A stretch of 64,000 nt of DNA, from NCBI RefSeq assembly GCF_004010195.1, contig NC_057714.1, positions 21,956,044 to 22,020,043 on the forward strand. Reading direction: 5' to 3'. Shown one piece after another: positions 1 through 64,000 of the stretch. This DNA comes from Chiloscyllium plagiosum. Its lineage: Eukaryota. A program made the translations under genes and the position numbers. Numbering within the stretch: the first letter of the stretch is position 1; the number at the start of each line of letters is the position of its first letter. The notes beneath the pieces were generated by a model. That model did no database searches and had not been told where the DNA came from. It was given only the letters and a program-made list of their open reading frames with translations.

Positions 1-15
1 AGTTCAACTTAATAA

Positions 16-183
16 GGAGAGAGTGAGGACTGCAGATGCTGGAGACCTGGTTATCCTGTTCAGGTCCAAATTGTGTTAGTCTGAATGTAGTCCGGAGTCC
101 ATGTGGGATCAATCAATTCCATCGGCAGGCACTGAGGAAGGAGATGTGATGTGGTTGTGAGTCTGCTTTAGGACGTGGCTGAA
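16..183 (-). mobile_element. Penelope-like element fragment (pLTR end joined to internal ORF piece)
   Basis: ggagagagtgaggactgcagatgctggagacc matches 41277-41308, and 48-183 aligns with 41009-41134 of the larger PLE. Confidence 0.75.
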
Positions 184-206
184 CATTATTCAATGTAATG
201 ATTCAG

Positions 207-1637
207 CCTGTGTTGTACAACATTACCCAAAGCCTTACTTTTAATTGTATAGGTCCTGGTCTTATTTATTTTACTAAAATGTAATACCTCGCATTTATCC
301 AAATTAAACTCCATTGTTACTCCTCAGCCCATTGGACCAATTGATCAAGATCTCTTTACAATCCAAAGATTTACAAGGATGTTGCCAGTGTTGGAGGATT
401 TGAGCTATAGGGAGAGGCTGAACAGGCTGGGGCTGTTTTCCCTGGAGCGTCGGAGGCTGAGGGGTGACCTTATAGAGGTTTACAAAATTACGAGGGGCAT
501 GGATAGGATAAATAGACAAAGTCTTTTCCCTGGGGTGGCGGAGTCCAGAACTAGAGGACATAGGTTTAGGGTGAGAGGGGAAAGATATAAAGGAGACCTA
601 CGGGGCAACTTTTTCACACAGAAGGTGGTACGTGTATGGAATGAGCTGCCAGAGGAAGTGCTGGAGGCTGGTACAATTGCAACAGTTAAGAGGCATTTGG
701 ATGGGTATATGAATAGGAAGGGTTTGGAGGGATATGGGCCGGGTGCTGGTAGGTGGGACTAGATTGGGTTGGGATATCTGGTCGGCATGGACGGGTTGGA
801 CCAAAGGGTTTGTTTCCATACTGTGCATCTCTATGACTCTATAATGACCTTCACTGAACGCTATACCATCAATTTTGATGTCATCTGCAAACCATGCCTT
901 CTATATTTTCATCTAAATCATTTATGTAACAGAGAGACCTTGGAGTTCAGGTATGTAATTCTGTGGAGTTTGTGTCGCATGTTGACAGGGTGGTTAAAAA
1001 GTTGTTTAGCACACTTGCCTTCATTGTTTAGACCTTCAAGCATAGGAATTGGGGGCTTAATGTTAAAGTTATACAGGACATTGGTGAGGCCTCTTCTGCA
1101 GTACTGTGTCCAGTTCTAGCTGTCCAGTTATACAAAGGATATTATTATTCTGGAAAGAGTTCAGAAAAGATTTACCAGGATGCTGCTGGGAACGGAGAGT
1201 TCGGGTTATAAGGAGAAGCTGGATAGGCTGGGTCTTCTGACGTGGGAGCGTAGGAGATTGATTAGGGTGACCTTATGGAGGTTTATAAAGTCATGCAGGG
1301 TATAGATGAGGAGAATGGCAGGTGTCTTTTCCCTAAAATGGGGATTTTAAGATGATGAAGTATATTTTTAAGGTGAGAGGAAGACATTTTAAAAAATGAA
1401 ATCAGGCCAACGTTTTTACACAGAGAATGGTTTGTGTGTGGAATGAGCCTCTAGAGGAAGTGATGGATGCAGGTACAATCATAACTTTTCAAAGATATTT
1501 GGATAAGTACATGAATAGAAAATGTTTGAAGGGATGTGGGTCAAGCACAAGCATTTGGGTCTAGTTTAGTTTGGGATTATGATCGGCATGACTGGTTGGA
1601 CCAAAGGGTCGGATTCCATGCTGTATGACTATATGAC
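207..1637. mobile_element. Older CR1 LINE 3' part with 5' inversion (minus segments 207-368 and 842-928; plus segment 928-1637)
   Basis: Minus segments encode degraded RT (YINDLDENI...DLDQL..WAEE...ALGNVV). The plus segment resumes at EQRDLGVQ and runs to the ctatgac-type tail. Confidence 0.75.
367..843 (+). mobile_element. Young 5'-truncated CR1 (HER1-type) LINE 3' end nested in older CR1
   Basis: ORF 379-762 LSYRERLNRLGLFSLERRRLRGDLIEVYK...FFTQKVVRVWNELP is the CR1 ORF2 C-terminus. Tail ctctatgactctat. Confidence 0.92.
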
Positions 1638-2012
1638 AGGAGTCATTGAGGTGTCAGATCTAATCCCATCAGGATCGAGGGCTACAATCCTAATTCACCA
1701 CCCAGGGCTATGTATAACATTATCACATTGGGCAAAGTCTAATGCAATCTCCGATATAAACCCTGACAGAGTCATAATCTTGTGCATCAGTGAGGAACTG
1801 TTTGTACCTGCTGTATGTTTGGTGACAGCCAGACCTGTGATTTGAGTAATCTCATAGGCAGCTATTCTTCCTGGTTCAAAATAAAGGTAATCAACATTAG
1901 GGTACTGTCAAACTGGCCCGCTTAACACTAATACATTGGAACAGAGTCAATTGTCTATCATCAATTCCTGATTCAGACAGGCTTGCAGTACACTCTGACA
2001 CCATTAATGATT

Positions 2013-2196
2013 TTAGGTCTGGGAGCAACTCTGGTGAGAAAAATAGAGTTAACACTTCAAATCTGATATGACTGTTCTTCAGAGTTCTTAAGAATCACAC
2101 CACCCCTGTTCCTTTCTCCACAGGTACTGCCAGAACTGCTGAGGTTCACCAGCATTTTGTGTTTGTTTCAGATTTCTAGCATCCACTGTATTTTTG
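2013..2196. mobile_element. Short fold-back Penelope pLTR-derived element (family 2), decayed
   Basis: Inverted arms similar to 38856-39084. Flanked by ccattaatgatt (2001-2012) and ccatgaatgatt (2197-2208). Confidence 0.65.
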
Positions 2197-2316
2197 CCAT
2201 GAATGATTGTCAGACCAGACTTGTACAATAACAGAACTGACAGATAAACTTGACTTTGGGAACTTGAATTCTTTAATGATCAATGAACAGAGTTCTTGGG
2301 CTGAGCAAACAGTGGA

Positions 2317-2654
2317 ATTCCTACCTTGTGGAAAGAGGTCGTTCAACCCATAGTCTGCACTGACCTTTCAAAGAGTACCTCCACCCAGACCCAGCCACCC
2401 ACTTTATCCCGGTAACTGCACAATTACCATGGCTAATCCATCTTGCGTACACCTGGACAGTACAGGGCAATTTCGCGTGTTCAATCCACCTAATCTGCAC
2501 ACCTTTAGATTGTGGGAGGAAACCACAGCATCCAGCAGAAACCTGTGCAAAAATGGGGAGAGCATGCAAACTCCACACAGACAGTCACCAAAGGCTGGAA
2601 CTGAACCTGGATCCCTGGCAGGGGATTTGAGGCAGCAGTGCCAACCACTGAGCC
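2317..2654 (-). mobile_element. HE1/V-SINE-type tRNA-derived SINE
   Basis: Minus strand reads ggctcagtggttggcactgctgcctca...ggttcagttccagc...tgtctgtgtggagtttgcatgctctcccc, followed by a CR1-like tail. Confidence 0.88.
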
Positions 2655-3522
2655 CATTTGGTTTCAATTCCAGGAGTGCTTTTCTGTGTATGAGATTCAT
2701 AAACTTTGGCTTTGCTAACTTCTAACTAAGCTTTTATATTAATTCATGTAGAACATGCTTCTGTCGGGATCGAGTGTTCATGCCATATATGACAAACAGC
2801 AACTGTACCTGTTAGGATTTCTCAGACACTTGATATTGAGACTGTGAAGTATCGTGATGAACTTGTGCAGGTTTCAGGAACTTAATAACTCAAAAATGAA
2901 TATTCAGTAAAATTATGAAACTAAGATTTTATTTTGGTACTTTTATATAATACCTTAATTAATAGTACACCCTGGAATATATGTATTGTTTTCCAACCTG
3001 GAGCCAGGTTTACCTATAAATGGACTCAGCTATCATAGACATTAAGGTAATTTTCACTGTGCAACACATTGAAACAGTGCTTATTCTGTGTTGTTTAAAC
3101 TCCTAAGAGATATGTGTAATGAGCTGATAATGCAATTAAAATTCTTAGTGTAATTCTAACGTTACATGATCCTGGCCAAATTTTGATCAATCATCAATTT
3201 ACTAACTTATTGTTATGATTAAATGACATTCAAATTGTCCAATCATCAAATAAGGAGCATGGGCATTTAATCTAAAGAAAATGAAAACTTTTTTTTCAAT
3301 ATAGATTTTAGTGTTTACTTGATTTTTAAATGGAGATATTTAATATGCTTAATATTTGTATAATCGCTAATTAAGCAAAAGGAGCTTGGTTTCCATACAA
3401 ATTGCATAACTGCTGCTGAACTTGGAAAATTACATTTTTAGAAACACTGAGTGTATTACATTATCATTCTATGTATTGTGACATGTTCACCCCATTGTTG
3501 GCTAACAATACATTAAGGTGGT

Positions 3523-3649
3523 AAAAACAATAACTGCAGATACTGGAAACCAGATTCTGGATCAGTGGTGCTGGAAGAACACAGCAATTCAGGCAGCATC
3601 CGACGAGCAGCAAAATCGACGTTTCGGGCAAAAGGCCTTCATCAGGAAT
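3523..3649 (-). mobile_element. Solo Penelope pLTR (family 1) with hammerhead motif, in the last ZNF385D intron
   Basis: Minus strand attcCTGATGAaggccttttgcccGAAACGTCgattttgctgctcgtcggatgctgcctg... Confidence 0.8.
3615..3649 (-). ncRNA. Minimal type I hammerhead ribozyme motif
   Basis: CUGAUGA, helix II (ggcc-uuuu-gccc, one mismatch), GAAAC, GUC cleavage triplet, short helix I. Activity not shown. Confidence 0.65.
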
Positions 3650-3994
3650 AAAATGCTGGCATCCCATGCCCATCCTTTGGGAATTCAATTTTAATATGAT
3701 TCTGTACCAACCAGATTAGATTTTACTTTTCTTACATCATATATCAGTCTGTGACAGGGAAATAGAATAAAAAATACTGTGTTTAATTGTGAATAACTAA
3801 GGCAGATTGCTTTGAATTCTTTACCCTAATAACAATATTTTCATAGCTCACATGAATTTGAAAATGTACTAAAATGAAAGATTTCTGGGTTATCAAAGTC
3901 ATAATGATCGAACATGATGCTAATGCTTTATATGCAGGAAAACCCTTCAAATGTTTAGTCCTGAACCTTTTCACTGTGGTATTGTCTTTTACAG

Positions 3995-4225
3995 GTGAAG
4001 TTGGCCTTTCAGAAAGAACTCTCTAAACCTCTAGCTGCTCGCCTTTTACCAAACCCATTTGCTGCAGCAGCCGCAGCTGCTGCTGCAGTGAATTCACCAT
4101 TCGCTTTGCGCTCCAGCCCGGCAGCCACTCTATTCCAAACAGCAGCCCTTCCTCCGGCTCTCCTTCGACCAGCTCCTGGACCTATACGGGCAGCTCACAC
4201 TCCGGTTCTATTTGCTCCTTACTGA
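3995..4225 (+). CDS. ZNF385D: Terminal coding exon of zinc finger protein 385D (C-terminal Ala/Pro-rich tail)
   Basis: Acceptor ttgtcttttacag|GTG at 3994/3995 (phase 0). Translation VKLAFQKELSKPLAARLLPNPFAAAAAAAAAVNSPFALRSSPAATLFQTAALPPALLRPAPGPIRAAHTPVLFAPY* closely matches my recollection of the human ZNF385D C-terminus (VKLVFSKEPSKPLAPRILPNPLAAAA...PPALLRPAPGPIRTAHTPVLFAPY). TGA at 4223-4225. Upstream exons lie outside the window. Confidence 0.92.
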   Translation: MKLAFQKELSKPLAARLLPNPFAAAAAAAAAVNSPFALRSSPAATLFQTAALPPALLRPAPGPIRAAHTPVLFAPY

Positions 4226-6729
4226 CCTGCCCTGTGTACAGGAGAGAACATTAGGAAAGTAATAATAAAATACTGCAATAATTCAAACAGGGAACTATGC
4301 AGTGATAATCATGGAATTAAATAACATGGAAAGAAACTTGCTTGTGCAGTAACCAACGTGGACTTTGAATAGCTGCATTTTTATTCAGCAAAAAGAAGTA
4401 AAGCAATCCTCCCATAGGAAAATCTAATACACGGATGTTATGAGTAGTTTTTAGTGCTGTAGAAATGTATAGAGTCTGCAAACTACCCATAACAATCAGC
4501 CTTTTTACACAGTATTTTCATGTAATGTTTCCATGTCTTGTGAATAGTCTATAAATGTGTGTCAGGGCATTAAACTCAAGTCCTATATGTATATTTAATT
4601 TCTCTCTGTAGGATGAAACAAAAGAAAATGGGACACTGTGACAATTGTCTTCATTAACTGTCAGCACAGTTCAGCAGCTTGCTGCTTTCTATTTACCCAA
4701 CTATAAACTTGTAAATGGTGTCTTGTGAATTTGTAGCTTTGTGCTGTATATCTCTGATGTAATAATATGTCTAATATGATTTGCCAATGTCAGATGGAAT
4801 GGAATAGCAGACAAACCAATATAATTTTTAGGCATCCTAGTATATCATGTTCGGGAAGGTGTGTGACTGTCTTCATGGAGTTGATTATGTATTTATTTTT
4901 AACTGCAGACAAAGCAAGGTATTAAAGTGTACAGACAGTATAAACACCACACACCTTCTTGTACTTCATTTTATAAAGCAGCTTCATGAATTGTAGTTTT
5001 CCCTTTACACACAACTGAATTGCAATTGTGCTTAATTCTATTTGTCAGAGCTGAAATAGTTGGAGTTAATCTGAATTAATGAATTGGATTTTGCCCACTG
5101 GCTTGAGTTGAGGGAGGGGTGTGTTAGGTGGGTAGGAGGGGTCATTTATCAGTCCTTTCGGTTGAGCCGAATGAAATTAATTGTCCTTCGGGCACTTAAA
5201 TGGTACCCTTTGGCCTACCTCTGAAATGGAAGACCCTCGAAGTGGAGGTCCCGACCACCAAATCACATGCCAACAGTTATTCATCCCTGCTAGTGCAAGT
5301 GGAGAGCAGTGCTAACTGGTGGCACTATACCCATCAGAGGTTCAGGAGGATTGGAAAACCTTAGCACAAAGGTTAGTGAGAGTGGGAGAAATGTCATGGG
5401 TGGGGCTCCTGACAGATGGGGCTGCATCATCCCTCCAAACAGCTTCAGAATGCATGACAATAGAATAATCATGGAATCCCGACAGTGCATTTCGCACAGC
5501 GAGTCTATACCCGACAATCTGAATAGCATCACACGCAGACCCAGTCCTCCACTCTATCCTTGCATTTCCCATGGCTAACCCACTTAGCCTGGACACTTAT
5601 AGGGCAATTTAGCATGATCAATCCTCCTAACGTGTATATTTTTAACTCTGGGAAGAAACCGGACTACCCAGAGAAAACCCACACCGACACGGGGAGAAAT
5701 AGCAAAATCTACACAGCCAATCACCCGAGGGTGGAATCAGACCCAGGTCCATGGTGCTGTGAGGCAGCAGTGCTAACCACAGTGCCACCATGCTACCTAG
5801 AGGAAGGATGAACTTCCACTGCAAGGAAAATCATGCGGATCCCATTAAATCAATAACACATCACTAAAATGCAGTGGTCTCCACCATAATGGTTGTTAAT
5901 TGGCTCATAAATGACATTCTATCACCAGCAGCTGAGGGAACCTACCATGAACCCCTGTCACCATGCAAGTTCATCAGGGATGGTTCTCATACCAGACAGA
6001 GACTGGAGTGGCTTTGCCTCCCTATGGGTCTCAGCATAGTGTGTGGCATTAAATCCAGCCTGATATTCCCATTCAACTGAATTGTTGCACTGAGTAAAGT
6101 AAAATGAAAGAAAATTTCAAAACCTATACTGGTTGTTCAGTTTACTTTTTTTAAAAAACATTCTTTCTCTGCAACTGTAGTTGCAACCAGTTTAAATGAA
6201 TTCCAGATGCGTAATGAAGCCATTTCATTATGGCTTCATATTGAAGTTTTAATGTTTTCTCTCATAACTCATCTGTATAATTTATGTGGCTTAAATGTTA
6301 TTTCTTCATTGTTTCTCACTATTTGGATGTTAAGTTTACGATACAGCCATGCAATGTCATATGCTTCCGAGGAAGGTCTTTAGGAGATTGGTTTGACTTT
6401 TTTTTGTTTTAGCTTCTTTGCATTTTGTTTCATTCCAGCTTCAACAGACTTAAACATAAATGTTCACAGCACAACAAAGCTGGGAAGTCATTTTGTACAT
6501 TATAGCTGTTAAAGCCTGCAGCCTTATTGCAGACTATTAGTAGTTTAGCCAAATGTAAATTGTGACAAGAAAATGATGTTTCCATGTACAGTAATGTCAA
6601 TAAATGCTTTCCCAACCTTGTATGTATCTTTAGTGATTACAAAAATCAAATGAAACTGATAGCTCAGGTCAAAATCTTTAAAGGTGATGTAAAAAGGTTT
6701 GCTGAAATAGAAAATAATTTGTTAATAAA
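4226..6729 (+). other. Probable ZNF385D 3' UTR with candidate poly(A) signals
   Basis: AT-rich sequence following the stop. AATAAA at 4264, 6599 and 6724, ATTAAA at 4921. The true end cannot be determined from DNA alone. Confidence 0.5.
5460..5797 (-). mobile_element. HE1/V-SINE-type SINE
   Basis: gtggcactgtggttagcactgctgcctcacagc head on the minus strand, plus V-domain-like ctccccgtgtcggtgtggg. Confidence 0.85.
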
Positions 6730-8039
6730 GTATTAGTATTAACCAAAAATATTCTGTGTTTATTGTGAAAAATGTGGATGACTGAACGGCATTTGATTTA
6801 GAAATAGTAGCAGTTATTTTTACATTACAGGCTAATTGAAATCCTGCTGCAAGGATTACACAGAAATAAAATCTTCAAACATTTAATAATGAGAGTGTAC
6901 TAATTATATTTTGTCAACAAAATGCTCTGGCGTGTCGAGATGGAAAATAATTCTGGAATAGAGAACAAGTTGTATTTATGTAAACTTAAAAAAGAAATAG
7001 ATTTAAGTTTAAAACAGAAAACTATGTACTGACAGGTTTGCTCATTTGAGAATTAACATCAACAGGTTCATTCCTGGTGAATTCCAAAACTCTGAATTCT
7101 CTATATTAGACATTGAATTTTTAATTCTCACATCTCTAGCATATTACACAAATAAAATCTTTAGGAAATGCATCTTCATTTGTACGTGATTGTTGCAAAA
7201 GACAACTTCACACAACTTTGGATTGAAAATTTGAGAAATGTCTGCTGAAAGACCGAAGTGAAGAATTCAACACTATTTTAAAAAGGTAACTTTTAATTCT
7301 CCTAGAGTATGAACTTATCTCTTTAACTTAGGATTTCAAGTTGTGATAGTGTTCAGTTTATTATAAAAGTGCTGTAGAATTATCAATCTGTTACTTAGCC
7401 ACTGGCATTTAAAATGTCCATAATAAAGGAGATGGGCAATTGTAGTCTTGGTCTCCAGGCAGTTCCAGGCAGTGGCCATCTGTAAAGGTGAAAACAAGAT
7501 TATCATACTTGTATTTACAATATTCTGAACATTTCAAAGATTCATCTAACAGTCTTAGGTACTCCTCGGCGAAAAATAAAATAAATTATTTCTACATAAA
7601 TTGGAGTAAATGTTGCATCGAAGCAACAAATGAGGCCTCAAGTGTCATCTTCAATGTTTTGAAAAACATTGATTTCAATGACTACAATTATCCCAATGTT
7701 CAAAACTTTGGGGTTTGATATTTTTGCGCAATTACTCAATAAGAAATTCTGCAGATTTAGAAAGATATAGCAATGTGATATTGTCTTGTAATATTTGACT
7801 AAAACGTTTGTGGTAGTTTTATAAACAATTGTGGTCTAATAATGCATTTTGTTTTCCCAGTACAAGGAGACACATAATGTGGAAGTAACTGCAGCCTGTT
7901 GAAGAGTGAGCCATGATGATTATGCCTGCACAAATGTGAGGCGGGGTGAGGGGGACCGGGATGCAGGGGGTGGGGAGGTGAAATTAACACTGTAGCAGCT
8001 TTGCTGATGGCCTCACTAGGTGGTCATTGGTCGATACTT

Positions 8040-8150
8040 ACTTTTTATTCATTCATGGGTTGTGGACCTCACTGGCTGGTCAGCATGGATTGCCTACCCA
8101 CAGTTGCATTGGAAAAGGTGACAATGAGCTGCCTTCATCAACCACTGCCA
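8040..8150 (-). mobile_element. 3' tail of second LINE/SINE family (same tail as 20931-21243 and 62935-63866)
   Basis: Reverse complement gives ...ccagccagtgaggtccacaacccatgaatgaataaaaa. Confidence 0.6.
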
Positions 8151-10949
8151 CATTGGGGTGCAGGGACACTCAGCTGGTATCGCTGGAACTATAAAACTGC
8201 CACTTATCCAATTGGCCAGTAACTCTCTAAGACGGGACTTCTTCCTGAGATAGGTGTGGATTCCCTAAAGCAAGTAGCCCTTCTTTTCGTATTAAATTGC
8301 TGTGGGGCAGCTATCAGGAACGTGAATGGTGTCCTATTCTATCTCGCAGCTTTTTCAGCTGAGAAGGCAGGTATAGGGGCTGCTGAGTCCCATAATTATC
8401 AGCCAGATCTGGATACAGCTTGGCTCCCTCCACACACTAGGTAAAGTTCCTCTTTTATTCAAAAGTCCACCTTTGGCTGCCTGAATCCATATTATTTTAT
8501 CCTCTGCTAACAACAGGTGTAAGTTTTCTGAAATCACTGCTGAAGGAAATGAGTTTTAAAAGAAAAAATTGAACCGTAAATGTTGGCTGAAAACACTGTT
8601 GGTTCTTCAGGATTTGGACGACAGGAGGGTGAACGTATCGGTAGAAGATAACCAGGCAGTCTTGAACTGGAGCCACCCTGTGAAGAGCTCGAAAGAAAAG
8701 CTTGAATTGACTGCAGCTGCCAGGCTGTATTATGGCAAGGGGGCCTCTGTAATGATCAGCCTGCAGCACTCTGGTACCCATGGCTCTGGGCAGTTGCTCA
8801 ATTGGAGTCCATGCTGCTGGCATCACTAGCCTGATACTGGCAATAAACTGCATGGCCTAGCTTTCAACAGAGGTCCCATCCACTGTCGTTATGATCCTGA
8901 TGGTGTCACCAATTTCCCCTCAAGTGAATACCTAAATGCTGTTGATTAGCTGCCCACTGCTGCCAGCTGGGTAGCTGATGCCAGTCTCACCCCACATTCA
9001 GCAAGATTGCTCATAGGCAAGAATATATCAGGAGGTAACCCACAAAATGTTTTCCATAGTCTCCGCTGCCTCCAAATTTACCTCCACTGGCTGTTTAGAT
9101 ATTGCTCACTGTGTGCAGACTTCCTTCACATCCATTGCTGGCAGGTTGTACTGAGGTGAATTTGGCATCGTGTTTGTAATGCAGATCTCCTGACATGAAG
9201 CACCCATCCAGGGACTTTTGTAGAAAGGTGATTAGCTACTAATATTTACTTTTAAAATGGTGACTAGCTACTAAAGAATTTTAGTGACTAATAGCAGCAC
9301 CTCAGCTAATGTATGCAAATCTGTAACTGTGGCCAATATGATATATATACTACTTACTCACGCTCAATTCACAGAAAATCATAAATCAATATATTAGAAT
9401 AGGATTGGCCATGGAATGGAGGTCTACTCTATGGCCTGAACTGTCCATACATTAAGGTTCAGTCTGTTCCTGTCACCATCGTGTAGAATTAGCTAGTTAT
9501 CCCTTATCTGCTGTTCTATATCAGCAACTGGGGTACAGTCATAGTAAAATAGTTCCAAATCTTTATTAATACTATATACATTTCTAATGTCTGGAACAAA
9601 TTGCTGCTTCTCTAACAGTTTCAAATCTCAGTCCCTTCTACCTGAGTGATCTTTCAATGTCCTGATTAGACACTCAGTTCCAATAGTGGTTGATTTATAC
9701 TTATCCTTTATCCCACACTATTGCAGTCAGTTTTAACTCCATCCAGCACAGAGATATGACAGTCTATCAATCCAAGCAAGTGAACCCCTGAAGTGTATTG
9801 TCAGCAGAAACAAAACCCTGTCAGTGTCATGCTTAAAACCACCTAGACAAGTTTGTATGACAATAATGATGCTGAGTTTGAGTTGTATTTATTTTAGTTA
9901 TTTTAAGCTGTACATTATTCAAAAATGAAGATTTGAGTGTGCAAAGTGTGACTGAAATCCTCAGACTTGAAAGAGACAAGTTTTGAATATTGTTGTTTTA
10001 TCTTTCCTGAGCTTTTGGTGAGACATCATACTTGATGTGAAATGTTACATTATCCTCAAATTCAATTGCATTCTAAATTGTTGAAAAGTATCATTTCTCA
10101 CTGTCAGAAGGATATCTGACATTCCAATTTCCCCTGCACAGTGCTAACTGTCCTTTCTAAGTATGAATACAAAAGCTTTATAAATTTGGAAATTGCTTTT
10201 TAATTGGAACTTGAAGGTTTTAAATTTTCACATTTAAATTTGGCTATATATGAAAGTGTCTAGAAGTTGCATTTAACAAAAGTAAATCAGATTTGTGGGT
10301 ATGTATAATATTTTTAGAAGCCATATTAACTGTTCAGATGTAATTAAATAGTTGAGAGGGCTTTACACAGCCTCATTTAAATAGATCAGCAAGCTGCCTT
10401 CTGCTGTTTAGCTGTTAATACTTAAAACCATAGCTTTATGCTCTCACGAGAAGCATGAACTGCTACAGCAATATCTCAATGTACACCTTCATCTAAATGA
10501 TCAGCGCAGAATGCCAGAGGGTTTTCACAGCAGTCATGCTACCCATGGGCCTAGAGAAATGAACCATTGGGACACCAGCACAATTTCTTCAAGACTTTTA
10601 AACCTGAGAAAGTTTGAAAGACTTCTGACCTTTTTAAAATTGCCTGTTAAAATCACACAATATGCAAACATTTTTAGAAGTAGTGAGTGAGGAAGGTTTA
10701 CATTTATTTAAACTGCAACTGCAAATAAAAAAAATTCTAAATGTAACTTAATATGACTATGGCTGATCAAATACTTCAATGTTTTTTTTCCTACACTATT
10801 CCCATACCTTTTTATGTCATAGACAATCAAGATTATTTAAATTTCTATGTAAATATATTAGAAGACTGAGTTTCTAATGCCATTTGAGGTGGAGAATTCT
10901 AAAGAGTTATCATTTTCTCTTCAAGCAAAAGAAGCTTGACTGTTGGTAT

Positions 10950-11065
10950 AGATATTTTCTGATCAATCTGTTCACACATTATTATACACCTCTGGAGTAG
11001 GTGGGACTTGAACCTGGACCTCCTGGTCTAGATGTAGGGACACCAGCACTCCACCACAATAACCT
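10950..11065 (-). mobile_element. Short tRNA-derived SINE head
   Basis: Minus strand has an A-box-like gtggtggagtgctgg and a B-box ggttcaagtccc. No acceptor stem of a real tRNA. Confidence 0.6.
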
Positions 11066-11429
11066 GTGACTGTTAGTAAGCAACTTGAATCATTACAAAT
11101 TTTAGAAAGGGGACTAAATGAGCTATATTAGTTCAAATGATTGAGCACATTCTGGGTGCCCTTAGTGGCTGTGACAGTTGTCACCAGGATTGTTCCTTTG
11201 GTATCTCCTCTCTCATTTCTAGATCTTCTGTTCTCAATAGCTTCAGACCAAACACCTTTATTCTTGCTTCTTCTCTTCACACCTGGTTCTGGGTCTTCAC
11301 TTCTTATCCTGAAAATAATGCTTGAGAAAATTACTGATAAAAAACAAATAAAACTTATAACTAAACTGTGAGCCCCCTAAGCATATTCTCATAACTGTGA
11401 GCAGCTGAGTAAGACTTCTATTACTAAAA

Positions 11430-11552
11430 TGATCAAAGGTTATGGGGAGAAGGCAGAAGAATTGGATTGAGAACCATATCAGCCATGGTCAAATGGTGGA
11501 GAAGACTTGATGGGCCGAAAAGACTAATCCTGCCCTTACATCTCATGGTCTA
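11430..11552 (+). mobile_element. CR1 3' UTR fragment
   Basis: atcaaaggttatggggagaaggcag...atcagccatggtcaaatggtggagaagacttgatgggccgaa. Confidence 0.75.
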
Positions 11553-12311
11553 AGACTAAGTCTCAGGAGAATTGTCAAATGGTCTATGGAAAAAGAGTCA
11601 TACCCATGTGATATTAGGAGGTACTGGATCTACTTTCTTTAGTAATTGCAGTAACCTCAGCCAAATAGAGATTGTTCCAACTGAGTTCAGTAAATATTAA
11701 TTAGTTACATAAATTGGGACCATCTGAAACAGATTTAAGACACACAAGGGAGGATGTTGATCCTAATTATTTTGATTGAAATAAAGCTGAGGGGAGTTAA
11801 ATTTCTCCCATAAGGTTAGAGCAAACTGATGTTAACTACCTTAGGAAACGTGCTTTATACAAGTTAATGAAATGTGTGACAACCTAATTCTCCATGTGAT
11901 TAAAGCCCAGCTCAAACCAAGGGAATAGAAAACCAAATGTAATATTCAGAGAGACCATTTTTAATGAGTGTACAATCCTCCTGGAATTATATATTTTACA
12001 TCAAAGAATAGTTCTGAATGGAGATCATCTGAAGTGCTGCTATGAAGGAAATCATGAGACCGCTGCCTGATTTTAATGAGATTTTATTTTGCTCCTTTCC
12101 AGATGCAAGCCTGTATGTCTTAGGACATCCAGCAGTTATTGTTGCCTGATGGGGAGACTGAGTAACACAATGGCAATGAAGTCAATCTACCTTATCTCAT
12201 GTGGGTTGAAGGTTTAAACATAGTTATTATGTGTAAACGCAGGTTGTAGTTCCAATGTCAGGATAGTTAAACAGGGCACCCATCAATAAATGTCCCAAGC
12301 AATCTTTTTTT

Positions 12312-12608
12312 TTAGATTAGATTACATTACAGTGTGGAAACAGGCCCTTCGGCCCAACAAGTCCACACCGACCCGCCGAAGTGAAACCCACCCATACCCC
12401 TACATTTACCCCTTACCTAACACTACGGGCAATTTAGTATGGCCAATTCACCTGACCCTGCACATCTTTGGACTGTGGGAGGAAACCGGAGCACCCGGAG
12501 GAAACCCACGCAGACACGGGGAGAACGTGCAAACTCCACACAGTCAGTCGCCTGAGGCGGGAACTGAACCCGGGTCTCTGGCGCTGTGAGGCAGCAGTGC
12601 TAACCACT
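12312..12608 (-). mobile_element. Young HE1/V-SINE-type SINE
   Basis: Near-consensus body with CpGs retained. (ctaat)n tail seen as ttagattagatt. Confidence 0.92.
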
Positions 12609-13059
12609 AAGCAGTGCTAAGATTAGCATTGCTAATCTTCATTTATGGAATCAGGTACATTCAATACATTACAATATTCTAAACATCCAGAACCTGAGAT
12701 GGGAGACCAATGGCATTACAGCAATACTTGCAAAACTTGCAAAGAACAGTTAGAAGGTTTCCAGTTCCTGGAGTCTCCTGCTAACTGTATAAAATATTTT
12801 TATTTACTGTACTTCAGCTTATTGTTTTTGTATCATGTTGTACATTGTATCTTGTTGTTTAGCACTGAAGAATTGAAGAATAGTACAGATTCATCATCTG
12901 AGGGAAGATTTCAGATGATTATCAGTAGGTGGCTTCCATGCCCATGTTAATGCCATGAAAGTTAACAGGGATCCGAATCAATGCTGAGGATGCTCAGAGT
13001 CACTATCCACTGGCTGTATACCTACCATCATGCTACCTCTGGGAGGAAACCTGTTGGGA

Positions 13060-14547
13060 TATATCCTGGGATACAAAAAGAAGTAGCTACAGAGATATTG
13101 TATCCACTCATAGTAATCCTCCAGAAATTCTTATGTTCTGCAAAAGTCCCAGAGGATTGGAAAACTGCCAATATAACATTTTTATTTAGAAAGGAAAGGA
13201 TACAAAAACAAAACACAAGTAACGATAGGCCAGTTAGCTTCATATCTGTTAGTAAGAATACGTTGGAGACTTTTCTAAAGAATGTAATAGCGGAGCATTT
13301 AGAAATACATTTTATAATTAAGCAGAGTCAGCATGGCTTCATGAACGGGAAATCATGCCTAACAAATTGACAAAGTTTTTTTGAGGAGGTAACAAGCAGA
13401 ACAGATAAAAGGGAATTGGTAGTTGTAATACATTTGTATTTTCAGAAAGTGTTTGATAAGGTACCATACAGGCTACTTAGTATAACATAACAGCCCATAG
13501 TGTTGGAGGTAGCATAGAGGATTGACTGACTAATAGAAGACAGAGAGTTGGGATAAGGCAGAGGGGACAATTTTAGATGGTAACCTATAACTAGTGGAGT
13601 GCCACATGGATAAATGCTGGGTCACAAATTTTTACAATTTGTATTAATGACTTGAGTAAGGAAAGTGAATGTACTATAGCCAAGTTTGGGGATAACACAA
13701 ATTAGGTGGAAGGCAAGTGGTGAGGATGATACAAAGAGTCTGTAGATAGGTATAGACGAGTTAAATCAATGTGCGAAAACTTAACAGATAGACCATAATG
13801 TGGGAAAAATGTGAGGTTCTATACTTTGACAGGAAGAATGGAGGAGCTGAATGTTACTTAAATACAGAAAGCTACAGAACATAGGGACATTGTCATCCAT
13901 GAATCACAAGTGCAGTGGGTAATAGGGAAGGCAAGTCGAATGTAGTATTTATTTCAAAGGGAATGGAGTATAAAAGTAATGAGGTTTTACTAAAAGTATA
14001 TAAGACACCAGTCAGACCGTAACTAGAATACTGTGAATAGTTTTGGGTCCTGTATCTTTAAAAAGAAGTATACCAGTATTGGAGGCAGTTCAGAGAAGGT
14101 TCTCTAGGCTGATACCAGGTATGGGAAGGTTATCTTATGAGGAGACATTGAGTAGATTGGGCCTGTATTCATTGAACTATAGAACAATGTGAGATGACCT
14201 GATGGAAATGTACAAGCTTCTTAGAGGACTAGGTGTGGAAAGGTTGTTGCCCCTTATGTGAGGGCATTATCTCAGAGTGAGGAGTTGCCCAGTTAATCGG
14301 AGATGTCGGGGAATTTCATCTCTAAAACAGTAGTCAATCTGTTGATATCTTTACCACAGAGGATTGCTGGGTTTGGGTTGTTAAGTACATTTAATGCTGC
14401 AATAGATCTTTAATCAGTAAAGGAATTGAGGATCATTGGGAAATTCAAGAAAATAGAGTTGAGGATTATCAGATCAGCCATGATCTCATCAAATGCAGAA
14501 CAGACTCAATGGGCTGAATGGCTTATTTCTGTTCCTACATATTATGG
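13060..14547 (+). mobile_element. Old CR1 LINE, ORF2 RT region to tail
   Basis: VPEDWKTANITFLFRK...RPVSFIS...QSQHGFMNGKSCLTN, then frameshifted RT and 3' tail. Confidence 0.9.
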
Positions 14548-14871
14548 TTGGGCAGTTTTAGATCTGCTGATGGGACAACGCATACCAAAACATGGCAGTA
14601 GAAGATTCTGGAACATTGAATATAAGATATGCTTCTGTGAATATGATTATGTTAGGCTTTTGTTTGATTGGGTGTGTGGGGCACAATTCCTTGGTGTTAA
14701 TAAAGATGACTTTGCCAGGTCAACTGGGCTGTGCCTTTGTCATATGTAATAACAAGGTCAACGCGAGGTGGTTCATCCTGGTTTAATCTTATCCTGGTTT
14801 TCTGCAGTGGTCTGATATAACTCAGCAGTTATTTTGGCTATTCCAGAAGACAATTCATATTTAGTTGTAAG

Positions 14872-15283
14872 TTCATAAGTCACAGGAGCAGAATTAGACC
14901 ATTTGATCCATCGAGTCTGCTCCACCATTCGATCATGGCTAATATGCTCCTCATCCCCATTTTACTGCCTTCTCCCCATAACCCTTCAACCCATTACCAA
15001 TTAAAAATCTGTCTAACTCCTCCTTGAATCTACTCACTGTCCCAGCATCCATCGCATTTTGGGGTAGCAAATTCCACAGATTCACAACCCTTTGGGAGAA
15101 GTAGTTTCTCTTCAACTCTGTTTTACATTTGTTACCCCTTATCCTAAGACTATGACCTCTTCTCCTAGAGTGCCCAACAAGAAGAATCATCTGCTCCATG
15201 TCTATGTTATCCATACCTTTTATCATCTTGAATACTTGGATTTGATCTCCCTTCATTCTTTGAAATTCCAGTGACTATAGGCT
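14872..15283 (-). mobile_element. CR1 LINE 3' end
   Basis: ORF 14951-15256 GDQIQVFKMIKGMD...YFSQRVVNLWNLLP. Confidence 0.9.
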
Positions 15284-16465
15284 CATGTTCCCAATCAGTT
15301 TCATTACCATTTATGAAGAAGTTTGCAGATTAGAAGCTATTTCCAATTCCAATTCAGAAATCCCCCAGCACAGAAAGACAGCTTCTCTCTCTTTTAGACT
15401 CTTTTTACACTCTAAAGTGAGATACCTGATGTTCCAAGGATAGTTTCAATACACTTCTATTAACAGGGTTATGTTTAAAGTCCGGAGTCCTCTCCTTTCT
15501 CATAACACCAGGAGGTCTGTGCTGAGAGGCCACAAATGAGGTTAAGCATCCCATGTTTGCCTGACATTGGGATTTGGAGGCAAGTGAATTATTAGTGAAG
15601 CAGTGAAGTTTGTTGAAAGACGTTGGTCTTGATACTAACCATACCTATCTGTCCAAGATGGATGGGTTTGGGTCTGCTGACAATAATGGTTGCAACACCA
15701 ACGTAATGTCCATGGACTTGACACTTTGTTTTACAGATAAGTCTGATGTGCTTGTGATTTTCTATCTGTTAGTCCATCTAACATATACTGCAGAGATTTG
15801 ATTTTGTATTGAGTCAGATATCTGGAAGCTTATTAACAGATAATATGTACACAAACATGATATCTTAAGCTTACGTATGCTTACTCATACTTGAGTACAT
15901 TACACACATAATTGACTGGCAGGCTGCTTGCTTAATGGTCTAATGATTGAATGAACAGTGATTGGAAGAAGAGTTCTGATAATAGAATGTTACATGTCAC
16001 AATGTAATTTCGCTTTCTAAAGTGGTTGTACTTTTCTGAAATCTGTGCGATTTATACAACAGAATGGGAGGGGCACCTTGTTAGCATATTTGAATTGTTA
16101 TGTAGTTGAGCATATGATTTAAAATTCACTGGGGTTTCCAAGGGTACAAGAAACATGAACATGAAACAGAGTTGAAAGCTATTGATCCATGAGGTCAAAG
16201 TCTGATTCAACTCTCCTTGTGGACCAGTTGTTCCTCAGGCCCTTCAAGCAGGCCTCACATCCTTGGCCATTCTAATATGGTCAGGGACTATCAACAAGCA
16301 TCAACTCCAACTCATGGCAGACCCTCCTTCCCATCAACTAGCTATCCACTTGGCCGGCTGGTGGGGTTATGGAGCCAAGAAATGTTAATGACCTCCTGTT
16401 AAGTTCAGCAGGTCCTCCACTTTGTGAGCTTTCCCATTCCTTGGTTATTGTTTTGCCTTCACATA

Positions 16466-16684
16466 CAGGTAGTTCTTCAATAATGCGATGATTGCGTCCT
16501 TGTGCCACCCCAATTTATGGAAAGATTGCACTTCAGAAACAATGCTGGAAGTATTGGTGATATAATCATTTTACAGCCAATACACGTTTTAAAAGTTTGC
16601 GCTTTAGAAACAGTGTCTCCAATTCATCAATCGTACTATAGCAAATTTACATTAATGAAATGTATATTATAGCTGAACGACTTA
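16466..16684. mobile_element. Tc1/mariner (Tigger-like) MITE
   Basis: TA|caggtagttcttcaataatgcg ... tatattatagctgaacgactta|TA: imperfect TIRs with TA flanks. Confidence 0.65.
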
Positions 16685-16899
16685 TATATCCTTCCTGATT
16701 CCCTGTAAATACGAGGGTCTCCCTACAGATGTTGAAACCAAAATTTAGTGCTCTGTCAATTGATAGGGAATCTCCAGGTCTGACTGATACCCTATCAACA
16801 ATAGCAAGAGAGCTTGCCACATGAATTCCTAAGCTGAGGTGAGAGTAACAGCTCTTATATCAAAGAGCCCTAGCAAAACTAGAGTCAGTGGGAATCAAG

Positions 16900-17555
16900 G
16901 AGCAAATTCTCTGCTAGTTGGAGTCTTACCTGACGCATAGCAAGATACTTGTGATTGTTGAAAGTCAGTCATCTCAGCTCCAAGACATCTCTGCAGGAGT
17001 TCCTCACCATGGTGTCCTAGGCCCAACCATCTTCAGCTGATTCATTAGTGACCTTCCATCCATCAGAAGGTTGAAAGTGGGAATGCTCACTGATGATTGC
17101 ACAATGTTCAGCATCGTTCACGACACCTCAGATACTGAGACAGTCCATTTTCAAATACAATATCTAGGCTTACGCTGACAAGTGTCCAGTAACATTTGCA
17201 TCACACAAATGTCAGTCAATTTGTATGATTTCTGATGAAGGGCTTATGCCCAAAACATTGATTCTCGTGCTCCTTGGATGTTGCCTGACCTGTTGTGCTT
17301 TTCCAGCAACACACTTTCGACACAAATGTCAAGCAATGACCATCAGATGATCTAATCACAACCCTTGGTGTTCCATGGTGTCACCATTACTGAATCCACT
17401 TCTATCAATATCCTGGGGCTAACCATTGACCAGAAACTCAACTGGACCTACCACATAACCACAGTGGCTACAAGAGCAGGTCAGAGGAATACTCCAGCAA
17501 GTAACTCACCTCCTGACTCCCCAAAGCATGTCAACCATATTCAAGGCACAAGTCA
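16900..17555 (+). mobile_element. CR1/L2-clade LINE RT fragment (second family)
   Basis: Degraded GVP.GVLGPTIFS.FISDLPSIIRRLKVGMLTDDCTMFS...VTFASHKCQAMTI...INILGLTIDQKLNWT. Confidence 0.8.
17215..17319 (+). mobile_element. 105 bp pLTR/hammerhead insertion (family 1) with 12 bp TSD
   Basis: acacaaatgtca at 17203-17214 and 17320-17331. The insert contains CTGATGAagggcttatgcccAAAAC. Confidence 0.85.
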
Positions 17556-18639
17556 CATCTTTTTCCCCGTCCCCGACCCCAACTAGGGTTGAGAAAAATG
17601 GAGGATCGTCCCTCAAACCAGCAGGCAGGTTGCCCTAGTTCCCCAGTCATGAAACTAGCCTGTTTTTCTGTGGTTAATTAACATTGACTTAAGAGTCTTA
17701 ATTACTAGGGTATCAAGAAGGTATCCCTCTCACCCCACACCTCATTGCGAAAGTGACAAGAAAGGGTTGAGTAACTCTCTGGGGTCAACTTGCCAATTAT
17801 TTGTCCTTATCACCACCTTTCTCATCACCTCCAAGGAGGAAATAATCATGTTCTGATTGTATGCTGCATTTTTGGCTTTTAATTCAGATTTCCTGAATTT
17901 CATTATTTTGCTTTTGCTTTGAAACCATACTTGGACCTTTCTGGAGGGAACATAGCAATGTGATTGAAATATTCTGCTAATGATCTAGCAGCATTTTTAT
18001 AAAAGAGATAACCCTCATTAAAAAAGGACAGCTACAAAATATTAAAATAGTTACTGTGATCCAACATTTAGCTTCCTCGTGTCTACGTGGAAGTGCTAAA
18101 TGAGATCATAGAACAGTACATTCATTTCCCACTGATCTCAGTGGTGCCAATGTTATTACAGAGCCAGGAACCTAGGCAACAGTTTTCATACGGAGAACAT
18201 TGGAAAAAATGTGGAACAGATTAATTGCTTTTTCTCTTGGGAATTCTGAACTTTGTTAAGTCACGATGGGAAAATGCTATGCTTCAAATTCAAGTGAGAA
18301 TTGAGAATAAACTTGATGCTATTGAGAGCAAAGAAGTTGAATGAAACAAAAATACAATGCACAGACCAAGAGAATTTGTGCACAACTTTTCTTGCGATTA
18401 GAGGGAGCACAATTTTCAATCCCTGTTCCTTGAAAAACAAGGCTTGAGGTGCCATGATATTGGGGCTCGCGTACATGGAACTGGTGAGCTGCAAACAAAT
18501 ATATTTTGAAGATTACACTGTTGTTGATATCACAGCAATGTCCACATAAGTGAAAAAAAGTGATTGATCTGGTCTATCCAATGTTGGATGGTCAGACACA
18601 AGGGTAGATTTTGAAGAATAGTTCTCAGGCTGCAATTGG

Positions 18640-19028
18640 TCATTCGACCTCAAGTTGGAGTTTGGTGATCAGGCTTCAGGCTGTGTATCTGTAATTGGGC
18701 CTCAGGCTGAGATTGGGAGCTTGGGCCTTTGGCTGTGATTGGGAGAATGGGTCTCAAAATGGGATTGGGAGAATGGGTCTCAAGGTTGGATTGGGAGCTT
18801 GGGCCTCAGACTGGGATTGGGAGATTGGGTCTCAAAATGGGATTGGGAGAATGGGTCTCAAGATGGGATTGGGAGTTTGGGCCCAGGCTGGGATTGGGAG
18901 ATTGGATCTCAAAATAGGATTGGGAGAATGGGTCTCAAGATGGGATTGGGAGTTTGGACCTCAGGCTGGGATTGGTAGCTTGGACCTCAGGATGGGATTG
19001 GGAGTTTAGGCCTCAGGCTGGGATTTGA
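18640..19028. repeat. G-rich minisatellite, ~26 bp unit, about 14-15 copies
   Basis: Unit gggattgggagaatgggtctcaagat and variants, e.g. gggattgggagtttggacctcaggct. Confidence 0.92.
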
Positions 19029-19649
19029 TTGTCGACAATATGGGTGAGGTTAGAATTTTCCTTCTGCTCCTCCTGGCTCCACATTCAGGTCGGGGTTCAG
19101 AGTTTTGTCATTGATTAATGTCGTTTTGTGCTGTCTGAGTTTAGTGAATAGTGAGTGCAGTGCAGGGATATTTAAAATTAAAAGATGCACAGAATTCTAC
19201 ATTTCTGGCTTATAAACATGACCGAAGGCTTCTCATACTGTCAATGTATGTGCTTTGTCCTGAAGGGCAGATGATACATGAGTAGGCAGAAAGGAGCACA
19301 TGTCTCCTCCCACTGTTCTGGGAGCTGAACAGATCTGTTCCCACCTGAAAAATAAATCCTGTTTGGTTTCAGTTAAGACATGAGTTCAGGGGTAGATATG
19401 TATTTTGTTTTATGAATTTCATCCAATCCAGAATGTATTTGTCTCTGCATTCACTTTATAGCGTTGCTGAAGGGGGTGAATCAGTTGGAGTTGTTCTTTG
19501 GGAGAGAGAAAGAGGAGAGTTAGATTCAGGGATTGTGAGGGACAGAGGTATAGTGAGACAGTTAAAATTGCTGTGCTTGTGTTTTGCTGTGTACTTGACC
19601 CCAGTGACTTCTCTCGTGCCAACTTCAATAATGTTGTCAAGGCATAATA

Positions 19650-19822
19650 AAAATAAAACAAGGAACTGTGGATGCTGCAGGTGTGAAACAAACAAAAAAC
19701 AGAAATTGCTCGGAGAAACTCAACCAGTCTGACAGGAACTGTGAAAAGAAAAACAGAGTTAACATTTTGAGTGAGACTTCTTTAGAACATTTTGAATTTC
19801 CCCAGCAACTTATTTCTTGTTT
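19650..19822. mobile_element. Decayed pLTR-derived element (family 2)
   Basis: aaaacaaggaactgtggatgctg...gaaattgctcggagaaactcaaccagtctgacag...agagttaacattttg, with a short inverted remnant. Confidence 0.55.
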
Positions 19823-20189
19823 ATAACCTCCTTGCAGTAAGCCATTTCCGTATATAAATTAAAAATTGCTTCTACTTGTTAAATTAAGCCATCCATGAAG
19901 TCCTTTGGTGATTCCACTCATCATTATTTCTTTAAATTAACAAGAAGAAGAGAATTAATTACATTTAAATAGCATCTTTCACATTCTGTGGGCATCTCAA
20001 AATATTGTACTCTTACTGTTAGCAAACATGATCTTTTGACTGCATTAGAATGACAGATAAATTAATTGAAAATTGCAGTCTACTCTCAAATATAGAATTC
20101 CCATATAAACTCCAGCGTTATGATCATGTAACGAGAAGCTAATTGGGTTCATGGCCTGAAAATCTGTGAACCACTGATATGAGCAACTA

Positions 20190-20740
20190 TGCCTGAAAAG
20201 GATTGCCTTCCTCCAGGACCAGCAGAGGAGACCATGGCACCAGACCATGCCAGCCTGCTCTGAGGTTGCCAATTGGGTCAGTGCAGTCTCCGCCATCTAA
20301 AGGACTGCACCACACTACAGGTGAAGAAGGTCAGTGACCTCCTTCACTTCACCACCATAAGGTGCCAGCATCTTCTGTCAGTTCCCTCAAGCTCACTCTT
20401 TCTGTGCTATTGTACCCATCTCCCACACGTGCCTCACCACCATCCCTGTTGTCTGTATATCTCATCTCCCCTGCTCTCACCTACTATTAACACTGACACT
20501 ATTAACCCTGCAAGCCCTCTGTACTGTTTACTCACTGGCTTGGGACACTAGTCCAATAACAAAATGTAACAGAGTTGCCACCTACTTTCACCTCTCTTAA
20601 GACCTGCCTTTCTCTCATTCCAGGAGGAAAGCAGTCCACAAAAGGGTAGAAACAGTAGAATGGGGGTGGACTGCCTAACATTCAGTTCCTCACCCTTTAT
20701 GTGGACAGTATCCTGACTCTGGCCAGTCTTAGTGGCTGAC
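20190..20740 (+). pseudogene. Decayed Myb/SANT-like gene of a PIF/Harbinger transposon (two exon-like pieces)
   Basis: Frame-broken translation FLQDQQRRPWHQTMPACSEVANWVSAVSAI.RT...KKVSDLLHF, then after ttctctcattccag a piece ...GGGLPNIQFLTLYVDSILTLA. Both resemble Harbinger Myb-like proteins (W.EVA..V.A...RT..QC.KK.NDL; TGGG), from recall. Confidence 0.5.
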
Positions 20741-20930
20741 TGACCATGTCCAAGTCCCTGGACCGGTATTGGAGGCTACCCTTGACTTATTGTACCAGGA
20801 CCCCCTGAGTGAAAGCTGACAGCTGTGACAGTACAGCAGTAAGGTAAACCTGGTATGGCAGTGGGAAGAAAGAGGGCCAAAAGACAAGGCAAGGTGAGGC
20901 AGGCATGCTGTGAGCATCCAGGGAGGTGAT

Positions 20931-21243
20931 GACATGGCAGTATTATCGCTGCACTGTTAATCCAGGTACAAATTCAGGCATGGGCTTGGTGGAACTTGAA
21001 TTCAATAAAAATATGGAATCAAAAGTCTAATACTCTCCATGATCCATCGCCAATTGTTGGGAAAGCCCATCCGTTCACTAATGTCCTTTTAGGGAAGAAA
21101 ACTGCCATCCTTACCTTGTCTGGCTTAGATGTGACTTCAGACTCACAGCAATGTCGTTGACTTGTAACTGTCTCTGGGCAATTAGGGATGGGAAATAAAT
21201 ACTGGCCTCGCCAGTGACACCCTCATCCCATGAATAAAAAAAA
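20931..21243 (+). mobile_element. Shark SINE of a second family sharing its 3' tail with the LINE at 62935-63866
   Basis: gttcactaatgtccttttagggaag..aactgccatccttacc body. Tail ctggcctcgccagtgacaccctcatcccatgaataaaaaaaa. Confidence 0.7.
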
Positions 21244-21789
21244 TCTAGGTAGGTTCAGTGTTAGTGAGTGCTATGACAGCAAGTGGACAAGCCAAGATGC
21301 AGCATGGTCCAGTCTATAAGCTGGGTGTGAATTCCTGTGCATTACAGTCATCGTTGCCAGTGCGGCACTGCACTGCAGAAACATCCTCTAAGTGGATAAG
21401 AGATGTGCCATGAGGGTCTTTAGACCCTCCATAGAGACTGGCATTTATTAGATGCCAATTTCTGTAGGAGTGTCCATGGAGTGTTCCCTGAGATGTTGAT
21501 GCCTAATATCCTAGTATGGAACAAGTGGCAAGCGGAAGTGGTCAGGTACCTACTCTGACTTCTATGTCGAGAATTTTCAATGTTAAGCTTGTTCAACACA
21601 TTTGGTAAATAGGAAGCTTAATATTAATGAGATGTATTGTGGCGTTAATTGTCATCGGCAATATCTCATTAATGAGTGTAATTGTCCACCTCAGAAATTC
21701 TGTGTCACTGGTCACAGATTCTGTATGGCTGATCAACCTGATCCTAGAGCCATATTTCAGGCCACACATTGGGTAGGTGTGTCCAGGGG

Positions 21790-22488
21790 GCAGAATTGTT
21801 TTTTGGCCTTGGCATCACTGACATTCCTTTTCCATACTTCCTCTTGCCGAAAGGCATTTTTGAAGAATTATGTCCCTTCGTACAGGAGGTTCCTCCAAGT
21901 CAGCTTCTTCTGAATGAGAGTCTCTCATGCTTTGACATTTTTGTTGTATTTCTTGAGGGAAACTTTCAGAGAATCATTGAAATGTTTCCTTTGTCCTCCT
22001 CTTGTTCGAATGTTTCTCTTGAGCTGTGTGAATTAACTTTGCTAGTCAGAAGTCAGATACCTTAAACACATGGTCAGGACAGTGGTGTTAGTTTTGAATG
22101 GTCATGGCCTTGATGCTGGTGCTTGAAGGACATTGATGTCAGTACACCTGTCCTCCCAGCTGATGTGGAGAATCTGTCTCAAACAGCATTGACAGCACTT
22201 CATCAGAGCCTCGAGATGGCATCTGTACATAGTCCAAGTTTCAGAGCCACATGAAGTGTTGGAAGAGTTAGTAAAGTGTTTAACAAGCTACAAATCCCCC
22301 ATAACTGGTAGCACACCACTGTCTACCGAGAGACTTACCTTGTCACTTGGGAACTGCATGAAAGATGCAGCAGGTTCCTTCTGACATTGAGATGGGCCTT
22401 GCTGGATGTCTCACATGATTCTGTTACAAATCTCACATTGCCCATGTCATTTCGGTCCATAAAGGATTCGATGCTACATTTTGGCTGA
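21790..22488 (-). mobile_element. RTE-clade (BovB-like) LINE fragment
   Basis: Minus translation GSETWTMYRCHLEALMKCCQCCLRQILHISWEDRCTDINVL matches the RTE ORF C-terminal motif YGSETWT...LR.IL.I.W.D. Confidence 0.75.
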
Positions 22489-22490
22489 GT

Positions 22491-23607
22491 TATAGAATCA
22501 TTGAGGCATACAGCATGGGAACAGACCCTTTGGTCCAACCAGTCCATGATGACCATATTCCCAAACTAAACTAGTGTCACTAGGCCCATGTCCCTTCAAA
22601 CCTTCCCCAATCACAAACTTATCCAAATGTCTTTTAAACATTGTAACTGTATCTGCATCCACCGCTTCCTCTGGCAGTTCATTCCACACACAAATCCCTC
22701 TCAGTGTAAAAAAAAGTTGTCACTCATTTCCTTTTTAAATCTTTCTCCTCTCATCTTAAACATATGCCCCCTTGATTTGAACTCCCTCACCCTAGGGAAA
22801 AGATCTTTGTCATTCACCTTATTTATGCCCCTCATGATCTTATGAACCTCAATAAATCTCAACCTCCTACAACCAAGTAAAAGACGTCCCAGTTTTTCCA
22901 GTCTATTTTTGTATCTGAAATCCCTCATTCCTGGCAATATCCTGGCTAATCTTTTCTGGACCGTCTTCAATTTAATAATATCCTTCGTATGTCAGGGTGA
23001 CAAGAACTGAACACACTAGTCCAGATGAGGCCTCACCAACATGCTTTACAACCTGAACATGATGTCCCATCTTTTATACACAAAACTCTGAGCAATGAAG
23101 GCAAGTGTGCTATACACCTTCGTATCCACTCTGTCTACCTGTGACACAAATTTCAAAGAATTATGGACCTAACTTCTTGGTCTCTATGCTCTACAACACT
23201 ACCCAGTGCCCTACCATTAATTGTTTAAATGTAGTCCTTGTTTGTATTATCAAAATACAATAGCTCTCATTTATCTAACTTAAACTCCTCAATCCATTGA
23301 CCCAATTGGTCAAGATCACTTTGTAATTTTAGATAACCTTCTTCACCATCCACTACACCACCAATTTTGGTGTCAGCTGCAAACTTACTAATATTGCCTC
23401 CTATATTCTCATCCAAATCATTTGTATAAATGACAAAGAAAAGTTGACCTAGCACCAATTCTTGTGGCACACTACTGGTCACAAGCCTCCAGTCTGAAAA
23501 ACTACCCTCCACTACCATTAAGCCAATTTTGCATCCCATTGGCAAGTTCAGGCTGAATCCTATATTATCTAACTTTACTAATTAGCCTACCATGCAGAAC
23601 CTTGTCA
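22491..23607 (-). mobile_element. CR1 LINE 3' 1.1 kb
   Basis: ORFs with SVPQELVLGQLFFVIYTNDLDENIGGNISKFAADTK and WNELPEEAVDA. Tail present. Confidence 0.92.
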
Positions 23608-24015
23608 GGTTCGTCCTCTCCAATGGGCAAAGCTGCTGCAAGGAAGGTTAAAACTTGACAGTGTCAGTTCCAGGATGAATTTCCAGTCAATTCAGAGTAT
23701 ATCCACTGAAGTTAAAGTGAGAGTGTGCTTACTGTTAGGGAGGCTTTGAGCCTGTGTGTTGTTTTGAAGCAAAACAAAATGATACTTGAGAGAAATTTGA
23801 TACATGTTTGGCCCCTTTGTTTGCATTCCTACTTTTTTTGTGCCTGTAGACCAAATAAAATCTTGTTTGGAAGAAAATAAATGCAAACCAAGAATAACAT
23901 TAACATTTTAAGTGGTGAGAAACTAATATCCCAAAGATGCACAGCCATTCCAGTGGTAATTTTACAGAGACAAGCGATTTGAGTGCTGCCATTTGGGAGC
24001 TTCATACTCTCACCT

Positions 24016-24050
<35 letters not shown>

Positions 24051-24056
24051 CGTCTC
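24016..24056. repeat. (CT)n microsatellite
   Basis: tctctctctctctctctctcttctctctctctctc. Confidence 0.95.
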
Positions 24057-25013
24057 TTGCCTTCACATTTGCCTATATCTTCAACAGCATTTAATGACCA
24101 CCTTCCATTGAAATGAATCATCAATCACAAATAGGTCAGATTTCGGTTTATATTATCTGCATGTTTCTGCAATTTTACACATTTTGGGACTGGATTTTCC
24201 TGGTGGAGGCATAGTTTGAAAAGCTGGCTTGTTTTCACTTTCTAAGACCATAAGAAACCGGGATAGGATTAGGCCATTCAGCTCCTCCAGCCAGCTCCAC
24301 CATTCAACAGAACCATGCCTGATCTGATACTGCTCACATCCACTTTCCTGCCCTTTCCCCATAACCCTTGAATTCTCAACTAATCAAGAATCTATCTGTC
24401 TCAGCCTTAAATCTACACAAGGACTCTGCCCCCACAGAGTGGCAAGGAATTCCAATGACACACAACCCTCTGACAGAAGAAATTCCTCCTCATCTCCGTC
24501 TTAAATTAGCACCTCTCAATTCTGAGATTATGCCCTCAGGTCTTAGACTCTCCCATAAGGGAAAACATCCTGTTAGCATTTGTTCTATCAAGCCCATTAT
24601 AAATCCTGTAGGTTTCAATCAGACCACCTGTTATTCTTCTAAACTCCAGCGAGTGGAGTCCCAACCTGTTTAGCCTTTGCCCATAAGACAATCCCTCCAT
24701 TCCAGGGATTATCCTAGTGAACCTTCTCTGAACTACAGTTGTGAAAAGATATCCTTCCTTAAAAATGGGGACCAAAACTGCTCATAGTACTCGAGATGTG
24801 GTCTCAGCAGCACCTTATCTAGCTGCAGTGAGACTTCTCTACTGTTATACTCTAACCTCCTTGAAATAAGGGCCAACATTCCATTAGCCTTCCTGATTAC
24901 CTGCTGCATCTGTGTGCTAGCTTTCTGTGTTTCATTCATAAACTCTAAGTCCCTTTAAGTGTTGCAGTTTACTGCAGTTTTTCTCCATTTAAAAAATATC
25001 CTGTTCTTTGGTT

Positions 25014-27062
25014 AGAACAAGGACAAAGAACAATGAAAATTTACAGCCTAGGAACAGGCCCTTTGGCCCTCCAAGCCTGTGCCAATCCAAATCCACTGTC
25101 TAAACCTATTGCCCAATTCCTAAGGATCTGTATCCCACTGCTCTCCCCCTACTCATGCATCTGTCCAGACACACCTTAGAGAATCCATCGTACCTGCCCC
25201 TACTACCTCTGCTGGCAACGTGTTCCAGATACCTACCACCCTCTCTGTAAAGTACATTCCACATGTATCCCCCTTAAACTTTTCTCCTCTCACCTTGAAC
25301 ACGTGACTTCTTGTTATTGAATCACTCACCCTGGGAAAAGCTTATCTCAATCCATCCTGTCTATACCCGTCATGATTTTGTAAACCTCAATCAGGTCCCC
25401 CATCAATCACCTTTTTTCTAATGCAAATAGCCCTAACTTACTCAATCTCTCTTCATAGCTAGCACCTTCCATACCAGGCAACATCCTCATAAACCTTCTC
25501 TGCACCGTGTCCAAAGCATCCATATCCTTTTGGTAATGTGGCGACGAGAACTGTACACAGTATTCCAAATGTGGCCAAACCAAAGACTTGCACAATTTTA
25601 ACATGACCTGCCAACGATTATACTCAATACCCCATCCGATGAAAGCAAGCATACCAAATGCCTTCTTGACCACTCTATCCACCTGGACAGCCATCTTCAG
25701 AGTACAATAGTCCTGAACTCCCAAATCTCTCTGCTCAACAACTTTTCTCAAGGCTCTTCTGTTTACTGTATAATTCGCTCTTGAATTAGACTTCCCAAAA
25801 TGCATCACTTTACATTTGCCTGGATTGAAGTCCATCTGCCACTTCTCTGTCCAACTCTCCAGTCTATCTATATACTCCTGTATTCTTTGACAGTGCCCTA
25901 TGTTTTCTGCTACTCCATCAATCTTTGTGTCATCTGCAAACTTACTAATCAGACCACCAATGCCCTCTTCCAGATCATTTATGTATATTACAAACAACAC
26001 TGACCCCTGTTGAACACCATTGGTCATCTTTCTCCTTTTCAAGAAACTCCCTTCAACTACCACTCTCTGTCTCCTGTTGCTCAACCAGTTCTTTATCCAC
26101 CTAGCTAGCACACCCTGCACACCGTGTGACTTCACTTTCTCCATTAGTTTACCATGGGGAACTTTATCAAACACCTTACTAAAGTCCATGTATATGACAT
26201 CTAAAGCCTTTCCTTCATCTATCAACTTGGTCACTTCCTCAAAGAACGCTATTAAATTGGTAAAGCAACATCTCCCCTGCACAAAACCATGTTGCCTATC
26301 ACTTCCAAATATAGATCCTATCCCTCAGTACCTTCTCCAGCAACCTTCCCACCATTGATGTCAGGCTCACTGGTCTGTAGTTACCTGCAATATCCCTACT
26401 ACTCTTCTTGAACAGGGAGACAACAGTACCAACTGTCCAGTCCTCTGGCACTTCACCTATGTTTAAGGATATTACAAAGATATCTGTCAGGGCCCCAGCT
26501 ATTTCCTCTCTCGCCTCCCTCAGCAACCTGGGATGGATCCCATCCAGTCCTGGAGATTTGTCCACCTTAATATCCTTTAGCTTACCCAACACATCCTCCC
26601 TCCTTATTGTCAGTGTGATCCAGAGTAAACAAACTTCTATCTCTAATCTCAACATTCATCATGTCCCTCTCCTCAGTGAACCCTGATGCAAAGTATTCAT
26701 TGAGAATCTCACCCATTTTTCTCTGGTTCGACATAAACCTTCCTTCCTTATCCTTTAGTGGACCAACCCTATTTCTAGTTACCCTCTTGCTTCCTGTAAA
26801 AGGCCTTCGGATTTTCTGTAACTTTGCTCACTAAAGTCATTTGATGACCCCTTTTAGCCCACTTGATTCCTCATTTAAGATTGGTCCTACTCTCCTGATA
26901 TTCCTCCAAGGCCCATCTGTTCTTAGCCACCTGGACCTTATGTATGCTTCCCTTTTCCTCTTGGCTAGTCGTACAATTTCTCCTGTCATCATGGTTCATG
27001 AATCTTGCCTTTCCTATCCTTTATTTTCAAAGGGACATGCCTATCCTGCACTATCTTTGATC
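25014..27062 (-). mobile_element. Younger CR1 LINE (ORF2 RT) nested in older CR1
   Basis: ORF 25407-26282 has [30 protein letters not shown] 26299-26655 has KSPGLDGIHPRLL...NYRPVSLTS. Tail is the same subfamily as 47905-51466. Confidence 0.93.
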
Positions 27063-28371
27063 TCCCAACATGATCTCCCAACTCCTATACTCAATGCTCT
27101 GACTAATAAAGGAAAGCATACCAAGTGCGTTCTTCACTAACCTATCTACCTGCGAAAGGAGTCATGAACCTGCACTCCAAGGTCTCATTGTTTACTGACA
27201 CTCCCTTGGACCTTCCCATTAAATGTATAAGTCCTGCGCTGATTTGTCTTTCCAGAATGCAGCACTTCACATTTATCTAAATTGGTTCATTCCCTGTATT
27301 CTTTAATATTAATGGAATGTTTGAAGTATCTTCCATCGTAAAGACTGATGCAAAATGTCTGTTTAATTCCTGCTGCTGTTTCCTTGGTCACCATACCATC
27401 ATCTCAGATTCATTTTCTAAGGTGTTTGTATTCACTTCAACATCTTCCTTTTTATATATTTAAAGAAGCTCTTATTGTCAGTTTTTATGATCCTTGCTAG
27501 ATTGCCATGTAGTCTTTTATTTGTTTCTTTATTACCTTTTTATTTCTCCCTTGCTGTAGTCTGAATTTATCCCTGTGTTCAGGGCTATCACTGACTTAAT
27601 ACAATCAACACAAAGATGAAAGTGATCCGTAATTATTGCTCGACTCTTTTTACATGCTCCTTTTTATTTGTTGGTTTATGCTTTGCTTGCAGAGAGGCGA
27701 CTATTTGGGAGTGTCTGTACACTACTCCCATCAATGACTTCTTTCCCATGGGTTTTTTAACTTCTGCCCAAATGCGTTATGCTAGACTAGATCATGTCTC
27801 ATAACTGTCCCTATTTAATCTCTCATTAACAGTTCTACCCCAGTATTTATTGCATCATTCCTGTCTCTCTGCAAGGTCAAATAATCCCAAATATAAAGTT
27901 CCCAGTTTTAGTCTCCTTGTAACCATAGTTCCGTATTGGCGATGAGATCATATTCATTTATCTCGATTTGTACTGTCCAAATCCTTCATACATTAAGATA
28001 CAAAGCCTTTAAGTTGGTTCTATGATTCAGTTTCCCCACACATTTATGATTTCTTGGTGCAAAATTACATTCGCACATTCTGTTCTTTCCTCTTATTTTC
28101 TGTTAAACTTCAGCCCCATCGCTAACCTACAATCCTCTCCTTCTTCTTTAGCTTTAATTCTATAATTTTACATGATACTGAACCTACCTTCCCTCTGTGT
28201 AGTTTAATGGCCTATCTACACCCGAGGTTACCAACGTCCACAGGACACTGGTGCCCGCATGATTCAAGTGGAGCCGATCCTATTGGCACATCTCCCTACT
28301 TCCCCAGTACAGCTGTCACCGATCTTTGAGCCACATCTTTACTTCTTTAATCTTTAATCACTCCCTTCCAT

Positions 28372-29515
28372 GAGATGGAAGTGGAGTAGCAGCACAACGC
28401 AGAGGCCTCTCAGCCCAGGACTCGTGACCTCTAAAATTCTGTCGGCTTTACACTTCTTTTTCTCTTTCTATGCTTCTTTTTAAAATGCTTCCATTTATTA
28501 TTGTGTCTTAACTTTTTTTAACAACTTTGACAGAAGGTGTCTTCTCCCAGCCCCGGCCCAATGACCAGGCAGCTTCCAATGACCTGGAATGGTGATATAG
28601 TCCTGGTGCCTGGTGGGACTATCTCCCGGTGGGTGTGATAGTATCCCAGTGGGCAGTACTGACCAGGCGAGTTAGTCTCAGCCTGGTCTGAGGGTCTGCC
28701 CGGTGTGGTGGTCCCTGCCCGGTGTGGAGGTCCCTGCCCGGTGTGGAGGTCCCTGCCCGGTGTGGAGGTCTCTGCCCGGTGTGGAGATCCCTGCCCGATG
28801 TGGAGGTCCCTGCCCGGTGTGGAGATCCCTGCCCGATGTGGAGGTCCCTGCCCGGTGTGGAGGTCCCTGCCCGGTGTGGAGGTCTCTGCCCGGTGTGGAG
28901 GTCCCTGCCCGGTGTGGAGGTCCCTGCCCGGTGTGGAGGTCTCTGCCCGGTGTGGAGGTCTCTGCCCGGTGTGGAGGTCCCTGCCCGGTGTGGAGGTCTC
29001 TGCCCGGTGTGGAGGTCTCTGCCCGGTGTGGAGGTCTCTGCCCGGTGTGGAGGTCTCTGCCCGGTGCGGAGATCTCTGCCCGGTGTGGAGGTCTCTGCCC
29101 GGTGCGGTTGTCTCTGCCCGGTGCGGTGGTCTCTGCCCGGTGTGAAGGTCTCTGCCCGGTGTGGAGGTCTCTGCCCGGTGTGGTTGTCTCTGCCCGGTGT
29201 GGAGGTCTCTGCCCGGTGCGATTGTCTCTGCCCGGTGCGGTGGTCTCTGCCCGGTGCGGTTGTCTCTGCCCGGTATGGAGGTCTTTGCCCAGTGTGGTGG
29301 TCTCCGCCAGCCCTGCATGCCAGGTTCGGTCTGGTTTTCCAGCATACCCTGTACCCAGGTGCTGTTTCTTGAACTGTGATGAACTTTGCTTTTCTTTTTA
29401 TTTCCGACTTCTGTCATTAATTTAAGCATCATGGTATGGTGACTTAAAAAAACTTTTCACTGTATGTTTTGTAAAAATACAGTGGATAATGAATTGTGTT
29501 TGTATTCTATTCTAA
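28372..29515 (+). mobile_element. Non-autonomous insertion with Rex/Babar-like 3' tail carrying a minisatellite
   Basis: Interrupts CR1 ORF1 homology. Ends aaaacttttcactgta...gataatgaattg...tattctattcta, similar to the tail at 42880-42955. Confidence 0.5.
28697..29305. repeat. 19 bp GC-rich minisatellite, ~32 copies
   Basis: Unit ctgcccggtgtggaggtc(c/t). Confidence 0.97.
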
Positions 29516-31499
29516 TCTATTGTTGACCCTGTGCCAATTTGCTCAGCACGTAATCCGGTGATTATTACTTTTTTGGTTCTGCTTTTCAAATTAAGCTCCT
29601 AGCTGTTCACATTCTCTCAGAAGAACTCTTTCTACCGATTTTGTTGGTACTTAGGTGGACCACTTCAACTAGGTCTTTCCCCTCTCCCTCAAAGTTCCTC
29701 CATGACCAGATAAGATATCCTGATTCTGGGCCCCAGGCAGGCAACAGAGATTTCGGGGCTCTCAGTCCTGGCCACAGAGAACAGTGTCTATTCCGCTGAT
29801 CATACTATCCCTAATTACAACTACATTCCTGTTTATTCACCCATTTGATGGGGTCCCTGTAATATGGTGCGATGGTCAATTCCCTACACTCCCCTGTCCT
29901 TCACACAATGAGCAAGAATGTGTGAGACATGCTCAATGGCTGAGACTCCTTCAGCACTACCTCCTGGATCTCTCTACCAGCCTTGCTGGTTGTTGCAGCT
30001 TCCTGTCTTTGACCACTGACCAAGTTTGAGGTAGTTAATCTAAGGGTGTGACTGCCTCTTGAAACACAGGGTCAAGGTAACACTCCCCCTCCCTGATGTG
30101 TCGCAGTGTTTGAAGCTCAGACTCCAGTTCATCAACTCTGAGTCGGAGTTTCTCAAACAATCGCAACTTGCTACAGATACGGTCACTATGGACTACGATG
30201 GGGTCCACCAGCTCCCACAGCACACAGTTACAACACATTGACTGGCACAGCATCTCTATTTTTTTGACTTCATTCTTAATATGTTCTTTATTTCAATTTC
30301 CAACTCTTTAGATTTTTAATCTGTGAAATATTTATCATGTTTACCTCTAATCCAAAAGTAACATAATAGAACTCATCTCCAAACACAAGGAACGACCTTT
30401 AGTTATTTGGCTGGAGGCAAGCTGTTAGTTAGATCGGGTATGGATTTGCTAGTAAATTAGCAGCCCTGGGGCAGGAACAGAGATAATAATTAACAAACCA
30501 GGACTCATTTTAGCAAAGATTATTATGGCTATAACCTTTATATTTCAAAACAATGGAAAGTACGGGCTTTTTGCATTTAAGGAGGCAGATAGAAAGCTGG
30601 AACCCAGAATATGGTAAAATTGGTTTTTGACTGGATGGAGTAGGCTTCCAGTGTTCATTAAGCCTCTTCACTTACATTGATCATCTCCATTCAAAACACA
30701 TCTGAACCATTTCTCAATAACCCTGAGCTGTTTTGCATTAGGCAGCTCCTGAAAGCTGCACTCATCCATGCAAATTTGGAAAGATTCAAGGATGAGCTCC
30801 TATAGCACTCTTTCGGTTTTTTCATTGGCATTATTATTGCTGGAGGCAGGTTCACTAGCCCATCCTTCCCTCCGTAATCTCCAACCCCATTAAAATTGTC
30901 TGGGTCTGACCAGAAACATTCATTGACATCAGAGGAATCAGCACCATTTTTCAGTCATCTGCCTCCGACTGGCTCCTGGAAGTGAAAATCGCACCCTTGC
31001 CCCTAATGTTTCAATTGTCTATAGAGCTGAGTCTGGTCAGTGGCGAAAAATTTATTTTGGTGACTTAAATGTTTGTGGGTAAGTTGGTTTCAGACATTGG
31101 TGTTCTGGTAAGCCTTCCTCTGGGCATAGAACATGACGAGTTAAAACAACTATTATATAAGATGATGGTTTTGAAAAGCTTAATGTTGGAGAGTGCATTG
31201 AGCTCCACCTAATCTAATGATGCGATACAGACATCACAATACCTCTTGGATAGGGAAAAGAGGAATCTAGTTCAAGATCCCAGAGGAGACAGATGTGTCA
31301 TTGTGTCTCCTGATAGTCTTTATTATTTTGTCCAATCTGCCAACATAACATGTACCCATTACTATCACATGAAAAATGGGACAACTGCCGTCATCTTCAT
31401 TAAGACTGATGGTTCATTCTTCACTAGTATAAACCAAACTCTTACACCAAGTAAAGAAAGGAAGATTGGTGGCAGTACTGCACCTCAACTATGAACTGG

Positions 31500-32670
31500 C
31501 AGGAAAGCGGTGAGTATTTATACTCACCCTTCGAAGCCGTCGGTCATTTCCAGTGCGAGCAGCAGCGAAGGTAAGACCGTTTGGTTTTAAAAGTACTTAC
31601 CGGTAGCGGGCAGCGGTGTTTTTTTTTCTCTTTCACTCTCTCTTCACAGAAAGAGCGGGAGCACCAGGGGGAAGTGACGACGACCAGAGGGGCAGCCGAG
31701 ACCCGGAAGCAGTTAGTGTAAGCTTACCTGGGTAGGTTTTTTCCCCCTTTAAAAGCGCGAAGGAGAGGAACCCGAGGCACTACACGGGTAGTGCCTCCCA
31801 CCCGCCCTCCTCCTCTAACCTAATAATAACATCTGTTGTGGTAAGTAGGTAAGTGCTGAATTTTGCTTGTTGTATTCTTTAGACCCAGTTTTTTTTAAAA
31901 TAAAAGTTAGCTTTAGAGGGATGGCAGTGAAGGCAGTGCAATGTTCCTCCTGCAACATGTATGAGGTGAGGGATGCCATCGACGTCCCTGCCGATTACAC
32001 TTGCAGGAAGTGCACCCATCTCCAGCTCCTCCAAGACCGTGTTAGGGAACTGGAGCTGGAGTTGGATGAACTTCGGATCATTCGGGAGGCAGAGGGGGTC
32101 ATAGATCAGAGTTATAGGGAAGTAGTAACTCCAAAGATGGCAGATAGATGGGTGACAGTGAGGGGGACTGGGAGGAAGCAGCCAGTGCAGGGACCCCCTG
32201 CGGCCGTTCCCCTCAAGAACAAGTATACCGTTTTGGATACTTGTGGGGGGGATAACTTACCAGGGGTAAGTAACGGGGCTCAGGTCTCTGGCACGGAGCC
32301 TGTCCCCGTTACTCAGAAGGGAAGGGTGAAGAAGATCAGAGCAGTAGTAATTGGGGATTCGATAGTTCGGGGCACAGATAGGCGGTTTTGTGGGAACGAG
32401 AGAGACTCACGTTTGGTATGTTGCCTCCCAGGTGCAAGGGTACGTGATGTCTCTGATCGTGTTTTCCGGGTCCTGGAGGGGGAGGGGGAGCAGCCCGAAG
32501 TCGTGGTCCATATTGGCACCAACGACATAGGTAGGAGGAGTGCCGAGGATGTTAGACAGGCTTTCAGGGAGCTAGGTTGGAAGCTCAGAGTTAGAACGAA
32601 CAGAGTTGTTGTCTCTGGTTTGTTACCCGTGCCACGTGATAGAGATTCAAGGAATAGGGAAAGAGAACAG
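31500..32670 (+). mobile_element. Young CR1 5' end only (5' UTR + ORF1), 3'-truncated
   Basis: CpG-rich 5' UTR followed by ORF1. Homology stops at ...NREREQ (32670). Confidence 0.85.
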
Positions 32671-32706
32671 ACTTGGTTATGTAATTCCTGCCTTCATTCC
32701 TGTTAG
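31921..32706 (+). CDS. CR1 ORF1p: zinc finger/leucine zipper + SGNH esterase domain (C-terminally truncated)
   Basis: MAVKAVQCSSCNMY...YTCRKC..LQLLQDRVRELELELDEL; VVIGDSIVRG, CCLPGARV, VVVHIGTNDI are GDSL/SGNH blocks I-III. The last ~11 codons read into flank. Confidence 0.85.
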   Translation: MAVKAVQCSSCNMYEVRDAIDVPADYTCRKCTHLQLLQDRVRELELELDELRIIREAEGVIDQSYREVVTPKMADRWVTVRGTGRKQPVQGPPAAVPLKNKYTVLDTCGGDNLPGVSNGAQVSGTEPVPVTQKGRVKKIRAVVIGDSIVRGTDRRFCGNERDSRLVCCLPGARVRDVSDRVFRVLEGEGEQPEVVVHIGTNDIGRRSAEDVRQAFRELGWKLRVRTNRVVVSGLLPVPRDRDSRNREREQTWLCNSCLHSC

Positions 32707-33615
32707 CAATATCTTTGACCAGAATGGGATATTGTGTGCAGTTACACTGTGTGCTCCTGACCTGACCAGCTCTATTTTGTGTCCATATCCTTCTGTCACA
32801 CCAATGCTGCCATGTCACCTCTGCTTTGCTAATCCATTCCTGAGGGTTGGAACTCCACTAAGTCTTCATAATGAAGATAATTCACAAAAGTATCCACAAA
32901 AATAGATGGCCATTAATCTGCTTCTCCAGATGGTCATGTTACATATACTTGACCAATCTCCTTTACAGACTGGTGACATGGTTCAGCAGAGGTTAGTTCT
33001 TCAAAAGATGCCATGATACCGTAGGATCTTTTATTCTGATCTGAGAAATTGATTATGTATCATACGTACAAAGATGATCTAAACAGTCACCAGCACTGAA
33101 CCTGCAGCTACAAATTATGAAGACATATCGCTGATTATTTTCACTGAAGTTAGTTACGAGGTGATCACCAATAACATAATAATTATGATGGTTATTTTGA
33201 TAAAGTCAATTAGTTTTGACCTTCTTGTTGTCATTTGTTGAAATAGAGTTTTCCAAGTTTAGATTTTATTCCATGAGATTTATTGTTTGTTGAGGTTTCT
33301 GCACAGCCTCCTACCTGCAAAATGTAGGCTTCACTTGATTCTGAGAGTTGGTTAGTTCCAAAGAAGCATAATCAACACAGGCCAGTGGAGAGAATCTCAT
33401 AAGCAATGGCAAAAGTGATTGCTTCCTTCAGAGGCTTGGCTACTTCCTGTTTTCATACTCTGTCTATGATCAAGTAACAGTCTGTCATCAAACACCGAGA
33501 GAGGACTAATCCCATTGACATCAGCATGACTGCTATAGACAGGAGAACTATATATACACCCTCAGGTGACAATGAAAGCATACTGTTGAATAAACACCAT
33601 AGTCTGACCATAGGA

Positions 33616-33749
33616 GCATGAGCCCTTCTTCAGGCTCATGCCCAAAACGTCGATTCTCCTGCTCCTTGGATGCTGCCTGACCTGCTGCGCTTTTCCAGCA
33701 ACACATTTTTCAGCTCTGATCTCCAGCATCTGCAGTCCTCACTTTCTCC
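33616..33749 (+). mobile_element. pLTR (family 1) with short 5' inversion through the hammerhead
   Basis: gcatgagcccttcttcagg (inverted) fused to ctcatgcccaaaacgtcgattctcctgctcc...gtcctcactttctcc. Confidence 0.8.
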
Positions 33750-34459
33750 AAATAGATAGAACTAACAGGTGATGGATCCATGACATTACTGTCATTTAGC
33801 TGATGTTTTTAACAGCTGTGATTGTGATTATCTGATATAAGGCCATACCCTCAGTCTTCTTTTGACTGAACTGGCAAAGTGTGCCTGTGCCAAATGCCAA
33901 TATTTCTGTTGTTGACTGTACTTTAGTGAAAGTGACCCCAGGGACCAGGTCTGCAATAATTACTCCAGCAAAGAAATCAGTTGATAGGCTGTCCATTTAA
34001 CAAAATAAAAACAGTATAATTTGGAAATCTCGAATGTGTGAAAACTTCTGACTTGCAATGACTTAAGTGTAGTTCAAATTGTGGTTCATTTTAAAAAGTA
34101 ATTGTGCCATCTTTTGCCAATTACCAACTAGAAACAGACGTGAGACACCAGAAAGCAGTCCTACGTCAGCAAGATGAACTTTTTACATTCTCAGATAAAC
34201 GTTCAGATCTCAACATCACATAAGTCTCATGAAAGAATAATGAGTTAAAACATGGAGCTGTAAGGAATACTATCTGAAAATGAAGGTACTGGTGGTAGTG
34301 GAGTTCTGTTTTAAAGGAGAGAAGATGAATCAGGCCAATATGGATGACATGGAAATGCTGCTGTTTCTTCCAGAAGTGAGGGAAATGTCAGGCAGAATCT
34401 CAAAGGGCACAGAGGACAGAATGTTACATTCCTAGAGTGCTGCTTGGCATGTGGCTGGG

Positions 34460-34585
34460 AATCCTGATGAAGGGCTTATGCCCGAAATGTCAATTCTCCC
34501 ACTCCTCGGATGCTGCCTGACCTGTGCTTTTCCAACGCCACACTCTTGACTCTGATCTCCAGCATCATCAGTCTTCACTTTCTCC
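34460..34585 (+). mobile_element. Solo pLTR (family 1) with hammerhead motif
   Basis: gaatcCTGATGAagggcttatgcccGAAAtGTCaattc...cactttctcc. Confidence 0.82.
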
Positions 34586-34896
34586 TGGGGAACTCACTGG
34601 AGTAAGGGCTGATCCCCATCAACTTTTTTGACATTTAAAACAGGGTCATTAAATACTTTTAAGGGAAAGGTGGGTAGATTCTTGTTCAGCTGGGATGGAA
34701 AGGTGGAATTTAAAACACGAACCGACTGGCACTGACCTAAGCACCGGAAATGACAACAGCAGACCCAGCCTTGTTCACATTGCAAAGTCCTCCTTACAAA
34801 TGGGGAGTAAAATTTAGGAAAGCTGTCTCAGAGACTAGTCAAGTAACAGCCTGACACAGTCATACTCACAGAACAAACCTTACAATGTCCCCATTG

Positions 34897-35997
34897 GAGG
34901 TATGGCATTGAGGGTGAGTTGGAGGTTTGGATTAGGAATTGGCTGGATGGAAGAAGACAGAGGGTAGTAGTTGATGGCAAATGTTCATCTTGGAGTGCCG
35001 TCACTAGCGGTGTTCCGCAAGGATCTGTTTTGGGACCATTGCTGTTTGTCATTTTTATAAATGACCTGGAAGAGGGGTTAGAAGGTTGGGTGAGCAAGTT
35101 TGCGGATGATACGAAAGTCTGAGGAGTTGTTGACAGTGAGGAAGGATGTGGCAGGTTACAGCGGGATATAGATAAGCTTTAGAACTGGGCAGAAAGGTGG
35201 CAAATGTAGTTCAATGTAGCTAAGTGTGAGGTGATTCACTTTGGGAAGAATAACAAAAAGATGGGGTACTGGGCTAATGGTCGGATACTTGGTAGTGTGG
35301 ATGAGCAGAGGGATCTTGGTGTCCATGTACACAAATCTTTGAAAGTTGCCACTCAGGTAAATAGTGCGGTGAGGAAGGCATATGGCGTACTGGCTTTTAT
35401 TGGTAGAGGGATTGAGTTCCGGAGTCCTGGGGTCATGTTGCAGTTGTATAAGACTCTGGTGCGGCTGCATCTGGAGTATTGTGTGCAGTTTTTGTCGCCA
35501 TACTATAGGAAGGATGTGGAGGCACTGGAACGGGTGCAGAGGAGGTTTACCAGGATGTTGCCTGGTATGGAAGGAAGATCGTATGAGGAAAGACTGAGAC
35601 ACTTGGGGCTGTTTTCATTAGAGAAAAGAAGGTTTAGGGGTGACTTGATTGAGGTGTACAAGATGATTAGGGGGTTAGATAGGGTTGACAGTGTGAACCT
35701 TTTCCCGCGTATGGAGTCGGGTATTACAAGGGGGCATAGCTTTAAATTAAGCGGGGGTTGATATAGGACTGAAGTTAGGGGTAGGTTCTTCACTCAGCGA
35801 GTCGTAAGTTCATGGAATGCCCTGCCAGTAGCAGTGGTGGACTCTCCCTCTTTATGGGCATTTAAGCGGGCATTGGATAGGTATATGGAGGATAGTGGGT
35901 TAGTATAGGTTAGGTGGGCTTGGATCGGCGCAACATCGAGGGCCAAAGGGCCTGTACTGCGCTGTATTCTTCTATGTTCTATGTTCTCTGTTCTATG
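34897..35997 (+). mobile_element. Young 5'-truncated CR1 LINE
   Basis: [21 protein letters not shown]...[11 protein letters not shown] 35231-35761. (ttctatg)n tail. Confidence 0.95.
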
Positions 35998-36994
35998 GCA
36001 ATGGTTGGTTCTGCAGCACATATGATAACAAGCTGAGGTCACACACAGCAGGGAAAGCTGCTAAAGAAGGTTGAAAAAGTCTCAGTAGGAGGCCACGTTA
36101 ATACTGGTTATTGTGGAGCATAGTGGAAAAGATTGCAGGAGTGCTGTGACAATGAGCAATGCTGTATTCACACTGTATTTATGAGCATGATACAGAGGTG
36201 AGATTGCTGCTCCTTATGTTAAAATAACTGATGCTATGTTATTGAAGAATGCACAGATGCGCTAATGGAGGTTGCTACCTGACATCTGCATGACCATTGA
36301 CATTGAGTACAGGCTGCCTGGTAAGCTTTCCAATGCAAGAAATATTGGGTGTCCATGGTCATCATATTACTTTTGTAGCTGAGCTTTTCAAAGTCATCAG
36401 AAATGCTGCTTGACCTTTCCTATGTTGGCATGGCACCTGCATCATTCATGGCTTTGTTGCAGTTTACTTGTACCCTATGTATGACCATACACAGATACCA
36501 TCTCTATGCTGTATAATATGGATGGTGTCAGGTTCTAAGCCAATGGCTGTGACCTTGAAATTGAACAATGGTGCATCTTTATCTTCAATGTCTTCTTCCA
36601 CCTCCTGTATTTTCTGGGATGCTCTTTGTTATCACATAGGAAAACGGAAAGGATAAAGTTGTAGCAGAGAGATAGAGGCAAAGAGAATGCTTATGCTTAC
36701 ATAATCAGCAGCTTCTCAGTCTGCACAGAAGGTAGGATAAGGAAGAAGTTAATTATGAGAAGAAGGATTAGGTAATGTACATACCCTTACCTTTAATCGC
36801 TTCTGTCCGGGTGTTGACCAGGAACTTGACAATGGGTCCTGCTCTTCATGGGCAGTATTGTTCAGTACACGGGTGCTAAATATGAAAGTATACCTCTCCC
36901 CATTCTAATTAACCCTGGTTGTGTACCACCTTGTGTACGAGAGAGAGCGTTTTGTCAATAGGTGTTGTGCAACCTGTTTTAGTGATGATTATGT

Positions 36995-37890
36995 CATAGA
37001 GTCATAGAGATATACAGCACAGTAACAGAACCGTCAGTCCAACCTGTCCATGCCAACCAGATATTCCAACCCAAATTAGACCCACCTGCCAGCACCCGGC
37101 CCATATTCCCTCCAAACCCTTTCTCTTCATATACCCATTCAAATGCCTTTTAAATGTTGCAACTGTACTAGCCTCCACCACTTCCTCTGGCAGCTCATGC
37201 CACACGCATACCACCCCCTGCGTGAAAATGTTGCCCCATAGGTCTCTTTTATATCTTTCCCCTCTCACCTTAAACCTATACCCTCTAGTTCTGGACTCCC
37301 CCACCCCAGAGAAAAGACATATTTATCCTATCCATGCGCCTCATGCTTTTATAAACCTCTGTAAGGTCACCCCTCAGCCTCCAACGCTCCGGGGGAAAAC
37401 AGCCCCAGCCTCTTCAGCCTCTCCCTATAGCACAAATTCTCCAACCCTGGCAACATCCTTGTAAATTTTTTCTGAACCCTTTAAAGCTTCACCACATCCT
37501 CCCAATAAGAAGGAGATCAGTTTTGCATGCAATGTTCCAAAAGTGGCCTAACCAATATCCTGTACAGCTACAACATGTCCTCCCAACCTCTGTACTCAAT
37601 ACTCTGACCGATAAAGGAAAGCATACCAAACGCCGTCTTCACTATCCTATCTACCTGTGGCTCAATTTTCAAGGAGCTATGAACCTGCACTCCAAGGTCT
37701 CTTTGTTCAGCAACACTCCCTAGGACCTTACCATTAAGTGTATAAGTCCTGCTAAGATTTGCTTTCCCAAAATGCAACACCTCACATTTATCTAAATTAA
37801 ACTCAATCTGCCACTCCTCAGCCCATTGGCCCATCTGATCAGGATCTCGTAATCTGAGGTAACCCTCTTCGCTGTCCACAACACCTCCAA
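36995..37890 (-). mobile_element. 5'-truncated CR1 LINE with candidate TSD atgtcat
   Basis: RT/C-terminal ORFs 37568-37921 and 37002-37304. atgtcat at 36991-36997 and 37890-37896. Confidence 0.92.
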
Positions 37891-38855
37891 TGTCATGATG
37901 AATAGCTAGCAGTCTGTGCAAGTTATTTAAGACTTGCAGCAGTTGTTAACGTTTGAGGATGAGGTAAAGTTGTGAATGTTAGGAATGAATTCTAGTTTGT
38001 AGTTGATGCTGATAGATGAGTAATGAGGGTGGGAGTACATGGTGAAGTTAGCAGTACCTTTGGTTAATGGGATATAGTATTTAAAGATTTTGCATTTAGT
38101 CCAATTGATGCACTTTTAATTGATGCCACAGATTATATACAAAGATACTTACAACAGAAGTAGAGTTACATGATTATGATAAGCCCACCAGTGCACCAAA
38201 GGTATAGCTTCATTCTCCAAATATTTTGCCTTTCATAAGAAAATAAACATGTAATTGCATGTAATAACATTAGCCACCAAAAAGTTACACAAGTTACCCA
38301 AGGTGACAAATTAAACTTCCACTTATCAATAGAACCATGTGTTAACTTTTGTAAGTTCCACTTTTGTCAGTCTCTGCACATGCATTGCATTCATATTTAA
38401 ATCATGCAGGTCTCCTAATGGTATATGTAAATGCTGTTGTTGACTGTTCATCTGGCATCTGTGTGTTCCCAAGGTGAAAATGCCTAGGCTGGGGGATTAC
38501 AATTCCTATAATGAGTGCTGTTGCATGGTAGCTGTGCTTGCTGATGCACTTCCATTATGGGGTATAGTGGATCTCTGTGACGATGCTCATCTGTGTTAAT
38601 TTCACATCATGTTGATTGCCTGCCAACGTCGCTCCTGTAGTTGTAAATAGATATCTGAGTTGTGGCAATATATCTGACCAGTATGTTCACCACATACGAT
38701 CCGAGATAACAATTATTCTGACACAGTCCCTGAGCTAGCGTGTACTGACTGTCGTTAAAAGCATTGGACATTTGCATTCAGACCCTTCACCCCCAGCCCC
38801 ACACCGTTCAGCTTTGGCAGTGACTTGGCAGCTTTATCAAAGTAAAATTTAGCTA

Positions 38856-39084
38856 AGTAAAAACTGAAAAGACTGCAGATGCTGTAAATCAGACACAAAA
38901 ATAAAAATTGCTGGAAAAGCTCAGCAGGTCTGGCAGCATCTGTGAGAGAATCAGTGTTAACATTTGGGATTGAGTGACCCTTCCTCAGTTCAGGAAAAGT
39001 CACTCAATGCCAAATGTTAACTCTGCTTCTCTCCACAGATGTTGTCAGACCCGCTGAGCTTTCCCAGCAATTTCCAGTTTTGTC
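38856..39084. mobile_element. Fold-back pLTR element (family 2) with 13 bp TSD
   Basis: taaaatttagcta at 38843-38855 and 39085-39097. Inverted arms meet at gagtgacccttcctcag/ttcaggaaaagtcactc (decayed CUGAGGA hammerhead). Confidence 0.85.
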
Positions 39085-39439
39085 TAAAATTTAGCTATCT
39101 GTCATTTCACTTTGAATCTCTCATTCATACCTCTTGCTGCTTCTGGCTTCAGTAATTTTCGTTTTGCTATTGGAAAAGAAAATTGGATGCTCCATGATGT
39201 TGGTCTTTGGACTAGACTGCTTCTCACGCCTTCAATAGGAGTAATTCTCCACTCTAGGATTGCCTTGAACAAGTCTAGCTGGAATTTCCTAATTTCTTTT
39301 TCTGCAATTCTCTTCGGCAATTGTCACTGTCACTGCAGCCTTCCCATTTAACTGGATAAATTGGAGAGCAGTTACATGGCACTGTATTCTATGACTCTAT
39401 GAGTCGTGACTTGAGGGTGACTATCACTCATCACAATGT

Positions 39440-39642
39440 CTGGACAGTCATAATGACAAAATGCATCTGGTTTATTAATGTCCTATAGAGATGAATATTT
39501 GTCCTTTTTGTACTCTTATGAACATGTGACCTATAATAATGTGGTTGACCCCTATCTGCCCTCTGAAATGGCCTAGCATGTCACTCAGTTCAACAGATGG
39601 CAACCTTGCCAGTGATGCCCACATCCCATGCAAGAATGAAAA
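39440..39642 (+). mobile_element. Partial copy of second SINE family
   Basis: tctggtttattaatgtcctatag...aatgtggttgacc...gccagtgatgcccacatcccatgcaagaat. Confidence 0.6.
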
Positions 39643-39785
39643 GATGTTGTCTTGATGCTTTCATGCATCCTTTCTTTAGTAATACCTGCAGTAATTTTAC
39701 AGTTGCATCTTGCTGCATCATGTTCTTGACGTGAATAAAAATGTTTGTCTTGCAAATTCAATGTTTTGACTTGGTCAATGAGCAC

Positions 39786-41406
39786 AGAGTCGAGAATGTG
39801 GTGCTCAAAAAACACAGCTGGTCAGGCAGCATCCAAGGAGCAGGAGAATCGGCGTTTTGGGCATAAGCCCTTCATCAGGAATGTTTGAAATGAAGAGGTC
39901 AAGGGCAGGTAACAGGCCAGCACGAGGTATCCAGGTGGATGGCGTGTGTTGGAGGCGGGAGAAGGGGTCCTCGGTGGGTGGGCGGGTATCTTGGTTAAAA
40001 AAGTAGGCACGGAGGTGGAGGCAGGGGAAGAAGTTCGCAGTTCAAGTTTAAGTTTGCAGCATCTGTCAAACTCATTAATCTGGGACTGTACAGGGATAAA
40101 GGTGAGGCTTTTACTGAGGACTAAACATTCGTCCTCAGTGAGGGGGAGGTCTGGGGGAATGGTGAAAACATGGCCGGGATGGGAGCTAGGACCTGGGACC
40201 TGGAGTGGGTCTGGAGTTTGAGGTGGGGGCGGAGACAGTTGCTTGAGTGGGCGTGGTTATCAGGGCTGTTGTGACGTCACTGACAGAAGTGACGCTCACA
40301 AAGGGGGAGGAGGTAATGCTTATGGCAGTGTTAACGGAGGTGGAGGTGGCATCACAAGCAGTGAGGACAATGTTACTGTTAGGTACTCGGCTGGTGACAT
40401 CGTGACATCAAAGATAGAGCCTTCCAGCCGGGTGGAGGTGACTGCCATGGTGGCAACTGCGGGGGCGGAAGTGACATGTAAGGTAGGTATCATGTCTGTG
40501 CTGGTGAATCTAGCAGTGCTGGTGTATCCTGCAGTGGTGGTTGTCTCTGCAGTTGCCAAGGTGGTTGGGCGGACGGCAATCATGGAGGTTTTGTGGTCAG
40601 CAGTGGCTGTGAGGCGTGCGGCAGTGTCGGGGGCTGAAGTGGCATCATCAATCGCTCCGGCGGTCATGAAAAGAGCGGCCATGTGGCTAATGGCACCTGG
40701 GCGGTGCCAGAGGGCAGGGGAAGGTTCTAGAAGGTTTGAGGAAACCTGTGTATGGGGGAAGTACATGAAAGTTTATTTAGCTTACATTCTTTTATGCCTG
40801 ATGCAGTAGGGGAATACTGTTTGTTGAGCGCATGTATCCTTCTGAGGATGTAGAAATACAGAGGTCCACTGCAGGTCTGGGAAAGTGTGGCTCTGAGCTG
40901 GGGCAGAGCTGACTGTAGGTAGAGTAGATGGCGGCGCATAGCTGATAGTATTGAGCGGAGGATCCGGAAAGAGAATTGTTGTTGAAGGTTTCTGATTTGT
41001 AGTCGAGACTGGGTATTCTGTTCAGGTCCAAACTGGGTTGGTCCGGAGTCCATGTGGGATCAGATGGTTCCGAAGGCAGGTACTGAGGGAGGAGATGTGG
41101 CTGTGGTAGCGAGTCTGCTTGAGGACGTGACTGAAGAGCTTCAGGGCAGAGGAGAGGACCTGGGGGGAGGATGCAGTGAGGGAGGAACTCACAGAGATTC
41201 TTGTAGAGGGAGGAGGAGAACTTCTTCAAGGTAGGCATCCTTGGAAGAGGCTTCACAGTAGGGTTGAAATCAACTAGGAGAAAGTGAGGACTGCAGATGC
41301 TGGAGACCAGAGTCGAGAATGTGGTGCTGAAAACGCACAGTAGGTCAGGCAACATCCAAGGAGCAGGAAAATCGAGGTTTCAGGCATAAGCCCTTCATCT
41401 GGAATG
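39786..41406 (-). mobile_element. Non-autonomous Penelope-like element: pLTR - N-terminal ORF fragment - pLTR
   Basis: ~100 bp direct repeats at 39786-39883 and 41309-41406. Frameshifted minus ORF includes HISSLSTCLRNHLIPHGLR, ILRSILSAMRRHL and VFTIPPDLPLTEDECLVLSKSLTFIP (PLE LSKGL.F motif). TSD core tgagcacagag. Confidence 0.85.
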
Positions 41407-41429
41407 CTCCGTCCAGTGAGCACAGAGCA

Positions 41430-43500
41430 TATCAAGCTGTCACTTCACAGAGTCCACACTGTCTTTTTTGATAGACAGCCAGTTTTGAAAGCATTCAGAA
41501 ATATACATCTGTTTCCCTTGTTTGTATGTCATATCCAGGTGACATCTCTGCCACAAAGGTATCTCTGCAGATCTTTGAAGCAGATACGTGGAATGATGAA
41601 AACGTTTTGAAGTTACTTATGGTGGAACTCCATTATAGTTTTGAGTTTCCCAAACAGGTATTGATTAAAATGCTCACAAGCAATGACAACAGCCAGGCAT
41701 TGCTTCCCAATCTGAATGCATCATCTTTCGGTTTGTGTTAATGCCCTGGCTGTGATGGAACTGATTAATCCGCGCTGCATTAGGGTTGCACAAAGTCCTG
41801 TCTTACTGGTATCCCATTGCAAAGTGACGTCACCACTGTCATCGCAATCCTCGGCACTGGTGTTGCCATCACTCATTTAATTCTAGTGAAAGGTGCTGCA
41901 CCACCTTAGGAATGAGCATGTGGAAATGTTTGGACTCCACCGAAAAATTAGACATGTACTTTGGTAAATAGTTCACCAATCCAACGAATGACTACACTGC
42001 TTTACATGTGTTGGTTGCTGCATCTGTGCTACACCACTCAACTTGTTTTAATGCAGGCAAAGTTCTTTTGTTATGAGTACATGATCTACATATTTGACCT
42101 CAGAAATTTTCAGTTGGTTTGTTTTGCTTTCTGGTTCATCTGTAGAATTTTCTCAAACAGTCACAATGAATTTTATGTTCCCTTCTGCCAGTGTGTCACC
42201 ACATCCATTATCTAGCAGATTATTCACAATAAAAACTCCACTCCAGGAAGATCATTATTTTGTGCTGCTTGCATTGATACTCTTCTGGGGCTGTAGAAGT
42301 ACTATTGGCATGTGCAACATCTGTATTTCTGAATGCAGAATTTTGTTACAAAGGTACTTCTTTCACTCATCTTCACTTGCCAGTAGGCATTGTATCAAGT
42401 GTGGTGAAGACTTTAACTTTACTACTTGGCAAAATACCTTCAGTGGTTGGCATGGGGCAATGTGAGCTTTCAAAGCTTTATTGAAATATTTTGCATCTAC
42501 ATTTAGTCTCAATTTCCAGACCTTTGTCACTGCTGCTATGCTGTTAATCCAGTCTGTAGGAGTTTTCACTTCATTTACTTTCCAGTTTCTCAATCTTGTC
42601 TTTCGTTCAGGATTGAGGGCAGTTGGTAGTCCCCTCAGCAGATTAAATGTTGGTTCAATACTTGCATTTACCTTAAGCTAACATTCACCTAGAAAACATC
42701 CAAGACCTGCAAAAGTATCTTTGTAATCTTCTAAGTTCTCAGCAGCAGCCAATGGCTTAATAGCCTGGGAAATGCTCATTTGGGGTTACTAGTGCAAGCT
42801 TTGGATTTGCTTTAATTTGGATGAATGGATTTAGCTTAATCCCCACTATCTGGAACTCCATTCTCCACCCTCATTTCGGAAACTCTGAGCACAAAACTTT
42901 TCACTGTGCCTCGGTCCACATGACAATAAATTCAATTCAGTTCAATCCAATTCAGATGTTCTTTCTTTCCATTTCATTGGATTCTCATCTTCTTTTGTCC
43001 TCTTATGCTTGAATATCATTGCATCATACAGCCTCAACATTACCTTTGAGGACTTCATTTTTGGATTGACATCTTGAGTGACTCGAGTGACAAACTCCTG
43101 ATATTACTCAAAGCACTGATGTCTAACTGACATTTCATATTCACTTGACACTCTCCTTCTATAGCTACCATTCTAACAACCACAAACCATTTGTCACCTT
43201 AAGACATGACAACATCAACCTGTTAAAAGATGTCAAGTGATTTGTCAGAATCATCAGTTGACATCTCTGCAGCAGAAACCTTGATAGTCTTGTTTTGCTT
43301 CTTTTGAGTTAAGTAATTGTGTGCCCAGTGATTCAGCTTCCTGCTGTTACAGCACTACTTATCTCATGATGAAAATGTCTGCTTTTTTTTTATGTGCTGT
43401 CCGCTGCAATATTTACACCTGTCCTCTGGTCTCATCATTCTGCTGGTTCTTCTGCAAAGCGTTCTTTCAGTCTGTTGTTCTAATTCAGCCCGAAATATCT
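41430..43500 (-). mobile_element. Degraded Gypsy LTR-retrotransposon pol remnants
   Basis: ORF 42363-42593 TPTDWINSIAAVTK..KLRLNVDAKYFNKALK resembles the Gypsy RT start (PTDW.S..V.V.K..KLR.C.DP..LNKALK). A CQLDIS protease-like motif lies near 43120. Confidence 0.6.
42850..42955 (+). mobile_element. Rex/Babar-like LINE 3' tail
   Basis: aaaacttttcactgtgcctcggtccacatgacaataaa followed by (ttcaa)n. Confidence 0.55.
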
Positions 43501-44599
43501 CCCAGCATAATATCAATCATAGTTTGCCTTTTTTGTTTCAGTGAGCTGGCTTTTCAGTGGAGCACAAACATGCAATGCCATAGCTTTAGTTTAAACAATA
43601 AAACATAAGTTTATTACACAAAATAAATGAAGATCAAATAAAATAACCCCAAGTATTTACATATAACGCTCAGTTAAAGATTTTTTAAACACCTGGTAGA
43701 AATACAACCCATTAATCCCAATAATCCTCAAAAGGTGTGACAAAACCAATATTTCTTTAGCTCTAGCAGTCAACAGAGTTTGCAAAATCATGATCATCCA
43801 ATTCATTTAATAAATCTGCCTCCAATCTTGGAAGAAGAAATAATTCAGCTTTTGTTACCATGTTGACTTTGTGATAATGAATAAAGAATCTTTGTACCTT
43901 ATTCGGTGGTGGTCCTGTTCTAGGACACCTCATGACTTCCACTGGGTCTTGTCAAGGTTACCTATGAGTTCCTGGAATATTTAGGACATTACATTTGAGG
44001 TGAGGGAGACAGACAGTAGCAGGAGAAAGTGCTTGAGGTTTTCCTGATGCTGTGATCACACAGTCTATGGCCAGACAAGCTCAACTAGTGAAAGAGGAGA
44101 TGGTACTGCAACAGAATATCTTACAGTCATCCCTCACGGATCTGTAAACAAGGAGGGGACACTTTTGCAATGGGCAGTAGTGCTTTTGAGGTTCCATGGG
44201 GAAATGCTGGAGCTAGCTCATGAGATTCCGAAAGCTGGGAATGTCAGTGTATCGCAAACCCAAACCTGAGTCAATCCTTATCTCTACTGGCCACAGCTCC
44301 ACAAGCATGGGTTTTACAGGGTTTTACAAGGTTTTACAAGGGTTTTACAGAACCCACCCTGTGATAAGACCTGCTCCTATCATTCTCGTACTAGCTTTCG
44401 GAAAGTATTTATCAAAGTGTTAGATAACTGTGAAGGAACAAACTCTGCCCAAAACAGATGGAAAACCCCAGCAACATTCTCGGTTTTGTTAAAACTGATC
44501 TGCTGTCTCAGGAATGCCTTTGCAGGGATTCAAAGCTGCAGTCAGAGCCAGTTCTGCTGTGCTCTCTGACTGACTCCCATTCTCTGGGTGGGGTAAATG

Positions 44600-45520
44600 T
44601 GCCCTGATACATCACATCGATTCTCTTTTTCCATAGCAAAGAAATGCCCTACCTCACACCACTTAAAACATGGGTTTCTTAACCTCACTTTTCAACTCAG
44701 CACTACCTTCTCTGTCCTGAGGAGGGCCTGCAGCATTTTCCATGAGTGTTCAGTTTCCAGTTGCTCTCCCCACAGCTATCATTTACGGGGTGCCCAGGGC
44801 AGCATTTGTTCTGGAAGCGGGGGGGGGTTTGTGGATCAGCTTATAGACACCAGCCAGTATGGCTGCCTGAATGGACCCAGTCGTTATCTGTTCCTTGAGA
44901 TTTATTAATATCAGAGGAATGGAGTTCCTAAATTCCTGAAGGAGAATTATTTCGCTGACCATTTTTTTGGTAAATGGCTTCTATCTTAAGTGTCTGTTCC
45001 CACTGATTAAAATCAAGTTGCTTTAGCTTTTTGAATTTCATGTCCATCAGGTCAGGCCATTTCCTGAGGCATGGAATTTTTGATAGGATAGCAGCAGCTC
45101 TCACTGGTACACATTTACAGTCAGCCTTTTCATTGCCTTGTAGTCGGTAGCATTTTCCTCAGGCAAAAGAGAGGCGATCCTGTGCACTTCCACCAAGATC
45201 TTACTCTGCAGTCCGGAGGAGTCGTGTTGGACTGGTAATTTTAACTGCTATGCCACTGGCTCAAAAGAAATCAAGAACGTTTCTACCTCTGCCTCAAGGA
45301 ATGTAGGAATTAAGTGAGCAATGCATTGCAATCAGAACCATCCTCTGAGTTACAACCTCCTCGTTTCTTTTTATATTCTAAGCTTTTCTCTCCAAGACAA
45401 ATCTGATCTCTCCACGTCCTTGAAGATCAAGCTTTTTAAATGCATTTCTATGCCCCTTTTCATTCTTTTTATCTTTGGATTCAAATTTTTGAATTTCTTG
45501 TTTTCTCTAATTTTCCATCT
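44600..45520 (-). mobile_element. Degraded Gypsy (Gmr1-like) gag remnant
   Basis: Minus translation PTFLEAEVETFLISFEPVA.QLKLP and DYKAMKKA resembles Gmr1-type gag (recalled). Heavily decayed. Confidence 0.4.
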
Positions 45521-45594
45521 AACTGAACCTTAGCTAATTCTAGCGATAACGCATCGATTTCAAGTTTCCCTTCATTTCGTTCTGAATGCTGGGA

Positions 45595-45776
45595 ACTATC
45601 CAGACCTCCCAGTCACTGCTCATTTTAACTCCCATTCCCACTCCTTTTCTGACATGATCATCCTCAGCTCCACCCCATTGCCACAGCGATCTAAACTGCA
45701 AATTTGAGGAACAACACCTCATCTTCTGCCTGGGCAGCCTACAACCTGGAGGACTCAGCATTGAGTTCACCAATTT
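45595..45776 (+). mobile_element. Penelope GIY-YIG endonuclease C-terminal fragment
   Basis: PDLPVTAHFNSHSHSFSDMIIL...KFEEQHLIFCLGSLQPGGLSIEFTN is the typical PLE C-terminus (HFN...H; L.TL.P.GLN). Confidence 0.8.
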
Positions 45777-45992
45777 GGGTGGCATGGTGACTCAATGGTT
45801 AGCACTGCTGCCTCACAGCACCAGGGACCCAGGTTAAATTCCTGCCTCAGGCAACTGTCTGTGTGGAGTTTGCACATTCTCTCCGTGTCTGCGTGGGCTT
45901 CCTCCGGGTGCACCGGTTTCCTCCCACAGTCTAAAGATGTACAGGTCAGGTGAATTGGTCATGCTAAATTGCCTGTAGTGTTTTAGTAAATA
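45777..45992 (+). mobile_element. HE1/V-SINE-type SINE (3'-truncated)
   Basis: gggtggcatggtgactcaatggttagcactgctgcctcacagc... Confidence 0.9.
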
Positions 45993-45994
45993 GG

Positions 45995-46795
45995 CAAGGA
46001 CATACCACATGGAAATTAAAATGTGACAATGTGAAGTTATCGACTTAAGTAGAAGGAATAGACATGCAAAATATTTCTTAAATGGTGAGAGGTTGGAAAG
46101 TATAGATATACAAAGGGTTCTAGGTATAATTGCCAGTCAGTCACTGAGGGCTAATGTGCATGAGCAGTAAGCTATTAGGAAGGCTAATGAAAAGTTAGCC
46201 TTTATCACAAGAGGATCTGAGTACAGGTATGATGAAGTCTTGCTACAATTGTAAGGGAATTTGCTTAGACTGGACCTGGAGTACCATGTGTAGTTTTGGT
46301 CTCCTTTTCGCAGGAAAGATATCATTGCCACTGAGGGAGTGCAATAGACATTCACCTGACTTGTTTCTGGGATAGCAAGACTATCCTATGAAGAGAAATT
46401 GGGCAAATTTGTCATGTATTCTCTTGAGTGTTGAAGGATGGGGGGGCAACCTCACTGAAAGCTACAAAATATTTAAAGGGACAGAGACATTAAGTACAGG
46501 TAAGATGTTTCCCTGTTTGGAGAAGTAAGGACCAGCAGGCAGAAAAATATTAAGGAGGATTCCATTTAGGACCGAGATGAGGTGTTTTTTATAACTCAGT
46601 GGGTGGTGCATTTTTGGAATTCTTCAATACAGAGCCTGTGGTCTTTGAGTATATTTAAAGTAGGTTTTGTTAGATTTCTGATCATCAATAGCATAAAGGG
46701 TTATAGGGATAAGGTGGGTAAAAGACATTGAAGACATAATGTGTTAAATGGCAGAGCTTGTTCAATAGGCCAAACAGCTTACTCCTATGATCACA
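45995..46795 (+). mobile_element. Old CR1 3' part
   Basis: Degraded ...HLSRRNRHAKYFLNGERL...LEYHV.FWSP..., then tail. Confidence 0.82.
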
Positions 46796-47069
46796 TGAGG
46801 CCAATTTTTAAAATGAATTATTTCTATATCTGTTGGCATTAATCTTTCACGATACTGATGGCCTTAACTTTCATAGTTGTAGCAATTTGACTTTTATATA
46901 ATTTCCCCCAACTTGGAGACCCCACAGACTAGAAAGCATTTTTGCCAAGATCACAGGTTTTTCTGAACTAAATTGAAAAAGATCTTGATTCTGTTTGAAT
47001 TAAACATTGGATTCTTATGAACTAAGACCATCTTAGGTTTCATTTTTCAGCTAACATTGAGTTTTTTTT

Positions 47070-47379
47070 ATTAGATTCCCTACCGTGTGCAAACAGGCCC
47101 TTTGGCCCAACTAGTCCACACTGACTCTCTGAAGAGTAAACCACCCTGACCCTTAACCCTAACTAACACACCGAATTGTACGGGCAATTTAACATGATCA
47201 ATTCACCTAACCTGCACGTCTTTGGACTGTGGGAGGAAACTAGAGCACCCGGAGGAAACCCACGCAGACACGGGGAGAATGTACAAACTCTACACAGACA
47301 GTCACCTGAGGCTGGAATCGAACCCGGGTCCCTGGCGCTGTGAGGCAGCAGCGCTAACCACTGAGCCACTGTGCCGCCC
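47070..47379 (-). mobile_element. Near full-length HE1/V-SINE-type SINE
   Basis: gggcggcacagtggctcagtggttagcgctgctgcctcacagcgccagggacccgggttcgattcc head, with tail. Confidence 0.93.
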
Positions 47380-47791
47380 AACAGTGACATTCAAATATTT
47401 TTGAATTTATTTTTCCCATGAAGCCTAGTGAGGGTTTTTATCAAACCTGTCTCTTTACTTAGCTATCACAGCCCTGTGGTGTCTCTCATGTCTGTGTTCT
47501 GTCCCAGTTTACCACACGTCGTTCCCAGAAAAACTCAGCACTCAGTGGATTTTCTGGAATCCACTGACATCGCTGGTGGCCACACCATCTTAAAACCTTG
47601 TTGTGCATCCGGACAAGCACAGTCCATCTGAAGCTGCCTGCATGGTTCCTGTATTTGCCCTAGGTTTGTCAGATGGGGAAATCATCATCCACTTTGCGGA
47701 TAAAGTCCTCGATGTCCAACTGGATGTGATGCTCCCGATATTGGGCATCCTTTTTCCTCAGTACCAGCAGAGGAGGTAACAACACCACTCC

Positions 47792-50700
47792 TGTAGTGAC
47801 TAAAACAAGGTCAGCCAGATGGATATCATAGAATAGGAGTTCCCTGATTGGGGTTGTTAATCTGGTCCAATCAGGGAGCCCTGGCTGACAGATGTAAACA
47901 GGAGCTTTTTCCCTTTTTGGGAGCAGTGGGAGACAGAGCGGAGGTGACGTGAAGACCAGGAGGGTGCCGAGAAGGTAAGGAAATTGTTTAAATTCTTACC
48001 TTCAAAGCCCGCAGCCTTTTTCCTGTTCGGGAGCAGTGGGAGAGAGAGCAGAGGTGACGTGGAGACCAGGACAGTACCGGGAAGGTAAGAACTTAGTATA
48101 TATTTGGGCAGCAACTAAACCTGAGATACTACACGTGTAGTATCTCCCTCCCACTTCCCCCCACCCCCCCAACCCACCCAGAAGAAAAAGACCCTGCAAG
48201 GTAAGGCTTTTATTTTTTTCTTTTTCTTTTCGTGCATATATTTAAGTGCATTGTTTGGTTTTAGTTAGTTGGTATAAGGCTAAGGCTTACAATGGCAGGG
48301 GACCTCAGACCTGTGGCATGTGCCTCTTGCTTGATATGGGAGCTCAGGGAACTGGCTGACTCTTACACTTGCAAGAAGTGTGTCCAGCTCTTGTTGACCG
48401 CATGATGGCTCTGGAGCTGTGGATGGACTCACTGCGGAGCATCCGAGATGCTGAGGAGGTTGTGGATAGTACGTTGAGTGAACTGGTCACACCGCAGGTT
48501 AGAATTGCTGAGGGAGCCAGTGAATGTGATCAAAAGCCATAAAAAGAGTAGGAAGGCAATGCAGGTGTCCCCTGCGGTCATCTCCCTCTAAAACAGGTAT
48601 ACCATTTTGGATTCTGTTTGGGGAGATGGCTCACCAGGGGAGGGCAGCAGTTGCCAAGATCATGGCACCTTGTTGGGCTCTGCTGTTCAGAAAAGCAGGA
48701 AAAAGACTCATAGGGCCATAGTCATAGGGGGTTCTATTGTAAGGGGAGTAGATAGGTGGTTCTGTGGCTGAAAACGGGACCCCTGGATAGCAAGTTGCCT
48801 CCCAGGTGCTTGGGTCAGGGATGTCACCAATTGACTGCAGAGCATTCTAAAAGGGGAGGGTAAACAACCAGTTGGCTTGGTGCAAATATGTACCAATGAT
48901 GTACGTAAAAAAATGAGATGAGGTCCTGAAAGCAGAATTCAAGGAGCTAGGAAAGAAGTTAAAAAGGAGGACCTCAAAGGTAGTGACCTCTGGATTACCA
49001 CCGATGCCGAGTGCTATTCAGCATAGAAATGAAAGAATAGGCAGGATGAACATGTGGCCTGGGAGATCGTGTAGGAGGGAGAGGTTCAAATTTGTTGGAC
49101 ATTGGGATCAGTTCTGGGGAAGGTGGGACTATTACAAACTGGATGGTCTACATGTGAACCAGACTGGAACCAATGTCCTTGAGGAAGATTTTTGCTACTG
49201 CTATTGGGAAGGTTTTAAACTATTGTGGCCGGGGGCTGGGAACCAGAAGAGAAGATAAGTAGGCAGCAAGATGGAAATTGGAGACTGTAAGAATCATGAA
49301 GATAGCATTAATAAGGGCAAGAGTAGGCAGACAGCAGGTGAACGCAAAAGAACTGCTGGCCTGAAGTGCATATACTTTAATGCAAGGAGTATAGTGGGTA
49401 AGGCAACAAACTTAGGACTTGGATTGGTGCCTGGGGGTATGACATTATTGCAATCACAGAGACTTGCTTGAAGGAAGGGCATGATTGGCAACTAAACGTT
49501 CCAGAATATAGATGCTTCAGACAGGACAGGGAGCTTTGTAAAATATGGGGAGGGGTTACATTGCTGATCAGGGATGTTATCACGGCTGTACTAATGGAAG
49601 CCACTATGGAGGGCTTGAGTAGTGAGGCATTATGGGTGGAGCTGAGAAATAAGAAGGGTGCAGATACATTGTTGGGGCTGTATTACAGACCTCCCAACAG
49701 TGAGCATGAGGTAGAAAAACAAATAGGTAAACAGATTATGGAAAGATGTCGAGTCAACAGGGTGTGGTGATGGGAGATTTTAATTTTCCCAACATTGACT
49801 GGGATACACTTAGTGTCAGAAGTCTGGATGGGGCAGAATTTGTAAGAAGCATCCAGGAGAGTTTTCTAGAGCAGTATGTCAATAGTCCGACAAGGGAAGG
49901 GGCCATATTGGACCTGGTATTGAGGAATGAGCCAGGCCAGGTGATAGAAGTTGCAGTGAGGGGTTTCTTTGGGAACAATGACCAAATTCTATAAGTTTTA
50001 GAATACTCGTAGACAAAGATGAGAATGGTCCTAATGGGAGAGTACTAAACTGGGCCAAGGCCAATTATATCAAAATTAGGCAGGAGCTGGGGAATGTGGA
50101 TTGGACACAATATTTGAAGGGATGTCCACATTTGAAATGTGGGAAGCTTTCAAAGATAGGTTAAAGATAGTGCAGGATAGGCATGTCCCATTGAAGACAA
50201 AGGATAGGAAAGGCAAGATTTGTGAAACGTAGATGACAGGAGAAATTGTACAACTAGCCAAGAGGAAAAGGGAAGCGTACGTAAGGTCCAGGCAGCTAAG
50301 AACAGAATGGGCTCTGGAAGAAAAAGTAGGGAAGATGTGTTGGGTAGGCTAGAAGTTATTAAGGTGGACAAATCCCCAGGACCGGATGGGATCTATCCTA
50401 GGTTGCTGAGGGAGGCGAGAGAGAAAATAGCTGGGGCCCTGACAGATATCTTTGTAGTATTCTTAAACACAGGTGAGGTGCCAGAGGACTGGAAGGCTGC
50501 TCATGTTGTCCCCCTGTACAAAAAGGGTAGCAGGAATGTTCCAGGTAACTACAGATCAGTGAGCCTGACGTCAGTGGTGGGAAAGTTGCTGGAGAAGGTA
50601 CTGTCAAAGAATACTGGAGAATATAGATAGACTGGAGATTAGGGTGGAGAAGTGGCAGATGGACTTCAATCAAGGCAAATGTGAGGTGAAGCATTTTGGG

Positions 50701-51591
50701 AAGTCTAATTCTAGAGCAAATTATACAGTAAACGGAAAAGCCTTGGGAAAAGTTGATGAGCAGAGCGATCTGGGAGTTCAGGTCCATTGTACCCTGAAGG
50801 TTGCTGCACAGGTGGATAGAGTGGTCAAGAAGGCATATAGTATGCTTGCCTTCATTGGACATGATATTCAGTATAAAAGCTGGCAAGTCATGTCAAAATT
50901 ATGCAAGACTTTAGTTCAGCCGCATTTAGAATATTGTGTTCAGTTCTGGTCGTAACATTCCCAAAAGGATGTGGACACTTTGGAGAGGGTACAGAGAAGG
51001 TTTATGAGGATGGAGGGTGCTAGCTATGAAGAGAGGTTGAGTAGGTTAGGATTATTTTCATTAGTAAAAAGGTGATTGATGGGGGACCTGATTGAGGTCT
51101 ACAAAATCATGAAGGGTATAGACAGGGTGGATAGAGATAAGCTTTTTCCCAGGGTGAGGGATTCAATAACGAGTGGTCACACATTCAATGTGAGAGGAGA
51201 AAAGTTTAAGGGGGATATACACGGAAAGTACTTTACGCAGAGGATGGTAGGTGCCTGGAACGCGTTGCCAGCAGAGGCAGTAGAGACAGGCATGATAGAT
51301 TCATTTAAGGTGTGTCTGGACAGATGCATAAGTAGGTGGGGAGCAGAGGGATACAGATCCTTAGGAATTAGGTGATAGGTTTAGACAATAGACTTGCATC
51401 GGCTCACACTTGGAGGATTGAAGGCCCTGTGCCTGGGTTGTAAATTTTCTTTGTTGTTTGCTCTTTGAGTGTCAGAGGTTCTGTTCAGTCTGAGAGCTGG
51501 CTCTGAGGGAGCTGGATCAGAGTTAAGGACTCTTCACATGTAAATAATGGTGACTTGGCGATGGAATACCAGCCTCTGTGGAGTTATTTCA
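47792..51591 (+). mobile_element. Solo LTR (47792-47904 + 51467-51591) split by a CR1 insertion
   Basis: TG...CA termini (tgtagtg...tatttca) and 5 bp TSD actcc at 47787-47791 and 51592-51596. Confidence 0.85.
47905..51466 (+). mobile_element. CR1 LINE with 5' UTR, decayed ORF1, endonuclease and RT end; internally deleted
   Basis: ORF1 esterase remnants (DGLHVNQTG), APE motifs CIYFNARSI, YYRPPNS, MGDFNFPNIDW, ILDLVL. Jumps near 50310 and 50605. Tail. Flanked by gag/gag. Confidence 0.92.
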
Positions 51592-51976
51592 ACTCCACGC
51601 CAGCCTGGTTGTAGGTTGCCACTCAGGGACCCAGTTCATGCCGCAACATCCTATTGGACAGTAGTGCACAACAGGACTGTCACTTACTTTTGACTCAAGA
51701 GCTGTGCTTGTCGAGGCTGCTCTTCACAAAACTATCAGCTGTTTCTCCTCATCATGGGTTTTGAGTGAGCTGATACAGACCTCCAGCACATTTTATTTTC
51801 TGTCAGATTTCAATTGGTTTGTCAGTGCCTAGTATAGTATTTCATGCAGGAACATTGACCAAAACAAAGGACACATTGATCAGAAAAAAGACAGAGCAAG
51901 GAGAGAAGTAAGCAGTGGAAATGGCCTTATTCCTTGGCCATCATGCTACTGAGCAAATGTACAGATGAAAATGACT

Positions 51977-52250
51977 TGGTAGCTCAGTGGTTAGCTCTGC
52001 TGCCTCACAGCGCCAGGGTCCTGGGTCTCATTCCAGCCTCGGGTGACTGTCTGTGTGGAGTTTGCCCATTCTTCCCTGTATCAGCGTGGGTTTCCTCCAA
52101 GTCTCCTGGTATTCCAATGATGTGCAGGTTCGGTGAATTGGCCATGCTAATGTGTGGGTTAGGGGCATTAGTCATGAGTAAATGTACGGAGTCGGTGTGG
52201 ACCTGTTGGGCCGAAGAGCCTGTTTCCACACTGTAGGAATTCTATGATTC
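51977..52250 (+). mobile_element. HE1/V-SINE-type SINE
   Basis: ggtagctcagtggttagctctgctgcctcacagcgccagg...gggccgaagagcctgtttccacactgtag. Confidence 0.88.
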
Positions 52251-54292
52251 TGGATTTGGCAACGTATACTTTGGAGAATTTGGAGGCAGCATTGGGATTT
52301 GGTGCAGAGGGAAGATGGGCATTTTGCCTTTTTTGGGCTCATAATTTATAAGGTTTTTTTAACCGGATTAATTAAAACCCAGGATCAGGGGCGCAGCACA
52401 AAAGAGTGTCATCACACAAAAACCGTACATGTTTGATGTAGTGAATGTTATTTCCAGATTTATACATTGAAATTTGTGAAAATGGAGATGGAAGTTATAA
52501 ATAAATCACTTGAGTGATTGGTTTTATGATATTTACTGACATTTGTGATTGGTAGATATGCAAAGATTGTGATTGGTCAACATTTTGCTTGTCTGTTATT
52601 GTGCATTGATATTTTTGACTTCACTTGATTTGTTCACCTTTAACTCAAATAAATATTGAACTTGGTGACTGAACTTGACCTGATGTGAGCTCATGACTTT
52701 GTGCAGCAAGAACAGTTCAGCTGTAATGGCGTGAGATCAGTCTTTCAAATATGGTGTCATTGAAAGGCACAATACATTTCATTTGCACTGGGCGAAGTCA
52801 TTTTATTTAATAAATACGAGAGGAAAAACTAACATTGCAAATGGAGATACCCTGAAAGAGTGAAGCAACAGTCTGGCATAAAAAAAAGATTAACCTCAAG
52901 CTGTGTTATAAGCCTCTGTTTATGGTGGAAACCCTGGAGCGATCTGCTGTGAATCTTAATGTTTACAACATTTTCAAGGATTTCAATTAACACTGTACAT
53001 TTTGTTTATATTTATTGTTTTCAACAGGATTAAATAAATGCTGTTAAGGTTTCTGTTTCTCAACTGACATCATTTCCTACAAGTTCCTAGTCCAGCTAGA
53101 CACAAGAAGGTACATTACCAGGACAATACCAGAGGCAATTGGGGTTCAGTTAGGGGTCAGTACTTTGTCATCACACACTTATGTATTTGTATATGCATGA
53201 GGCTTGTCAATGTCAACTGGCCTATAATAAGATCAAAGAAATTACTAGTTTAGTGAACTAAATTAGCCAGTTGTAACTTCAAGCCCACGAGTTGCTGGCT
53301 TTGGAAATTACATTGCGCAAAAGTTAACCCATGAGCAAATGAAATTCATTTGCACATTATTTTTAAATAAAAATCTTACTCAAACTGAGACTAGGTATTT
53401 AATGAATTAGCATAAAGAAGCAGCAGAGTTTACAAGACAGAATTAGATAGTCACAGTGACTAAAAGGTGGCTGAAGTGAGGCCTTGAGACAAGAGGATGA
53501 CCGCAGCAAATGTTCCTGAGAGCCAGAGTGTCCTTTAGCTCGTCCCCAATCCTCTATCCATGCCAGTATCTTGTCCTTAACACCATGTGTTCTTTGATTA
53601 GCAGCCTCCTGTGTGGCACCTTGTCAAAGGCCTTCTGGAAATCCAAATAGATCACATCCACTAGACTCTGCTTTGGCTACCTCGCTTGTTACTTCCTCAA
53701 AGAATTCTAACAGATTTGTCAGGACTGACTTTCCCTTAACAAGGCCATGCTGACTCAGCCCTATTTTATCATGCACTCCCAAATATTCCACAATCTCATC
53801 CTTAATAATGGACTCCAAAATCTTACCAACGACTGAGGTCAGGCTAACTGGCCTATAGTTTCCTGCCTTCAGCCTCACTCCCTTTTTAAACAGGGCTGTT
53901 AGATTAGCCATTTCTTGTACTCTGGGACCCTCCCTGACTCCAGTGATTCTTAAAAGATCACCACCTCTGCAATCTCCTCAGCAATGTTCTTCAGAACGTT
54001 GGGTGTATTCCATCTGGTCCAGGTGGTTTATCTGCTTTCAGACCTTTCAGCATCCCCAGCACCTTCTCCTTAGTGATAGCTAAGACACTCACCTCTGCCC
54101 CCTGACTCTCTTGAAGCCTTGGTATATGACTAGTGTATTCCAGGAAAGAAATGCAAAGTACCTGGACATTTCCTCTGCCATTTCATTGTTCCCCCATAGT
54201 AGTTCTCCAGCCTCATTTTCCAGCCATCCACTGTTCACTGTTGCCTCTCACTTATATTCTCTGCTGGTTTCTATCCTCTGGCTTCCCATTAA

Positions 54293-54611
54293 TGGGTGGC
54301 AAAGTTAGCACTGTGGTTAGCACTGCTGCCTCACAGCGGTAGGAACCCGAGTTTGATTCCAACCTCGGTCAACTGTCTGTGTGTAGTTTGCACGTTCTCC
54401 CCGTATCTGCGTGGGTTTCCTCCGGGTGCTCCAGTTTCCTCCCAAGATCCAAAGATGTGCAGTTCAGGTGAATTGGCCATGCTAAATTGCCCATAATGTT
54501 CGGTGCATTAGTCAGGGGGAAATGGGTCTGGGTGGGTTACTCTCGGATGGTTGGTGTCGACTTGTTGGGCCAAATGGCCTGTTTTTACACTGTAGAGAAT
54601 CTAATCTAATC
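54293..54611 (+). mobile_element. HE1/V-SINE-type SINE
   Basis: tRNA-like head, V-domain and ctaatctaat tail. Confidence 0.9.
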
Positions 54612-54975
54612 TTCACCACATTGTATGATTTTTCTTTTGCTTTTGTCAGCCTTCCTTTGTCAGCCATAGTTTCCTTGTCCTCCCCTCCATACGTTGCTTC
54701 TTCTGTGCCTCCTGATTTACCCCAGAAACTCCTGCCTTTGCTGCTCCGTTGGGCTCCCTTTCCAATCAGTTCTTGCCACTCGTCCCTCATGTCTTTGAAG
54801 TTCCCTTTACTCAAATATAGTATCATTACATCTGATTCCAGTTTCTCCCTCTCAAGCGTCAGGGTGACTTCTCTCATATTATGGTTATTGCCCCCAGGGG
54901 TTCTTTCACCTCAGCTCCCTAATCAAGTCTGCCCCATTAAACATCATCAAATCCAGAATTGCCTGCACCCTAGTG

Positions 54976-55186
54976 GGAGAAAGTGAGGACTGCAGGTGCT
55001 GGAGATCAGAATCAAAACATGCAGTGCTGGAAAAGCAGAGCAGATCAGGCAGCATCCGAGGAGCAGGAGAGTCGACATTTTGGGCGTTCAGGAATGATGA
55101 AGGGCTTATGCCCGAAACGTTAACTCTCCTGCTCCTTGGATGTTGCCTGACCTGTTGTGTTTTTCTAACCGCCACACTTTTTTGAC
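54976..55186. mobile_element. Head-to-head inverted pLTR pair (family 1)
   Basis: Left arm ggagaaagtgaggactgcag...gagtcgacattttgggc. Right arm tgatgaagggcttatgcccgaaacgttaactctcctgctcc... Confidence 0.85.
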
Positions 55187-55659
55187 ACTATTCCCAAATC
55201 CGGTAGACATTCCACAAGTTGATTTTCTTGAGATCAGCTACCAAACTGATTTTCCCAGTCCACCTGCATTCTATTTTCTGTCCCACATCCTGACTACTCC
55301 TGGGAGAACTTTTTACAATTTCCATCCGTCTTTTTCCCTTTGTAGTTTCTTAACTCTCTCCACACAGATTCCACATCTTCTGACTCCTTATCAGTTTTTG
55401 CTTTAAATTTAATTTCATTTCTTACTAACAAGGCAACCATTCCACCTCTGCCAATTTCCCCGTCCAATCACCACCCAATGAACTTATGGGTGATCTGCCA
55501 TAGCACTGTTTTGTGCTGGGCCCGTGATCCTGGGCTTTAATTTATCTTGTTTAAAAAAAAAACTTCCAAGCTATGAGCCAAATAAAGTTAACAAAATAAA
55601 GCACCTCTTGCCTTCTGCAAAGGAGTCCCACACTAAATCCAAGTTCTCCAAACTATATA

Positions 55660-55873
55660 AAAACTAAATGAACTGCAAATGCTTGAAATCAGAAAGAGAA
55701 ATAGAAGTTGCTGGAAAAGCTCAGTGGTCAGACAGCACCTGCACAGAGGAATCAGAGTTAAAGTTTCGGGTAAGGTGACTCTTTTTCAAAACTGCAGCTA
55801 ACTCTGATTTCTCTTCCATAGGTGCTGCTGCCACATCTGCTGAACTTCTCCAGGAATTTCTGTTTTTTGCCCC
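55660..55873. mobile_element. Fold-back pLTR element (family 2) with 12 bp TSD
   Basis: ccaaactatata at 55648-55659 and 55874-55885, with inverted arms. Confidence 0.8.
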
Positions 55874-56057
55874 CCAAACTATATATTCACTCAGACGGTG
55901 TCTCGCTCTGAATGTGATCTCTACTTCCTGACCGTGCAAGGTTTAGAGGGCCCCTGGGTCTGTTGGTGATTGGTGGAGGGCTGCACAATCAAACACTGGG
56001 CTGGAGTCACCACGACAGATATCCCTCACTATCCAAAAGTAGAGTGTTCCTGCCAAA

Positions 56058-56246
56058 CCTTTTGTAAGCCGAAATGGCATAAAGCAAAAACGCATTAATT
56101 TATATGGGAAAATATTTGCCTTTTTGCGTGAAAGTGAAAATCCTCTTTGAATTTTTTTGTTTGGTTAGTGAAAACAGGTACTAATGTAAGTCTTTCATAA
56201 AAGTGAAGTGGCGTAAAGCAAACTTTCAAAAAGCAGGGAATACCTC
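56058..56246. mobile_element. Partial Tigger-like MITE
   Basis: Repeated (g/c)gtaaagc subterminal motifs ending aaagcagggaatacct. Only one end is recognisable. Confidence 0.45.
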
Positions 56247-56639
56247 GAATGGCTCTGCCTTTCACTTTGGGAATTGTTGCTGTTCACTTTCCATCCGTTA
56301 AGTGAAAGGATTGGAAACTGCATGTCACTGAGGGGAGAAGCTGTAGCAGTAAGATGCTAATGCATGTAAATAGACCACATTGATCTCTGGCAAGAATCTC
56401 TTCTCACTACTCAACACTTGTTTGGCACATCGAACATTTTGTTCCCAACTGAAGGAAGTGCCTTCCTGTCAATCCCAAGTGATTCCTTCAACTTTCTTTC
56501 CTATGCTCATGTTACTCAAAGCCTACAAAAGTTCTGTCCTTTGTTTAGCACCTTCCGCACTCTTGCTCCTCCAGCAGAGCATCGCTTCACAGAGTCAGTG
56601 TCCCTGACAGTATGGGGACAGGGATTTCCAGCAGAGTGG

Positions 56640-57115
56640 TTACAGGGATCCCTGGCTGAGTGGGTACAGGGGTCCGCCTGGCTGAGTGGGTACAGGGGAC
56701 CCCTGGCTGAGTGGGTACAGGGGACCCCTGGCTGAGTGGGTACAGGGGACCCCTGGTTGAGTGGATACAGGGGTCCCCTGGCTGAGTAGGTACAGGGGTC
56801 CCCCTGGCTGAGTGGGTACAGGGGTCCCCTGGCTGAGTGGGTACAGGGGTCCCCTGGCTGAGTGGGTACAAGGGTCCCCTGGCTGAGTGGGTACAGGGTT
56901 CCCCCTGGCTGAGTGGGTACAAGGGTCCCCTGGCTGAGTGGGTACAGGGTTCCCCCTGGCTGAGTGGGTACAAGGGTCCCCTGGCTGAGCGGGTACAGGG
57001 CTCCCCTGGCTGAGTGTGTACAGGGGTCCCCTGGCTGACCGGGTACAGGGGTCCCCCTGGCTGAGCGGGTACAGGGCTCCCCTGGCTGAGCGGGTACAGG
57101 GGTCCCCCTGGCTGA
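56640..57115. repeat. 25-26 bp G-rich minisatellite, ~19 copies
   Basis: Unit ccctggctgagtgggtacagggg(a/t)c. Confidence 0.96.
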
Positions 57116-57479
57116 ATTGGCTACAAAGTGCTGGAGAATGATTGGAAGGAATGGCAGCAGGCTGGCTGAAATGGAAGGAATGAGGGAAGATGCTGGGGAG
57201 AATTTTGAAATTTAGCGGCAGGGTTTGTTTGTTTGTTTGTAGTCTCGCTGTCTGAAGTTGATTATGATGCCTATACGCCTGCAGATTCAAATTGAACAAC
57301 TGTATTCACTTTCGAGTGCTCATGATTGCTTCCATAAACTTAATGAGCTGTGGTCACGTTTAACAGGTGACTGCTCTGAGATCTGGACTCATTCCAAACT
57401 GTACTATCTGATGTTCTTTGACGTCTGTTGCAGTTTTCAAGCATGATCAAATGCTTAATTATTTTCTGGTAGTGTCTAT

Positions 57480-58035
57480 GTGCACAAATTTGTCCCATAG
57501 CCTTTAATATTTTTGGTCAATAAAACCTCAGTTTTAAATTGAATACTTGACCTAGCATTAAATGCAATTTGCAGAAACAAATTCCAAACTTGTACTGAAT
57601 GTCATAAGTAAAAGTGTTCTTAGTTTTACACTTGAAAGGTTTTGCAGTCATTCTCAGATACTCTTGACTCCCCAGTCAAAATAACATCTCTCTAACTATC
57701 CTATCAGTTCCCCTTAATATTTTGAAAAAGAGTGATCAAATCTTCCCCTAACCTTCTAAATTGTTTCTAATGAAATGCAGTCCTTTTTCAAGCAATCTCT
57801 CTTCGTGATTTAGCCACCAGAGACCAGGAATCATTCTGATAAAACTACACTATATATCCTCCAAGACCAATATATCCTTGCTAAAATGAGATGCCCAGAA
57901 CTGCCTACAATAATCTGGGTGTGGGCTAATGAAAGCTTTGTATAACTACTACCAACACCCTACACCAGCCACTCCCACCACTCCTTGTCTCCTTGTCCTC
58001 CAGATATAAACTCCAGAATTCCAATACCTCTTTGA
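57480..58035 (-). mobile_element. Very old CR1 3' fragment
   Basis: Degraded aaatcttcccctaaccttctaa, atatatccttgctaaaatgagatgcccagaactg. Confidence 0.6.
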
Positions 58036-58647
58036 TTGTAGGAACGTAAATTTAGATTCTTTTGGTGGTATTATTTCAGACAGCAATAATAAAGTCTACC
58101 TAAATCACCAGAATAGGCAATCTCTTCCAAAGTAAATTATTAAAAAATGAACCGAGGAAAGTATAATATAAGGAAATCAAAGAAAGAGAAAAGAGTGTTA
58201 TGGAGAGAATAGAAACTTGAATACCAAAAACTTGAATGGCATATTGGATTGGATATTGCTGGAAAAATAACACTGCGTGAGCAACAGGCTCATCCACTAA
58301 TGTGCGAATTGGCCAGAAAACTCAGGAAATTAGGAGATATACCATGAGGTTGTGAATCTTGCTGATCAATTTCTCCAACTGTGCTATTTTCTTCACACAA
58401 ATGGCACCTTGCCCTTAACCTGCCTATTGTAGAGGTACCGCATTTATAAAAGTAAACTTGACCCAGAAAGTTAATTCTAGTCACTGAAAGTTTAAGTGCC
58501 TTTTGTTCCAATGTAATCATTATTCACACGACACTCCTTATGGCACAGAATGAGGCAATCTAATGTGTTCAGCCAAGCGTTTTATTTTCAAAATGTCATT
58601 GTTAAGAACTTATTTATCCTACTTTTCCTTTCTATCTCTTTTTGTCC

Positions 58648-58948
58648 TCATAGAATCCCTATTGTACAAATAGAGACCCATCAAGTCTGCACCAAACCTC
58701 CGAAGAGCGTCCCACTCAGATCCACCTAATCCATGCAACTCCGCTTTTATCATGATTAACCCACATATCTTACATATCCCTGAACACTACAGGGTAATTT
58801 AGCACGGCCAATCCACCTAAACTGCACAACCTTGGACTGTGGAAGGAAACCAGAGCACATGGCGGAAACCTGCCCAGACATGAGGAGAACACGCAAACTC
58901 CACACCCGAGGCTGGAGTCGGCCCAGGTCTCAACCACTGAGCCACCCT
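58648..58948 (-). mobile_element. HE1/V-SINE-type SINE (diverged)
   Basis: ggtaatttagcacggccaatccacctaa...ttggactgtggaaggaaaccagagcac. Confidence 0.82.
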
Positions 58949-60749
58949 CCAATCTCTCTATAATCTTTGTTCCCCTTCCTATTTATCTTTCTATAGCTAA
59001 TTTGACTCTCATTCACCAACTTTACCTAAATCTCATTTTCCATTATGCTTTGCTCCTGTTCCTGTCACAGCCCTTGTATCTGGTTGTTTGTTATGGCATT
59101 GTTGATTGTATTATTCACTCAAATCCCAGTTGCCCTCTTCTTGCTATTATCAGTTCATACTTCCAGAAAGTTATGAGGCAAGCATGTTTTAAGCTATAGA
59201 ATATCTACATAAAGGCATAATTCAGAGCTGTCCCACCATAGCAAACTCATCACTATCAACATAGCCATTTATAAATAAACTTACATCTGGGCGGTTGCAA
59301 AAAATGGGAATAAAAATACATCGGCCCACCATATCAGCACTTAAGATTTCTTTTGCAAATTGCCTCAAAGACAGGAATCAATCTCCCTTTTGGCTTAATG
59401 CAGTCTTTCATCTTATGGAGTTATTTTTACTTCAAGTTAACATTCCTTTCTGTCTAAAAAGACTAGTTGCAATGTTTTTACGCCTATTTTGTTCGAGAAG
59501 TATGTTGCTTATTGCTTATATAATCTAAAACATTTCCAGTGATTCCATTCTTCCAGCATGACGATTCAAAGAATAGCTCATTATCATGTAGAAATAAATT
59601 CAATCGCTCTTAATGATGAATAAGGCTGAAGGAAAACAGAGTGGTTCAGTGCAGTGTAAATGCTCGAACAACATTTGCTGGAGATGAGTAATCCATTCAG
59701 CTGCTGCCAGTGTAGAATATCAAAAATGAAAGGCCTATTAAGTCCTAACAAATAGTTAGACAGTTTTGCAGTCTCATCAGATTCTGAATCAATGCAATTG
59801 TCATGCTAATGAAAACCATTTCAGATTGGCATTACTTCCTGGATCACTTTCAATGTGAAATGAAAGTGGCTTAACCATGATAAAACTCCTCTCAGTAGTG
59901 CTGTCTATGATCGAGAATCAGGTCAAGATTAACATGGGATTGCAGCTGATATATTATTATTCCTCCAGAATAATGTATTTTTTCGAATGTATGATGTACG
60001 ATATAACCGCTTGTTGCTTTTCAATGAGCATCTTCACATAGTTATTTGCAATATAAATCAGAATTGAATGGTGATGCTCCTCTTCAGGGATGGGCTCCCT
60101 CTCTATCTCTGTACCAGCCTTAACCCATTCTCCTGAGTTGTGATAAATTATAATAAGTGTTCAATTAATCTTTAATCTCATTGACTGAGTTGATTTGTGA
60201 GACATTGTTTGAATGAAAACAATTCCACCCTGTTTAAAAATGGCTGCAGTAGCCATCTTTGCTGGCAAACTGGCCAAGTTCCACAGGGAAATACAAAGTG
60301 GATGCCTAAATAATATTGCTGAGTATAAATAGTGTAAATGCATCATATCATCTGATGGACGTTAGTGCTTTATAGGGTTTGTTAGGGTTTGGAAGGGTTC
60401 AGAGGAGTGTATTAAGTATCATCCAATATGATAATATCATATGGATTTGGTGAAACAACAGCTCTGAATATTGAAAAAAATTGAGCCAGCATCCAGGCCC
60501 CCTATAGTCTACTCAACAATGACAACCGTACCACTATACCATGTAAACTTGATTGCTATCATGCAGTTAGCAATATCCTGTTTTATTCCAAAAGATTGGT
60601 CTTATTAGACCACCAGTGGTTTTTCACTAACACACCAGACAATCAGGTTCTTTCAATCCTAAGCAAAAAGCAGGATGGTTACATCAAATCTACTTGATTC
60701 CCCACCATTTCTGACATTGTGAAGGCAGAATGAAGGATGGATTAGCTTG

Positions 60750-61442
60750 TCAACCATTTCTTTGTTCCCGATGATAAATTACCCGGTTTCTGACTGTAAG
60801 GGACTTACATTAGTTTTCACCAATCTTTTGCTCTTTGGATACCCCTAGAAAATTTTACAGTAATATTTTTTGGTCCCACCAAGTTTACTCTCTTATTCTA
60901 TTTTCCCCTGCTCAATCAATCCCTTTGCTGATTTCCAAACTGTTCCCAATCCTCAGGTTTAATGTTTTTTTCTTGCTAGTTTGTATGCCTTGTTTTTGTG
61001 TCTAATACAATCTCTAACTTCCCTCATAAGCGATTGCTTGACCACTGTTCTCTTTGCACGTTTGTGCCAGACAGGAGTAAACAGTTTGTGTAGTTCAACC
61101 ATTACCTCTTTGAATTCTTGCCATTGCCTACCCACTGTCATTCCCTTCGCTATTTCAGCATTTCCCAATCCATTATAACCAACTGACACTTCAAACCATC
61201 ATAGTTTCACAGAAGATTCATGAGCGTGGTCTCAGAATCAATTACCTCACTCTTCATATTGATGAAGAATTCTATTATACTATAGTCGCTCAATCCCAGG
61301 GGATCTCCCACAACTACATTATCAATGATTCCTTTCTTATGACATGGTACCCAATCTAAAATGGTCTGTTCTGTAGTTGGTTCCATGATGTATTGCTCCA
61401 GAAACCGTCCCGAATACATTCTGGGAATTCCTCCTCTGCAAC
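60750..61442 (-). mobile_element. Old CR1 ORF2 endonuclease/linker fragment
   Basis: FLEQYIMEPTTEQTILDWV...VGDPLGLSDYSIIEF. Confidence 0.8.
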
Positions 61443-62125
61443 ATTATGACAACATGATTCACGCTCGCCCACTCTCACTAAATGCCTGTAACATCTTCCA
61501 CATTTGCTTTCATCGACACCACCACTACTAACCCTGCATACCCTCTGCACTGCCTTGCTCAGGACAACTCCCCACGGCCCCAAAAGTAACAGTGCACCAC
61601 TCAATTTCACCTGTATTAATTCCTTCCTATCCCTCATTCCATGAAGAAAACAGCACCCCAATGGGCAGGAAGAGTTAAGGCAAGTGTTGGTCTGCCTGAC
61701 ATTTGGCTCATCACCCCTTAGGTGGAGTACACTCGGATCGCATCCAGCCAGAGCAGCTGAATGACTGTGTCCAAGCCCCTGGACTAGTTTCGAAGTCTGC
61801 CTTTGACTCTCTATGCCCAACACTCCCTAAGTGAAGGCTATTCCCATTAACTCAATTGTGGCTTGCTGGCAACCACAAGAACCTTCATGCCTTTGTCTTC
61901 ATTAAATAATAAGGCAAGGTAAGGCAAGGCAGAAGTAATATGAATCTGGTATCTCTGGCTAAGGGGGCAAAATGCAAAAAAGCAAGGCAATGTAGGGATT
62001 CTGCACGCATCCAGATAGGAGCAGAGTAAGTGAATGCTATGACAGTGTGTGAAGAGCCAGTGCACTTGCTCATGGTCTGGGCCAGACCATGAGCAAGTGC
62101 ACTGGCTAAGCACGATTTGCACATG

Positions 62126-62252
62126 TGGTCTTGGACTGGGGTGTACAAAGTTAAAAATCACACAACACCAGATTATAGTCCAACAGGTTTATTTGGAAGC
62201 ACTAGCTTTCAGAGCGCTGCTCCTTCATCAGGTGTTTTGTGATTTTTAAGTT
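62126..62252 (-). mobile_element. pLTR (family 3) with hammerhead motif
   Basis: Minus strand cacCTGATGAaggagcagcgctctGAAAGCTAgtgcttccaaataaacctgttggactata...tttgtacaccccagtccaag. Short inverted terminal piece at 62236-62252. Confidence 0.8.
62200..62234 (-). ncRNA. Minimal type I hammerhead ribozyme motif with intact core
   Basis: Helix I cac/gug, CUGAUGA, helix II ggagc-agc-gcucu, GAAA, palindromic AGCU, CUA triplet. Confidence 0.7.
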
Positions 62253-62299
62253 AGTTAAGCAGATCATGTTCTTGCAGAAGCATGACAATGATAGCTGTT

Positions 62300-62870
62300 G
62301 GTGCAGCCTTAAGGTGTAGCATTGAAGTGGAGAAGCACCTATTAGTGGAGCAGAGATTGGGCCATGAGAGTTCTTGGAGAATGGCACATGGGACACATCT
62401 CCCAAATAGTCTTTTAACCATTCCCTACTGTTCCTTAGATTATACCCAACCATCTGACTTACTACTCATCTTTGTGAAATTATGTTTTTTTCCTTAAGTC
62501 GATGTTTTCCTGAGCTTCTTTCGTTAATCATAGATGGTGGGCCTGCTCCTTAGAATATTTCTTTATATTAAGAATATATTTATTCTGAGTTTCCATAAAT
62601 AGCTCCTTAAATGTTTGCCAAAGCCTCTCTATTGGTATATCCCCTAGCCTGGTATCTGGTTCACTTCAGCTAGCTCAGCTCTCGTGCCCACAGTTACCTT
62701 TATTTGTGGGTTGCTGCTACTTACAGGTGATCTCTGGTTGGTTCCAGAACATGATACTGTCAGAAGCTATCTCTGAACAATCTGTGAACTCCTCAATCCA
62801 GCTATCATGGCCAATCTAATTTACTTGACAATTAAAATCACACATTGTTTTTGCCATCCCTTTATTGCAA
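62300..62870 (-). mobile_element. Degraded CR1 ORF2 fragment
   Basis: ttttaaccattccctactgttcc..., aaatgtttgcca, ctagctcagctctcgtgccc resemble the CR1 linker seen at 61080-61200. Confidence 0.5.
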
Positions 62871-62934
62871 TTGCTCAATAATTCTTACTTCAGGCATGTT
62901 TTCACTGGATCACTCTTGCATCCAGATGCTTTCA

Positions 62935-63866
62935 TCCCAACCACCTTTAGCTGCTTCATCAATGACCTTCCCTCCTTCATAAGGTCAGAAGTAGGGATGC
63001 CCACTGATGATTGCACAATGTTCAGCACCATTTACAGCTCGTCAGATACTAAAACAGTCCATACTCAAATGCAGTAAGACCTGTACAATTTCCAGGTTTG
63101 AGCTAACATAGGGCAAGTAACATTCACACTATGCAAGTGCCAACCAGTCTCCATGAAGACAAAATCTAATCAAACCCTTTTGATATACATTACCATCACT
63201 GATTTACCCCACTATCAACATCCTGGGGGTTACCATTGACCAAAACCTTAACTGGACCAACCATACAAATACTGTAGTTACAAGTTGCAGTGAGTAACTT
63301 AGTTCCTGACTAATCAAAGCTTGTCCACCATACACAGGGCACAAGCTTGGAACCTAATGGAATACTCCTCACTTGCCTGGATGAGTGCAGCTCCAACAAT
63401 ACACAAGCATCTTGGCACCATTAGGGACAAAACAGCCACTTGATTGACAACACATCCAGAGGCATTCACTGCCTCCACTATTGACACTCAGCAGCAACAA
63501 CGTGTACCATCTACAAGTTACACTGCAGAAATTCACAAAGGCTCCTTAGGCAGCACCTTACATACTCACAACCATTTCCATCTAGAACAACAAGGGCAGC
63601 AAATTCTTGGGAACACTATCCCACCTGCAAGTTCCCCTCCAAGCTACTCACCATCCTGATTTGAAAAGTGCATCACTACTCCTCCTGTGTCATTGGGTCA
63701 ACATCCTGGAACTGTCTGCTTCCTGCCCATTCTGGGCCTTTTTATTGAACAAGGACTGCAGCATTTCAAGAAGGCAGCTGACTACCATCTTAAAGGCAAC
63801 TAAAGATAGCCAGCAAATGTTGATCTAGCCAGTGATGCCAATGTCTCATGAATTAATATAAAAAAT
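62935..63866 (+). mobile_element. CR1/L2-clade LINE 3' part (second family)
   Basis: PTTFSCFINDLPSFIRSEVGMPTDDCTMFSTI... to tail gccagtgatgccaatgtctcatgaattaatataaaaa. Confidence 0.85.
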
Positions 63867-64000
63867 TATTGCCACATCACCTGTCCTTCCATTAATGAGT
63901 TTGAAAAAATAATTACTTAAATTGTTTATTCCATTATTTGTTCCCTTCTTACTGTATCTTATTAATTCAAACACCATTTCTTGTATTATTTTAAATTTTG

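Follow-up and report, generated by a model that had tools for sequence, protein, structure and literature searches.

In a 64-kb window of the Chiloscyllium plagiosum genome (the whole stretch of DNA that was analysed; NC_057714.1, positions 21,956,044 to 22,020,043), short units bearing hammerhead motifs recur again and again, and the question is whether they form a class of element of their own or are pieces of a larger one. A preliminary description had named 12 such sites. By sequence comparison across the window, we found that all 12 carry a unit; by eye, the catalytic core is kept only in those at 3615, 34464 and 62231. G12 is lost at 17232, 39850, 33616 and 38990, U4 at 41370 and C3 at 55095 (also by eye). 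The window holds nine family-1 arms, one of which is an extra stub at 17–49, seven family-2 arms and one family-3 arm. The loci are as follows.

17–183, minus strand: family-1 PLE ORF-start piece with the last 33 nt of the family-1 pLTR; absent from the preliminary description
2015–2192, minus arm 2015–2079 and plus arm 2104–2192: decayed family-2 head-to-head pair; no convincing TSD
3521–3649, minus strand: family-1 long unit; core and ACGU palindrome intact, one helix II mismatch
17228–17319, plus strand: family-1 short unit; G12 lost; 12-bp TSD (17203–17214 and 17320–17331); 13-nt filler on the 5′ side
19663–19785, minus strand: family-2 long unit; core decayed
33616–33748, plus strand: family-1 long arm and inverted stub; the arm (33633–33748) begins in helix II, G12 lost
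33616–33633, minus strand: inverted 18-nt stub of the hammerhead 5′ half; adjoins the family-1 arm without CUGA
34462–34584, plus strand: family-1 long unit; core and helix II intact, ACGU palindrome lost
38859–39084, long minus arm and short plus arm: family-2 head-to-head pair; TSD of about 13 bp from 38843 and 39085
39790–39882, minus strand: family-1 short unit; first base directly adjoins a broken ORF
39883–41275, minus strand: 5′ part of a family-1 PLE ORF; stops and frameshifts, ends just short of the RT core
41276–41405, minus strand: family-1 5′ pLTR; U4 lost
54977–55185, long minus arm and short plus arm: family-1 head-to-head pair; no intact core in either arm, no convincing TSD
55660–55873, no strand assigned: family-2 head-to-head pair; 12-bp TSD (55648–55659 and 55874–55885)
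62115–62234, minus strand: family-3 long unit; core intact (62231–62200), AGCU palindrome, AAUAAA at about 62193–62188

The named sites at 2040, 38990, 55095 and 55755 are head-to-head pairs, and the family-2 pair at 38859–39084 folds into a single long hairpin. The sites at 39850 and 41370 belong to opposite ends of the same 1.6 kb insertion, in which pLTR, ORF start and pLTR (39790–41406) lie between the copies of an 11-bp TSD (39779–39789 and 41417–41427).

When we searched a 1.35 Mb genome sample with family profiles, we found 326 loci, or one per 4.1 kb, as compared to 12 per 64 kb in the window; the earlier estimate had been one per 5–6 kb. Units make up about 3% of the sampled DNA, and extrapolation from the sample gives approximately 0.8 million loci genome-wide by profile, many of them decayed. 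The profiles gave no matches in the reversed window, and matches among family-1 copies have E values of 1e-17 to 1e-32. The size range first given, 100–230 bp, divides into single arms of about 90–130 bp and head-to-head pairs of 160–240 bp. Of the three families described as distinct, family 3 is; downstream of the motif, families 1 and 2 share 70–83% identity and are related. A strict core descriptor alone, the kind of search that had been suggested, does not rise above chance in the window (four matches, two of them at named sites, versus a mean of 1.6 and a maximum of 4 in 30 shuffles), and an Rfam search of the window returned no hammerhead among nine matches at E ≤ 5. We rejected the Rfam match to MIR533, which is the hairpin at 38.9 kb and scores under the gathering score. 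Large as it is, the population is in itself ordinary PLE debris, and this kind of element has already been described in published work (PMC3846280, PMC8557442, PMC11167929, PMC4209133).

Because all three families join RT/GIY-YIG sequence, the units are Penelope pLTR ends, as had been proposed. In family 1, genome copies continue the ORF of the window into RT and GIY-YIG motifs, in broken copies. In family 3, a 437-aa frame with the order RT-CxxC-GIY-YIG, including YIGET, lies 650 bp upstream of one unit, and relatives of this frame are annotated RVT_1 (PF00078) and GIY-YIG (PF01541). Family 2 comes after a PLE C-terminus-like stretch; only this C-terminal end was found, and RT is not among the recovered sequence. 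A Pfam scan gave a sub-threshold RVT_1 match on one of six pieces and nothing else. The elements have the features of EN+ PLEs, with RT and then a C-terminal GIY-YIG in one ORF, direct or inverted pLTRs, an optional 30–40 bp tail and 5′ truncation. The Neptune linker, C-x4-C-x2-C, is present in families 3 and 1, and on this linker the elements appear to be of the Neptune type. No uninterrupted full-length ORF was recovered from the sampled genome. Long open frames were considered as intact elements and rejected; since the 12 that we examined lack a long RT frame and several contain runs of N, we claim no intact element.

The hammerhead motif is present much as first described: the column majorities give a full core and a palindromic ACGU/AGCU in all families, supporting a minimal type I hammerhead. 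The core is intact in 73/128 family-1, 22/47 family-3 and 8/47 family-2 copies. Helix I of family 1 has four positions, with a U-U mismatch in most copies, and helix II of family 2, when checked for covariation as had been suggested, shows G-C/A-U covariation (p = 0.004). When folded by energy as monomers, family 3 forms helices I and II and family 1 does not; dimers were not decisive. No RNA read ends at the predicted cleavage site. The prevalence of core and palindrome across the families, together with the covariation in helix II of family 2, means that the motif was kept in the source elements. The same evidence speaks for a reading in which ribozyme-cut or circular RNAs are the templates, as in the rolling-circle model of PLEs and in retrozymes, so that the hammerhead shapes the copies. 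We consider this highly unlikely. Copies decay as other DNA does, apart from a slight excess of conservation in the family-1 core: G12 is lost in 19% of family-1 copies, comparable with other CpG sites (15–24%), and in family 1 the core outside CpG sites has been preserved slightly better than the sequence downstream (4.1% versus 5.8%, p = 0.024; family 3, p = 0.20). Tandem Repeats Finder reports no array of units in the window, and uncut RNA is the main in vitro substrate of a lizard PLE (PMC11167929).

Among singles defined by a TSD, 20/32 begin at the hammerhead edge (–12 to +10) and 1/32 at the cut site. In pairs, the upstream-most arm begins at –10 to +10 in 45/54 and 11/14 pairs, and arms beginning at the cut site (+28 to +38) number 7/108 in family 1 and 0/28 in family 3, so that neither TSD-defined singles nor pair arms show a 5′-end peak at the cut site. 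Taken together, these data argue that ribozyme cleavage is not what shaped the copies. Singles that extend beyond –20 number 49/107 in family 1 and 20/34 in family 3, and the 5′ ends form a ladder that reaches back into the endonuclease gene. A TATA-like motif lies near –30 in 28/40, 5/9 and 14/18 extended copies and in none in a control window; the –30 motifs were picked after viewing the data, and that of family 1 (TTATCT) is a poor TATA match. Most short stubs have no upstream TATA-like motif. We infer that transcription starts at the hammerhead 5′ edge, about 30 nt behind the conserved TATA-like motif. The RNA reads show no pile-up of starts, and family-1 reads fall on both strands and have no poly(A) end, as expected of read-through. 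We saw no mention of copies bounded in this way at the hammerhead 5′ edge in the accessible parts of PMC3846280 and PMC8557442.

Of the inverted two-arm loci in the 1.35 Mb sample, 82 are head-to-head and one is tail-to-tail; 72/82 head-to-head pairs join a long and a short arm, and a TSD is present in 33/50 pairs versus 1.2% of controls. Four family-3 pairs of 3–4 kb have the same long-plus-short inverted layout and TSD-like flanks, so that this layout spans 160 bp to 4 kb. Units have two fixed 3′ ends approximately 30–40 nt apart, and the long-arm 3′ ends adjoin the TSD without an A-tail. The EN+ PLE insertion unit, as given in PMC3846280 and PMC8557442, consists of a pLTR, an inverted 5′-truncated copy and a 30–40 bp tail, and the long-plus-short head-to-head pairs with TSD are this published "inverted pLTR plus tail" signature. 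Pair centres vary between copies. At family-1 junctions, small fillers are present in 31/54 and overlaps of at least 3 nt in only 10; given these counts, we rejected hammerhead stems as a source of microhomology at pair centres. The units also differ from MITEs, which have symmetric TIRs and a fixed internal sequence, in that the arms are unequal in those 72 pairs and the centres vary.

Among single units, a TSD was found for only 32/231 (search up to 330 nt upstream). They could have arisen, as solo LTRs do, when recombination or deletion between its pLTRs removed the rest of a longer insertion, and rotifer solo pLTRs without TSD are so interpreted in PMC3846280; the lack of a TSD at most singles here fits. 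This reading leaves unexplained both the long-plus-short head-to-head pairs and the 5′ pile-up, which is present also at ORF-to-pLTR junctions, and we regard it as extremely improbable.

We conclude that three PLE families left these units, which are their pLTR ends with the hammerhead and very probably short dead-end by-products inserted by the RT and GIY-YIG enzyme of the full element rather than by a separate short master. The enzyme would nick the target and begin to copy the RNA at either of two internal RT start sites, which lie about 90 and 120–130 nt from the RNA 5′ end. Copying to the RNA 5′ end, at the hammerhead 5′ edge, would give a solo unit, and priming from both nicked strands, one per RT start site, would give a head-to-head pair; longer copies would come from the 3′ pLTR or from a template jump. 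The template would likely be uncut RNA.

The preliminary description had instead suggested a SINE-like non-autonomous class, and the short units might be an independent SINE-like or MITE-like class with its own masters, moved in trans by the PLE enzyme. In 383 kb, there are 78 family-1 unit matches and one small match to the ORF 5′ part, many units share a sharp 5′ end and have TSDs, pLTR sequences are movable in trans (PMC3846280), and pLTR-related retrozymes are known in vertebrates (bioRxiv 10.64898/2026.07.22.740005). Against this, the units have no tRNA head or A-tail, their 5′ ends form a ladder, the inverted layout recurs at 3–4 kb and short units form no separate clade, so a SINE-like class is unsupported. 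The window contains no tRNA gene and no Rfam match to a Pol III head (tRNA, 5S or 7SL), and the long-arm 3′ ends adjoin the TSD where an A-rich or simple-repeat tail would lie. A short unit does not include the candidate promoter motif, and variable pair centres are unlike a family copied from one hairpin master. For family 1, the tree shows no master elements of the short units' own: short and ORF-linked or extended copies interleave (40 label changes versus 38.6 ± 2.7 when shuffled, 123 rows). With so few columns and such weak support, the tree could conceal a minor subfamily that copies itself. We consider an independent class very unlikely.

Returning to by-products of the full element, family 3 adds a detail on the RNA. 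A poly(A) signal (AATAAA or ATTAAA) is present in 56/67 copies, and 339 + 416 of 2818 aligned RNA reads end in poly(A), 12–15 nt past the hexamer. The signal is used, upstream of the putative RT start sites; since these sites lie beyond the poly(A) site, polyadenylated RNA would carry them only at its 5′ end. All four filtered ORF-to-pLTR junctions lie at the hammerhead edge (one excluded junction lies elsewhere), a hint of retrovirus-like strong-stop cDNA and template jump. We tentatively raise the possibility, which we hold to be rather doubtful, that the pLTR resembles a retroviral LTR in the order of its parts, from TATA and start through hammerhead and poly(A) site to the RT start sites, and that copying goes by target-primed strong-stop cDNA. 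The first product would be a target-primed cDNA of 90–120 nt; once sealed, it would account for solo and head-to-head units in their hundreds of thousands, and its jump to the RNA 3′ repeat would give longer copies. The main texts of the openly readable literature yielded no account of pLTRs with an internal poly(A) site, and none of PLEs that use strong-stop transfer.

These elements resemble the EN+ PLE insertion units of PMC3846280 and PMC8557442 in RT, CxxC linker and GIY-YIG, direct and head-to-head pLTRs, one-arm tail, TSD and a TATA-like motif in the pLTR region, and differ in that most copies here are minimal (90–240 bp) and stop sharply on the 5′ side at the hammerhead edge. Like the minimal hammerheads of metazoan PLEs (PMC4209133), theirs are type I, without helix III, with a palindromic 15.1–16.1 tetramer and an extra A before helix II; those too occur as several families per genome and mostly as single motifs, attributed there to truncated PLEs. 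Cervera and De la Pena (2014) counted them by descriptor in thousands per genome (about 4,000 in coelacanth and 9,000 in Xenopus; PMC4209133), in contrast to the roughly 0.8 million loci, many decayed, that profiles give here. PAc, a Poseidon element of Anolis (Frangieh et al., 2024; PMC11167929), shares with them a tail defined by two internal RT start sites, cutting of both target strands and uncut RNA as main template (here inferred); whereas the PAc ORF starts in helix II, the one here likely does so downstream of the hammerhead, and in family 3 a poly(A) site separates the hammerhead from the RT start sites. Non-LTR retrozymes (bioRxiv 10.64898/2026.07.22.740005) share a type I hammerhead, pLTR-related and non-coding sequence and dispersed monomers, but are defined as head-to-tail tandem arrays with a hammerhead per unit, whereas paired units here are inverted; the window contains no array, and simple direct pairs account for 2/181 family-1 loci.

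A quarter of the loci form 90-bp hairpins, which risk being mis-called as MITEs or microRNA genes. The sharp unit ends record PLE copying, a cycle still termed undefined in the literature that we consulted, and specific predictions for the existing in vitro system follow from the pile-up of 5′ ends, from the poly(A) site of family 3 and from the jump-like junctions. If the strong-stop layout is true, pLTR, tail and inverted ends would all follow from a single mechanism with features of both LINEs and retroviruses.

Positions (+n) are counted from the first base of the 5' strand of hammerhead helix I (in family 1, the A of ATTCC), and the predicted ribozyme cut falls after +32. Using profiles built from natural copies, we found units at all 12 places named in the preliminary description; the window holds nine family 1 arms, seven family 2 arms and one family 3 arm, and the same profiles of families 1-3 found no arms in the reversed window. 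The motif alone is insufficient to reveal the units because a strict hammerhead descriptor gave four matches in the window as compared to 1.6 in shuffles, and an Rfam search of the window gave no hammerhead match. The catalytic core, which had been described at these places as intact or decayed, is by eye kept at 3615, 34464 and 62231 and is not kept at the others. Families 1 and 2 have related sequence downstream of the motif. The head-to-head pairs at 38860-39100, 54976-55190 and 55660-55870 fold into long hairpins (–131, –114 and –78 kcal/mol), one with a sub-threshold microRNA-family match. A near-perfect 53-bp palindrome (62055-62107) lies immediately past the 3' end of the family 3 unit. 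In family 2 units (e.g., 38940-38960, minus strand), we saw by eye a pyrimidine tract and CAG immediately 5' of an ATG; the ATG is common to family 1, and the arrangement resembles a splice acceptor ahead of an ORF start.

Penelope-like element (PLE) structure and other repeats in the window
39790-41406, minus strand: pLTR, 1.4 kb broken ORF and second pLTR, framed by an 11-bp target-site duplication (TSD)
2382-2654, 5532-5797, 12306-12620, 45775-45982, 47062-47381, 51977-52244, 54293-54609, 58722-58929: repeat family of eight copies, each 200-320 bp long and lacking a hammerhead; possibly the shark HE1-type SINE
208-1637, 22489-27283, 35037-37891, 50163-51460, both strands: many broken LINE RT fragments, which we take to be of CR1 type
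31849-32706, plus strand: open frame of 285 aa, Cys-rich at its start and carrying a GDS-type motif, resembling CR1 ORF1 esterase-like proteins
18694-19025, 28695-29308, 56634-57115: three minisatellites (periods of 26, 19 and 25 bp)

We sampled the genome at round coordinates on large contigs, a choice that is not strictly random, taking 140 stretches, each 10 kb long (1,348,574 non-N bases), and found 181 family 1, 93 family 2 and 52 family 3 loci. Together they occur once per 4.1 kb and make up 3.0% of the bases; extrapolated to the 3.56 Gb genome, this would be roughly 0.8 million loci. By column majorities, families 1 and 3 show the full minimal hammerhead that had been proposed; the family 2 profile begins within the core, and the remaining hammerhead is visible in the best copies. 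Of the 128 core-spanning family 1 copies, 73 have an intact core (50 also retain helix II and the palindrome), as do 22 of 47 family 3 copies (17 also retain both) and 8/47 family 2 copies, and covariation is seen at one base pair of family 2 helix II (p=0.004). Copies differ from the column majority by a median of 11%, 19% and 10% in families 1, 2 and 3. G12, which lies within a CpG, is lost in 19% of family 1 and 28% of family 3 copies, comparable to other CpG sites, which argues that copies are not maintained for catalysis. Against this, non-CpG positions in family 1 are slightly better preserved within the core than downstream of it (4.1% as opposed to 5.8% changed, p=0.024; p=0.20 in family 3), a difference that may reflect ascertainment or subfamily variation.

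All three families are joined to PLE sequence. In genome copies, the broken family 1 ORF continues into motifs of RT, a CxxC linker and GIY-YIG. A same-strand family 1 unit follows the match at a distance of ~2.3-3 kb in 11 of 12 long-frame loci, and the remaining locus has just the last half of one. One family 3 unit is preceded, 650 bp upstream, by a 437-aa RT-linker-GIY-YIG frame, and family 2, whose RT was not seen, follows a PLE C-terminus-like stretch. Thus, the case raised in the preliminary description, that units never occur attached to such ORFs, did not arise. The closest relatives of the PLE protein are in bamboo and epaulette sharks (84-88% identity), and no intact full-length PLE ORF was recovered among the genome copies examined. 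The linker motif, described as a Neptune-type feature (PMC8557442), points to Neptune-type elements. Two family 1 elements (L032, L041) contain kilobase-size inverted duplications of ORF-interior sequence, and at three loci (L121, L194, L189) family 1 insertions lie inside or immediately after family 3 units.

The 3' end of a copy lies at one of two sites, ~+85-100 or +128 in family 1 and ~+87 or +120 in family 3. Two-arm inverted loci in the genome sample number 82 head-to-head and one tail-to-tail, and 72 of the 82 combine a long arm with a short arm, a layout also seen in four family 3 insertions of 3-4 kb. A TSD-like match, mostly of 12-16 bp, surrounds 33 of 50 tested pairs (mismatched controls, 1.2%). 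The units match the PLE signature as described in published accounts, an inverted pLTR, optional tail and TSD (PMC3846280, PMC8557442). For a lizard PLE, two internal sites of RT start are described as delimiting the tail, with both target strands cut and uncut RNA as main template (PMC11167929). A 2014 report ascribed thousands of minimal hammerheads, mostly single, to truncated PLEs (PMC4209133).

At the 5' side, 32 of 231 singles (one-arm loci) had a recognisable TSD; of these 32, 20 start at –12 to +10 and one at +32. In pairs less than 120 bp apart, a selection that favours short arms, the upstream-most arm starts at –10 to +10 in 45/54 (family 1) and 11/14 (family 3), and arm starts show no peak at the predicted cut site. 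In extended copies, a motif is retained 30-40 nt upstream; it is TTATCT in family 1 (28/40) and resembles TATAAA in families 2 (5/9) and 3 (14/18). A control window had none, and the motifs were chosen after viewing the data. From these patterns we infer a transcription start at ~+1. RNA reads show no pile-up of starts, although such a pile-up might be missed in a single-cell library primed on poly(A). A TATA-Inr motif is noted for a rotifer pLTR (PMC3846280), and an internal, TATA-less promoter for a Drosophila element (PMC2377424).

The preliminary description also proposed a SINE-like non-autonomous class, and this label is unsupported, while the population itself is real and abundant. The units have neither tRNA head nor A-tail, and their 5' ends form a ladder. 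Excluding copies close to stretch ends or N runs, singles reach beyond –20, begin at –20 to +10 or begin within the unit in 49, 43 and 15 cases in family 1 (n=107), 14, 40 and 23 in family 2 (n=77) and 20, 9 and 5 in family 3 (n=34). Short and extended copies are interleaved in a weakly supported tree of 123 family 1 copies (40 changes vs. 38.6 ± 2.7 when shuffled), and each of four diagnostic family 1 subfamilies has solo, paired and extended members (42 rows unassigned). Elsewhere, pLTR-related retrozymes have been described in tandem (bioRxiv 10.64898/2026.07.22.740005); the window has no tandem array of this kind.

In family 3, 56 of 67 copies have AATAAA (33) or ATTAAA (23) at +42-47, and this poly(A) signal is used: in RNA read run X19, poly(A) ends lie 12 and 15 nt past the hexamer in 339 and 416 of 2818 aligned reads, which are mainly sense, and depth at the site drops from 1158 to 437. 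The reads may nevertheless stem from host transcription that extends into copies, and no such end is seen in RNA reads of family 1. The putative family 3 RT start sites lie beyond the poly(A) site, and target-primed synthesis could make a short cDNA that then jumps to the RNA's 3' repeat, a strong-stop scheme that we consider rather unlikely. Directly after ORF-interior sequence we found 4 of 310 family 1 units (one at window 39882), and none of them starts more than 4 nt from +1; one more junction (window 17-49), joined at +96, was left out by the filter. The four fit cDNA that would have reached the RNA's 5' end before jumping; they could also be deletions from longer insertions.

In the mechanism that we propose, solo units would arise when target-primed reverse transcription begins at internal sites and runs to a 5' end located at the edge of the hammerhead, and putative priming on both target strands would produce head-to-head pairs. 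Most short stubs lack the upstream motif and would be dead on arrival.

Follow-up and report, generated by a model that had tools for sequence, protein, structure and literature searches.

Two direct repeats with hammerhead motifs enclose part of a Penelope ORF in the 64,000-nt stretch of Chiloscyllium plagiosum DNA analyzed here (the window). The question this locus raises is whether they mark a retrozyme-like element, the RNA of which circularized, or a copy of a Penelope-like element with endonuclease (EN+ PLE) that lacks its middle, and by what route that middle would have gone missing. By itself the locus is minor, one decayed copy in a very large transposon family; it is useful as a record of PLE mechanism, in which the building of the terminal repeats and the role of the hammerhead are unsettled (PMC11167929, PMC4209133).

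Architecture of the insertion

The sequence-only reading had described two direct repeats of about 100 bp lying 1523 bp apart, each with a mutated hammerhead on the minus strand, around only the N-terminal part of a Penelope ORF that breaks directly into the second repeat, and all of this is borne out (Table 1). Repeats A and B are direct, 99 nt each, 1523 nt apart and 87.9% identical, no RT or GIY-YIG sequence lies between them, and PLE homology stops at 39883/39884. The two ends of the element can be read directly, as can the target-site duplication (TSD) that had been claimed for the unit: its copies match at 13 of 14 positions, although the target and the element overlap by 5 nt (cagag) and not by 4, and 7 extra nt at 41407-41413 had gone unmentioned. 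Those 7 nt have no exact second copy within 39500-41700. At up to one mismatch the TSD 14-mer occurs in these two places only in the 64-kb window, and in a control with a similar search box an equal match turned up in 3 of 5000 random point pairs. Neither repeat contains any of the family's upstream 3' UTR, and the GC content of the unit is 0.53. A separate repeat, with contig depth up to thousands, occupies 39474-39647 in the left flank.

Table 1. Features of the focal insertion, in window coordinates
Feature	Position	Strand	Remark
TSD, 5' side of element	41414-41427	no strand	13/14 identical to 39776-39789
Extra 7 nt between TSD and element head	41407-41413	minus	untemplated or origin not known
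Repeat A (pLTR head)	41308-41406	minus	starts 5 nt before hammerhead C3
Minimal hammerhead A	41369-41405	minus	predicted cut 41374/41373; U4A, C11.1U, G16.2C
Tail, bounded by the two 3' end points of the family	41276-41307	minus	window copies end at either point
PLE ORF, N-terminal part	39884-41238	minus	at least 5 frame switches; ends ~120 aa before RT domain
Internal junction, ORF/repeat B	39883-39884	minus	overlap of 1 nt; coincides with the usual 5' stop of the family
Repeat B	39785-39883	minus	first base 5 nt ahead of C3; stops at the inner 3' end point and lacks the tail
Minimal hammerhead B	39846-39882	minus	predicted cut 39851/39850; G12A, U16.1C
TSD, 3' (priming) side	39776-39789	no strand	39785-39789 common to TSD and element end

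Minimal hammerhead motifs are thought to be active as dimers that swap the strand of the cut site, and U16.1 and U4 are needed for cleavage. Both repeats carry such a motif of type I on the minus strand, with C3 at 41401 in A and at 39878 in B. Across the eight window copies of the repeat the share of paired cells is 96% for stem II and 62.5% for stem I, covariation is not above that of shuffles, and the monomers fold no better than shuffles (z = 0.29 for A and -0.79 for B). An Rfam search up to E = 1 listed no hammerhead; its three hits at E ≤ 1, all below gathering scores, are to microRNA precursors and fall on unrelated hairpins; a fold-back insertion at 38861-39113, belonging to a second, diverged PLE end family, yields spurious matches of this kind. 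The family majority has an extra base after A9, a G10.1-C11.1 pair and a palindromic 15.2-16.2 without loop 3, which fits the minimal PLE hammerhead (PMC4209133), whereas here stem II has 4 bp, stem I is weak and the core is changed in both copies. When the two copies are paired as a dimer, the A core with the B site lacks U16.1 and the B core with the A site lacks G12, the general base of the hammerhead (PMC6155905). Cleavage by either motif today is not expected from these sequences, although a young copy may still have had both cores intact.

The internal junction lies 33 nt upstream of the second predicted cut (39851/39850) and 5 nt before C3, and repeats A and B begin at the identical base, -5 from C3. 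Four further window copies (17228, 34462, 3649 and 55085) have their first base at -2 to -5, so that the usual 5' stop of the family is where all six copies with a free head begin; the remaining two (33633 and 55095) begin at inversion centers. At 54976-55188 and 33612-33757 copies of this repeat family stand as inverted pairs, head to head. The native upstream sequence of the family, taken as the consensus of loose contig ends behind 39883 in three DNA runs, precedes neither A nor B; the loose ends at 39882-39884 include, besides true 5' ends, copies that extend into the native UTR. On the other side the family ends at two points, an inner one used by repeat B, at which it ends, and an outer one at 41276/41277, where contig loose ends pile up in the three runs, and the tail between them measures 32 nt (41307-41276). 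In EN+ PLEs the tail between the two 3' end points is 30-40 bp, and in the anole element PAc it is bounded by two RT start sites (PMC11167929).

A parallel in layout is a solo copy at 17203-17337, with an 18-bp TSD, 7 extra nt on its 5' side, and a head and inner end like those of the focal copy; judged by this layout, the focal insertion is the design of that mini-copy plus 1523 nt. A TSD search at seven other copies gave this one clear case (17203/17320), with weak or no candidates elsewhere. The A-B divergence of 12.2% is the least among the 28 pairs formed by the eight window copies, the others ranging from 15.1 to 28.6%. At 12-190, on the minus strand, an ORF piece equivalent to 41135-41005 is joined to a 31-nt tail piece with ~5 nt of microhomology, a second tail-to-ORF chimera that runs in the same direction as the focal one and has another junction; 3-13 and 189-199 form a weak TSD candidate for it.

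The ORF relic and its source element

Homology to PLE proteins begins at the ATG at 41238, where P0002 (Hemiscyllium ocellatum), P0003 and P0008 start to align, and ends at 39883/39884. P0001, a Chiloscyllium punctatum protein obtained with the reading frame that precedes the junction as query, has an RVT_1 RT domain at aa 285-467; its alignment to the locus reaches aa 165 (= 39883) and goes no further, and its RT region has no match anywhere in the 64-kb window. The relic is colinear with P0001-P0004 and P0008, tiling shows at least five frame switches, and its last 51 aa are 76-80% identical to P0001, P0004 and P0017, the closest named relatives being carpet-shark proteins. The ~635 residues that follow the break in full-length relatives are absent from the focal locus, and Pfam gave nothing credible in the six frames of the unit. 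The junction was also weighed as a product of splicing, a reading rejected because the residue next after the break in the relatives is a Cys, which does not begin with GT. Elsewhere in the window, LINE-type relics at 25410-26324 and 31849-32703 contain an RVT_1 frame and a GDSL-esterase-like frame that fall below the Pfam cut-off.

A GIY-YIG-type pattern is present in 78 of 119 RT relatives and a CX2-5CxxC pattern in 101 of 119, the latter being one that can also match within the endonuclease; in the shark and ray proteins P0018, P0020 and P0053 it forms a separate linker, which is absent from the focal locus. Such a linker between RT and EN is a mark of Neptune and Nematis (PMC8557442), and on this protein evidence the source element is an EN+ PLE, probably of the Neptune/Nematis type, the two clades taken together. 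With the described members of this group, which have pLTRs, a tail and partial tandems (PMC8557442, PMC3846280, PMC11167929), the focal insertion shares direct pLTRs with a minimal hammerhead motif, a tail bounded by two 3' end points and a TSD of variable length, and its relatives have the RT, the CX2-5CxxC linker and the GIY-YIG domain. In contrast, the focal copy has no RT, linker, endonuclease or 3' UTR, and its ORF joins the repeat head directly: in its mode of insertion it resembles any other EN+ PLE, but it is a derivative and not an autonomous EN+ PLE. Internally deleted PLE copies have been described before (PMC8557442, PMC3846280).

None of the 42 proteins that match the last stretch of the ORF continues into the repeat frame, about 13 of them being close enough to speak for this family. 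Hits to P0004 and P0010 appeared to pass the junction; neither enters the repeat frame. Predicted proteins P0007 and P0010 of this PLE family have other internal gaps, and that of P0010 (aa 60-66) begins a few residues from the focal break and lands within the RT domain.

Origin of the internal junction

We consider it probable, at roughly 0.6, that the locus is a dead, internally deleted EN+ PLE copy left by one target-primed insertion with a template jump. The protein of a full-length element would have nicked the target DNA and, by way of the 5-nt match, started synthesis inside the RNA at the inner tail site; the RT would then have copied 99 nt to the usual stop of the family, 5 nt before the hammerhead core and probably the 5' end of the RNA. 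From there it would have jumped to an ORF position 1.5 kb downstream, on this RNA or on a sister molecule, and read up to that stop a second time, the new end then being joined to the target with the 7 extra nt in between. The outcome would be a solo mini-copy with one extra lap, its hammerheads carried along and decayed since. This reading draws on the common start of A and B and of all six free heads, on the solo copy, which has the same build minus the middle, on A and B being the closest pair, on the second chimera with its other junction, and on the contig depth of the interior. In public contigs aligned to 39300-41900 at 80% identity (DNA runs X1, X15 and X17 out of 24 runs listed, species labels A, B and C, X1 possibly being the source sample) the unique flank has a depth of 7-14 in its first bin, the ORF linker at 40344-40430 one of 31-62 and repeat B one of 2.3-6.1 million, about 10^5-fold the flank; depth here is not copy number, some records being filtered and paralogues below 80% identity lying outside the count. 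At position 40341, run X1 has about five paralogous contigs beside the locus at ≥80% identity, among the contigs listed.

Internal starts of a PLE RT at two tail sites have been shown for PAc (PMC11167929), and in vivo template jumps have been reported for R2 (PMC3414825); for Penelope a jump has been proposed (PMC3846280), and in the PLE literature we found that proposal alone and no demonstration for a PLE RT. Against the template jump weigh the priming of PAc without target homology (PMC11167929), where the focal end has 5 nt, and the 1-nt overlap at the junction, which is no positive mark of a jump; moreover, a short form made elsewhere and then copied here would leave the same DNA structure.

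The latter route has a real though minor chance. The locus would then be a retransposed deletion derivative akin to the R2 SIDEs, its junction formed elsewhere by a jump or by a mini-copy within the ORF, a read-through RNA having inserted here in trans, and it would belong to a small non-autonomous family. The TSD enclosing the whole unit and the five or so paralogous contigs with interior sequence, the junctions of which lie mostly outside view, are consistent with this, and the literature records non-autonomous derivatives of PLEs as well as one internally deleted copy that is transcribed (PMC8557442). SIDEs resemble the focal copy in that a ribozyme-bearing head is fused to the priming end with the enzyme domains gone, and a template jump is one proposed origin for them; they are, however, multicopy with active ribozymes (PMC3414825), whereas the focal ribozymes have decayed and the contigs listed give no sign of a family. 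Siblings of a mobilized short form must carry the ORF linker, which makes a large family unlikely: contigs at ≥80% identity set a ceiling of a handful of copies. Two paralogous contigs among those listed stop aligning at 39883, with 12 unaligned letters beyond it in one, which cannot be aligned to the repeat, and 1 in the other, and the zero of 42 proteins running into the repeat frame also weighs against such siblings. The sequence-only reading had suggested that the deleted form may have transposed as such, and had named a mobilized non-autonomous family as what many copies of the junction with distinct TSDs would indicate; the former is upheld, since the whole unit was inserted with its own TSD and without RT or endonuclease, and the latter is not supported, the interior being present in only those five or so contigs at ≥80% identity. 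The case it had set against itself, a one-off template switch, is now the favored reading, while the uniqueness of the junction is bounded and not proven.

Both outer junctions are crossed by public contigs, and none of the 24 contigs listed crosses the internal one (there are 278,319 further). Near-identical pieces cover the left junction in species label C (10 differences in 301), the right junction in label B (7 in 299) and the interior in label B (8 in 267), so that the insertion is common to three species labels about 3% apart, predates their split and is old; if repeats A and B were identical on arrival, we infer that the event would be about four times older than that split. Neither an empty site nor a solo-repeat allele is among the best 15 of 1258 joints. 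The junction pattern had 0 matches in JGI metagenomes and the family motif 0 in viral contigs, and of 105 pattern matches to ORF relatives in metagenomes 0 were confirmed; nothing suggests that these collections contain the organism, so their negative results carry no weight.

That a DNA deletion after insertion took the RT, the endonuclease and the 3' UTR from a full-length copy is improbable. Microhomology-mediated deletions disable many Penelope copies (PMC3846280), and P0007 and P0010 show other internal gaps in the family, but the overlap here is only 1 nt, and the distal break must have hit the 5-nt start zone within the at least 1.9 kb removed, an estimated ~0.3% if breaks are uniform.

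More doubtful still is the retrozyme-type route, in which both hammerheads would have cut, a 1523-nt RNA would have circularized and rolling reverse transcription would have given 1.07 units. The predicted cut sites are indeed 1523 nt apart, a circular template, of the kind proposed for PLEs (PMC4209133), would agree with a copy longer than one unit, and the cores could once have been whole. Yet the route cannot create a junction that lies 33 nt from the cut site and hence needs a precursor locus, paralogues are few, and both dimer pairings lack core bases today. Minimal PLE hammerheads cleave weakly (PMC4209133), hammerhead cleavage is dispensable for PAc insertion in vitro, with no RNA ends at the PAc cut site (PMC11167929), and eight of nine tested retrozyme dimers did not cleave (bioRxiv 10.64898/2026.07.22.740005).

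Comparison with known retrozymes points the same way. Non-LTR retrozymes, like the focal unit, have two direct type-I hammerhead motifs, a PLE origin and TSDs of more than 4 bp (PMC7229834; bioRxiv 10.64898/2026.07.22.740005). They are described as low-GC, noncoding tandem repeats of 150-450 bp with canonical type-I hammerheads (PMC7229834), or with consensus lengths of 51-972 bp and two consecutive complete hammerheads required (bioRxiv 10.64898/2026.07.22.740005), and as expressed in linear and circular monomer RNA. The focal locus, in contrast, is one 1523-nt unit plus 99 nt (1.07 copies) at 53% GC, with an ORF relic and minimal hammerheads that have changes in both cores and no Rfam hit. 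Plant LTR retrozymes share with it two ribozyme-bearing repeats around a spacer, but have ~350-bp LTRs, type-III hammerheads, a 4-bp TSD and a Ty3-gypsy partner (PMC4918200), against 99-bp repeats, a type-I layout, a 14-bp TSD and a PLE partner here. With mutated cores, these published features missing and a junction at the usual 5' stop instead of the cut site, the ~1.5-kb circle that had been envisaged for the unit is not supported, and the retrozyme reading is weak. In RNA run X22, 6% of which was aligned, no read fell anywhere on 39300-41900, a blank that says nothing about expression. As its sequence stands, the copy is long dead and ordinary for its class, and is not expected to be a circular-RNA element today.

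Two separate adjacent insertions, or an assembly join, would suit the local density of the repeat (eight copies in 64 kb) and an internal junction that no listed contig crosses, but a single TSD spans the unit and runs of other species labels contain near-identical pieces that cover each outer junction and the interior, leaving this reading barely credible.

A possible strand transfer and role of the hammerhead

A wider reading, which we put forward tentatively and hold to be rather unlikely, would make the locus the fossil of a mis-aimed strand transfer, following a retrovirus-like strong stop, in the normal PLE cycle. The RNA would start 5 nt before the hammerhead core and end where the hammerhead of the downstream repeat cuts, which would give it a 33-nt terminal redundancy. 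Target-primed reverse transcription would start in the 5' tail and run off after 100-130 nt, and normal transfer to the 3' end through the redundancy would rebuild the pLTR-ORF-pLTR-tail arrangement from a monomer; failed transfers would yield the mass of mini-copies, and mis-transfers the chimeras, both the focal one and that at 12-190. If true, strand transfer would provide a function for the PLE hammerhead and account for the partial tandems. An internal promoter has been described in the pLTR of Drosophila Penelope (PMC2377424), and a literature search by title and abstract opening, with subscription journals covered in small part, returned no strand-transfer proposal for PLEs. The dispensability of hammerhead cleavage for PAc in vitro and the absence of RNA ends at its cut site (PMC11167929) argue against strand transfer. 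Where junctions at the usual 5' stop land in the ORF would separate the template jump from the circle or read-through models.

A lead for strand transfer is an opposite-strand joint, 39850/39882, found in 19 contigs from the three runs and among the best 15 of 1258 joints, since 39850 directly follows the predicted cut; the joint could just as well be due to a short ATTC/GAAT match. Both 39850/39882 and a second joint, 39850/41272, recur in public contigs at this base, and such joints may be traces of RNA templates that had been cut, or of microhomology alone.
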